A stretch of 64,000 bases of DNA. It comes from Antedon mediterranea. Its lineage: Eukaryota > Animalia > Echinodermata. The stretch is from contig NC_092671.1 in the NCBI RefSeq assembly GCF_964355755.1, positions 13,268,001 through 13,332,000 of the forward strand, in the 5' to 3' direction. How positions within the stretch are numbered: position 1 is the first letter of the stretch; each line of letters begins with the position of its first letter. The notes below the pieces were generated by a model. It made no database searches and had not been told where the DNA came from. It saw nothing but the letters and a program-made list of their open reading frames with translations. Shown piece by piece: positions 1 to 64,000 of the stretch. Both the position numbers and the translations under genes were made by a program.

Positions 1-277
1 TAATGGTTATGTAACCAGCCTTTCAACTAACAATAGTATCAGTTGACTAACAATAGAACAGCAATGCCAAAAACAAACGGGTGAATTTTAAAAGAAATAG
101 GTTTTTTTTTAAACTACTTGTATAAAAAAAACTGTAAATTAAATAAAATTATATTTTAAAATTACAAATCACAAATTAACTCTTGCCTCTTGTACAAAAA
201 TGAAGTTTGTTGGACAAGTAGTTCTCGAGAAAATGCAATTTCAGTTTACTTTTTATTTTGGTAAAGACCTTGTAATT

Positions 278-351
278 ACTTTTTGAGTAATCCTGCTAAC
301 AAACAAACAGACAAACGCGATCAACTACTTACACCTCCCTGGCGGAGGTAA
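278..351 (-). mobile_element. Fragment of a Helentron-associated (HINE/DINE-1-like) non-autonomous element
   Basis: On the - strand it reads TTACCTCCGCCAGGGAGG (short terminal hairpin), then a GTTTGTCTGTTTGTTTGT microsatellite and TTAGCAGGATTACTCAAAA, an architecture resembling HINE ends. Extent uncertain. Confidence 0.45.
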
Positions 352-1030
352 AATATATCAGAATGAGAAATTTGTATTACTTTTAATGGGTGCCTCACAC
401 GAACGGATGTTTAGGCCTACAGACCAAAGAAGAATTGATTTAAATAGATATCATACTGTCACATTAAATAGAAATATGATAATATATTTTGCAATTATAT
501 AACATTTCATAGAAAATATATAATTCAGTTCTAGAAAAAATTATTTTTCCACCATGCTAAATTAGTTCACAAAGAACAACAAAAATCAAACATGCGTTAC
601 CCAGCTTGGTCTATTCTTTGCCATTGCCGCGTACTAATCTACGTCCGGTAAATTAAGTAATGTTTTTATAATATAAATTAATATAAAATACATGCTATTA
701 ATAGGCTACAATGTCAAATTAAATTAATGGTTATTTTTTCTACCAGAAATAAGTTGGATGTTAAAATATTAATAAACTATCCTTCGTGGAAACGTAAACT
801 GTTTATTCGGCAGTTTTTTACTAAATAAATTGCATAAAACGAACAAGTCAATATCCAAATAGAATTTAACATGATGTTAGCATGTAGTTGATAACATTTT
901 TCATCATGAAAACCCTACCGGTGGCCCAGGCTTAGATTAGTCACAAAAGTAATATACATCCCGACGTATGTGGAAAATATTACTGTTGCCGGGAAAACCA
1001 CGGATTGTTCATTCTTCTGATATATATTCT

Positions 1031-1597
1031 TTTATGTCATTCATCGGACATTATTCTATGGAACGCAGTTCACGCATCAATTAAATGATACTCCATAGCC
1101 TCCCATTATCTATTTTTGTCTGTGATTGTAAAAAAAATGTATATAAAAGAACATCTTTCATAAGAAAACCGGTGCAGCAAAAACAACATTAATAATTAAG
1201 ATAATGATTATCAAATACTTTTCAGAAAACATGCGGTAAAAATGTGACTAAATAATGTCTAAACCCGACCCATAGAAAAGACAAAAAGGGTAATCTTGGG
1301 GGGATCGGTGCAGAAAATGGATGTGAGCACCATTCCTGGGCAATACGGTATGGCATGACTGTGGGTCTCAGAGGCTGAATATAGCCTATACATTTATTCT
1401 CACATCCAATAAGTGGTAATGTAAGTTCAAAGACCAATCGTCTTTAAAGTAGAATCAATGTAAAACAACACTTCTTGTGGACTAAAATGTGTGGGTCTAC
1501 TAAACCTGTTTCGTCAGTCTGGGATTTCCGTGTCAGTCTAGAAAAACCCCAAACTATTTGTATATTATTCATAGTTAATTAATGAAACTTACCTCTA
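1031..1597 (+). repeat. Copy A of a ~560-bp direct segmental duplication (copy B at 8304-8857), including a splice donor
   Basis: Colinear similarity from 'tcattcatcggaca...ggaacgcagttcacgcatcaattaaatgata' to 'aaactatttgtatatta...atgaaacttacctcta', with substitutions and small indels. Confidence 0.92.
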
Positions 1598-1814
1598 TCT
1601 TCACTTGAAATTGTATCAACAATTGTAGTTTTTTCTTTCGTTGATTCAAATTCACTGGTAAACAGTTGAGTTGTTGTAACCTTAGAAGTCGTATCTTCAC
1701 TTAAAGTCGCATTAACAGTTGTTGCTTCTTCCGCCGTCGTTGTTGTTTTCTCTTCGGAAGTCATATTTTCAGTCACAGTTACATAAATTGTTTCTTCTGT
1801 TGTTGTTTTGATTC
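1593..1814 (-). CDS. Internal exon (222 nt, phase 1-1) of a secreted Thr/Glu-rich mucin-like protein, gene A exon 2: (G)IKTTTEETIYVTVTENMTSEEKTTTTAEEATTVNATLSEDTTSKVTTTQLFTSEFESTKEKTTIVDTISSEDR(G)
   Basis: Acceptor tttacAG|GA at 1815-1816 and donor AG|GTAAGT at 1591-1592 on the - strand. Open frame, length a multiple of 3, Thr-rich, with sequons NMT and NAT. The gene presumably continues left of the window. Confidence 0.78.
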
Positions 1815-2521
1815 CTGTAAAGTAACAATAACATTAATAAAATGAATGTTTTGTTAAACTTACAGGCAATAAGCATAAGATACATTTAAGGTTTTTTTTT
1901 TATTATAATTTTATTGAGGATTCTTGACTATACAAAATGTCTTATACCATACCATATTTTATCTAACTTACAATCAATTCATTTATTATTATTTATTTAA
2001 GTACCTATATGTGTTTATCATAAATGTATAATAAATATTTCATTTGTAAATACCGTAGGCCTATTTATTCCAACAAACGCCCCGCTTTTAATAAATGCCT
2101 CGCCACATGCAATATACACACAATTTTGTATTACAACACATTTCTATTTGTAGTAGAATTAATTGACTGCCATGATCAACAATTAACCTAGCATTTTGAT
2201 ACCATTTTTATTGTATTTTATCACTTTTTCTATATTAATTGTGTTGTACTTGTTATATTTAGGGGCTATTTATTTGATTACACATGTTACCATATTACAC
2301 CTAAAAAATAAACACCTCCCTTACGTTGTAAATCGTCACTTTGCTCTCTAACAAAAATATGTGTATTGATTTATGTGTTCTTAATTTATTTTATTAGATT
2401 ATTAAAGTCAACCAATCAGACACGCCAATATTAGGCTCCGCCGCTGCATAAAAAGCTGTACCGCACCAAAGAGAGCACAATCATTGAATGGTCAAATCTT
2501 TCATCTATGGTAAATAGTTTT

Positions 2522-3468
2522 GTTATTTTATTTATTTTATTTTATTTATTCATTTCCCAACCAACAGTGAGCTCATGGTTCACCACTTACAGGAGGGAAC
2601 ACAGACAAACACGAACATATACAATAACAAACATTAAACTAAACTACTAACAATGTTACGAAACTTACGGAAATTATTACTAAAGATATCTAACTCAGGG
2701 TTTCTTAAAGTAAAAGAATTATAAGTTTGACTTAATCTACTAATAAAACCATTTTTTAAAACATTTACTCTACTAAAAGGAATATGAAAAGTAGTATTTC
2801 TTCTAAGACGACGACTAGGGACTCTAAGATAAAAATTACTAACTAAATTACAGTCAAATAAAGAATTAATACATTTATACAAAAAAACAAGATCAAAAAA
2901 GGTTCTACGAGACTCAGGAGATCGGACATGGAAATGAAAGTCAGGATTCTGGTTGTGGCTAATGTAGCGTAAAAAACGGTTATGCAGACGCTGAATGCGC
3001 GTAGACTGAGTTTTCGAAATAGAATTAAAAATAACAGAACTGAAGTTGAGAATGGGATGGATAATTGAATAATAAAGGTGGATTTTGGTTTGCCTGTCAA
3101 AATGTTTACAATTACGCCACATCAGCCCAAGCAGTCTATTGCACTTGCCAACAAGATAATCAATATGAAAAGAAAAACAAAGGGAACTATCAATAAAAAC
3201 ACCAAGATCTTTTTGCGATTGCACCCTATTAATGGGATTGTCATTAATTAAATAATTATAAAATAAAATGTTCTTTTTCAAAGTAATAGTTAAAATATTG
3301 CACTTTACTGGATTGAGGGACATACCCCATAAAGCTGCCCAAGAACATAGCTTGTCCAAGTCCACCTGAAGCCTGTCAGCATCCTCAACACTACCAATAA
3401 TTTTGTATAGCTTAACATTATCAGCAAACATAAGACATCTGGAGTGGGTGAAGAGTTTTGGGATATCA
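2522..3468 (-). mobile_element. 5'-truncated non-LTR retrotransposon (CR1/L2 group), RT C-terminal part with 3' tail
   Basis: ORF 2634-3431 with LMFADNVKLY (YADD-equivalent motif), LQVDLDKLCSWA..WGMSLNPVKC and KDLGVFID. (AATAA/AAAT)n tail at 2522-2552. Confidence 0.9.
2634..3431 (-). pseudogene. LINE ORF2 fragment, reverse transcriptase thumb/C-terminal region (265 aa open)
   Basis: RT motifs as above. Endonuclease and RT N-terminus are missing through 5' truncation. Confidence 0.85.
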
Positions 3469-4014
3469 TATGGAATGGAATGGAATATATGCGAATGGAG
3501 TTTAATATCAGGGAAGATTCCCTGGTGTGTATAGAAGAAGAATTGTTTGATTAGTGAGTACGTTTGTCGTCGGCTGTACGACGAAGTTTCTTGGAAATTA
3601 GAAATGTTGTTTACTGGAATGTTTGGGTATGTGAGGTAGGGAGTAGTAACGTATCGGAATATGAACAGTATTATATATATTTTTTGTTCTGTACATCATT
3701 AAGCTACGGATATTGTGTCCTAAAATAAAAGTTGATAGATCGACAAGCTAAATCAACAGAAGGAAAACTGGATCCAATTATAATATATCTACATCCTCAA
3801 AACAGTAATAGACCATATAATAATAATAATAACACTAATAATAATAATAATAATAATAATAACAACTTTATTTAAAAACGGATGCAACACTTGAATCACC
3901 ATATTGGTGTTTTTCACAAGGCCGTTACTTACTACAAAACTATTTATACTATTACACAAGTTATCATTTACAGTACAAAAACAACAACAACAACAACAAC
4001 AACAAAAGTATATT

Positions 4015-6351
4015 TTATCTTTGGTCATTTATCATTTTTTTAAATATATGTATATTAGGAGCTGTAAATGCATTTGAGTTTATAGCATTTAAACTATTCC
4101 ATAGCTTTGCGCCAGAATACGAGAAACTTTTCTTTTTATACTCAGTGTTTGCCTTATGTAAACTTAGAATATCTTTTGATCTAGTATTATATCTTTGTTT
4201 GCGTTCATAGAATCTGTTTCTTAAGTAGGATGGTGTCAAGTTATTCATTATTTTATACATTGTGACTGCTTCGTTGTAATATTGTTTTTCTTCTAAATTA
4301 GGCCAATTTAAATCTTTGAGCGCCTGTGAGCTAGAGCGATACCTAGATGTATGTGTAATTATTTTAGCCGCTCTATTTTGGAGTAGGCCTACTTGGTTAC
4401 ATTTACATGAGAAACTGAGTTAGGTAGATCATTGATATACATGATAAATAGAAGGGGCCCTAATATTGATCCCTGAGGGATTCCACAAACACTATTAGAC
4501 TTTACCGAATCAACATTGTTAATATTAGTAATATGTGTACGATTTGTTAAATAATTTTCAAACCATTTGATAACATGATTAGCAAAATTAAAATTGTGTA
4601 GTTTTTTTATTAGTATCTGGTGATTAACAGTGTCGAAAGCTTTTTTGAGATCAAGCATTATTAGTCCTATGTATTTACCATTTTCAATACTGTCAATCCA
4701 ATCTTCAGTTATATTTATTAATGCCGATGATGTCGAGTAATTTGGCCTAAATCCAGATTGTTGATTGTATAATTTAGGGTTGATTTGTGGATAGAGTTGG
4801 TCAAAGACAGCGCGTTCAATAATTTTCGATAAAATTGGTAGTACAGAAATTGGCCTGTAGTTAGATGGTTCACTTCGGTCGCCATTTTAAAAAATTGGGC
4901 ATATTCGTGCATTTTTCCATTTACTTGGGAAGTCGCTGGTTCTTAGAGATAAATTAATTAAAAATGTTGAGTTGATTGCTAATTTTATTAGTTTAGCAGG
5001 AATTTCATCAGTTCCTGTAGCCTTTTTGTCAGATAATGATAAAATTTGTTTATATACATATTCCTCGTCAACAAGTGTGAAATTTATTTTGTCTTCACCT
5101 TGATTTGGGTATTCATAATTTACATGGTTATTTTCAAATTGAGGAATTTGTTTAGCTAGGTTAGGTCCTATGTTTGCAAAAAACTCATTTAAAGTATTAG
5201 CTATCTTGTAAGAATCTGTTTCAAGGCCATTTATTGTATTTATACTACTTATAACACTTTTTTTATTCTTAGATGGTACAATATATCTTATGTTTTTCCA
5301 GATTATTTTGGAATCTTTTGTATTTAATTGTTCAGAGAAATAATCTTTTTTTGATCTCCTGATATCGTAATTTACTTTGTTTTTTTAATTCACGGTATTC
5401 GTTCCATAATTGAGGACAATTTTCTTTACTCGCTCTTTTTTTCATTGAGTCACGTTTTCGCATTTGTAATATTACATTTTTTGTGAGCCATGGGCTATCT
5501 TTATTTCGAACCCGTTTTTTCTTTAAAGGTACATGTTTATTACCAATTTGTAAAAACCTGTCTTCAAAAAACTGCAGAGCGTCATTCACATTTGTATATG
5601 AAGTTATTTCATGCCAATTTACATTTAACATATCAATTTGTAGTTTTTTCTCATCAAGGTTATTATAGTTCCTTTTTGTTTTATATTTATGGTTATGTTT
5701 TGGTTTTTCTTCTTTACCAATGACAGCGTAAATAGCTGAATGATCACTAATTCCTGTGTTAAGTACACCCGAGGAAGAAATTCTGTTTGGAAAGGATGTA
5801 TAAAAATTATCAATCAGAGTTTTACTTTGGTTTGTTATCCTTGTCGGTTCAGTTATAATTTGTGTTAGGAAATGGTTATTAGTTATATCCATTAATTTTT
5901 GTGTATAGCAAGTAGGGTTTTGTGAAAGTGTGTCACAATTGACATCTCCTATTATTATTATTTCTTTGTTTAGACATTCGTTTTCTTCAAAAATTTGTTC
6001 AAAAATATCTAAAAGTTGAATTTTTGAGTTTGGTGGGCGGTACCATGCTATTAAAATGATTGGTTTAGTTTTTGGTTTACAAAGTTCGATTACTACTATC
6101 TCAAGCTCCATTTTCATGAAATTATTTCTTAGTTTACAAGTAAAACATCCTCCTCTATTTACATAAACTGCAACCCCTCCCCCTTCCCTATTTCTGTCAT
6201 TTCTATAAATATCATAGCCATCAATGTGTATTGATTCATCTTTAATTACATTATCTAAACGTGTTTCATTGAGTGCTATGATATCAATAGAATTGTTGTT
6301 GATTAGATACTTAAATTCATCAAATTTGCTTGGTAGAGAAACTATATTCAA
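4015..6351 (-). pseudogene. LINE ORF2 (APE endonuclease + reverse transcriptase), frameshifted and internally deleted
   Basis: EN motifs IIALNETRL, YRNDRNREGGGVAVYV, WYRPPN, IIIGDVN, TLIDNFY, ISDHSAI. RT motifs LDLKKAFDTVNH and GIPQGSILGPLLFIMYINDLP. At ~4390 the sequence jumps straight to LQNRAAKII, so the YADD core is deleted. Confidence 0.9.
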
Positions 6352-6619
6352 TCCTAGGATACTTAGAACATTATTTAAAAATACTTTACAATTTTCAGTT
6401 AAATTATTATGTTCATTTAGCGAACAGTTATGTTGATAGTTAATTGTTTCATTTTTATTTGAATTGATCGTATACGTTAAATTTTAGGCAACTCCAGGTG
6501 GTATAATATCATTTATATAAGTTTGTTGAGTGTTCACCTCGTCATGGGGATTTTGTTCTAATTCATTGTCATTAATCATAGAATTTACGGCTAAACCCTC
6601 ATTGCCTATTTCCTAGTAA

Positions 6620-8008
6620 TCATAATGCTTGGCAAAACTTAGCCTTATGTCCTACAGAGTTACATTTCCAGCATGTAATCGGTGCTCTATGACGACATAT
6701 CCTCTGCACATGTCCACTCTCACCACAGTTGAAGCAGGGAGTCAGAGCTTCCTGGTTGAAGGATGAAACAGATGAGTATCGTTGTTTGCCTTCTGGGTTT
6801 CGTTGTCTCGCTGGTGTACGTATTACTTGCACTGCTCTATTAATACTTCTTAGTAGGACTGATGTACCTTTCTGGTTGAGGTGTAGGCCATGTCTTGTAA
6901 AGTAATTTGAATGTACACCGTGTGCATCTGTGAAATAGTTGGTATGGTCAATGTACATATGGCCAAAAGCCGTTTGGAGCATATCATTTGCTTCAGCAAT
7001 TTGTCTGTTAAAATTTGTATTGTCAAGACGAGGACAGATTCCCGAGACGAGCACCTTTCCAGATATCCTTTGTTGCAAATATGTTGTTATTTGAAGAAAG
7101 TCTTTGTGAAGTTTGCTAATGTTAAAATCTTCTCGACTACAATCATTTGTTCCAGCATGAATTATTATGTTAGTAACATTTTCCAGATTCATATGTGTTA
7201 CAGCATTGTAAAGTTGACTAACAGTAAAGCCTCGCTTTGTCCTGACTGATGTATCACTTAGACCTCTTGTTTTAATTAGTTTCAACATGGAATCTCCGAT
7301 TATCAAATTTGTTGTCTTCACAGTGTGAGATGCATTATCATTGTTTTGGACGTTGTATGTTGAGTTTTGTATGGCTTGATCAGATTCAGGAATTAACGGC
7401 TCAGGTAAAGTGGGGAGCTCATCTGCCAGTCGAACAAAATGGTTACTAGTTTGGATCTCGTGATCATTACCATTCAGACTTATTTCCTGGCAACAGTTAT
7501 GAATAGGCTGATAAAATGTGTTGTGTTTTACATCAAGCTCTGATCGTAGGCTAGTAATTTGTGCCTCAAGGTGTTCATTTCTCTCACTTAGTTCCTTAAA
7601 AGATGTCGAAAGTTGGGCAAATTTAGCGGGAACAGTTTTCAGATCGTGTATTTGTTTCCGTAGATCATTTATTGTGTCATCCTTACTTTTCACTTTGTTT
7701 TTTAAGGAGGGTGTCAGATCCCAGTGCTCGGGTGTTTGGGTGACTATATTGGTTGTTCTTGTTGCAATTGATTGTGTAGAAACTTCACAAATCTCAACTG
7801 AAGAAGTAATCGTAGCAGCATCAAATGTTCTGGGATTATTAGTAAATCGCTTAATTGGTGTGGAAGCCGAGGGTGTTGTTAAATAAGAAGGCATACTTAA
7901 GATAGATAGCTCTAAATCCCTGTATTCCTTCAAAATTGATTCCTCATCGTCATTGTCAAATGTCCGATTAGCTGGACACACCAGGCTATTAGATATGAGA
8001 TTTGCCAT
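6620..8008 (-). CDS. LINE ORF1 protein (462 aa): coiled coil + SGNH/GDSL esterase-like domain + two CCHC zinc knuckles
   Basis: Heptad-rich segment INDLRKQIHDL...LEAQITSLRSEL. SGNH blocks IIGDSM, IIIHAGTND and HGLHLNQKG. Knuckles CFNCGESGHVQRIC and CWKCNSVGHKAKFC. Confidence 0.85.
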   Translation of the reverse strand: MANLISNSLVCPANRTFDNDDEESILKEYRDLELSILSMPSYLTTPSASTPIKRFTNNPRTFDAATITSSVEICEVSTQSIATRTTNIVTQTPEHWDLTPSLKNKVKSKDDTINDLRKQIHDLKTVPAKFAQLSTSFKELSERNEHLEAQITSLRSELDVKHNTFYQPIHNCCQEISLNGNDHEIQTSNHFVRLADELPTLPEPLIPESDQAIQNSTYNVQNNDNASHTVKTTNLIIGDSMLKLIKTRGLSDTSVRTKRGFTVSQLYNAVTHMNLENVTNIIIHAGTNDCSREDFNISKLHKDFLQITTYLQQRISGKVLVSGICPRLDNTNFNRQIAEANDMLQTAFGHMYIDHTNYFTDAHGVHSNYFTRHGLHLNQKGTSVLLRSINRAVQVIRTPARQRNPEGKQRYSSVSSFNQEALTPCFNCGESGHVQRICRHRAPITCWKCNSVGHKAKFCQAL

Positions 8009-8303
8009 TGTAAGAGTTTTTGATTAAATAGAACATATCAGACTATACACAATCTTTACAGTACTACTGATTGTTAAACCTAAATTATTTATAATAAATC
8101 ATTATTTATTAAAAAAGCAAGAACGTTTTTTGTAAGAAATATTTTTTTTAATATTTTTCTTCACAACAAATTAATAGTATCAATTTATTATTAATCTTGT
8201 TAAAAATTGTCCGAATAAGCCTGACAGCCAGCCATCTTGTAAAAAATCCACCTTCGCTGCCACATAGTCTGCCCTCTATCCTTCGACTATCCTTTATGAG
8301 TCT

Positions 8304-8857
8304 TTGATATCATTCATCGGACAACGCTATTAAATGGAACGCAGTTCACGCATCAATTAAATGATACCGGTACTCCATAGCCTCCCATTCTCTATTTGTC
8401 CGTGATTGTAAAAAATATATATAAAAGAACATCTTTCATAATAAAAACCGGTGCAGCAAAAACAACATTAATAATTCAAATAATGATTATCAAATACTTT
8501 TCAGAAAAAATGCGGTAAAAATGTAACTGAATAATGTCTGACCCTAAGCCCGACCCACAGAAAAGACAAAAAGGGTAATTAGACTGGAATCGGTGTTGGC
8601 AGAAAAATTGATTTCAGCACCATTCTGGGCGATACGGTATGGCATGACTGTGAGTATCAGAAGCTGAATATAGCCTATATAATACATTTATACCAACATC
8701 CAGCAAGTGGTAATGTAAGTAGAATCAATGTGAAACAACACTTCTTGTAGACTACAATGTGTGGGTCTACTAAACCTGTTTCGTCAGTCGGGGACCTCCC
8801 TGTCAGTCTGGAAAAACCCCAAACTATTTGTATATTAACTCATGAAACTTACCTCTA
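8304..8857 (+). repeat. Copy B of the ~560-bp direct duplication (start of gene A intron 1)
   Basis: Matches 1031-1597. Similarity ends 5 nt inside the exon (TAGAG|GTAAGTTTCAT on the - strand in both copies). Confidence 0.92.
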
Positions 8858-8925
8858 ACTACTATATTTTGTTGAGAGCAAATGAAAATGCCAACAACCA
8901 TCACAGTGATGTATTTTAACTCCAT
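8853..8925 (-). CDS. First coding exon of gene A, signal peptide MELKYITVMVVGIFICSQQNIVVR(G)
   Basis: ATG in strong context (ACAATGG). 24 codons + 1 nt, then AG|GTAAGT. Hydrophobic core. Phase 1 joins exon 1593-1814 in frame (G+GA = Gly). Confidence 0.72.
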
Positions 8926-9802
8926 TGTCGTATTGTCATTAACAAAATATAACAATATTATGTAAGGTAGTAAATCCGTATTACTTCTATGAGCCTCTCA
9001 GTCATTATTCAATGTATAGTTCTTGTATGTAGCAACAATTTTGATTTATCTCTCCGGAATAATTCAAATAATGTCTTTAGAAATCGGTAATAAAATCAAT
9101 AGATTTTTCTACACTTTTTGATATGATCCGGGTTAATTCATTACCGTATACCTATTTACAAATATTCTGCCAATTGTGTATGAACATTATCAAGAACCGG
9201 CATTCGTAGCCTAGTATGTTACTGTAGAGAAACAATAAATCGAGATCAATTCCTGCTCCCTAGTGTATCTTGAAAATTCCTAGATTATCTGCTGTAGGCC
9301 TCAATTAATTCCTTTCAATTTGGCTGCTAAAAGTCACAATGATTTCGTAGTATTTTTCGTATGTGCAAACCCACCAACTACATGCTTCCAATAAAGTACG
9401 AAATGGACTGTGATCATATTCTAGGTATGATAACTGTTTAAACAAACATTAATTTAAATATCTAAGTATCGAATATAGTGTGTGATAACACAGTCTTATC
9501 TTTCAAAATTACAATAGGCAAATTCCTAATTCCAAATTTCACAACAAAAAACAAACAAACAAAATACTAAATTATGAGTTATTTATTACAAGTTGTTCAC
9601 ATAACCTGTACATTATACTGTATGCTCTACTCAATGGCAATTAAACAGAATACGGTACGCAAGAGAACACAAAATATAATACAACATTATTAATATTCGT
9701 CTTAATATTTGCTTTTTAACATTTTGTAAATAGCAAAATTTACTCAAATTGCACCTGCAAAGAGTTTAAAAAAACTTATATTTATATATATAGACTAAGA
9801 AA

Positions 9803-9958
9803 TACCGGAATGGTGTCCGGCGGGGGATAGTTTATTACCATTAGTTAAGGTCTAATGTAAAGCACCTAGAGTGGTCAGTGATCCATTAGGCGCTATATAA
9901 ATACTGTTTATTATTATTATTATTATTAGTATTAGTGTTATTATTATTATTATTATTG
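9803..9958 (+). mobile_element. 3' end of an L2-type LINE or L2-tailed SINE
   Basis: TGTAAAGCACCTAGAG...GGCGCTATATAAAT followed by an (ATT)n tail, resembling the L2 3' stem-loop and tail. Confidence 0.6.
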
Positions 9959-10298
9959 GTCGAATAAATATAATAAATTTAGGAAGTTGTTGAAATAAGA
10001 AATTAATAATGAAAATCACCAACAAACCTAATTTGAAGGTGCACCAAGTCTATATTTTTAGGCTTAACATTTTGTTGTATTTTGTGGGTATTATTATAAT
10101 TCAATTGCATCCTCATCTTCAAATAATTTCTTGTCGTTTTTTTTGTATATTCATACCTCGCATTAGTAAATGCATCAAATTGTGTCTGGCGGTGACTAAA
10201 CACTCTTGTTTGTTAAAGATGACGTCATAGTCAGCATGTATATCTGCGGTCGGTGTTGTGCAATCCCATGTAATACTAATACTGTACTGTAGGGTGTA

Positions 10299-11624
10299 TC
10301 TATATATAAATTATGGTTAATTCTGACATAGGCGAGCACAATGCAAAAACTTCGGTACAAATCTCCGCCTTGGATACCTACCTTATCTATCTGAGATGTA
10401 CCGCGAAACGTAGATTTGATAACATTAGTGTTCACAGCGACGCTATTGTTCCATATTTCTATCTTAGGAAGATATTATAAAGAGTTTTTTAACACAATTT
10501 ATGATTTCAACATTAGATTTTCATCTCAATTTCAATTCTTCCCGGTCAAAGTAATTTCCGGGTTTAAGATAAGTTCACCTTGCAACAACCTGGTTTCAAA
10601 TATTTTCTCTCTTTTATACACAAGGGAGCAGTTAAAATAATAGATTTGACCCTAAAGGTGACTGGAAACAGGCACTTTCCATCAATCAATACAGTGTCCC
10701 TTTGGAAGACGAAAAGTTGGCCATTATTCATAGCCATTTCAGTTTTTTGTTTATTTTAAAACATACCGCGCGTGTGTGAAGGTACAGTAGTTAAATAATA
10801 GGAATTATACTGCAAATTAATAAAGATCAAATTAAATATACGCCATAAAGAATCAGAATATATTGTGGGGAATAGTATTATAAAATTACATAGGGAGATT
10901 TGATGATAAGACATTTTTCGAGTGAAATCCCGATAGCTGAGTTTTATTGAGTAAGCTTGCAGGAATAACTGTAGGCTATCTTCCTGTGTCCCGTTAGGAC
11001 CGAGATATCTGCCCTTGTTGCAAGCCGTAATGTCTTCTTTCTTGGGCCCACTCTGTCACGGCAGTTAGTTTCAAAAGATGATTAAATTAAATAAATAATG
11101 TATTAATAATTATTAGGATGGTATTCATTTGAATAAACGCCTCTCCAATAATACATCACTTTGAATAATAACCCCCCCCCCCCCCAACCCAACTATCTAA
11201 TAAACGTCCATCCACATATTTATAACAACACAATTATACTATTTGGAGTAGAATTCACCGCACTGTTATCTACAATTTACCAAGCATTTGTTATTCTTTT
11301 TTAGCACTTTTCATATCTATTAGAGGATTTCATTTGATTATAAATGTTACCATATTATTAAAACTACAAAATAACATATATCCCTCGAATAAGCACCTCC
11401 CTCAAATGACCTCCGCCTCCCCAAAGGGCCCTACCAAACAATAAAAACTGTACTTTAAAATGTTATTAATCATCTAAACACTGTGAAACAAAGTAGTTTT
11501 ACAAATGTCAAGCATTTTCAATAATGGTAACCGACAGAAAACGTATAAGGAGAACATTATTATTCCGAGAACCATCGTCTACACTTCCTAGAGGGGGAGC
11601 GAGCGAAGCGAGCTCACCCTCTAG
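10299..11624 (+). mobile_element. Non-autonomous Helitron, copy 1 (1326 bp)
   Basis: Inserted as A|TCTATATATAAA ... CTAG|T with no TSD. Subterminal GC-rich hairpin AGAGGGGGAGCGAGCGAAGCGAGCTCACCCTCT. A second copy with the same termini is at 23551-24613. Confidence 0.88.
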
Positions 11625-11672
11625 TTAAGTAAATAAACTAAATACTAAACTAAATAATCGAGATAATATTAA

Positions 11673-11770
11673 GTTTATCATTTTATAATGACAAATGTTT
11701 ATCATTTTATAATGACAAATGTTTATCATTTTATAATGACAAATGTTTACCATTTTATAATGACAAATGT
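11673..11770 (+). repeat. Minisatellite, 4 x 24 bp GTTTATCATTTTATAATGACAAAT
   Basis: Four head-to-tail copies with one substitution and no spacers. Confidence 0.95.
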
Positions 11771-11809
11771 GGTAGGCCCTAAATGGTTCAAACATCCTGG
11801 CGTCGTGTG

Positions 11810-11925
11810 TTTTTAGTCGCGTGCAACGCGACTCTACAGCTCATTATGTCGGTCGGTCGGTTGGTCGGTTGTTCGGTAAACACTAACTTGAGCACGAGAC
11901 TGCAGTCATGTATATGGCCTTGATA
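11810..11925 (+). mobile_element. Short HINE/DINE-1-like element
   Basis: TTTTAGTCGCGTGCAACGCGACTCTA inverted repeat, (GTCG)n microsatellite, partial repeat GCACGAGACT and end TATATGGCCTTG. The same head occurs at 21802-22245. Confidence 0.65.
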
Positions 11926-12770
11926 ATTGCAAAAATAATTTTAAAAATTGACATTTAACTGTACCATGTGTATTTTAGTGAGTCGATATTATACACACAA
12001 TGCGAAGTACATTTAATTGTATTCGTTACCTAATTACCACTTTAGTAGTGTAATTTATCAAATCTGTGACCACGGCTCAATACAATATAACGCTATTTTT
12101 TGGTTTGCATCAATAGGAAACATATTAGTTCAACTAAAATACGTATTATCTTGTAATCATCGATTTTTTACCATCCGACATTGGGGAACTAAACGTCCAC
12201 ACACCAATTGCCCTAATAAACATTAATATGCAAATACGGGTTAAGCCAATGGGTAAGAATTTAAAATCAAACTGTTGCACGTTCCTTTTTTCAACTAATA
12301 TTTAGCTGTATGTTCTTAAATACGTTAACAAACGAATTCAATAAATTCAATCCATCAATCAATCTATCAATATTTGGTCTACTAGTGAATCGAGCAATGT
12401 TTGTTAATGGGGCGGCTTTCGTCAGGTCACTTTCTTTAAGAATGAATAGTGCACTATTATGTTGTTCAAGTAGAAATAATTAGTGTTTGTACTTCTCATT
12501 GGATATCAAGATGATTGTGTAAGACCAGGTGACTGAATTGGTAGTCGTGAGAGGAACACTTCTTGAAAGATAGACTTACTTCAACGAACTATAAGGACAT
12601 ACCTGTACACAAATGTTTAACTCACCTATCAGGTAAAACGCGGTTTTCACAAACTTTTAAAATGGGAATGTATCCAGCTTTGCCGTAAAAACACGTGTGT
12701 TTCGACACTATTGACCACAATTTGTGCAATTTTTATGAAAAATACATTTTACTTTTCAATTTTGTTTACT

Positions 12771-12870
12771 ATGGAAGAAACGTTTGGAAATATTAAAAGG
12801 ATATATAAGCATGTTTTATTACTTCTACTAATTTGTAATGTGATTTCTATAATACGTCTCACGAGTGCAG
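12771..12870 (+). CDS. Putative first coding exon of gene B (giant mucin-like), signal peptide MEETFGNIKRIYKHVLLLLLICNVISIIRLTSA
   Basis: ACTATGG start context, basic n-region, hydrophobic h-region and T-S-A cleavage motif. 33 codons + G, then CAG|GTAAAT donor. Phase 1 matches the acceptor at 30358 (G+AG = Glu). Confidence 0.7.
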
Positions 12871-13111
12871 GTAAATCAATTTTCTTTATATTTCTAAACT
12901 TTATGATAACCTTTAACTTTATATTAATATTGTTTTTATTTTATATTTTTATTTTTATTTTTTATATATAAATCCAAAGGCAAATTACTGAAAAAATGAC
13001 AATGCTGTGGGTATCAGTGGCTGGATCTCAATGGAGATACAAAAAAAAGCGAAAAGCTAAATTAAAACGATAAAGTAAACAGCCAGAAAGGTTAGCAGAG
13101 CTTTCGGGCTC

Positions 13112-13137
<26 letters not shown>
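13112..13137. repeat. (TA)n microsatellite
   Basis: Directly visible TA run. Confidence 0.9.
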
Positions 13138-13142
<5 letters not shown>

Positions 13143-14779
13143 GGTTCCATCAATTCAAATGAAGACGTATATATTATTTTGATATTACCGTTACCACTGC
13201 CATTGTATATTTATACCTTTTTAGTGTTATTGACTAAAACCAAAGGGCGTATACGTATTAATTTGGAAAACTATTTTAGAAAAATTGTTTATTGAGCGTG
13301 CCCTGAGGAGTATAAATTTGACTTGTTAAACACATGGCTTTTTGGAGTTCTCATGAATTACTCCCAAAATTGAGTATTGTTACAGTACCGTATTGTATTT
13401 TTAGACAACCTCAACTCATAATGCTAATTGTCATCTTAATTTTCACATCACCATTATTACCGAGGTTTTATCATCTTAAACGCTAATCGTTGTTCGACAT
13501 TGCGCGTCTCACTTGTGTTCGCCACGTTTTTGAACAAGCATGTGTATAGGTCCCCATTTCTTATCTTATATAATCCGGCCGAATATTCAACTTTATTGCG
13601 ATACATATATAATTATACCAAGGAAAACATATTATCCCTGGTATTATTATTGAACATTACAATGTTTCTTCTTTTAATGACAGAATGGCATACCAATAAA
13701 TAAGGAGATAACAAAGGCTGTTTTCACGTCCGTTTCCAGTCCTAAAAGTAATATAGTCACTTTAAATCTGGTAATAGCTAACTGTATGTACATTATTAAG
13801 ATTCATTATCAAGGGTTAAGGGTACTTATAATTAGTGTATGTAAATGATACGGTAGTTTATCATGGATACTAGTACACGATTTAGTCCGAGATGTTGAAG
13901 CAACTATGCCTAAAATATTTCTTCTGTGGCCTTCTCGGTTCAGGCCACGGTCTACCAACAGTCACGGGCTCCTGCTTTTTTGTTTTGTTTTAGGAGTGAG
14001 AAAGTTGGGCGAGTGTAAACTTTACCCACCACTGACAGTGAACAATCATAGATCAAATAACTTATCGCAATCTATACTTCTAGGCCTATATCTCTATTCA
14101 ACGCATTATTTTCCCGTAACTATGGTAGCATAATATACATATGTGGTCTATTATTTTTTCACAGATAAATGCATACTTATAGAATATACGCCAGCATTTT
14201 AATGAGAAAACTAATTCAGTTCTGTGTCGTTTATTTATTTAGAATAACTACAAAATCGAAACGTCAAATAGGAAAGCTGTGTTATACAAAACGTGAAGGA
14301 TTAAAATATTATTCTAAGGTTATAACTATGTTTACTTACATGCACGTGAATGAAGATAAGAACACACATTTATTATTATATATATTAGCGCACAATTTAT
14401 TGTATTATTATTTATGCTAACGTAATCTATTTTTAATCTAGAAAGTCTCAAGACATAGGGTTTACCTAAAATTAAATTAGTCATAAGAAGCAACTTGGGG
14501 TGGACCTAAATAGTAGGAAAGACATTCTTTTTTTGAACGCATGGTGTAAACTTAACAACAACGAGAAAAAAGAAAAACAAATCTATCTTTACTATGACCT
14601 TTTCAAACTTATTGGATAAATGGTTGTTCTGCCTCCGGTTCGTTGCAAATACCTGCTTTATTAACAAATCATCACCAATTAGGCTTCAATGTTGATGCGT
14701 TTTCCTGAATAGATTTAATATAAAAACTCCTAGTTATGGTTTAAACTGTCAAAGCACCATATCTAACTGGAGATTATAT

Positions 14780-15558
14780 AGGTAAATCAGTTATAAAGAA
14801 AGTAAACTCAAGGGTAAAATTTTTATATAGAAATAGAAAGTACTTAACTTTCAGAGATCTTAAGTTACTAGCAAATAGTTTGGTGTTATGCCTTTATGAT
14901 TATGCTTGTAGCGTGTGGTACTCTGGATTAAAAAAAACATTAAAAGTTAAATTGCAAACTGCACAAAATAAGACGGTCAGATGTATTCTTGGTCTTGAAC
15001 CAAGGGATCACATTGGGGCTAATGAATTAAACCAACTGAATTGGCTCCCAGTAGACTTAAGAGTTAAAGAGATAAAACTTTGTCACATGTATCGTATTAT
15101 TAATGGATTAAGCCCTACGTTTATGAATGATGGTATTAGTAGAGCAAATGTAATTCACCAGTACAATACTAGATTTGCAACTCAATCAATTTATAGACCA
15201 TATATAGGTAACCACTCCCAAACAACCTTTGTTAACACGGCAATAACGTCATGGAATCACCTGCCAAAATTGATACAGTGTTCAGAAACCATCAATCAAT
15301 TCAAAAGAAATATCAGGAAACATCTCAAAGAGGTTATGCTTGAAAGATTATAATTTATATTTATATTGTTACTACATGTGTTATTGTTTATTGTAAATGT
15401 TTATTCTTATGGTGTTTTTATCCTTAAGGGCCACAATGGAAATAAGTTTGACCTTTGGTTACTTTTTTGTGTTACGGTACCCTGAATTCATTCTTTGTAT
15501 TTTTTTTTATGTTGTGTTATTTTATGAATTCGAATAAAGAAATGAAATGAAATGAAAT
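14780..15558 (+). mobile_element. 5'-truncated CR1/L2-group LINE 3' fragment
   Basis: Frame KKVNSRVKFLYRNRKYL...DYACSVW...KLQTAQNKTVRCIL...LNWLPV...HQYNTR...WNHLP (ORF 14880-15353). AATAAA plus (GAAAT)n tail at 15533-15558. Confidence 0.88.
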
Positions 15559-17644
15559 CACTTGAAATGGGGTTGTGTAGATAGAATGCAGACATGGATC
15601 ATAATTGTATTATATTATTCATTTAGTCCTGACAAAGATACAGTAACATATTAAAAGACCCATACATCAAAACCAATATTATATAAAATATATAGCAATC
15701 GAGTGGCTTTCCACATTGTTAGACATTATACATTATATGACACATACCTTACTACTGTATATATTGAGGTATTTATTATTAAACACAAAAACAAAGTGTA
15801 CATAACAGAAGGCACCGAAAAGCAGAACAATCCTTATTACATAAGTAGGTATATAGAATTTCTTTAAGATGCTAAATGATTTAAATTAAGGACAGTTAAA
15901 ACAGTGTAATACATGAAGATTGAAGGGGAAATGAATATTGAGCTTGTCTTTACAACAATGATATGACATGTATCATACCACCAAAATTACGAGTGAGAAT
16001 CATAAGGGATTTAATGAAAGACGGTTGTTTTAAGACGGTCTGCATTTTCATTAAATGCCTTATGATAATGATTCTTACATAATATGACTATTCGCATAAG
16101 GCCTACTCCTTCGGATTGCAGAATACCGTATGTTATATAGTTTAACTATTAATACAACACTATTCTTGTTTTCTTCTTTCAGGCCTATTAATAAAATATA
16201 ATTCATTTCATAATGACATTTCATAACATAATCATTTCGTAACATATTCATTTCATTCGAGGGCGCTTAATAATCGGCTGCGACATTATTTATTTTATTA
16301 ACTTAATCAAGTGCATTTATGACCTGTCTGCTGTGTGTCTGGATAACGGTAACCACAATAAAATACTATCTAAATGTACATTCACTCGACAGCGGCTTTT
16401 ATGCGATATTTGCATTAACTTGTTTATATATAATTTTCCCGGCCGGCCGTCCATTGAGTTAAATAATTATATTTTACTTCTCCATCGTACACAATCGTTT
16501 TTATTATTATAATTTTTGTTTTTTTTAAATTAAATTGTTGTAAGTTGTCAATGTATCTAACACTTCAGCAGCAAAATTAGGCCTATTACCGTGTACCACA
16601 ATGTACATGAAAGGAATATAGTCGTTTCACGTTTTGTGATAAGGTATGGTGGTACGCTGACAGATAATCAGTAAAGTGGGAAGTTGCTTGAATATTTAAT
16701 CACGGTGCTGTGCAATCAAATTAAATATTTGTATAGCGTTAATATATCAACCACTTCAAAATGGTTCTCTTTGATCTTTAGGCCTTTTGCAAACACTATG
16801 CTAGCCACACCACTCTCAAATTATTACACCATTTTATGCGTTTAAATAAACCGTTAGATAGCTAGTTATAGGGTAGGCTTACCACATAATATAGCCTAAA
16901 CCAAAGAAATAGAAAGAAAATATAATCGGCATATATCACCAATATTGTTTGCATGTCGTAGATGCACTAATAATACGCCAGTAATGCAACGTACGTGGTA
17001 TACAATGTGTTTCCAAAAAAAATACAGTAAAAGTTGAAACAGCCTTTCTCTACTCAGGAAAACATGGAAACCGAAATAAGAGACACTCTTAACTGAAAAC
17101 AAAAGCGCAAACAATACTTTTTAGCTCAATTATTATTTTTATAATCCCAAAATCGTGTATGTACTAAAATGTTCATTAGTTAGTATCAAACATTATTATA
17201 TTGTTTATTTTAGGAATGTGAGATATATGAAATTACATTAGATAATATTTGATTTTCAACAAAATGCAAGTTTAAAATTGTATTTAAACGATGTTTTATA
17301 ACTAACACAATGGTATGGTATTTTATTTCAGTGACAGTATCGCTTCAGGCAAAATGAGGCACTATACTATTGTTAGACTGTAAAAAAATTTGTCTACCAT
17401 TGGTGACGCCCGCAAAGCAAATTTACAGATCATGTATGCCAGCCGTTTATAATTGAAGTAGAAATCACTTGATGGGTACAGGACAATTACCACACCATGA
17501 CGTCATTGCGTTTATAAGGCATGGCGTGAGAATATCGACCAAACATTGTATGACAATACAATGCTATTCAAAATAATAATAGTTAGTCTCTTTTCGTCTT
17601 TAACATGTTGATTGTGTGGGTTATTTCTTTGGGGGTTTTTATAA

Positions 17645-19400
17645 TCAAGTTTTATTTATTTCAATTAAACTGAATCGTGACAATTTATAAAAATTGGATA
17701 AATAATATAATAAGATTTAACATTAATATTAACATCTCCATTAATCAACAATATACAATTACAATCTAAAATATACATTATATAATAAAATACAATTATT
17801 AAAACAGAAATTTGGAACTGTTTGGTATTGAATAATATTGCCCCGCGAATATGAATTGTAGTAAATTGCATTAGGACCGGTTTTTAAAAATATTTACGAG
17901 GTAGGGGATAGGGCTACGTTTGTATCGTTCTGTTTTGACACTGGGGATCGTATGGTGTTTCTTATCTCTTAAATTGTACTTATGAGTTTCTTCTCTTAGG
18001 GCTGGCAACCATTCTTTAAATTCAGAATTAAGTAAAGAAGTACCAATACATGATTCGGTTCTTCGTTCCTTAAGGGGTTGTAATTTTAAAATCGAACAAG
18101 CTGCTTTATTATTATGAAACATAATTGTGACCTAAGATGATTCGACATGATTGACTCTTTCAATAGCATTGGTATGTTCATCGGTAAGATTTGGGTGCAA
18201 ATTCGGTGTAGCATATTTTACAACAGGTCTAACGTAACTTAAGTAAATCATTAGAAGGTCAGGCTTTGGCAATGAAAAGTTAGTGAGAAGTTTGAGCATA
18301 TGAATTCTACCATTAGCACGTTTAATCATATCTTGAACTTGGAGGTTCCATTTAAGATCAGAACTAATATGTAGGCCTAGAATTTTGACGGAGTCAACCA
18401 CATTGATAATTTCGTTATTAATACTTTAATAATGGATCAATATTAAGTGCTTTTTTCATAAAAGTGACATTCATAGAATTGTTAACGAGTCCACTTCAAT
18501 CTGCATATTGCGTCTATTGATATCGTTTCTAAATGTGGACTCAATCATCGTCATATCATCAACATATTTAAGGGTGGTAATTTTGTTCGATATGTCAACA
18601 TTGTTATTCATGCAAAGGAATCCCAAAGGTCATAATTTAGTTCCTTGTGGGATACCTGCGCGGAGGGTGACAACTTTAGAGTTAACACCTTGGTATGAGA
18701 CGTATTGTGATCTTATACTTGTTAAGAAGTCACATACCATGGCATGATTTCTGGTCTAACACCAAGTAAAAGCATCTTAGGTATTAATACATTGTGATTA
18801 ATTTTATCAAATACTTTGCTATAATCTGTTATTAGTAGCATAGAAATTGAATGGGGCTTTTCAGTATCTACTAGTTTAATGAGGTAGTGCCACGTTGATC
18901 TACCAGGGCGATTAGCAAATGATTGGGGTAGAGTTTTATATAAACATCTCTCATCAACCATTGAACGATAAAACCTTGGGCTACTTTCGCAAAATGGTCA
19001 GTGAGAGATATAGGACGACGCAGGCTTTGTCTTGCATAGGGACGACTTTTTCAGTTGTTCATTGTTGGGGTACTATTCCGTTCTGGTGTTGATTATTTCA
19101 GTTAATGGTTCACTAATTTCATACGCAAACTCTTTAACAATTTTTGCTGGGATATTTCTTGGGCCGCTTGCTTTGTTGGCTTTAGTTCTTCTAAGCGCAT
19201 TGTGTACTTCCCATGGATAAACGATTGGTGCAATGCAGGTAAATAACCTGGAAGTTGTGTCTTGTCAAGAACTGGAATGCCTGCTGCAACTGACGTGAGG
19301 TTGTTATTTATCAGATTAGCAGCAGCTACATAGTTGTTTTCGTCAATATCTGGAGGCATGTTTATTTTAAGACTGGTTTTTCCCACACCTACTAATGGGT
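17645..19400 (-). mobile_element. Degenerate L2/CR1-group LINE (RT region, many frameshifts and stops)
   Basis: Fragments DYSKVFDKINHNVLI, GIPQGTKL, KYVDD (~18550-18570), KILGLHISSDLKWN, SYVRPVVKYA and KTERYKRSPIPY. Confidence 0.85.
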
Positions 19401-20797
19401 ATTGACAAACTGCAAGCCATGGATTCATTGGAGTCAGTGGAGTCAACGGCCCACGTGACCATGTTAATTGCAATTCAAGCGAGTCAGTACGAAGTGTAAC
19501 TGCACTATTGTAAAAAAGTGCTAGGCACCATAAAACATATTAAATAATTTAATACAGTATAATCTAGTATGTTTATATGAAACATCAGAGAGGAGTAATT
19601 ATAAAATAAAATAATTATTTTATGTTATGTTGTTCTAAACATACCCTACTAGTACTACTACTAAAATAAAGTCAAGCCTGCCTGCTTCTCCCTTCTTGTT
19701 GGTCTCGCTTGTAGTTATTTTTTTTTCAAAATGTCCCCCGCCGGCCCACCACACAGCCCAGGCCTAGTCTAGCCCCTAATACAATATAGGGCTTCCTACT
19801 AGATGATATTTTGTTGAAAAAAATACGTTTCACAAGACTTAGATTTAAAATATCTGTAATCTACTGTATTTCGTCCATTGACAGCGTTGATATAGAAGCT
19901 ACTGCTAGGCCTAGAGCGTACTAGGCATACAGCGAAGCCGTCTCTACTCCCCGGCGGGCGGGCTACAGTATACTATATAGGGCCTAGGCTAGCTAGCTAG
20001 GCTTCTCAGACGTTGACCAGGCACCACCTAAAACTAACTGTAAACATCGAAGTCACATTTGGATATTCGAAATTGTTAACATAATTACATTAACGGTAAG
20101 TGATTCATAAATGTTTATGAATTGTACACAAATATTAACGAAAACGAAGGCTTATTATTATTCGAAGGCTTGCTCGCTGTTGGTATTTTTTCCGTTGAAT
20201 TACCGTCGTGGATTGCATGCATGATGCATTGCGTGGATTGCATGTATTATGCGTGCATTGCGTGCCTCGTTGACTCGCACTTTGGCAACACTCCCTACTA
20301 ATTGTTTAATTTCTTTGTGCCATTGTGCTGGATTACTTTTTTATGTTTCTCAATACGCGTATGGTAAAAATCTTTTGTTACAAGCGATACCTCTTTGATA
20401 ATTTAATTTCTTAGTTGTTTCATGTATTTTTTTGGAACTGTAACCTATAGGTATGATACTCCTATTTCCAATGCCTACAAAATACATTGTGAAAATATAT
20501 ATTCAAAAGAAAAAAAGTCAATTCAAGACTTGTTCTTTGGATTCCTTGTGCATTGGATAATGCCAAGTGGTTGTTTGCGCAATTCTAAACGATTACCGTA
20601 GTGTTGATCGTCCTGATGATAACATTGTTAACTGGTCAATTTATCATAGTTGATAAAGGCATTTCTTCAAATTAGTAATGAAAATAAACAAGATAATGTG
20701 TAACTATGTGATAGCTAAAACGTGATTTCAAGGCGTAATCCTGTTTATTCATTATTAACTATAGACATTGTTGTAGATATGCCTAAATAAGTTAAAT

Positions 20798-21148
20798 AAG
20801 GCTAAAGTGGCACATGCAAGCGAAATCAGACATAAGTCGGAATTTTGTTTTAATTTAGATTTTCACAAATACTGACCCTACATAATCCAAGATTTCAAAT
20901 AATGACAAAAAATATCTTGATACCATGTCGCTGCTTCCACTCTAAAGTTTAATAAAAAAAAATAACATGGCGTTTAAGTTACGCCATAACAACAAGGAAC
21001 TCTAAATGTTGTATTTCAATAAAATACCTTCGTTCATTATTGTTCTATATTATGCAAACTTTTTATTAAAAACCAATTGAAACACGTTCATTTTAAGCAT
21101 ATAACATGAATTGTCTGATTTCGCTTGCATTGGATACCACTACGCCTT
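20798..21148. mobile_element. MITE / non-autonomous DNA transposon (~350 bp)
   Basis: Imperfect terminal inverted repeats AAGGCTAAAGTGGCACATGCAAGCGAAATCAGACA and TGTCTGATTTCGCTTGCATTGGATACCACTACGCCTT. TSD not clear. Confidence 0.7.
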
Positions 21149-21801
21149 TTACCTTTATTTATCACCTTTTAGCAAAATGAAATATCAAGTAACCTAACAT
21201 ATAGCATTAACACAAAAATCCCTAACACAAAAATGTTCTCGTTTTAAAAAGGCCAAAAAAGAAACCAATGTAGTTTAATAATTAATATATATTAAGTTTT
21301 ATATCTGATGGGTTTTCACAGAATATTGTAGGCCTACTGTAAATTATTATGTGACCTAATAATTAGTCATAATGGTGGTAATACTAATAGTGAGTTAAAC
21401 AGCTAAGGGCGGTATGTATGTATTGTGAAATATTTGTGATCTGATTCTGATTATGAAAGGATGGCGTTTTACGAAGTAGGAATTTTAACAACCATTTTCC
21501 ATGGTCCAGTAGGAATAAGTTGTTTTCAATAATCGAAATAATCTGGTCTACTAGGCAGACTGAGGTTTAGATAGTGTATCTAAATTGGAGGATGACAACT
21601 CCGCGAACTCGAGTCACCACCTTGTGAAATTAAAAAAAGCATAAAAGAAAAATAATAACAAAATAATAGAAAAAAATTAAATAAGAAATAAATAAAAACA
21701 ATCAAAACTAAACCCAAACCAGCTGTGAATACTGCCACAACACTGAGTAGTTCCGTGATAATCAACATGATGATTGTATGATGTAAAGACTTTGGTCACT
21801 G

Positions 21802-22245
21802 TTTTTAGTCGCGTGGACGCGACTCTATAGTTCACCATGTCGGTCGGTCTGTCGGTCTGTCTGTCGGTCCGGTATCACTATGCGTTTTATCGCTTTTCTG
21901 TACTTTTTGAACTGTTTTGATGTACACACAATTAGTCGCGTGGGTGGACGCGACTCTATAGTTCACTATGTCGGTCGGTCTGTCGGTCGGTCTGTCTGTC
22001 GGTCCGGTATCACTATGCGTTTTATCGCTTTTCTGTACTTTTTGAACTGTTTTGATGTAAAGACAATTAGTCGCGTGGGTGGACGCGACTCAATAGTTCA
22101 CTATGTCGGTCGGTCTGTCGGTCGGTCCGGTATCACTATGCGTTTTATCGCTTTTCTGTACTTTTTGAACTGTTTTGATGTACAGACAATTAGTGGCGTG
22201 GACGCGACTCAATAGTTCACTATGTCGGTCGGTCTGTCGGTCTGT
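21802..22245 (+). repeat. Tandem array (~3.4 units of 123-135 bp) derived from a HINE/DINE-like 5' end
   Basis: Units start TTAGTCGCGTGG at 21805, 21932, 22067 and 22190 (variant). Each has AGTCGCGT..ACGCGACT and a GTCG/GTCT microsatellite. Confidence 0.85.
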
Positions 22246-22469
22246 AGGCCAACATAGCCTAAATAAATACGTGAACGTGATTGGTTGAAATTGCATCACA
22301 TGACTACTGCTGCGAGGATCGTAAATGGTATATTTTCTCGAGTACGATGATATTGACGGAGTAAATTGCGCGTGTCCCGATCATTAAACATATAACATCC
22401 AGTAAATTCTCGAGGATTTTGATATTGACTATGTAATTTGCATGTGGCAACACTCGCGTTTGGCGATAA

Positions 22470-22630
22470 AACTTGGTTCCCACTAGAACGTAACGCAAGG
22501 ACGTAAACGCAACGCAAGCGTTTTAACCAATGACAAGCGAAGTACAAGCGAATAAGCCATCGCTTGTGATTGATCAATTCACTTGCGTTGCGTTACGTCC
22601 TTGTGTTGCGTCGCTAGTGGGAACCACGCT
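22470..22630. mobile_element. PIF/Harbinger-type MITE (161 bp, nearly palindromic)
   Basis: TIRs TGGTTCCCACTAG..CGTAACGCAAGGACGTAA.CGCAACGCAAG and CTTGCGTTGCGTTACGTCCTTGTGTTGCG..CTAGTGGGAACCA. TAA flanks both sides (22467-22469, 22631-22633). Confidence 0.8.
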
Positions 22631-23550
22631 TAAATAAATAAAAATAATCTACTGGGACTCGCGACGATTAGTCCACATCATCACGAGACTACGTTTTACA
22701 CGCCGCGCCACGTAACTTGCTTAAAGCAATAAATCAACTAAACTATTTAAAATAGCTATGCTATAGGAATCATTATTGACAAGGAATTATTCTCGAGAAT
22801 ATATTTCTCTTAGCTCTACGCGCTTCGGGAAATATATTCCCTCGAGCAAAATATCCTTCCTTCGGGGATGACGTATATTTCACCTCTAAGCAGGCAATAT
22901 CTGTATCTATATATAGTCCAGTCAATCTACGATTTGTGGTGGACAAAATTGCAATAAATGATTTTATACACTTATAGTGTAGGCTGGTATGTCGTTTATA
23001 TGAATGTCGTGTATATTTTTTGTTAAAAGCAAACTTTGACTTTATTTCATATCTTGATAATATAAGGAATGAAAAAAAATATGTTGCCATTTTTTCAAAA
23101 GACCTTTAAAGGACCAAATTCAAGATGGCCGCCAACATTCAAATAACCCTATTAAAAATCAGAATATCACCAATAATACAAATTATGAATGTGGAACAAG
23201 TCCGTTTTGATGGTATTACTGTACCCATTATACAATCCTAACTATGTAAAGCGATAATCTGTCGGCCATCTTGGATTTGAAAATGGCCGCCACTAAAAAT
23301 TAAATTCTTTAAATAATTTTTTTTAAATGTGTGCATAAATTGTTGTTTGTACACAATGTTCTAAAATTGTTGTCACTTCTCACAGGATTGTAAACTGTAA
23401 ATATAAGGCTAAAGTTGTCAATGTCCTGTATAACAGATATATAATACCCCACTATGACTATTAAATTAAATAATCGTTCAAAGTTGGAGTTGCAAAAGTA
23501 TGGAACAAATTAACAATTTATATCAAATATTCAACATCAATTACGTCTAA

Positions 23551-24613
23551 CTAGAGGGTTAGACCTCTAGTTCGCTCGCTCCCCTCTAGGAAGTGTAAAC
23601 GAAGGTTCTCGGAAGGATAATGACTCGGGTAAAAATGTTTTAGAAGGACGTTCTCCTTGTACGTTTTCTGTCGGTTACCATTATTGAAAATGCTTGACAT
23701 TCGAAAAACTAAACCTACTCTGTTTCACAGTGTCTTAGATGATTAATAACATTTTAAAGTATAGTGTTTATTGTTTAATAGGGCGGAGGTGGGGAGGCAG
23801 AGTTCATTTGAGGGAGATGCTTATTCGAGGGATTTTTTAGTTTTAATAATATCGTAACATTTATAATCAAATAAAATCCTCTAATAGATATGAAAAGTGG
23901 TAACAAATTATAACAAATGCTTGGTAAATTATAGTTAACAGTGTAATGAATTCTATTATAAATAGGTGGGGGGGGGGGGGGGGGGTGTAGGCGATTATTA
24001 TTCAAAGTGATGTTTTATTGGGAGGCGTTTATTCAAATAAATACCATCATAATACATTATTTCATTTAAACATCTTTTAAAACTAACTTCCGCGACAGTG
24101 TAGGCCGTTTCGGCCCAAGAAGGAAGATGTTTTTAGACTGCTTGCAATATGGGTCCTAATGGGACACAGATAGCCTACAGTTATTCCTGCCAGCTTACTC
24201 AATAAAACTCGGCTATCGGGATTTTATTTTTTAACTACTGTACCTTCACACGCGCGGTCCGATCCGAAAATAAACAAAAAACTAAAATAGCTATAGCCAC
24301 TAACGACCAACTTAACTGAAACCAGGTAGTTGCAAGGTGAACCTGTGAACTCATCGTGAACCTGGAAATTACTTTGACCGCGTACAATTGAAATTGAGTT
24401 GAAAATCTACCGATGAATCAGAAATTTTGTTTTAAAACTCTTTATAATATATTCTTAAGATAGAAATATGGAACAATATCGTAATAGTGAAAACTGTTTT
24501 ACATTTCGCGGTACACCTGAGATAGTTCAGGTAGGTATCCAAGGCAGAAATTTGTTCCAAAGTTTTTCCATTGTGCTCGCCTATGTCAGAATTAACCATA
24601 ATTTATATATAGA
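23551..24613 (-). mobile_element. Non-autonomous Helitron, copy 2 (1063 bp), nested in the inner Academ-like element
   Basis: Reverse-complement match to 10299-11624. On the - strand A|TCTATATATAAA ... CTAG|T. Confidence 0.88.
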
Positions 24614-25329
24614 TTCTAAATTACAGATCTCATTTCTTTTCATGAACCTGAAACTTGACAGGAGACAGGACCACAATATACAACAAGTGCATTTATAACT
24701 TATTGTGAAATCCTGTATAAATATGTTAAATAATAAATGCGTTATTGCTATGTAATTCAATGTCTGAACCTTCAGGGCCATAGTCACCAGTATGGTTGGT
24801 AAGTTTTCAACCTGTCAACTTTTGGCAGAAGCTTGAAGGAAATACAGATACACCTCTGCCTATAAATAACCTTGTAAATGAATGAACTCCTACTTCTCAT
24901 CTTCTACAATCTCAACCAATTTCATTAGATATGTACCCCCTACAGACAGACCAGCATTATACACTGGGTTGATGAGTGCACATGGTTGTGGTATAAAAAC
25001 TCATGTACTAGGAAAAGACAAGAATGCCTGGTGATGACTCTTGCCCAAGATAAGTGGAGGTGGACAGAGATGACATCAAAAAGCAATTAGTATGTCGACC
25101 CGGTGAACTATATGGCTTTTGGACATGTAGCATTGTGAGAATAGTGTTGAGGCAGGTGCTTTTGTTGAAACTGAACTTGTATTACCTATACAACCAGTGA
25201 CACAAATCGGGACACAAATATCTTAAATGGAAAACATCTGTAAAGGACAAAACCACACTAATTCTGCTTTCTCTCTACAACTTGCTTCTACAAATGCAGA
25301 CGGAGAAAGAGATTCTAAGTTAAGTATGT

Positions 25330-25700
25330 ATATGAGAGGACATGTATGTGTGGGACTTGCTGGATTTACACCAATTGATCAGGGTCATTGAGCATGGTAT
25401 CATTGGAATAACACAAATTAATGATTTCATCAGAGCTGGCAAATCTAGTTAACATTTAAAGAGAGATGATATCCCGGTTAATGAAGAATGCTGCAATTCG
25501 CACAAAGGTGTTTGTTGGCCATGGCATGATGAAATTGGACAGAAAATGTTTGAGGCATTGGTAAAAGTCTTGTAGAAGGCAAACTGTCTATATGGGATCC
25601 TAAAAAAAAGACGAATATTGGCAAAAAAATATATATGACGGTGAATACAGGTGACAAACTTATCAAAGTAAAAGAAGACTCCTATAGAGATTATTTGCCG
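25330..25700 (+). pseudogene. Decayed Academ-like transposase fragment
   Basis: Broken frames give GIIGITQ, DEIGQKMFEALVK, EGKLSIWDPKKK and GDKLIKVKED. I recall these as resembling large invertebrate Academ-type transposases; not verified by search. Confidence 0.6.
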
Positions 25701-27944
25701 GTGAAATGAGGTCTTTCAGTTATTTTGCCAATTTGTTTCTGAACAAGGTTGTTGGGAACGGAGATCAGTCTGTGGAAGTTTGATGGATACAGTAGTAGAG
25801 AACGAAGGAAGGTCAACTTACTGTATCGCATTCAAGATTAGAAATATTTCATTGAAGGACTTTGGCAGAGTTAGTTGTCATTTAACTGAAGAAGTTTATG
25901 AGATGTTTTAATATGAAGAAGTGTACAGTCAGTACTATAGACCTCCTGATGGTCAACATTTTGTGTTAATCACCATGTTGTTGTCATAAGCATATCATTT
26001 GTATATTTCAATCTAATTTTATTTAACAAGTTTTAATAAGAAATTTAACCCATTTAAAAAAAAAATGTTGTTTTATTTGATTTTATGTGATTTCAATCAA
26101 CTTGCACATGTTTTAATAAGAAATTTAATCCATTTTTAAAAAATGGCGGCCATTTTGAAATTCAAAATGTCAGAATACTAATGAATATAGGTTTATAATA
26201 ATTCTTATATAGCAGAGAACCCATATGAACTTAAAATATTATTCATAATGGGTGTTACTTTGTCCAATATTTATTGGATATTTTACGTATTGGCGGCCAT
26301 CTTGGATTTGACACCCTTAAGCTTTTTTAAAAAAAATGGCAACATATTTTTTTCATTACTTTACATCCTAAAGACACTAAATCAGCTGGAATTTTGCTTT
26401 TAACAAAAAAATGACACGAAATTACATAGTGGCCTACACTATTATTTGATAGATAAAAATACTATAAACGTCTTGTAAAAAGTCTACCAAAATCGGACAA
26501 CAGAAAATGTGTATTTAAAGTAGAAAAGTGTCGAACTTTGTTTTTTGTTTTCTTGCGCGATGTGTTCAACGGTTTACCTAATTAGCATAAAATTCCTTGT
26601 CCCTGATTGGTTAATATTCAGGTCATCTAGGTCACCACCTCTGTTTGGTCATCGTTTTTGTTGTGACGTACGTGTGGTTAACACATGGGGACATGCTGCT
26701 ATCGGGTCGGGGCCTACTGACAGAGCGTCGTCGTTAATACCGATTAACTGGTGTATGCCTCTCTCTCTAGCCTGATGTTGTGCGTGTAGACTAAACCAAA
26801 GGAAGCTTTTTTCTAGGCCTAGGCCAACTTTTTAGGTGCCAGCCAGAGATGCATTTCATATAGGATTGAATGTGATGAATCAATAAATAATAGCCTACTT
26901 ACTTACGTTATGGGCAGCCACTCACTCGCACTACATTATTAGCCTAGCTAGGCCTACACTACCACCGTTAGGCAAGTGGGAGACCTACTGTACACAGGTC
27001 AACATCTGAGACTGACTTTTATTTTAATTATATTAATAATTATATGTATATATAATTATTATTTATAAACATTTAAATATATAATTTATTATTAAATGTA
27101 TTTCCTATTTTATTAATCTGAAATAAATATTTTTTTATTACAGTATCTCTTTGGATAGCCTTTAAATAAATTGTAAGATAAATTAATTTTGTTAACCCAT
27201 GAATATTTTATTTTAATACTGTATAATTTAAGATCTAGCCCTATTATGAGTACTGTATACGACATTGGACAACAAATAACACAAATTACATAATACAAAA
27301 GTAATTTCTCAATATTTATTTTCATAAATACAGTAAATATATTATATTGCACACATCATTTCTTTTTACATGCATTTACATGTACTACTGTACTGTATAT
27401 GTATAAAATATTTCAGTCATGCAATGTGCATTTTAATAATGGCAGTACTGTAGTTTCATAAGATGTACACAAAAATCATTTACCCGAGCACTACTTATAA
27501 ATTAACATGCTGCAGCTGGTCAGTTGCATTATTTTTCCAGTAGCCATATAAAATACTAATCCAGTAAATAAACTCGACCCAGCCAGTTATTTATAATTTT
27601 TTGTTTTTAATATGTACACATATTTAGTCTGAACGTTAATATTTTCAACCAAATCTGATCATTCTCAAATACGTAGTACATGTACAAACTATTATAATAA
27701 TATCGAAAAGTTTGATAATAATGAATGTATTTTTTCGTGAAGTGGAGAGAATATTTCATTCATTTAAAGAATTTAAAGAATTTAACTCTCTGCCCTGTTA
27801 AATATAAGTCAATCATTCGGAAATATTAATATCTCTATTCAATTCATAAACATTAATTATTTATACACTTTACAATAAAGTATAACAGTCAACACTACAT
27901 CACCATAATAAAACTAAATAACTTGCCAATAGTTCACTGAAACC

Positions 27945-28319
27945 ATGGTCAAGGAACTGTTTTGATCATGCATGTATGTATCTTAAAATGTACAGCATAT
28001 TTTATGACCTTCACGTTTATGTAATTCTTATGGCAATTTGTATGGATACTGACCCCGCAACAGCATTGGGCTTCAATCCTCTTTGAATGCTCGCTGTATT
28101 CACACTATCTGCTCCTAAAATAGTAGTAAGAAAATTATAAAGTGAAAAACAAACTTTCATTTGTTATTTTAGTTCATTGAAGATGAAAATGTAATTGGAA
28201 CTTAATATATCTGTATAATTCCAGAGAAAAATGTAACTAAACATACCTTTCTGTCTGATTGATACAGATTTATAACTCTTCTCATCAATTGTTTCTCTGC
28301 AAATGATGCAGTACTGCAT
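27945..28319 (-). pseudogene. Spliced 5' remnant of the outer element's transposase gene
   Basis: Exon 28319-28247 MQYCIICRETIDEKSYKSVSIRQK(G), a GT-AG intron at 28246-28115, then GADSVNTASIQRGLKPNAVAG and, after a 1-nt frameshift, SIHTNCHKNYIN. CxxC...HxxC zinc-finger-like pattern. Confidence 0.6.
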
Positions 28320-30358
28320 TCTTTAATAGTAGTATAAGATATATAAGGTAAATGAAATAGATATCACAACAAATACATTAATAGAATATAATCTGTAGTT
28401 TACACAGAGGAAATGTATATCGCATAGGCCTACAGGTTTGATAAAAAATAAAGTATTGCAGTACTTAGACTTAGAGGCCTAGCCTCTACTATACTATTTA
28501 AGTATAATTACTAGGCCTAGGCCTACATAAGTTATAATTAACTAGGCCTAGCTACTAAAAAAGGCTGGCTACTCTTATATTAATTATATAAACATTCCGG
28601 GGTTAAGATTTTAGTGCATAGCTGTGCCTACTACCTAGGCATAGGCCTATACTGTATATCTATTATATCTAGACCATGGCCCAGTCGTCGGGTAGCGGCT
28701 GCCTGACCTTTTATTAGACAGTATAGGATAGCCTAGCTAGGCTTACATACCTAGGCCTAGGCCTAGCTTAATTCCTAAAAAAAATGAAGAGCGGTTAGGC
28801 CCTAGGCCTATATAATAATATCCGAATTTTGTCTTTTTACGCCTAGGCCTAGTCAGAGTAGGCTGAAATGACAAAATAAATATTTTAAGATCGCTTTTAG
28901 TATCATCCCCTAGGCCTATATAATATCGGCGGTCTTCCTCCATTCGTCTCAGTCTACGTGTCTGTACTGCTGCTGTAGGTGGTCCGGTACCAAAGAATAT
29001 ATATTATTTGGTTGTACGGCGAGCGGAGGAGGCCTACATCAGTACACGCAAATTAGCGTGACGTAACGTTTTTCAACAACATCGCGAGTAGATCCCCGCT
29101 CCCTATGTTATATCGCTCTTTTCGTATCTACTAAGACTAATTTACATTGCCGCATTCGCTTAAATAGTTAATGTAAGATTAAATGTTGCTTTTAAAATAA
29201 TGAAATATGAAAAAAAAAATGTATAAATTACCTGATTACAAGATTTAAAGTCATACTTGTTGGGGAATATCAGATTTTCCGTCGTAACAACAACAACACG
29301 GCACAAAACTTATTCGACCAATCAGAGACAACAATTTCTAACAATATTACTACGCCGAATACGAACATATTTTAATGAAATAGTGCTATGATTTATTGTC
29401 TTTTTATCACCTTTCCAGTTGTCCGATTTTGGTAGACTTTTTGTATGTTTTTTATCGTAAAATTAACTTTAAGTTGAGTAAAAAAAATCTTTTGTTGCAA
29501 TTTTGTCTACTTTTGGGAGTAGAAACTGTAGATTGACTGGACTAATATAATTAATACACCTATTAAAATTTAAAAAATATAAATTCGATTTCTGTATTGT
29601 GTCTGTGTTTGGTAGAGCATGTAAAGTGTTATGTTTTTCTATATCCAACCAAGAAGTATTTAATAGAGAGATAAATATATACTAAATTACTAAAACACTG
29701 TGTAAACGGTCATTTATTTATTTGATCTTGGCCAACCACGGTAAAATATGCATATGGTTTTAAATTATTTTTTTTTGTTCAAAGTTAAAAATTCACATAA
29801 CAAAAATAAAAATTAGTTAAAAGGGTTAACATTTTGTAAAATAAAACACATCATTTAAAATACAGATAAAATACATAGTTTAAAATACAAAATACAAGCA
29901 AGATTGGTGTGTGTGTGAGGGTATAGCATAAAATGATCATCAACGTTAGGTCATAATACTTCAAACGCCATGTAGAACGTTATTAAAATAAAAAGTTATC
30001 AAGTGTATGCTACAGTAATATTTAGCTATGTTAAATATTACTAGATGACATGTTATTACGTTACAATATTATTTCAACACATATATTGACTTTAGATCAT
30101 GTTATTAATATGTACTTGCTGACATTATAACTCACTGACATTATAACTCACTGAATATAAATCAGTATGACCATGGAAGTATGACAATACCGTTAATAGG
30201 CTACATGGCCATTAATATGTATAATCATTAGACTTATTTCCTGGCATAATATTGTTATTTTCATTTACAATAATCCCGATACAGATTATTATTATTATTA
30301 TTATGTTTATATTATAATATTTTTGAAACCCTAAAACAGTACAATTTAATAATTTCAG

Positions 30359-33300
30359 AGGATATTACAACTGCCGAAGAAGAAACAACGGAAAATTCGA
30401 CAACTTTGTTTATTACCTCAACAACAGATATAACAACACAAACATCAACGACATTGTTTGACTCAACAACAGGTGTGGATATAACAACACAGCAAGATTC
30501 CACAACAGATGACGTAACTACTGATGAAGGTATAACAACACAAACTTCAACCACTTTGTTTGACTCAACAACAGGTTTGGATATAACAACACAGCAAGAT
30601 TCTACAACAGTTGACGTTACTACTGATGAAGGTATAACAACACAAGCCTCAACCACATTGTTTGACTCAACAACAGGTTTAGATATAACAACACAGCAAG
30701 ATTCTACAACAGTTGACGTAACTACTGATGAAGTACAAGCTTCAACCACATTGTTTGACTCAACAACAGGTTTGGATATAACAACACAGCAAGATTCTAC
30801 AACAGTTGACGTAACTACTGATGAAGGTATAACAACACAAGCTTCAACCACATTGTTTGACTCAACAACTGGTTTGGATATAACAACACAACAAGATTCT
30901 AAAACAGTTGACGTAACTACTGATGAAGGTATAACAACTCAAGCCTCAACCACTTTGTTTGACTCAACAACAGGTGTGGATATAACAAGACAGAAAGGTT
31001 CTACAACAGTTGACGTTACTACTGATGAAGGTATAACAACACAAGCTTCAACCACTTTGTTTGACTCAACAACAGGTTTGGATATAACAACACAGCAAGA
31101 TTCCACAACAGATGACGTAACTACTGATGAAGGTCAAACAACACAAGCTTCAACGACTTTTTTTGACTCAACAACAGGTTTGGATAAAACAACACAGCAA
31201 GATTCTACAACAGTTGACGTAACTACTGATGAAGGTATAACAACACAAGCTTCAACCACTTTGTTTGACTCAACAACAGGTGTGGATATAACAACACAGC
31301 AAGATTCTACAACAGTTGACGTAACTACTGATGGAGTACAAGCTTCAACCACATTGTTTGACTCAACAACAGGTTTGGATATAACAACACAGCAAGAATC
31401 TACAACAGTTGACGTAACTACCGATGAAGGTATAACAACACAAGCTTCAACCACATTGTTTGACTCAACAACTGGTTTGGATATAAAAACACAGCAAGAT
31501 TCTACAACAGTTGACGTAACTACTGATAAAGGTATAACAACTCAAGCCTCAACCACATTGTTTGACTCAACAACTGGTTTGGATATAACACCACAGCAAG
31601 ATTCTACAACAGTTGACGTAACTACTGATGAAGGTATAACAACTCAAGCCTCAACCACTTTGTTTGACTCAACAACAGGTGTGGATATAACAACACAGCA
31701 ACAATCTACAACGGTTGACGTTACTACTGATGAAGGTATAACAACACAAGCTTCAACCACTTTGTTTGACTCAACAACAGGTGTGGATATAACAACACAG
31801 CAAGATTCCACAACAGTTGACGTTACTACTGATGAAGGTATAACAACACAAGCTTCAACCACTTTGTTTGACTCAACAACAGGTTTGGATATAACAACAC
31901 AGAAAGATTCTACAACATTTGACGTTACTACTGATGAAGGTATAACAACACAAGCTTCAACCACTTTGTTTGACTCAACAACAGGTGTGGATATAACAAC
32001 ACAGCAAGATTCTACAACAGTTGACGTAACTACTGATGAAGTACAAGCTTCAACCACATTGTTTGACTCAACAACAGGTTTGGATATAACAACACAGCAA
32101 GATTCTACAACAGTTGACGTAACTACTGATGAAGGTATAACAACACAAGCTTCAACTACATTGTTTGACTCAACAACTGGTTTGGATATAACAACACAGC
32201 AAGATTCTACAACAGTTGACGTAACTACTGATGAAGGTATAACAACTCAAGCCTCAACCACATTGTTTGACTCAACAACTGGTTTGGATATAACAACACA
32301 GCAAGATTCTACAACAGTTGACGTAACTACTGATGAAGGTATAAGAACTCAAGACTCAACCACTTTGTTTGACTCAACAACAGGTGTGGATATAACAACA
32401 CAGCAAGAATCTACAACAGTTGACGTTACTACTGATGAAGGTATAACAACACAAGCTTCAACCACTTTGTTTGACTCAACAACAGGTGTGGATATAACAA
32501 CACAGCAAGATTCTACAACAGTTGACGTTACTACTGATAAAGGTATAACAACACAAGATTCAACCACTTTGTTTGACTCAACAACAGGTTTGGATATAAC
32601 AAAACAGAAAGATTCTACAACATTTGACGTTACTACTGATGAAGGTATAACAACTCAAGCCTCAACCACATTGTTTGACTCAACAACTGGTTTGGATATA
32701 ACACCACAGCAAGATTCTACAACAGTTGACGTAACTACTGATGAAGGTATAACAACTCAAGCCTCAACCACTTTGTTTGACTCAACAACAGGTGTGGATA
32801 TAACAACACAGCAACAATCTACAACGGTTGACGTTACTACTGATGAAGGTATAACAACACAAGCTTCAACCACTTTGTTTGACTCAACAACAGGTGTGGA
32901 TATAACAACACAGCAAGATTCCACAGTAGTTGACGTTACTACTGATGAAGGTATAACAACACATGCTTCAACCACTTTGTTTGACTCAACAACAGGTTTG
33001 GATATAACAACACAGAAAGATTCTACAACATTTGACGTTACTACTGATGAAGGTATAACAACACAAGCTTCAACCACTTTGTTTGACTCAACAACAGGTG
33101 TGGATATAACAACACAGCAAGATTCTACAACAGTTGACGTAACTACTGATGAAGTACAAGCTTCAACCACATTGTTTGACTCAACAACAGGTTTGGATAT
33201 AACAATACAGCAAGATTCTACAACAGTTGACGTAACTACTGATGAAGGTATAACAACACAAGCTTCAACTACATTGTTTGACTCAACAACTGGTTTGGAT

Positions 33301-36300
33301 ATAACAACACAGCAAGATTCTACAACAGTTGACGTAACTACTGATGAAGGTATAACAACTCAAGCCTCAACCACATTGTTTGACTCAACAACTGGTTTGG
33401 ATATAACAACACAGCAAGATTCTACAACAGTTGACGTAACTACTGATGAAGGTATAACAACTCAAGCCTCAACCACTTTGTTTGACTCAACAACAGGTGT
33501 GGATATAACAACACAGCAAGAATCTACAACAGTTGACGTTACTACTGATGAAGGTATAACAACACAAGCTTCAACCACTTTGTTTGACTCAACAACAGGT
33601 GTGGATATAACAACACAGCAAGATTCTACAACAGTTGACGTTACTACTGATAAAGGTATAACAACACAAGATTCAACCACTTTGTTTGACTCAACAACAG
33701 GTTTGGATATAACAACACAGAAAGATTCAACAACATTTGACGTTACTACTGATGAAGGTATAACAACTCAAGCCTCAACCACATTGTTTGACTCAACAAC
33801 TGGTTTGGATATAACACCACAGCAAGATTCTACAACAGTTGACGTAACTACTGATGAAGGTATAACAACTCAAGCCTCAACCACTTTGTTTGACTCAACA
33901 ACAGGTGTGGATATAACAACACAGCAACAATCTACAACGGTTGACGTTACTACTGATGAAGGTATAACAACACAAGCTTCAACCACTTTGTTTGACTCAA
34001 CAACAGGTGTGGATATAACAACACAGCAAGATTCCACAACAGTTGACGTTACTACTGATGAAGGTATAACAACACATGCTTCAACCACTTTGTTTGACTC
34101 AACAACAGGTTTGGATATAACAACACAGAAAGATTCTACAACATTTGACGTTACTACTGATGAAGGTATAACAACACAAGCTTCAACCACTTTGTTTGAC
34201 TCAACAACAGGTGTGGATATAACAACACAGCAAGATTCTACAACAGTTGACGTAACTACTGATGAAGTACAAGCTTCAACCACATTGTTTGACTCAACAA
34301 CAGGTTTGGATATAACAACACAGCAAGATTCTACAACGGTTGACGTAACTACTGATGAAGGTATAACAACACAAGCTTCAACTACATTGTTTGACTCAAC
34401 AACTGGTTTGGATATAACAACACAGCAAGATTCTACAACAGTTGACGTAACTACTGATGAAGGTATAACAACTCAAGCTTCAACCACATTGTTTGACTCA
34501 ACAACAGGTTTGGATATAACAACACAGCAAGATTCTACAACGGTTGACGTAACTACTGATGAAGGTATAACAACACAAGCTTCAACTACATTGTTTGACT
34601 CAACAACTGGTTTGGATATAACAACAGAGCAAGATTCTACAACAGTTGACGTAACTACTGATGAAGGTTTAACAACTCAAGCCTCAACGACTTTGTTTGA
34701 CTCAACAACAGGTGTGGATATAACAACACAGCAAGAATCTACAACAGTTGACGTTACTACTGATGAAGGTATAACAACACAAGCTTCAACCACTTTGTTT
34801 GACTCAACAACAGGTGTGGATATAACAACACAGCAAGATTCTACAACAGTTGACGTTACTACTGATGAAGGTATAACAACACAAGCTTCAACCACTTTGT
34901 TTGACTCAACAACAGGTTTGGATATAACAACACAGAAAGATTCTACAACATTTGACGTTACTACTGATGAAGGTATAACAACACAAGCTTCAACCACTTT
35001 GTTTGACTCAACAACAGGTGTGGATATAACAACACAGCAAGATTCTACAACAGTTGACGTAACTACTGATGAAGTACAAGCTTCAACCACATTGTTTGAC
35101 TCAACAACAGGTTTGGATATAACAACACAGCAAGATTCTACAACAGTTGACGTAACTACTGATGAAGGTATAACAACTCAAGCCTCAACCACTTTGTTTG
35201 ACTCAACAACAGGTGTGGATATAACAACACAGCAAGAATCTACAACAGTTGACGTTACTACTGATGAAGGTATAACAACACAAGCTTCAACCACTTTGTT
35301 TGACTCAACAACAGGTGTGGATATAACAACACAGCAAGATTCTACAACAGTTGACGTAACTACTGATGAAGTACAAGCTTCAACCACATTGTTTGACTCA
35401 ACAACAGGTTTGGATATAACAACACAGCAAGATTCTACAACAGTTGACGTAACTACTGATGAAGGTATAACAACACAAGCTTCAACTACATTGTTTGACT
35501 CAACAACTGGTTTGGATATAACAACACAGCAAGATTCTACAACAGTTGACGTAACTACTGATGAAGGTATAACAACTCAAGCCTCAACCACATTGTTTGA
35601 CTCAACAACTGGTTTGGATATAACAACACAGCAAGATTCTACAACAGTTGACGTAACTACAGATGAAGGTATAACAACACAAGCTTCAACTACATTGTTT
35701 GACTCAACAACTGGTTTGGATATAACAACACAGCAAGATTCTACAACAGTTGACGTTACTACTGATGAAGGTATAACAACACAAGCTTCAACCACTTTGT
35801 TTGACTCAACAACAGATGTGGATATAACAACACAGCAAGATTCTACAACAGTTGACGTAACTACTGATGAAGTACAAGCTTCAACCACATTGTTTGACTC
35901 AACAACAGGTTTGGATATAACAACACAGCAGGAATCTACAACAGTTGACGTTACTACTGATGAAGGTATAACAACACAAGCTTCAACCACTTTGTTTGAC
36001 TCAACAACAGGTGTGGATATAACAACACAGCAAGATTCTACAACAGTTGACGTTACTACTGATGAAGGTATAACAACACAAGCTTCAACCACTTTGTTTG
36101 ACTCAACAACAGGTTTGGATATAACAACACAGAAAGATTCTACAACATTTGACGTTACTACTGATGAAGGTATAACAACACAAGCTTCAACCACTTTGTT
36201 TGACTCAACAACAGGTGTGGATATAACAACACAGCAAGATTCTACAACAGTTGACGTAACTACTGATGAAGTACAAGCTTCAACCACATTGTTTGACTCA

Positions 36301-39300
36301 ACAACAGGTTTGGATATAACAACACAGCAAGATTCTACAACAGTTGACGTAACTACTGATGAAGGTATAACAACTCAAGCCTCAACCACTTTGTTTGACT
36401 CAACAACAGGTGTGGATATAACAACACAGCAAGAATCTACAACAGTTGACGTAACTACTGATGAAGGTATAACAACACAAGCTTCAACTACATTGTTTGA
36501 CTCAACAACTGGTTTGGATATAACAACACAGCAAGATTCTACAACAGTTGACGTTACTACTGATGAAGGTATAACAACACAAGCTTCAACCACTTTGTTT
36601 GACTCAACAACAGATGTGGATATAACAACACAGCAAGATTCTACAACAGTTGACGTAACTACTGATGAAGTACAAGCTTCAACCACATTGTTTGACTCAA
36701 CAACAGGTTTGGATATAACAACACAGCAGGAATCTACAACAGTTGACGTTACTACTGATGAAGGTATAACAACACAAGCTTCAACCACTTTGTTTGACTC
36801 AACAACAGGTGTGGATATAACAACACAGCAAGATTCTACAACAGTTGACGTTACTACTGATGAAGGTATAACAACACAAGCTTCAACCACTTTGTTTGAC
36901 TCAACAACAGGTTTGGATATAACAACACAGAAAGATTCTACAACATTTGACGTTACTACTGATGAAGGTATAACAACACAAGCTTCAACCACTTTGTTTG
37001 ACTCAACAACAGGTGTGGATATAACAACACAGCAAGATTCTACAACAGTTGACGTAACTACTGATGAAGTACAAGCTTCAACCACATTGTTTGACTCAAC
37101 AACAGGTTTGGATATAACAACACAGCAAGATTCTACAACAGTTGACGTAACTACTGATGAAGGTATAACAACTCAAGCCTCAACCACTTTGTTTGACTCA
37201 ACAACAGGTGTGGATATAACAACACAGCAAGAATCTACAACAGTTGACGTTACTACTGATGAAGGTATAACAACTCAAGCTTCAACCACTTTGTTTGACT
37301 CAACAACAGGTGTGGATATAACAACACAGCAAGATTCTACAACAGTTGACGTTACTACTGATGAAGATATAACAACACAAGCTTCAACCACTTTGTTTGA
37401 CTCAACAACAGGTTTGGATATAACAACACAGAAAGATTCTACAACATTTGACGTTACTACTGATGAAGGTATAACAACACAAGCTTCAACGACTTTGTTT
37501 GACTCAACAACAGGTGTGGATATAACAACACAGCAAGATTCTACAACAGTTGACGTAACTACTGATGAAGTACAAGCTTCAACCACATTGTTTGACTCAA
37601 CAACAGGTTTGGATATAACAACACAGCAAGATTCTACAACAGTTGACGTAACTACTGATGAAGGTATAACAACACAAGCTTCAACTACATTGTTTGACTC
37701 AACAACTGGTTTGGATATAACAACACAGCAAGATTCTACAACAGTTGACGTAACTACTGATGAAGGTATAACAACTCAAGCTTCAACCACATTGTTTGAC
37801 TCAACAACAGGTTTGGATATAACAACACAGCAAGATTCTACAACAGTTGACGTAACTACTGATGAAGGTATAACAACTCAAGCCTCAACCACTTTGTTTG
37901 ACTCAACAACAGGTGTGGATATAACAACACAGCAAGAATCTACAACAGTTGACGTTACTACTGATGAAGGTATAACAACACAAGCTACAACCACTTTGTT
38001 TGACTCAACAACAGGTGTGGATATAACAACACAGCAAGATTCTACAACAGTTGACGTTACTACTGATGAAGATATAACAACACAAGCTTCAACCACTTTG
38101 TTTGACTCAACAACAGGTTTGGATATAACAACACAGAAAGATTCTACAACATTTGACGTTACTACTGATGAAGGTATAACAACACAAGCTTCAACGACTT
38201 TGTTTGACTCAACAACAGGTGTGGATATAACAACACAGCAAGATTCTACAACAGTTGACGTAACTACTGATGAAGTACAAGCTTCAACCACATTGTTTGA
38301 CTCAACAACAGGTTTGGATATAACAACACAGCAAGATTCTACAACAGTTGACGTAACTACTGATGAAGGTATAACAACACAAGCTTCAACTACATTGTTT
38401 GACTCAACAACTGGTTTGGATATAACAACACAGCAAGATTCTACAACAGTTGACGTAACTACTGATGAAGGTATAACAACTCAAGCCTCAACCACATTGT
38501 TTGACTCAACAACTGGTTTGGATATAACAACACAGCAAGATTCTACAACAGTTGACGTAACTACTGATGAAGGTATAACAACTCAAGCCTCAACCACTTT
38601 GTTTGACTCAACAACAGGTGTGGATATAACAACACAGCAAGAATCTACAACAGTTGACGTTACTACTGATGAAGGTATAACAACACAAGCTTCAACCACT
38701 TTGTTTGACTCAACAACAGGTGTGGATATAACAACACAGCAAGATTCTACAACAGTTGACGTTACTACTGATGAAGGTATAACAACACAAGCTTCAACCA
38801 CTTTGTTTGACTCAACAACAGGTTTGGATATAACAACACAGAAAGATTCTACAACATTTGACGTTACTACTGATGAAGGTATAACAACAAAAGCTTCAAC
38901 CACATTGTTTGACTCAACAAGAGGTTTAGATATAACAACACAGCAAGATTCTACAACAGTTGACGTTACTACTGATGAAGGTATAACAACACAAGCCTCA
39001 ACCACATTGTTTGATTCAACAAATGGTGTGGATATAACAACACAGCAAGAATCTACAACAGTTGACGTTACTACTGATGAAGGTATAACAACACAAGCTT
39101 CAACCACATTGTTTGACTCAACAACAGGTTTAGATATAACAACACAGCAAGATTCTACAACAGTTGACGTAACTACTGATGAAGTACAAGCTTCAACCAC
39201 ATTGTTTGACTCAACAACAGATTTGGATATAACAACACAGCAAGATTCTACAACAGTTGACGTAACTACTGATGAAGTACAAGCTTCAACCACATTGTTT

Positions 39301-42300
39301 GACTCAACAACAGGTTTGGATATAACAACACAGCAAGATTCTACAACAGTCGACGTAACTACTGATGAAGGTATAACAACTCAAGCCTCAACCACTTTGT
39401 TTGACTCAACAACAGGTGTGGATATAACAACACAGCAACAATCTACAACGGTTGACGTTACTACTGATGAAGGTATAACAACACAAGCTTCAACCACTTT
39501 GTTTGACTCAACAACAGGTGTGGATATAACAACACAGCAAGATTCCACAACAGTTGACGTTATTACTGATGAAGATATAACAACACAAGCTTCAACCACT
39601 TTGTTTGACTCAACAACAGGTTTGGATATAACAACACAGAAAGATTCTACAACATTTGACGTTACTACTGATGAAGGTATAACAACACAAGCTTCAACCA
39701 CTTTGTTTGACTCAACAACAGGTGTGGATATAACAACACAGCAAGATTCTACAACAGTTGACGTAACTACTGTTGAATTACAAGCTTCAACCACATTGTT
39801 TGACTCAACAACAGGTTTGGATATAACAACACAGCAAGATTCTACAACAGTTGACGTAACTACTGATGAAGGTATAACAACACAAGCTTCAACTACATTG
39901 TTTGACTCAACAACTGGTTTGGATATAACAACACAGCAAGATTCTACAACAGTTGACGTAACTACTGATGAAGGTATAACAACTCAAGCCTCAACCACAT
40001 TGTTTGACTCAACAACTGGTTTGGATATAACAACACAGCAAGATTCCACAACAGTTGAGGTAACTACTGATGAAGGTATAACAACTCAAGCCTCAACCAC
40101 TTTGTTTGACTCAACAACAGGTGTGGATATAACAACACAGCAAGAATCTACAACAGTTGACGTTACTACTGATGAAGGTATAACAACACAAGCTTCAACC
40201 ACTTTGTTTGACTCAACAACAGGTGTGGATATAACAACACAGCAAGATTCTACAACAGTTGACGTTACTACTGATGAAGGTATAACAACACAAGCTTCAA
40301 CCACTTTGTTTGACTCAACAACAGGTTTGGATATAACAACACAGAAAGATTCTACAACATTTGACGTTACTACTGATGAAGGTATAACAACACAAGCTTC
40401 AACCACATTGTTTGACTTAACAACAGGTTTAGATATAACAACACAGCAAGATTCTACAACAGTTGACGTTACTACTGATGAAGGTATAACAACACAAGCC
40501 TCAACCACATTGTTTGATTCAACAACAGGTTTGGATATAACAACACAGAAAGAGTCTACAACAGTTGACGTAACTACTGATGAAGGTATAACAACTCAAG
40601 CCTCAACTACATTGTTTGACTCAACAACAGGTTTAGATATAACAACACAGCAAGATTCTACAACAGTTGACGTAACTACTGATGAAGTACAAGCTTCAAC
40701 TACATTGTTTGACTCAACAACAGATTTGGATATAACAACACAGCAAGATTCTACAACAGTTGACGTAACTACTGATGAAGGTATAACAACACAAGTTTCA
40801 ACCACATTGTTTGACTCAACAACTGGTTTGGATATAACAACACAGCAAGATTCTACAACAGTTGACGTAACTACTGATGAAGGTATAACAACACAAGCTT
40901 CAACCACTTTGTTTGACGCAACAACAGGTGTGGATATAACAACACAGCAACAATCTACAACGGTTGACGTTACTACTGATGAAGGTATAACAACACAAGC
41001 TTCAACCACTTTGTTTGACTCAACAACAGGTGTGGATATAACAACACAGCAAGATTCCACAACAGTTGACGTTACTACTGATGAAAGTATAACAACACAA
41101 GCTTCAACCACTTTGTTTGACTCAACAACAGGTTTGGATATAACAACACAGAAAGATTCTACAACATTTGACGTTACTACTGATGAAGGTATAACAACAC
41201 AAGCTTCAACCACTTTGTTTGACTCAACAACAGGTGTGGATATAACAACACAGCAAGATTCTTCAACAGTTGACGTAACTACTGATGAAGTACAAGCTTC
41301 AACCACATTGTTTGACTCAACAACAGGTTTGGATATAACAACACAGCAAGATTCTACAACAGTTGACGTAACTACTGATGAAGTACAAGCTTCAACTACA
41401 TTGTTTGACTCAACAACAGATTTGGATATAACAACACAGCAAGATTCTACAACAGTTGACGTAACTACTGATGAAGGTATAAAAACACAAGCTTCAACCA
41501 CATTGTTTGACTCAACAACTGGTTTGGATATAACAACACAGCAAGATTCTACAACAGTTGACGTAACTACTGATGAAGGTATAACAACACAAGCTTCAAC
41601 CACTTTGTTTGACTCAACAACAGGTGTGGATATAACAACACAGCAACAATCTACAACGGTTGACGTTACTACTGATGAAGGTATAACAACACAAGCTTCA
41701 ACCACTTTGCTTGACTCAACAACAGGTGTGGATATAACAACACAGCAAGATTCCACAACAGTTGACGTTACTACTGATGAAGGTATAACAACTCAAGCTT
41801 CAACCACTTTGTTTGACTCAACAACAGGTGTGGATATAACAACACAGCAAGAATCTACAACAGTTGACGTAACTACTGATGAAGGTATAACAACACAAGC
41901 TTCAACTACATTGTTTGACTCAACAACTGGTTTGGATATAACAACACAGCAAGATTCTACAACAGTTGACGTAACTACTGATGAAGGTATAACAACTCAA
42001 GCCTCAACCACATTGTTTGACTCAACAACTGGTTTGGATATAACAACACAGCAAGATTCTACAAAAGTTGACGTAACTACTGATGAAGGTATAACAACTC
42101 AAGCCTCAACGACTTTGTTTGACTCAACAACAGGTGTGGATATAACAACACAGCAAGAATCTACAACAGTTGACGTTACTACTGATGAAGGTATAACAAC
42201 ACAAGCTTCAACCACATTGTTTGACTCAACAACAGATTTGGACATAACAACACAGCAAGATTCTACAACAGTTGACGTAACTACTGATGAAGTACAAGCT

Positions 42301-45300
42301 TCAACCACATTGTTTGACTCAACAACAGGTTTGGATATAACAACACAGCAAGATTCTACAACAGTTGACGTAACTACTGATGAAGTACAAGCTTCAACCA
42401 CATTGTTTGACTCAACAACAGGTTTGGATATAACAACACAGCAAGATTCTACAACAGTTGACGTAACTACTGATGAAGGTGTAACAACTCAAGCCTCAAC
42501 CACTTTGTTTGACTCAACAACAGGTGTGGATATAACAACACAGCAAGAATCTACAACAGTTGACGTTACTACTGATGAAGATATAACAACACAAGCTTCA
42601 ACCACTTTGTTTGACTCAACAACAGGTGTGGATATAACAACACAGCAAGATTCTACAACAGTTGACGTAACTACTGATGAAGTACAAGCTTCAACCACAT
42701 TGTTTGACTCAACAACAGGTTTGGATATAACAACACAGCAAGATTCTACAACAGTTGACGTAACTACTGATGAAGGTATAACAACACAAGCTTCAACTAC
42801 ATTGTTTGACTCAACAACTGGTTTGGATATAACAACACAGCAAGATTCTACAACAGTTGACGTAACTACTGATGAAGGTATAACAACTCAAGCCTCAACC
42901 ACATTGTTTGACTCAACAACTGGTTTGGATATAACAACACAGCAAGATTCTACAACAGTTGACGTAACTACTGATGAAGGTATAACAACTCAAGCCTCAA
43001 CGACTTTGTTTGACTCAACAACAGGTGTGGATATAACAACACAGCAAGAATCTACAACAGTTGACGTTACTACTGATGAAGGTATAACAACACCAGCTTC
43101 AACCACATTGTTTGACTCAACAACAGATTTGGATATAACAACACAGCAAGATTCTACAACAGTTGACGTAACTACTGATGAAGTACAAGCTTCAACCACA
43201 TTGTTTGACTCAACAACAGGTTTGGATATAACAACACAGCAAGATTCTACAACAGTTGACGTAACTACTGATGAAGTACAAGCTTCAACCACATTGTTTG
43301 ACTCAACAACAGGTTTGGATATAACAACACAGCAAGATTCTACAACAGTTGACGTAACTACTGATGAAGGTATAACAACTCAAGCCTCAACCACTTTGTT
43401 TGACTCAACAACAGGTGTGGATATAACAACACAGCAAGAATCTACAACAGTTGACGTTACTACTGATGAAGATATAACAACACAAGCTTCAACCACATTG
43501 TTTGACTCAACAACAGGTTTAGATATAACAACACAGCAAGATTCTACAACAGTTGACGTTACTACTGATGAAGGTATAACAACACAAGCCTCAACCACAT
43601 TGTTTGATTCAACAACAGGTTTGGATATAACAACACAGAAAGAGTCTACAACAGTTGACGTAACTACTGATGAAGGTATAACAACTCAAGCCTCAACTAC
43701 ATTGTTTGACTCAACAACAGGTTTAGATATAACAACACAGCAAGATTCTACAACAGTTGACGTAACTACTGATGAAGTACAAGCTTCAACCACATTGTTT
43801 GACTCAACAAAAGATTTGGATATAACAACACAGCAAGATTCTACAACAGTTGACGTAACTACTGATGAAGGTATAACAACACAAGCTTCAACCACATTGT
43901 TTGACTCAACAACAGGTTTGGATATAACAACACAGCAAGATTCTACAACAGTTGACGTAACTACTGATGAAGGTATAACAACACAAGCTTCAACCACTTT
44001 GTTTGACTCAACAACAGGTTTGGATATAACAACACAGCAAGATTCCACAACAGATGACGTAACTCCTGATGAAGGTCAAACAACACAAGCTTCAACGACT
44101 TTTTTTGACTCAACAACAGCTTTGGATAAAACAACACAGCAAGATTCTACAACAACAGCTGACGTAACTACTGATGAAGGTATAACAACACAAGCTTCAA
44201 CCACTTTGTTTGACTCAACAACAGGTGTGGATATAACAACACAGCAAGATTCTACAACAGTTGACGTTACTACTGATGAAGGTATAACAACACAAGCTTC
44301 AACCACTTTTTTTGACTCAACAACAGGTTTGGATATATCAACACAGAAAGATTCTACAACAGTTGACGTTACTACTGATGAAGGTATAACAACACAAGCT
44401 TCAACCACTTTGTTTGACTCACCAACAGGTGTGGATATAACAACACAGCAAGATTCTACAACAGTTGACGTAACTACTGATGAAGTACAAGCTTCAACCA
44501 CATTGTTTGACTCAACAACAGGTTTGGATATAACAACACAGCAAGATTCTACAACAGTTGACGTAACTACTGATGAAGTACAAGCTTCAACCACATTGTT
44601 TGACTCAACAACAGGTTTGGATATAACAACACAGCAAGATTCTACAACAGTTGACGTAACTACTGATGAAGGTATAACAACTCAAGCCTCAACCACTTTG
44701 TTTGACTCAACAACAGGTGTGGATATAACAACACAGCAAGAATCTACAACAGTTGACGTTACTACTGATGAAGATATAACAACACAAGCTTCAACCACAT
44801 TGTTTGACTCAACAACAGGTTTAGATATAACAACACAGCAAGATTCTACAACAGTTGACGTTACTACTGATGAAGGTATAACAACACAAGCCTCAACCAC
44901 ATTGTTTGATTCAACAACAGGTTTGGATATAACAACACAGAAAAAGTCTACAACAGTTGACGTAACTACTGATGAAGGTATAACAACTCAAGCCTCAACT
45001 ACATTGTTTGACTCAACAACAGGTTTAGATATAACAACACAGCAAGATTCTACAACAGTTGACGTAACTACTGATGAAGTACAAGCTTCAACCACATTGT
45101 TTGACTCAACAACAGATTTGGATATAACAACACAGCAAGATTCTACAACAGTTGACGTAACTACTGATGAAGGTATAACAACACAAGCTTCAACCACATT
45201 GTTTGACTCAACAACAGGTTTGGATATAACAACACAGCAAGATTCTACAACAGTTGACGTAACTACTGATGAAGGTATAACAACACAAGCTTCAACCACT

Positions 45301-48300
45301 TTGTTTGACTCAACAACAGGTTTGGATATAACAACACAGCAAGATTCCACAACAGATGACGTAACTCCTGATGAAGGTCAAACAACACAAGCTTCAACGA
45401 CTTTTTTTGACTCAACAACAGCTTTGGATAAAACAACACAGCAAGATTCTACAACAACAGCTGACGTAACTACTGATGAAGGTATAACAACACAAGCTTC
45501 AACCACTTTGTTTGACTCAACAACAGGTGTGGATATAACAACACAGCAAGATTCTACAACAGTTGACGTTACTACTGATGAAGGTATAACAACACAAGCT
45601 TCAACCACTTTTTTTGACTCAACAACAGGTGTGGATATAACAACACAGCAAGATTCTACAACAGTTGACGTAACTACTGATGAAGTACAAGCTTCAACCA
45701 CATTGTTTGACTCAACAACAGGTTTGGATATAACAACACAGCAAGATTCTACAACAGTTTACGTAACTACTGATGAAGGTATAACAACTCAAGCCTCAAC
45801 CACTTTGTTTGACTCAACAACAGGTGTGGATATAACAACACAGCAAGAATCTACAACAGTTGACGTAACTACTGATGAAGTACAAGCTTCAACCACATTG
45901 TTTGACTCAACAACAGGTTTGGATATAACAACACAGAAAGATTCTACAACATTTGACGTTACTACTGATGAAAGTATAACAACACAAGCTTCAACCACTT
46001 TGTTTGACTCAACAACAGGTGTGGATATAACAACACAGCAAGATTCTACAACAGTTGACGTAACTACTGATGAAGTACAAGCTTCAACCACATTGTTTGA
46101 CTCAACAACAGGTTTAGATATAACAACACAGCAAGATTCTACAGCAGTTGACGTTACTACTGATGAAGGTATAACAACACAAGCCTCAACCACATTGTTT
46201 GATTCAACAACAGGTTTGGATATAACAACACAGAAAGAGTCTACAACAGTTGACGTAACTACTGATGAAGGTATAACAACTCAAGCCTCAACTACATTGT
46301 TTGACTCAACAACAGGTTTAGATATAACAACACAGCAAGATTCTACAACAGTTGACGTAACTACTGATGAAGTACAAGCTTCAACCACATTGTTTGACTC
46401 AACAACAGATTTGGATATAACAACACAGCAAGATTCTACAACAGTTGACGTAACTACTGATGAAGGTATAACAATACAAGCTTCAACCACATTGTTTGAC
46501 TCAACAACAGGTTTGGATATAACAACACAGCAAGATTCTACAACAGTTGACGTAACTACTGATGAAGGTATAACAACACAAGCTTCAACCACTTTGTTTG
46601 ACTCAACAACAGGTGTGGATATAACAACACAGCAAGATTCCACAACAGTTGACGTTACTACTGATGAAGGTATAACAACACAAGCTTCAACCACTTTGTT
46701 TGACTCAACAACAGGTTTGGATATAACAACACAGCAAGATTCTACAACAGTTGATGTCACTACTGATGAAGGTATAACAACTCAAGCCTCAACCACTTTG
46801 TTTGACTCAACAACAGGTGTGGATATAACAACACAGCAAGAATCTACAACAGTTGACGTTACTACTGATGAAGGTATAACAACACAAGCTTCAACCACTT
46901 TGTTTGACTCAACAACAGGTGTGGATATAACAACACAGCAAGATTCTACAACAGTTGACGTAACTACTGATGAAGTACAAGCTTCAACCACATTGTTTGA
47001 CTCAACAACAGATTTGGATATAACAACACAGCAAGATTCTACAACAGTTGACGTAACTACTGATGAAGTACAAGCCTCAACCACATTATTTGACTCAACA
47101 ACTGGTTTGGATATAACAACACAGCAAGATTCTACAACAGTTGACGTAACTACTGATGAAGGTATAACAACTCAAGCCTCAACCACTTTGTTTGACTCAA
47201 CAACAGGTGTGGATATAACAACACAGCAAGAATCTACAACAGTTGACGTTACTACTGATGAAGGTATAACAACACAAGCTTCAACCACTTTGTTTGACTC
47301 AACAACAGGTGTGGATATAACAACACAGCAAGATTCTACAACAGTTGACGTTACTACTGATGAAGGTATAACAACACAAGCTTCAACCACTTTGTTTGAC
47401 TCAACAACAGGTGTGGATATAACAACACAGCAAGACTCTACAACAGTTGATGTAACTACTGATGAAGGTATAACAACTCAAGCCTCAACCACTTTGTTTG
47501 ACTCAACAACAGGTGTGGATATAACACAGCAAGAATCTACAACAGTTGACGTTACTACTGATGGAGGTATAACAACACAAGCCTCAACCACATTGTTTGA
47601 TTCAACAACAGGTGTGGATATAACAACACAGCAAGAGTCTACAACAGTTGACGTAACTACTGATGAAGGTATAACAACTCAAGCCTCAACTACATTGTTT
47701 GACTCAACAACAGGTTTAGATATAACAACACAGCAAGATTCTACAACAGTTGACGTAACTACTGATGAAGGTATAACAACACAAGCTTCAACCACTTTGG
47801 TTGACTCAACAACAGGTGTGGATATAACAACACAGCAAGATTCTACAACAGTTGACGTTACTACTGATGAAGGTATAACAACACAAGCTTCAACCACTTT
47901 GTTTGACTCAACAACAGGTTTGGATATAACAACACAGCAAGATTCTACAACAGTTGACGTTACTACTGGTGAAGGTATAACAAAACAAGCTTCAACCACT
48001 TTGTTTGACTCAACAACAGGTTTAGATATAACAACACAGCAAGATTCCACAACAGATGACGTAACTACTGATGAAGGTATAACAACACAAGCTTCTACCA
48101 CATTGTTTGATTCAAAAACAGGTTTGGATATAACAACACAGCAAGATTCTACAACAGTTGACGTTACTACTGATGAAGGTATAACAACACAAGCTTCAAC
48201 CACTTTGTTTGACTCAACAACAGGTTTGGATATAACAACACAGCAAGATTCCACAACAGATGACGTAACTACTGATGAAGGTATAACAACACAAACTTCT

Positions 48301-51300
48301 ACCACTTTGTTTGACTCAACAACAGGTTTGGATATAACAACACAGCAAGATTCTACAACAGTTGACGTTACTACTGATGAAGTTATAACAACACAAGCCT
48401 CAACCACATTGTTTGACTCAACAACAGGTTTAGATATAACAACACAGCAAGATTCTACAACAGTTGACGTTACTACTGATGAAGGTATAACAACACAAGC
48501 CTCAACCACATTGTTTGACTCAACAACAGGTTTAGATATAACAACACAGCAAGATTCTACAACAGTTGACGTAACTACTGATGAAGTACAAGCTTCAACC
48601 ACATTGTTTGACTCAACAACAGGTTTGGATATAACAACACAGCAAGATCCTACAACAGTTGACGTAACTACTGATGAAGGTATAACAACACAAGCTTCAA
48701 CCACATTGTTTGACTCAACAACTGGTTTGGATATAACAACACAGCAAGATTCTACAACAGTTGACGTAACTACTGATGAAGGTATAACAACTCAAGCCTC
48801 AACCACTTTGTTTGACTCAACAACAGGTGTGGATATAACAAGACAGAAAGATTCTACAACAGTTGACGTTACTACTGATGAAGGTATAACAACACAAGCT
48901 TCAACTACTTTGTTTGATTCAACAACAGGTTTGGATATAACAACACAGCAAGATTCCACAACAGATGACGTAACTACTGATGAAGGTCAAACAACACAAG
49001 CTTCAACGACTTTTTTTGACTTAACAACAGGTTTGGATAAAACAACACAGCAAGATTCTACAACAGTTGACGTTACTACTGATGAAGGTATAACAACACA
49101 AGCTTCAACCACTTTGTTTGACTCAACAACAGGTGTGGATATAACAACACAGCAAGATTCTACAACAGTTGACGTAACTACTGATGAAGTACAAGCTTCA
49201 ACCACATTGTTTGACTCAACAACAGGTTTGGATATAACAACACAGCAAGATTCTACAACAGTTGACGTAACTACTGATGGAGGTATAACAACTCAAGCCT
49301 CAACCACATTGTTTGACTCAACAACTGGTTTGGATATAACAACACAGCAAGATTCTACAACAGTTGACGTAACTACTGATGAAGGTATAACAACTCAAGC
49401 ATCAACCACTTTGTTTGACTCAACAACAGGTGTGGATATAACAACACAGCAAGAATCTACAACAGTTGACGTTACTACTGATGAAGGCATAACAACACAA
49501 GCTTCAACCACTTTGTTTGACTCAACAACAGGTGTGGATATAACAACACAGCAAGATTCTACAACAGTTGACGTAACTACTGATGAAGGTATAACAACTC
49601 AAGCCTCAACCACTTTGTTTGACTCAACAACAGGTGTGGATATAACAACACAGCAAGAATCTACAACAGTTGACGTTACTACTGATGAAGGTATAACAAA
49701 ACAAGCTTCAACCACTTTGTTTGACTCAACAACAGGTGTGGATATAACAACACAGCAAGATTCTACAACAGTTGAGGTTACTACTGATGAAGGTATAACA
49801 ACACAAGCTTCAACCACTTTGTTTGACTCAACAACAGGTTTGGGTATAACAACACAGCAAGATTCCACAACAGATGACGTAACTACTGATGAAGGTATAA
49901 CAACACAAACTTCTACCACTTTGTTTGACTCAACAACAGGTTTGGATATAACAACACAGCAAGATTCTACAACAGTTGACGTTACTACTGATGAAGGTAT
50001 AACAACACAAGCTTCAACCACTTTGTTTGACTCAACAACAGGTTTGGATATAACAACACAGCAAGATTCCACAACAGATGACGTAACTACTGATGAAGGT
50101 ATAACAACACAAGCCTCAACCACATTGTTTGACTCAACAACAGGTTTAGATATAACAACACAGCAAGATTCTACAACAGTTGACGTAACTACTGATGAAG
50201 GTATAACAACTCAAGCCTCAACCACTTTGTTTGACTCAACAACAGGTGTGGATATAACAAGACAGAAAGATTCTACAACAGTTGACGTAACTACTGATGA
50301 AGGTATAACAACTCAAGCATCAACCACTTTGTTTGACTCAACAACAGGTGTGAATATAACAACACAGCAAGAATCTACAACAGTTGACGTTACTACTGAT
50401 GAAGGTATAACAACACAAGCTTCAACCACTTTGTTTGACTCAACAACAGGTGTGGATATAACAACACAGCAAGATTCTACAATAGTTGACGTTACTACTG
50501 ATGAAGGTATAACAACACAAGCTTCAACCACTTTGTTTGACTCAACAACAGGTGTGGATATAACAACACAGCAAGATTCTACAACAGTTGACGTAACTAC
50601 TGATGAAGGTATAACAACTCAAGCCTCAACCACTTTGTTTGACTCAAAAACAGGTGTGGATATAACAACACAGCAAGAATCTACAACAGTTGACGTTACT
50701 ACTGATGAAGGTATAACAAAACAAGCTTCAACCACTTTGTTTGACTCAACAACAGGTGTGGATATAACAACACAGCAAGATTCTACAACAGTTGAGGTTA
50801 CTACTGATGAAGGTATAACAACACAAGCTTCAACCACTTTGTTTGACTCCACAACAGGTTTGGGTATAACAACACAGCAAGATTCCACAACAGATGACGT
50901 AACTACTGATGAAGGTATAACAACACAAACTTCTACCACTTTGTTTGACTCAACAACAGGTTTGGATATAACAACACAGCAAGATTCTACAGCAGTTGAC
51001 GTTACTACTGATGAAGGTATAACAACACAAGCTTCAACCACTTTGTTTGACTCAACAACAGGTTTGGATATAACAACACAGCAAGATTCCACAACAGATG
51101 ACGTAACTACTGATGAAGGTATAACAACACAAGCCTCAACCACATTGTTTGACTCAACAACAGGTTTAGATATAACAACACAGCAAGATTCTACAACAGT
51201 TGACGTAACTACTGATGAAGTACAAGCTTCAACCACATTGTTTGACTCAACAACAGGTTTGGATATAACAACACAGCAAGATCCTACAACAGTTGACGTA

Positions 51301-54300
51301 ACTACTGATGAAGGTATAACAACTCAAGCCTCAACCACTTTGTTTGACTCAACAACAGGTGTGTATATAACAAGACAGAAAGATTCTACAACAGTTGACG
51401 TTACTACTGATGAAGGTATAACAAGACAAGCTTCAACCACTTTGTTTGACTCAACAACAGGTTTGGATATAACAACACAGCAAGATTCCACAACAGATGA
51501 CGTAACTACTGATGAAGGTCAAACAACACAAGCTTCAACGACTTTTTTTGACTCAACAACAGGTTTGGATAAAACAACACAGCAAGATTCTACAAAAGTT
51601 GACGTTACTACTGATGAAGGTATAACAACACAAGCTTCAACCACTTTGTTTGACTCAACAACAGGTGTGGATATAACAACACAGCAAGATTCTACAACAG
51701 TTGACGAAACTACTGATGAAGTACAAGCTTCAACCACATTGTTTGACTCAACAACAGGTTTGGATATAACAACACAGCAAGATTCTACAACAGCTGACGT
51801 AACTACTGACGAAGGTATAACAACACAAGCTTCAACTACATTGTTTGACTCAACAACTGGTTTGGATATAACAACACAGCAAGATTCTACAACAGTTGAC
51901 GTAACTACTGATGAAGGTATACCAACTCAAGCCTCAACCACATTGTTTGACTCAACAACTGGTTTGGATATAACAACACAGCAAGATTCTACAACAGTTG
52001 ACGTAACTACTGATGAAGGTATAACAACTCAAGCATCAACCACTTTGTTTGACTCAACAACAGGTGTGGATATAACAATACAGCAAGAATCTACAACAGT
52101 TGACGTTACTACTGATGAAGGTATAACAACACAAGCTTCAACCACTTTGTTTGACTCAACAACAGGTGTGGATATAACAACACAGCAAGATTCTACAACA
52201 GTTGACGTAACTACTGATGAAGGTATAACAACACAAGCTTCAACCACTTTGTTTGACTCAACAACAGGTTTGGATATAACAACACAGAAAGATTCTACAA
52301 CATTTGACGTTACTACTGATGAAGGTATAACAACACAAGCTTCAACCACATTGTTGGACTCAACAACAGGTTTAGATATAACAACACAGCAAGATTCCAC
52401 AACAGATTACGTAACTACTGATGAAGGTATAACAACACAAACTTCTACCACATTGTTTGATTCGACAACAGGTTTGGATATAACAACACAGGAAGATTCT
52501 ACAACAGTTGACGTTACTACTGATGAAGGTATAACAACACAAGCTTCAACCACTTTGTTTGACTCAACAACAGGTTTGGATATAACAACACAGCAAGATT
52601 CCACAACAGATGACGTAACTACTGATGAAGGTATAACAACACAAACTTCTACCACATTGTTTGATTCGACAACAGGTTTGGATATAACAACACAGCAAGA
52701 TTCTACAACAGTTGACGTTACTACTGATGAAGGTATAACAACACAAGCTTCAACCACTTTGTTTGACTCAACAACAGGTTTGGATATAACAACACAGCAA
52801 GATTCCACAACAGATGACGTAACTACTGATGAAGGTATAACAACACAAACTTCTACCACTTTGTTTGACTCAACAACAGGTTTGGATATAACAACACAGC
52901 AAGATTCTACAACAGTTGACGTTACTACTGATGAAGGTATAACAACACAAGCCTCAACCACATTGTTTGACTCAACAACAGCTTTAGATATAACAACACA
53001 GCAAGATTCTACAACAGTTGACGTAACTACTAATGAAGTACAAGCTTCAACCACATTGTTTGACTCAACAACAGGTTTGGATATAACAACACAGCAAGAT
53101 TCTACAACAGTTGACGTAACTACTGATGAAGGTATAACAACACAAGCTTCAACCACATTGTTTGACTCAACAACTGGTTTGGATATAACAACACAGCAAG
53201 ATTCTACAACAGTTGACGTAACTACTGATGAAGGTATAACAACTCAAGCCTCAACCACTTTGTTTGACTCAACAACAGGTGTGGATATAACAAGACAGAA
53301 AGATTCTACAACAGTTGACGTTACTACTGATGAAGGTATAACAACACAAGCTTCAACAACTTTGTTTGACTCAACAGCAGGTTTGGATATAACAACACAG
53401 CAAGATTCCACAACAGATGACGTAACTACTGATGAAAGTCAAACAACACAAGCTTCAACGACTTTTTTTGACTCAACAACAGGTTTGGATAAAACAACAC
53501 AGCAAGATTCTACAACAGTTGACGTTACTACTGATGAAGGTATAACAACACAAGCTTCAACCACTTTGTTTGACTCAACAACAGGCGTGGATATAACAAC
53601 ACAGCAAGATTCTACAACAGTTGACGTAACTACTGATGAAGTACAAGCTTCAACCACATTGTTTGACTCAACAACAGGTTTGGATATAACAACACAGCAA
53701 GATTCTACAACAGCTGACAAAACTACTGATGAAGGTATAACAACACAAGCTTCAACTACATTGTTTGACTCAACAACTGGTTTGGATATAACAACACAGC
53801 AAGATTCTACAACAGTTGATGTCACTACTGATGAAGGTATAACAACACAAGCTTCAACTACATTGTTTGACTCAACAACTGGTTTGGATATGACAACACA
53901 GCAAGATTCTACAACAGTTGACGTTACTACTGATGAAGGTCAAACAACACAAGCTTCAACGACTTTTTTTGAATCAACAACAGGTTTGGATAAAACAACA
54001 CAGCAAGATTCTACAACAGTTGACGTTACTACTGATGAAGGTATAACAACACAAGCTTCAACCACTTTGTTTGACTCAACAACAGGTGTGGATATAACAA
54101 CACAGCAAGATTCTACAACAGTTGACGTAACTACTGATGAAGTACAAGCTTCAACCACATTGTTTGACTCAACAACAGGTTTGGATATAACAACACAGCA
54201 AGATTCTACAACAGTTGACGTAACTACTGATGAAGGTATAACAACACAAGCTTCAACCACATTTTTTGACTCAACAACTGGTTTGGATATAACAACACAG

Positions 54301-57300
54301 CAAGATTCTACAACAGTTGACGTAACTACTGATGAAGGTATAACAACTCAAGCCTCAACCACTTTGTTTGACTCAACAACAGGTGTGGATATAACAACAC
54401 AGCAAGAATCTACAACAGTTGACGTTACTACTGATGAAGGTATAACAACACAAGCTTCAACCACTTTGTTTGACTCAACAACAGGTTTGGATATAACAAC
54501 ACAGCAAGATTCTACAACAGTTGATGTCACTACTGATGAAGGTATAACAACTCAAGCCTCAACCACTTTGTTTGACTCAACAACAGGTGTGGATATAACA
54601 ACACAGCAAGAATCTACAACAGTTGACGTTACTACTGATGAAGGTATAACAACACAAGCTTCAACCACTTTGTTTGACTCAACAACAGGTGTGGATATAA
54701 CAACACAGCAAGATTCTACAACAGTTGACGTTACTACTGATGAAGGTATAACAACACAAGCTTCAACCACTTTGTTTGACTCAACAACAGGTTTGGATAT
54801 AACAACACAGAAAGATTCTACAACATTTGACGTTACTACTGATGAAGGTATAACAACACAAGCTTCAACCACTTTGTTTGACTCAACAACAGGTGTGGAT
54901 ATAACAACACAGCAAGATTCTACAACAGTTGACGTAACTACTGATGAAGTACAAGCTTCAACCACATTGTTTGACTCAACAACAGGTTTGGATATAACAA
55001 CACAGCAAGATTCTACAACAGTTGACGTAACTACTGATGAAGGTATAACAACACAAGCTTCAACTACATTGTTTGACTCAACAACTGGTTTGGATATAAC
55101 AACACAGCAAGATTCTACAACAGTTGACGTAACTACTGATGAAGGTATAACAACTCAAGCCTCAACCACATTGTTTGACTCAACAACTGCTTTGGATATA
55201 ACAACACAGCAAGATTCTACAACAGTTGACGTAACTACTGATGAAGGTATAACAACTCAAGCCTCAACCACTTTGTTTGACTCAACAACAGGTGTGGATA
55301 TAACAACACAGCAAGAATCTACAACAGTTGACGTTACTACTGATGAAGGTATAACAACACAAGCTTCAACGACTTTGTTTGACTCAACAACAGGTGTGGA
55401 TATAACAACACAGCAAGATTCTACAACAGTTGACGTTACTACTGATGAAGGTATAACAACACAAGCTTCAACCACTTTGTTTGACTCAACAACAGGTTTG
55501 GATATAACAACACAGAAATATTCTACAACATTTGACGTTACTACTGATGAAGGTATAACAACACAGGCTTCAACCACATTGTTTGACTCAACAACAGGTT
55601 TAGATATAACAACACAGAACGATTCTACAACAGTTGACGTTACTACTGATGAAGGTATAACAACACAAGCCTCAACCACATTGTTTGATTCAACAACAGG
55701 TTTGGATATATCAACACAGAAAGAGTCTACAACAGTTGACGTAACTACTGATGAAGGTATAACAACTCAAGCCTCAACTACATTGTTTGACTCAACGACA
55801 GGTTTAGATATAACAACACAGCAAGATTCTACAACAGTTGACGTAACTACTGATGAAGTACAAGCTTCAACCACATTGTTTGACTCAACAACAGATTTGG
55901 ATATAACAACACAGCAAGATTCTACAACAGTTGACGTAACTACTGATGAAGGTATAACAACACAAGCTTCAACCACATTGTTTGACTCAACAACTGGTTT
56001 GGATATAACAACACAGCAAGATTCTACAACAGTTGACGTAACTACTGATGAAGGTATAACAACACAAGCTTCAACCACTTTGTTTGACTCAACAACAGGT
56101 TTGGATATAACAACACAGCAAGATTCTACAACAGTTGACGTAACTACTGATGAAGGTATAACAACTCAAGCCTCAACCACTTTGTTTGACTCAACAACAG
56201 GTGTGGATATAACAACACAGCAAGAATCTACAACAGTTGACGTTACTACTGATGAAGGTATAACAAAACAAGCTTCAACCACTTTGTTTGACTCAACAAC
56301 AGGTGTGGATATAACAACACAGCAAGATTCTACAACAGTTGAGGTTACTACTGATGAAGGTATAACAACACAAGCTTCAACCACTTTGTTTGACTCAACA
56401 ACAGGTTTGGGTATAACAACACAGCAAGATTCCACAACAGATGACGTAACTACTGATGAAGGTATAACAACACAAACTTCTACCACTTTGTTTGACTCAA
56501 CAACAGGTTTGGATATAACAACACAGCAAGATTCTACAACAGTTGACGTTACTACTGATGAAGGTATAACAACACAAGCTTCAACCACTTTGTTTGACTC
56601 AACAACAGGTTTGGATATAACAACACAGCAAGATTCCACAACAGATGACGTAACTACTGATGAAGGTATAACAACACAAGCCTCAACCACATTGTTTGAC
56701 TCAACAACAGGTTTAGATATAACAACACAGCAAGATTCTACAACAGTTGACGTAACTACTGATGAAGGTATAACAACTCAAGCCTCAACCACTTTGTTTG
56801 ACTCAACAACAGGTGTGGATATAACAAGACAGAAAGATTCTACAACAGTTGACGTAACTACTGATGAAGGTATAACAACTCAAGCATCAACCACTTTGTT
56901 TGACTCAACAACAGGTGTGAATATAACAACACAGCAAGAATCTACAACAGTTGACGTTACTACTGATGAAGGTATAACAACACAAGCTTCAACCACTTTG
57001 TTTGACTCAACAACAGGTGTGGATATAACAACACAGCAAGATTCTACAATAGTTGACGTTACTACTGATGAAGGTATAACAACACAAGCTTCAACCACTT
57101 TGTTTGACTCAACAACAGGTGTGGATATAACAACACAGCAAGATTCTACAACAGTTGACGTAACTACTGATGAAGGTATAACAACTCAAGCCTCAACCAC
57201 TTTGTTTGACTCAAAAACAGGTGTGGATATAACAACACAGCAAGAATCTACAACAGTTGACGTTACTACTGATGAAGGTATAACAAAACAAGCTTCAACC

Positions 57301-60300
57301 ACTTTGTTTGACTCAACAACAGGTGTGGATATAACAACACAGCAAGATTCTACAACAGTTGAGGTTACTACTGATGAAGGTATAACAACACAAGCTTCAA
57401 CCACTTTGTTTGACTCCACAACAGGTTTGGGTATAACAACACAGCAAGATTCCACAACAGATGACGTAACTACTGATGAAGGTATAACAACACAAACTTC
57501 TACCACTTTGTTTGACTCAACAACAGGTTTGGATATAACAACACAGCAAGATTCTACAGCAGTTGACGTTACTACTGATGAAGGTATAACAACACAAGCT
57601 TCAACCACTTTGTTTGACTCAACAACAGGTTTGGATATAACAACACAGCAAGATTCCACAACAGATGACGTAACTACTGATGAAGGTATAACAACACAAG
57701 CCTCAAGCACATTGTTTGACTCAACAACAGGTTTAGATATAACAACACAGCAAGATTCTACAACAGTTGACGTAACTACTGATGAAGTACAAGCTTCAAC
57801 CACATTGTTTGACTCAACAACAGGTTTGGATATAACAACACAGCAAGATCCTACAACAGTTGACGTAACTACTGATGAAGGTATAACAACTCAAGCCTCA
57901 ACCACTTTGTTTGACTCAACAACAGGTGTGTATATAACAAGACAGAAAGATTCTACAACAGTTGACGTTACTACTGATGAAGGTATAACAAGACAAGCTT
58001 CAACCACTTTGTTTGACTCAACAACAGGTTTGGATATAACAACACAGCAAGATTCCACAACAGATGACGTAACTACTGATGAAGGTCAAACAACACAAGC
58101 TTCAACGACTTTTTTTGACTCAACAACAGGTTTGGATAAAACAACACAGCAAGATTCTACAACAGTTGACGTTACTACTGATGAAGGTATAACAACACAA
58201 GCTTCAACCACTTTGTTTGACTCAACAACAGGTGTGGATATAACAACACAGCAAGATTCTACAACAGTTGACGAAACTACTGATGAAGTACAAGCTTCAA
58301 CCACATTGTTTGACTCAACAACAGGTTTGGATATAACAACACAGCAAGATTCTACAACAGCTGACGTAACTACTGACGAAGGTATAACAACACAAGCTTC
58401 AACTACATTGTTTGACTCAACAACTGGTTTGGATATAACAACACAGCAAGATTCTACAACAGTTGACGTAACTACTGATGAAGGTATAACAACTCAAGCA
58501 TCAACCACTTTGTTTGACTCAACAACAGGTGTGGATATAACAATACAGCAAGAATCTACAACAGTTGACGTTACTACTGATGAAGGTATAACAACACAAG
58601 CTTCAACCACTTTGTTTGACTCAACAACAGGTGTGGATATAACAACACAGCAAGATTCTACAACAGTTGACGTAACTACTGATGAAGGTATAACAACACA
58701 AGCTTCAACCACTTTGTTTGACTCAACAACAGGTTTGGATATAACAACACAGAAAGATTCTACAACATTTGACGTTACTACTGATGAAGGTATAACAACA
58801 CAAGCTTCAACCACATTGTTTGACTCAACAACAGGTTTAGATATAACAACACAGCAAGATTCCACAACAGATTACGTAACTACTGATGAAGGTATAACAA
58901 CACAAACTTCTACCACATTGTTTGATTCGACAACAGGTTTGGATATAACAACACAGCAAGATTCTACAACAGTTGACGTTACTACTGATGAAGGTATAAC
59001 AACACAAGCTTCAACCACTTTGTTTGACTCAACAACAGGTTTGGATATAACAACACAGCAAGATTCCACAACAGATGACGTAACTACTGATGAAGGTATA
59101 ACAACACAAACTTCTACCACATTGTTTGATTCGACAACAGGTTTGGATATAACAACACAGCAAGATTCTACAACAGTTGACGTTACTACTGATGAAGGTA
59201 TAACAACACAAGCTTCAACCACTTTGTTTGACTCAACAACAGGTTTGGATATAACAACACAGCAAGATTCCACAACAGATGACGTAACTACTGATGAAGG
59301 TATAACAACACAAACTTCTACCACTTTGTTTGACTCAACAACAGGTTTGGATATAACAACACAGCAAGATTCTACAACAGTTGACGTTACTACTGATGAA
59401 GGTATAACAACACAAGCCTCAACCACATTGTTTGACTCAACAACAGCTTTAGATATAACAACACAGCAAGATTCTACAACAGTTGACGTAACTACTAATG
59501 AAGTACAAGCTTCAACCACATTGTTTGACTCAACAACAGGTTTGGATATAACAACACAGCAAGATTCTACAACAGTTGACGTAACTACTGATGAAGGTAT
59601 AACAACACAAGCTTCAACCACATTGTTTGACTCAACAACTGGTTTGGATATAACAACACAGCAAGATTCTACAACAGTTGACGTAACTACTGATGAAGGT
59701 ATAACAACTCAAGCCTCAACCACTTTGTTTGACTCAACAACAGGTGTGGATATAACAAGACAGAAAGATTCTACAACAGTTGACGTTACTACTGATGAAG
59801 GTATAACAACACAAGCTTCAACCACTTTGTTTGACTCAACAGCAGGTTTGGATATAACAACACAGCAAGATTCCACAACAGATGACGTAACTACTGATGA
59901 AGGTCAAACAACACAAGCTTCAACGACTTTTTTTGACTCAACAACAGGTTTGGATAAAACAACACAGCAAGATTCTACAACAGTTGACGTTACTACTGAT
60001 GAAGGTATAACAACACAAGCTTCAACCACTTTGTTTGACTCAACAACAGGCGTGGATATAACAACACAGCAAGATTCTACAACAGTTGACGTAACTACTG
60101 ATGAAGTACAAGCTTCAACCACATTGTTTGACTCAACAACAGGTTTGGATATAACAACACAGCAAGATTCTACAACAGCTGACGTAACTACTGATGAAGG
60201 TATAACAACACAAGCTTCAACTACATTGTTTGACTCAACAACTGGTTTGGATATAACAACACAGCAAGATTCTACAACAGTTGATGTCACTACTGATGAA

Positions 60301-63300
60301 GGTATAACAACACAACCTTCAACTACATTGTTTGACTCAACAACTGGTTTGGATATGACAACACAGCAAGATTCTACAACAGTTGACGTTACTACTGATG
60401 AAGGTCAAACAACACAAGCTTCAACGACTTTTTTTGAATCAACAACAGGTTTGGATAAAACAACACAGCAAGATTCTACAACAGTTGACGTTACTACTGA
60501 TGAAGGTATAACAACACAAGCTTCAACCACTTTGTTTGACTCAACAACAGGTGTGGATATAACAACACAGCAAGATTCTACAACAGTTGACGTAACTTCT
60601 GATGAAGTACAAGCTTCAACCACATTGTTTGACTCAACAACAGGTTTGGATATAACAACACAGCAAGATTCTACAACAGTTGACGTAACTACTGATGAAG
60701 GTATAACAACACAAGCTTCAACCACATTTTTTGACTCAACAACTGGTTTGGATATAACAACACAGCAAGATTCTACAACAGTTGACGTAACTACTGATGA
60801 AGGTATAACAACTCAAGCCTCAACCACTTTGTTTGACTCAACAACAGGTGTGGATATAACAACACAGCAAGAATCTACAACAGTTGACGTTACTACTGAT
60901 GAAGGTATAACAACACAAGCTTCAACCACTTTGTTTGACTCAACAACAGGTTTGGATATAACAACACAGCAAGATTCTACAACAGTTGATGTCACTACTG
61001 ATGAAGGTATAACAACTCAAGCCTCAACCACTTTGTTTGACTCAACAACAGGTGTGGATATAACAACACAGCAAGAATCTACAACAGTTGACGTTACTAC
61101 TGATGAAGGTATAACAACACAAGCTTCAACCACTTTGTTTGACTCAACAACAGGTGTGGATATAACAACACAGCAAGATTCTACAACAGTTGACGTTACT
61201 ACTGATGAAGGTATAACAACACAAGCTTCAACCACTTTGTTTGACTCAACAACAGGTTTGGATATAACAACACAGAAAGATTCTACAACATTTGACGTTA
61301 CTACTGATGAAGGTATAACAACACAAGCTTCAACCACTTTGTTTGACTCAACAACAGGTGTGGATATAACAACACAGCAAGATTCTACAACAGTTGACGT
61401 AACTACTGATGAAGTACAAGCTTCAACCACATTGTTTGACTCAACAACAGGTTTGGATATAACAACACAGCAAGATTCTACAACAGTTGACGTAACTACT
61501 GATGAAGGTATAACAACACAAGCTTCAACTACATTGTTTGACTCAACAACTGGTTTGGATATAACAACACAGCAAGATTCTACAACAGTTGACGTAACTA
61601 CTGATGAAGGTATAACAACTCAAGCCTCAACCACAATGTTTGACTCAACAACTGCTTTGGATATAACAACACAGCAAGATTCTACAACAGTTGACGTAAC
61701 TACTGATGAAGGTATAACAACTCAAGCCTCAACCACTTTGTTTGACTCAACAACAGGTGTGGATATAACAACACAGCAAGAATCTACAACAGTTGACGTT
61801 ACTACTGATGAAGGTATAACAACACAAGCTTCAACGACTTTGTTTGACTCAACAACAGGTGTGGATATAACAACACAGCAAGATTCTACAACAGTTGACG
61901 TTACTACTGATGAAGGTATAACAACACAAGCTTCAACCACTTTGTTTGACTCAACAACAGGTTTGGATATAACAACACAGAAATATTCTACAACATTTGA
62001 CGTTACTACTGATGAAGGTATAACAACACAGGCTTCAACCACATTGTTTGACTCAACAACAGGTTTAGATATAACAACACAGAACGATTCTACAACAGTT
62101 GACGTTACTACTGATGAAGGTATAACAACACAAGCCTCAACCACATTGTTTGATTCAACAACAGGTTTGGATATATCAACACAGAAAGAGTCTACAACAG
62201 TTGACGTAACTACTGATGAAGGTATAACAACTCAAGCCTCAACTACATTGTTTGACTCAACGACAGGTTTAGATATAACAACACAGCAAGATTCTACAAC
62301 AGTTTACGTAACTACTGATGAAGTACAAGCTTCAACCACATTGTTTGACTCAACAACAGATTTGGATATAACAACACAGCAAGATTCTACAACAGTTGAC
62401 GTAACTACTGATGAAGGTATAACAACACAAGCTTCAACCACATTGTTTGACTCAACAACTGGTTTGGATATAACAACACAGCAAGATTCTACAACAGTTG
62501 ACGTAACTACTGATGAAGGTATAACAACACAAGCTTCAACCACTTTGTTTGACTCAACAACAGGTTTGGATATAACAACACAGCACGATTCCACAACAGA
62601 TGACGTAACTCCTGATGAAGGTCAAACAACACAAGCTTCAACGACTTTTTTTGACTCAACAACAGGTTTGGATAAAACAACACAGCTAGATTCTACAACA
62701 GTTGACGTTACTACTGATGAAGGTATAACAACACAAGCTTCAACAACTTTGTTTGACTCAACAACAGGTTTGGATATAACAACACAGCAAGATTCTACAA
62801 CAGTTGACGTTACTACTGATGAAGGTATAACAACACAAGCTTCAACCACTTTGTTTGACTCAACAACAGGTTTGGATAAAACAACACAGCAAGATTCTAC
62901 AACAGTTGACGTTACTACTGATGAAGGTATAACAACACAAGCCTCAACAGCTTTGTTTGACTCAACAACAGGTTTGGATATAACAACACAGCAAGATTCT
63001 ACAACAGTTGACGTAACTACTGATGAAGGTATTACAACACAAGCCTCAACCACTTTGTTTGACTCAACAACAGGTTTGGATAGTTCAACAGGTTTGGATA
63101 TAACAACACAGCAAGATTCTACAACAGTTGACGTAACTACTGATGAAGGTATAACAACACAAGCTTCAACCACTTTGTTTGACTCAACAACAGGTTTTGA
63201 TATAACAACACAGCAAGATTCTACAACCGTTGACGTAACTACTGATGAAGGTCAAACAACACAAGCTTCAACGACTTTTTTTTACTCAACAACAGGTTTG

Positions 63301-64000
63301 GATAAAACAACACAGCAAGATTCTAAAACAGTTGACGTTACTACTGATGATGGTATAACTTCACAAGCTTCAACATCTTTGTTTGACTCAACAACAAGTT
63401 TGGATATAACAATACAGCAAGATTCTACAACAGTTGACGTAACTACCGATGAAGGTATAACAACACAAACTTCAACCACTTTCTTTGACTCAACAACAGG
63501 TTTGGATATAACAACACAGCAAGATTCTACAACAGTTGACATAACTACTGACGAAGGTATTACAACACAAGCTTCAACTACTTTGTTTGACTCAACAACA
63601 GGTTTGGATATAACAACACAGCAAGATTCTACAACAGTTGACGTTACTGCTGATGAAGGTATAACAACACACGCCTCAACAACTTTGTTTGATTCAACAA
63701 CAGGTTTGGATATAACAACACAGCCAGATTCTACAACATTTGACGTTACTACTGATGAAGGTATAACAACACAAGCTTCAACCACTTTGTTTGACTCAAC
63801 AACAGGTTTGGATATAACAACACAGCAATATTCTACAACAGTTGACGTTACTACTGATGAAGGTATAACAAAACAAGCTTCAACCACATTTTTTGACTCA
63901 ACAACAGGTGTGGATATAACAACACAGCAAGATTCTACAACATTTGACGTTACTATTGATGAAGGTATAACAACACAAGCCTCAACCACATATTTTGATT
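30359..64000 (+). CDS. Giant single coding exon (>33.6 kb, >11,200 codons, runs off the window) of a Thr/Ser/Asp-rich mucin-like tandem-repeat protein (gene B)
   Basis: Acceptor aatttcAG| at 30357-30358. Frame +1 starts DITTAEEETTENSTTLF and is still frame +1 at 63961 (EGITTQASTTYFD). I found no stop codon, and the ORF track lists no closed ORF in this frame despite in-frame ATG/TTG/GTG. All indels seen are multiples of 3. Confidence 0.93.
30430..64000 (+). repeat. Coding tandem repeat, ~330-340 units of 102 bp (34 aa) and 93 bp (31 aa), with higher-order repeats
   Basis: Consensus GACTCAACAACAGGT(G/T)TGGATATAACAACACAGCAAGATTCTACAACAGTTGACGT(A/T)ACTACTGATGAAGGTATAACAACACAAGCTTCAACCAC(T/A)TTGTTT. 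In the short variant GITT is replaced by V. Unit count estimated from length. Confidence 0.98.

What the first reader, a model, noticed from the sequence alone, without database searches (positions are those of the whole stretch)
12771..30400. Signal-peptide exon 17.5 kb upstream splices in phase onto the giant exon
Seen: the 100-nt exon MEETFGNIKRIYKHVLLLLLICNVISIIRLTSA+G ends at CAG|GTAAAT (phase 1), and the giant exon begins with a 2-nt AG. The join reads ...LTSA-EDITTAEEETTENSTTLF. Much of the sequence between is transposon-derived. Inference: the mature protein begins directly with the repeat domain, without the N-terminal VWD domains of gel-forming mucins, more like a tethered mucin or mucin-stalk receptor. 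Unseen small intervening exons cannot be excluded.
Basis: partly seen in the sequence, partly recalled or inferred. Interest (0 to 1): 0.7.

Follow-up and report, generated by a model that had tools for sequence, protein, structure and literature searches.

The report
Signal exon of giant mucin-like gene
A short stretch coding for a likely export signal sits 17.5 kb ahead of a stop-free, threonine-rich repeat of over 11,000 amino acids and would splice onto it in frame, likely making a huge sugar-coated secreted or surface protein with a gene layout already known from human membrane mucins.

Summary
The coordinates, splice sites and frame are as stated. The join is inferred: no RNA was available. 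It is still the best reading. The giant frame (at least 11,213 codons, no stop) is under coding constraint and has no Met before residue 7,844, so it needs an upstream exon. 12771-12870 is the only phase-1, signal-like ATG exon on this strand in 30 kb at five cut-off sets. No in-frame internal exon of 30 nt or more and no VWD-type domain was found in between. A mirror-image gene of the same layout starts 3.8 kb away on the other strand, which likely bounds the 5' end. 'No N-terminal VWD' is supported. 'Tethered' cannot be told, because the C-terminus is outside the window. The acceptor is weak and micro-exons are not excluded. The layout is known (MUC3B exon 2 is 39 kb); the proline-free, strongly acidic repeat has no detectable homologue. 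The scan noted a similar giant Thr-rich gene on other DNA. New member of a known kind.

The parts
12771..12870 (+). Coding part of the likely first exon: 33 codons plus 1 nt; n-region with K/R, 14-residue hydrophobic core, Thr-x-Ala at the exon end (predicted signal-peptidase site); phase-1 donor
   Evidence: single-copy DNA matching two runs of one sample with 0 differences
12735..12770 (+). In-frame upstream ATG, would add 12 residues; weaker start context (T at -3, A at +4) than 12771 (A at -3, G at +4)
12871..30358 (+). Inferred intron 1, 17,488 nt, GT...AG, repeat-rich; no phase 1-to-1 exon of 30 nt or more found; 6 micro-exon candidates at loose scores
30359..64000 (+). Giant exon, at least 33,642 nt, 11,213 codons without stop; Thr 34.5%, Asp 14.6%, Ser 9.0%, Gln 8.7%, 14 Pro, no Cys, no Trp; open at the window's end
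30429..63989 (+). Tandem array of about 333 units of 102 nt (34 aa; 50 units of 31 aa), 91% matches, under coding constraint
8853..8925 (-). Likely signal-peptide exon (73 nt coding, phase 1, GAG|GTAAGT) of a divergently placed neighbour gene; its ATG is 3,846 nt from ATG 12771
1593..1814 (-). 222-nt phase 1-to-1 exon of the neighbour gene, 24 Thr and 12 Glu in 73 residues, strong splice sites
8301..8860 (-). Donor plus about 550 nt of intron, duplicated at 1600-1028 (81% identity over 599 columns); both copies begin at the last 8 nt of an exon
4018..8023 (-). Broken LINE retrotransposon in the neighbour gene's first intron (ORF1 with SGNH-like and zinc-knuckle matches; endonuclease and RT pieces)

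Best explanation
The exon at 12771-12870 is likely the first coding exon of a giant mucin-like gene and likely splices, across a 17.5 kb repeat-rich intron, in frame onto the stop-free repeat exon that starts at 30359. Shown: the sites, the phase match, the open frame, coding constraint on the array. Inferred: the 33-residue peptide targets the chain to the ER and is cut after its final Ala; the mature protein starts with about 25 unique residues (one N-glycan sequon) and then 333 or more Thr/Ser/Asp repeats that are O-glycosylated into an extended, strongly anionic bottle-brush that holds water at an epithelial surface or in a secreted coat. It has no N-terminal VWD assembly, so it would not polymerise the way gel-forming mucins do. 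Whether it is membrane-anchored or released depends on exons beyond the window (about even odds).
For: Sites and frame. The array is coding: changes along a minimum spanning tree of 143 distinct units are 90 synonymous and 126 non-synonymous against 77:219 possible (ratio about 0.50, P 5e-7), 0 stops where 5.8 are expected (P 0.003); all 332 unit lengths are whole codons. No Met before residue 7,844. Only signal-like phase-1 exon on +; of 37 donors scoring 3 or more, 6 close a phase-1 ATG exon and only this one is hydrophobic. 0 phase 1-to-1 internal exons among 7 candidates of any phase (resampled mean 1.4 and 11.0). No VWD, C8, TIL, EGF or SEA match in 88 intron segments or 87 upstream segments; 1 hit in each set, both below the curated cut-off. 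The same filter on the - strand finds a second signal exon that matches a Thr-rich phase-1 exon, a head-to-head gene that leaves under 4 kb for anything upstream. S+T 43.4% meets the 40% mucin criterion (PMC4948705, passages).
Against: No transcript evidence at all. The acceptor scores poorly in my generic model (-0.64, against 6.68 for the neighbour's acceptor); AGs at 30427 and 30472 score slightly higher (0.0, 0.36), though they are also phase 1. The donor is moderate (5.0, joint 7th of 1,805 GTs). Six micro-exon candidates remain. The frame is open for 50 codons upstream of 12771, with a fair acceptor at 12633 (3.4), so the exon might be longer (such an open run occurs at 4.7% of positions). 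No homologue supports the N-terminus or the repeat. Signal peptide and glycosylation were judged by hand-made rules, not by SignalP or NetOGlyc.
Confidence: 0.72

Rival explanations
1. Same gene, but the join is indirect or shifted: micro-exons intervene, a nearby phase-1 AG (30427 or 30472) is used, or the exon begins at 12735 or at the acceptor at 12633. The protein would differ by a few to a few tens of N-terminal residues; with a longer N-terminus the hydrophobic stretch could act as an uncleaved type II anchor.
For: Weak acceptor and in-phase alternatives; micro-exon candidates; upstream open frame and acceptor.
Against: Most single micro-exon candidates break the frame or add a stop (read by eye); the hydrophobic core is only 14 residues and ends in a (-3,-1) site; the nearest upstream donor (12528) has a stop two codons before it in phase 0.
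Confidence: 0.15
2. The giant exon takes its start elsewhere: a tiny ATG exon in phase 2 joined at 30285, using the in-frame Leu run before the acceptor as signal core, or exons left of the window with the neighbour gene nested in an intron; 12771-12870 would be a chance look-alike.
For: 28 open codons with a Leu run precede the acceptor; several short phase-2 ATG exons exist at loose scores; AT-rich DNA makes hydrophobic peptides easily.
Against: The Leu run is a (TTA)n microsatellite like others in the window; the 30285 acceptor scores lower (-1.68); chance rate of a 12771-like exon is 0.01-0.07; no domain-coding segment on + in 1-12770.
Confidence: 0.08
3. The array is a satellite or a dead gene, and nothing is spliced.
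For: The repeat unit is stop-free in this frame by construction, and concerted evolution can keep a frame open; no expression data.
Against: Excess of synonymous change and absence of stops; third-position diversity 0.108 against 0.026 at second positions, and in-frame indels only. Transition bias was not modelled and could inflate the synonymous excess, but not the missing stops.
Confidence: 0.05

Closest known systems
[quoted passage not shown]
   Same: A giant Ser/Thr tandem-repeat exon 2 behind a short N-terminal region: 15,873 bp in MUC3A, 39,267 bp in MUC3B, 32,428 bp for MUC12's repeat exon (PMC9578598, passages); MUC12 up to 23,080 aa (PMC13345508, passages). That their exon 1 holds little more than the signal peptide is recalled, not read.
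   Different: No sequence homology found; no SEA, transmembrane or PDZ part visible (outside the window); 0.1% Pro and 18% Asp+Glu; SEA-type membrane mucins are described as vertebrate (PMC9578598), while this genome looks invertebrate.
Orphan, lineage-specific mucins (Pajic et al. 2022)
   Same: Secreted proteins that gain Thr/Ser-rich exonic repeats and have no detectable homologue (PMC9417175, passages).
   Different: Those arise from proline-rich precursors in mammals; this one is nearly proline-free and very large.
Spider aggregate glue gene AgSp2
   Same: Short 5' exon, very long intron (~31 kb), large repetitive 3' exon, secreted product (PMC6553539, passages).
   Different: Spidroin family with its own terminal domains; no homology implied.
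Gel-forming mucins (MUC2/5/6/19 and invertebrate VWD mucins)
   Same: A large O-glycosylatable repeat exon with S+T above 40%.
   Different: The three N-terminal VWD-C8-TIL units shared by these proteins (PMC4948705, passages) are not found; no Cys in 11,213 residues, so no CysD inserts.

Membership tests
Gel-forming mucins | N-terminal VWD-C8-TIL units before the repeat domain | tested here: not met
   No such Pfam match in 88 + 87 stop-free segments of 36 aa or more on +; no in-frame internal exon. Short exons could escape the scan.
Gel-forming mucins | C-terminal VWD or cystine knot | not testable with these tools
   Exon runs off the window; no genome held.
Membrane mucins | N-terminal signal sequence | tested here: inconclusive
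   Signal-like by hand-made rules; SignalP not available; join not observed.
Membrane mucins | Large exon of Ser/Thr-rich tandem repeats | tested here: met
   At least 33.6 kb, about 333 units, S+T 43.4%.
Membrane mucins | SEA or EGF modules, transmembrane helix and cytoplasmic tail | not testable with these tools
   Outside the window; none within it.
Mucin (PTS) domain | Thr+Ser at least 40% | tested here: met
   43.4%; criterion from PMC4948705.
Mucin (PTS) domain | Proline often above 5% | tested here: not met
   14 of 11,213 residues; the paper words this as 'often', not as a requirement.
Mucin (PTS) domain | Dense O-glycosylation | not testable with these tools
   Inferred from composition only.

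The most novel reading that the evidence does not exclude
The two head-to-head genes are an inverted duplicate pair of a lineage-specific mucin in an echinoderm-like animal, one of which has grown into a proline-free, polyanionic glycopolymer of over 11,000 residues with no VWD head; and the 111 phase-1 CAG|GTGTG sites scattered through the array, paired with the phase-1 AG in the units, let splicing cut out whole blocks of repeats in frame, so one exon yields a ladder of brush lengths.
Probability: 0.1. Interest if true: 0.7.

Novelty: new member of a known kind. Interest (0 to 1): 0.4.

Why it matters
It fixes the likely N-terminus of a very large gene that short-read annotation tends to miss, and shows that the 'signal exon, then giant repeat exon' design of vertebrate membrane mucins and of silk-type genes likely recurs, without homology, in an invertebrate. 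The exon is already in the size range of the largest human mucin exons and is still open. A proline-free, Asp-rich mucin-like polymer would be a useful test of how far proline is needed for O-glycosylation and brush stiffness. The splice itself is ordinary.

Tried and rejected
No whole genome held, so the C-terminus and paralogues could not be read. No RNA holder listed. Run X1, guessed RNA, covers 30 of 30 bins with depth that follows the repeats, so it behaves as thin DNA; no 12870-30359 joint among the 15 joints shown, 261 not shown; no closer look at the exon in that run was obtained. Homologue searches: exon peptide against proteins of 80-2000 aa, none; repeat against 351-2000 aa, 0 of 7,990 candidates; HMMER over 1.84 billion representatives gave 9 hits, the best an ankyrin-repeat protein and MAP4, judged matches of period only; Pfam hits of the repeat to DSBA and a phage family have 0 passing stretches and were rejected. 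ESM Atlas: best scores 0.85 and 0.81, below its evidence level. Metagenome scans for the exon end and for the repeat: nothing. The bacterial promoter scan does not apply. Homology between the two genes: signal exons not similar (P 0.42), Thr-rich heads only marginal (P 0.03 protein, 0.05 DNA, chosen after looking), so paralogy is not claimed. Paper searches (listings and abstract starts only) showed no description of such a gene in crinoids or other echinoderms; the library lacks most subscription papers. Folding was not tried: a low-complexity repeat without relatives gives no useful model.

Full report
Observation. The window has an ATG at 12771 in a strong context and a 100-nt open stretch ending CAG|GTAAAT, a phase-1 donor. 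At 30353-30358 lies TTTCAG; the next two bases complete a Glu codon with the exon's last G and enter a frame that stays open for 11,213 codons to the end of the window. The intron would be 17,488 nt. The first exon lies in single-copy DNA: contigs of two runs from one sample cover 11893-12905 with 0 differences at single-copy depth.

Is the giant frame a real exon? It is 34.5% Thr, 14.6% Asp, 9.0% Ser, 8.7% Gln, with 14 Pro, no Cys and no Trp, built from about 333 units of 102 nt. Of 332 units, 278 have 34 codons, 50 have 31 and 4 have other whole-codon lengths; diversity is 0.108 at third and 0.026 at second codon positions. Counting distinct variants against the majority unit gave no synonymous excess (32 of 78 against 81 of 218, P 0.59), a saturated measure; counting changes along a spanning tree of the 143 distinct 34-codon units gave 90 synonymous and 126 non-synonymous (6 multi-base changes left out), ratio about 0.50, P 5e-7, and no stop where 5.8 are expected, P 0.003. 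So the array is under moderate coding constraint. Its first Met is residue 7,844, so it needs an upstream start.

Which upstream exon? Among 687 ATG..GT pairs on + in 1-30358, one passes a filter for donor strength, hydrophobic core and cleavage site: 12771-12870. It remains the only phase-1 candidate at all five cut-off sets; resampled DNA gives 0.07 (loose) or 0.01 (tight) such exons. Without any hydrophobicity filter, 6 of 37 donors close a phase-1 ATG exon and the other five encode short polar peptides. The matrices are recalled approximations and the cut-offs were set with the candidate known, so these figures are indicative. The peptide has a K/R-bearing n-region, a 14-residue core (mean hydropathy 3.1) and Thr-x-Ala at the exon end.

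Anything in between or upstream? With cut-offs loose enough to admit the gene's own sites, the intron gives 7 internal exon candidates of 30-1000 nt, none phase 1-to-1 (resampled means 11.0 and 1.4), and the one that enters in phase 1 has no partner to restore the frame. Six micro-exon candidates of 3-23 nt remain and could add at most a few residues. Pfam finds no mucin-associated domain in 88 stop-free segments of the intron or 87 upstream of the exon; each set has one hit below its curated cut-off. The intron is repeat-rich by read depth with one weak RT fragment.

The neighbour. The same filter on the - strand finds a second signal-like phase-1 exon at 8925-8853, and a 222-nt Thr/Glu-rich phase 1-to-1 exon with strong sites lies at 1814-1593. 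The two genes would be head to head, ATGs 3,846 nt apart. This gives a local precedent for the layout and leaves little room for N-terminal domains upstream of 12771, unless the neighbour is nested in an intron. Both donors of the neighbour, with about 550 nt of following intron, are copies of each other (81%). Paralogy between the two genes is only marginal.

Against. No RNA: no RNA holder was listed and the run guessed as RNA behaves as DNA. The acceptor scores weakly and two in-phase AGs just downstream score slightly higher. An in-frame ATG at 12735 and an acceptor at 12633 leave the exon's 5' edge open. No homologue of either part was found.

How it likely works. Inferred from established secretory biology: signal-peptide targeting and cleavage, GalNAc-type O-glycosylation of the Thr/Ser repeats, and an extended anionic brush (Asp+Glu 18%, Lys+Arg 0.7%). 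Without VWD heads it would not polymerise at the N-terminus as gel-forming mucins do. Anchored or secreted is undecided: the window ends inside the array and shows no membrane segment. An acidic matrix or calcium-binding role is possible from the composition but untested.

Comparison. MUC3A and MUC3B carry their repeats in exon 2 (15,873 and 39,267 bp) and MUC12's repeat exon is 32,428 bp (PMC9578598, passages); MUC12 reaches 23,080 aa (PMC13345508, passages). HEG1 has its signal peptide in exon 1 and Ser/Thr-rich exons next (PMC5374711, passages). Spider AgSp2 has a short 5' exon, a ~31 kb intron and a large 3' exon (PMC6553539, passages). Gel-forming mucins share three N-terminal VWD-C8-TIL units, and PTS domains have at least 40% Ser+Thr and often above 5% Pro (PMC4948705, passages). 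Orphan mucins arise repeatedly by gain of Thr/Ser repeats (PMC9417175, passages; lead from an earlier scan note). No supplements were read. The organism is not given; the only named relative of the nearby LINE's ORF1 is a crinoid protein at 40% identity (1 named of 4 hits), a weak hint of an echinoderm. Eight paper searches listed no description of this gene.

Verdict. It works like an orphan or membrane-mucin-type brush protein, is not a gel-forming mucin by the N-terminal test, and is a new member of a known kind. Interest 0.4.

Noticed in passing
window 8925-8853 and 1814-1593, - strand: A second, divergently oriented gene with the same layout (signal-like phase-1 exon, then a Thr/Glu-rich phase 1-to-1 exon); it continues left of the window.
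   Followed up: partly
window 8860-8301 and 1600-1028: The last 8 exon bases, the donor and about 550 nt of intron are duplicated (81% identity), so the second exon's donor looks copied from the first: a possible case of exon and intron gain by internal tandem duplication.
   Followed up: partly
window 30472 onward, within the array: 111 CAG|GTGTG sites, all in phase 1, score as donors; any use would keep the frame if paired with the phase-1 AG of a later unit.
   Followed up: partly
window about 49500-62300: Recent higher-order duplication of about 6.5 kb in the array (identity up to 99.9% at offset 6,465; longest exact repeat 1,605 nt); real expansion or assembly duplication not told apart.
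   Followed up: partly
window 4018-8023, - strand: Broken LINE with an SGNH-like plus zinc-knuckle ORF1; only 4 relatives found, one named, from a crinoid.
   Followed up: partly
window 10298-11627 and 23548-24614: Two inverted copies (74-83% identity) of a repeat of about 1.3 kb, one between the two genes' starts, one in the long intron.
   Followed up: no
window 22474-22626 and 21813-22245: A palindromic high-copy element beside a 123-135 nt tandem repeat, MITE-like by shape.
   Followed up: no
window 12529-12632, + strand: A 104-nt GT...AG stretch with fair splice scores could be a small 5' UTR intron ahead of the signal exon.
   Followed up: no

Follow-up and report, generated by a model that had tools for sequence, protein, structure and literature searches.

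A proline-free, threonine-rich reading frame exceeding 11,200 codons in the echinoderm Antedon mediterranea, a probable tandem-repeat exon of a mucin-related protein

Introduction

Exon 2 of the human mucin genes MUC3A, MUC3B and MUC12 measures 15,873, 39,267 and 32,428 bp, respectively, in T2T-CHM13 (PMC9578598), and MUC12 alleles encoding up to 23,080 amino acids have been described (PMC13345508). Retention of T and S across the repeats of mucins has been described as well (PMC9417175), and in Drosophila the Mur proteins have been set out as a class that takes in Ser/Thr-rich, proline-free repeats (PMC2515642). Very large secreted products with central repeats and O-glycosylation are also described from a spider (AgSp1, with 42,270 coding bases; PMC6553539) and from a flatworm (Mlig-ap2, with 14,794 residues; PMC6410801).

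Here we describe a tandem array in the genome of Antedon mediterranea, based on a window of 64,000 nucleotides (contig NC_092671.1, positions 13,268,001 to 13,332,000), the whole stretch of DNA that was analysed. An earlier note on this DNA had pointed to a single coding exon running from position 30359 to the window edge. New here are a predicted, phase-matched signal-peptide exon, a predicted opposite-facing gene of similar build, and an entry into and in-frame exit from the array in public contigs.

Results

A tandem-repeat search returned one array with a period of 102, 333.2 copies and 91% matches at 30429-63989 (Table 1). Among its 332 complete units, 278 encode 34 amino acids, 50 encode 31, two encode 35, and one each encodes 33 and 40; at the DNA level 166 of the 332 are distinct. 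TT pairs recur every 5-6 residues (1,772 of 1,889 spacings) and each unit carries six acidic residues. Such an array would have grown, and been homogenised, by unequal crossing-over of whole units and multi-unit blocks.

Table 1. Coordinates, strand and character of the features described in the window
Feature	Position	Strand	Description
Predicted exon 2 of the neighbour gene	1593..1814	-	222 bases, phase 1-1, 33% Thr, 16% Glu, no Pro/Cys
Predicted exon 1 of the divergent neighbour gene	8853..8925	-	24 codons plus 1 base, signal-peptide-like, phase-1 donor GAG|GTAAGT
Predicted exon 1 of the array gene	12771..12870	+	ATG in good context, 33 codons plus 1 base
Putative intron 1, 17.5 kb	12871..30358	+	GT at 12871, AG at 30357-58
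Non-repeat start of the putative giant exon	30359..30428	+	~23 Thr/Glu-rich codons, one N-glycosylation sequon
Coding tandem array	30429..64000	+	102-base units, 333 in all, of 34 aa (31 aa in 50)
Recent internal duplication, ~6.6 kb	49456..62611	+	26 differences, one unit lost between copies
Array edge	62446..64000	+	last 13 scored units less homogenised

In a six-frame count, frame +1 contained no stop between 30274 and 63999, and the other five frames contained 810, 1334, 821, 691 and 88 stops after position 30300. Exact translation of 30361-63999 gives 11,213 codons and a computed mass of 1,176,116 Da (1.18 MDa), which bears out both the claim that the frame stays open for 11,213 codons to the window edge and the claim of a Thr-rich repeat polypeptide of more than 1.1 MDa; the same translation contains neither the in-frame stops nor the frameshifts that the earlier note had named as evidence against its own reading. 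The product is 34.5% Thr, 14.6% Asp, 9.0% Ser and 8.7% Gln, with Asp and Glu together making up 18% and a net charge of -0.17 per residue. Ser and Thr together account for 43.4% of residues, reaching at least 40% in all 223 of the 100-residue segments scored, while proline is limited to at most one per segment of that length (14 in 11,213 residues, 0.1%) and Cys and Trp are absent. A sequence scan of the polypeptide found no Ser-Gly sites and therefore no place for classic glycosaminoglycan attachment. Predicted cleavage by trypsin yields just 85 pieces, of which 22 have at most 40 residues.

The frame was also said to begin at a clean acceptor. An AG is indeed present at 30357-58, opening an exon at 30359 in phase 1, but on a generic matrix uncalibrated for this genome this acceptor scores only at the 78th percentile among 1,425 upstream AGs, so that "clean" was generous wording. 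What exact translation demonstrates is an uninterrupted open frame; that it corresponds to one single spliced exon, and that it is spliced and expressed at all, we infer. A leucine run at 30286-30303, considered as a signal peptide, was rejected because it is a TTA microsatellite with no in-frame Met. The + strand of 30429-64000 lacks both AATAAA and ATTAAA, which occur at ~3.5 per kb upstream; this absence would spare a long exon early cleavage and may merely reflect the sequence of the unit.

Several lines of evidence suggest that the frame is maintained by selection. First, relative to the majority unit, the 278 full units display 118 of 296 possible single changes that do not make a stop (87 of 218 replacement and 31 of 78 silent) and none of the 10 that do (Fisher p 0.008). 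A simulation using the observed mutation spectrum yielded a mean of 4.5 stops and a probability of 0.002 of seeing none, and a second count (328 units, 30 shared codons) gave a probability of 0.001, the expectation across both counts being 4.5-4.9 stops; variants within a homogenising array are non-independent. The antisense frames of the same array DNA gained 3 of 16, 7 of 18 and 7 of 21 possible stops. The observation that point variants are abundant and yet create no stop, made by eye in the earlier note, thus stands on exact counting. Second, all four unit-length variant classes differ by whole codons. Third, across 328 of the 332 units and 30 shared codons, piN/piS is 0.29 (bootstrap 0.13-0.69), and the ratio of non-synonymous to synonymous variants falls from 48:14 for those present in one or two units to 9:10 for those present in at least ten (p 0.02). 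When the test is restricted to young variants (67, with 2.6 stops expected), the deficit is borderline (P 0.048).

The pattern of replacement also differs among residues. Amino-acid change per cell is 0.8% for Ser and 1.8% for Thr, compared with 9.3% for hydrophobic residues, and none of the ten common replacements falls on a Thr codon, though Thr codons hold 72 of the 218 possible replacements. In three public DNA runs, none of 26 listed variant rows creates a stop, and listed indels keep the frame in three of three cases in array contigs versus one of 12 in the flank. Taken together, the stop deficit, the frame-keeping unit lengths, the piN/piS value and the conserved Thr and Ser columns uphold the proposal of a coding array under purifying selection. 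The frame looks protected, with stops and frameshifts purged from an array of more than 11,200 codons, and in this way a single haplotype of such an array can reveal selection against stops.

Upstream of the array, predicted exon 1 (Table 1) was the only + strand ATG-to-GT phase-1 exon with a hydrophobic core in 1-30358. Its product is signal-peptide-like as judged by sequence features rather than by a dedicated predictor, with a basic stretch, a VLLLLLIC core and a T-S-A end, and its phase-1 donor reads CAG|GTAAAT. None of 60 Markov-simulated regions gave such a candidate, under thresholds chosen after the candidate had appeared. Since its phase equals that of the acceptor at 30359, the two would be joined across a first intron of 17.5 kb; the phase match is what links them, and together these elements make a plausible full 5' gene model for the array gene. 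A crude scan between exon 1 and the array found no + strand phase 1-1 internal exon, such as might encode the N-terminal von Willebrand D domains of a gel-forming mucin. A Pfam scan that covered three + strand ORFs of the intron region gave no match, and Rfam gave no matches in 1-31000.

Contigs from all four public runs cover DNA of the putative intron, which holds LINE fragments and a polymorphic insertion of 3.47 kb. The insertion (22971-26442) has short terminal inverted repeats and multi-copy depth, its empty allele is seen as a joint in four of four runs, and by its sequence characters it is a polymorphic DNA-transposon-like element. LINE-like reverse-transcriptase fragments were recognised by eye at 14745-15353 (+), which had no Pfam match, and at ~17870-19270 (-). 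On the minus strand at ~27900-29300, small segments with Cys/His motifs and good splice sites are interrupted by a frameshift, and contigs show other copies of them; judged by eye, they may be the remnant of a DNA-transposon gene. Tandem repeats are present at 21813-22245 (135 bases, 3.4 copies) and at 11673-11770 (24 bases, 4.1 copies).

The two predicted minus-strand exons, the first of which lies 3.8 kb from exon 1 of the array gene, suggest a divergent gene of similar build. The second of them was the top-scoring internal exon in two exon scans. When the predicted products of the two genes were compared for homology, the only match was compositional (E 0.026), and there was no alignment between their signal peptides. 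The 3.8 kb between both start codons (8925-12771) may hold a shared two-way control region, and a TATA-like word lies ~180 bases before the + strand ATG. A broken LINE at 2634-8023 (-), comprising ORF1 (with an esterase-like domain and zinc knuckle), endonuclease and reverse transcriptase, with relatives of up to 51% identity, sits in the putative first intron of the neighbour gene. Such LINE remains, together with the GT-AG structure, are what an animal genome would show.

To find entries into and exits from the array, contigs of three public runs (X1, X3 and X4) were placed on two array units. In X3 and X4, the non-repeat stretch preceding the array is the single long 5' loose end of the array contigs, and in each of these runs one contig leaves a degenerate unit in frame, at a codon boundary, into 10 open non-repeat codons reading GEVVMTSDNT, which are absent from the window. 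Contigs of X1 had neither of these loose ends, so that entry and exit were both seen in two of the three runs. With a single long entry and a single in-frame exit, the array looks like a single-locus array. Within the window, nearest-neighbour distance is 2.46 in the last 13 scored units versus 0.07-0.80 elsewhere; as these units are far less homogenised we take them to mark the array edge. The array therefore probably ends shortly past the window and, from the edge and the contig exit together, the exon is likely to be ~34 kb or slightly more.

Searches of 7,985 candidates with lengths of 701-2,000 residues and of 4,011 with lengths of 5,500-17,500 residues found no homologue. Lengths of 2,000-5,500 were covered by a HMMER search alone, which returned nine matches of 23-32% identity among 1.84 billion representatives, all to unrelated repeats such as ankyrin and MAP4. 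Two Pfam matches to the repeat were dropped, as no stretch passed, and in the literature searched we found no mention of three unit motifs.

Discussion

Our best reading of the locus is a lineage-specific mucin-related protein with Ser/Thr repeats that lack proline. The array is probably exon 2 of a protein of this kind, secreted or surface-bound, that would form an O-glycosylated, polyanionic bottlebrush. We infer secretion, glycosylation and role from composition, from the pattern of selection and from established mucin biology. The signal peptide encoded by predicted exon 1 would direct the chain into the secretory route, where Thr and Ser (43% of residues), including the conserved Thr pairs, would become densely O-glycosylated. 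The O-glycans, together with the six acidic residues of each unit, would hold the chain extended and hydrated, as a cation-binding bottlebrush of mucus or of a surface coat, and the C-terminus, beyond the window, would set whether it is anchored or polymerised. The PTS definition of mucins asks for coding tandem repeats over a third of the chain, for high Ser+Thr and for proline within the repeats, along with a signal peptide and dense O-glycosylation; here there are 333 units in one frame and 43.4% Ser+Thr, but proline is confined to the 14 residues counted above. The chain does possess the feature that defines the Mur class as described in PMC2515642, namely at least four Ser/Thr-rich repeats without proline.

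An unlikely alternative, although the one that survives best, is that the protein is made but its units fold as a two-sided beta-solenoid in which each coil is one unit. The product would be a stiff rod, or a fibre like a functional amyloid, whose Thr and Asp ladders could bind ions or mineral. Coils of a solenoid are spaced by 0.48 nm, and 333 of them would span ~160 nm. For the best two AlphaFold2 models pLDDT is 82 and 94, and each of them aligns to solenoids of the SufB/SufD type (Z 16.0, rmsd 2.6, 200 aligned; Z 13.3, rmsd 2.7, 175 aligned). Predicted turns coincide with, or lie next to, the two Gly positions and the 3-residue deletion, and the unit has beta-prone residues and no proline. 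An initial interpretation, in which model 1 was an antiparallel meander and the folds of the two models differed, was rejected because the structural alignments show both to be solenoids. Against a solenoid, pLDDT exceeds 80 in only three of ten AlphaFold2 models and is below 60 in seven, and a Foldseek search at an E cut-off of 0.001 gave no match for one of the two best models and a single match for the other, TM-scores being low. The most variable columns are the hydrophobic ones, which should form a conserved core ladder: 9.3% of their cells are changed, frequently with Asp, Lys or Gln as the new residue, and among 278 units Asp replaces Val in 26, Gln replaces Ile in 12 and Lys replaces Ile in 11. 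A solenoid would also have to stack the six acidic residues of each coil upon those of the next. Human MUC22 is a proline-poor mucin whose unit differs from that of the array. Its repeat too was folded confidently as a beta-solenoid by AlphaFold2, to the scepticism of the authors, and confident solenoids were likewise obtained for 32 of 78 (41%) random repeats, as reported in PMC11795689. The fuller proposal built on these models is of a secreted megadalton protein, encoded by one exon that passes for satellite DNA, in which over 330 coils would make up one beta-solenoid instead of a bottlebrush; as a stiff, acidic rod or functional amyloid with ordered Thr and Asp ladders it would serve in fibres, in adhesives or in the templating of mineral. 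This strikes us as somewhat less probable again; if true, the fold would make this a new kind of giant fibre protein.

It is also improbable, and a little more so, that the gene is real but most of its transcripts do not carry the array as one exon, the spliceosome removing whole units in frame. Every unit contains ACAG|GT, unit lengths are multiples of three, and 107 units carry a donor-like CAG|GTGTGG that scores 6.3, with in-array acceptors scoring up to 6.4, on generic matrices uncalibrated for this genome; in-frame internal splicing is therefore possible. Stops are missing over the whole 33.6 kb, however, and a routinely skipped interior would not need that.

We give very little weight to the proposal that the assembly has over-expanded the array, for example by joining two haplotypes in tandem, and that the true exon is shorter. 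A 6.6-kb block is present twice at 99.6% identity and 31% of the array's 300-base words are non-unique, but 26 differences and the loss of one unit separate the two block copies, and the frame would be longer than 27 kb even with the block removed. Rough depth in X1, which comes from another sample, corresponds to only 54-107 units, whereas for the sample matching the window it corresponds to 182-364 units (X4) and 835-1,670 units (X3); such depth is no copy number, and the range of 54 to 1,670 units over the three runs serves as an order-of-magnitude check. Least credible of all is a non-coding satellite or recently silenced gene, in which the frame would be open only through recent copying of a stop-free unit, for although homogenisation is fast and the replacement ratio of young variants is neutral (48:14 versus 193:67 possible), changes in the array are not indifferent to reading frame (118 distinct variants without a stop, frame-keeping indels, low piN/piS) and the array has a single acceptor-bearing entry, a single in-frame exit and a signal-peptide exon in phase.

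With the array read as the repeat exon of a mucin-related protein, how does it compare with the systems already described? The earlier note held it to be larger than known coding exons, a claim that fails on human MUC3B, whose exon 2 at 39,267 bp exceeds 33.6 kb; the array is very large but is no size record. PKZILLA-2 was dropped as a single-exon comparator, since the preprint 10.1101/2024.01.29.577497 gives it 12 exons. AgSp1 and Mlig-ap2 are invertebrate secretions of comparable size. AgSp1 resembles the array in its central repeats and, as predicted for the array protein, is an O-glycosylated secretion, but as described in PMC6553539 its coding sequence is divided between two similar exons, is rich in Gly and Pro and has spidroin ends. 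Mlig-ap2, also repetitive and O-glycosylated, differs in having 255- and 221-residue repeats and von Willebrand domains in the account given in PMC6410801.

The lineage-specific mucins described in PMC9417175 share with the array exonic repeats that retain their T and S, as well as more than 20% T+S, and they are secreted as the array protein would be, although those described there are mammalian and derived from proline-rich precursors. Some Drosophila Mur proteins are described as having no conserved domain (PMC2515642); the Mur proteins form a compositional class rather than a family, and the searches above found no homologue of the array.

The predicted gene build matches that of human MUC3A, MUC3B and MUC12, which as described in PMC9578598 have a short 5' part followed by one giant Thr/Ser-rich tandem-repeat exon 2. 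Those genes also adjoin one another, are similarly built, and were missed or cut by older assemblies (PMC9578598; PMC13345508). They differ, in the descriptions available, in having proline in their repeats as well as SEA, transmembrane and cytoplasmic ends, whereas the array unit has no proline and is strongly acidic, the C-terminus lies beyond the window, and no sequence relation was found. The array gene offers a plausible full 5' gene model for a megadalton protein that lacks annotation and that masking of repeats would probably conceal, and it extends the few known exons above 30 kb by one that is acidic and free of proline.
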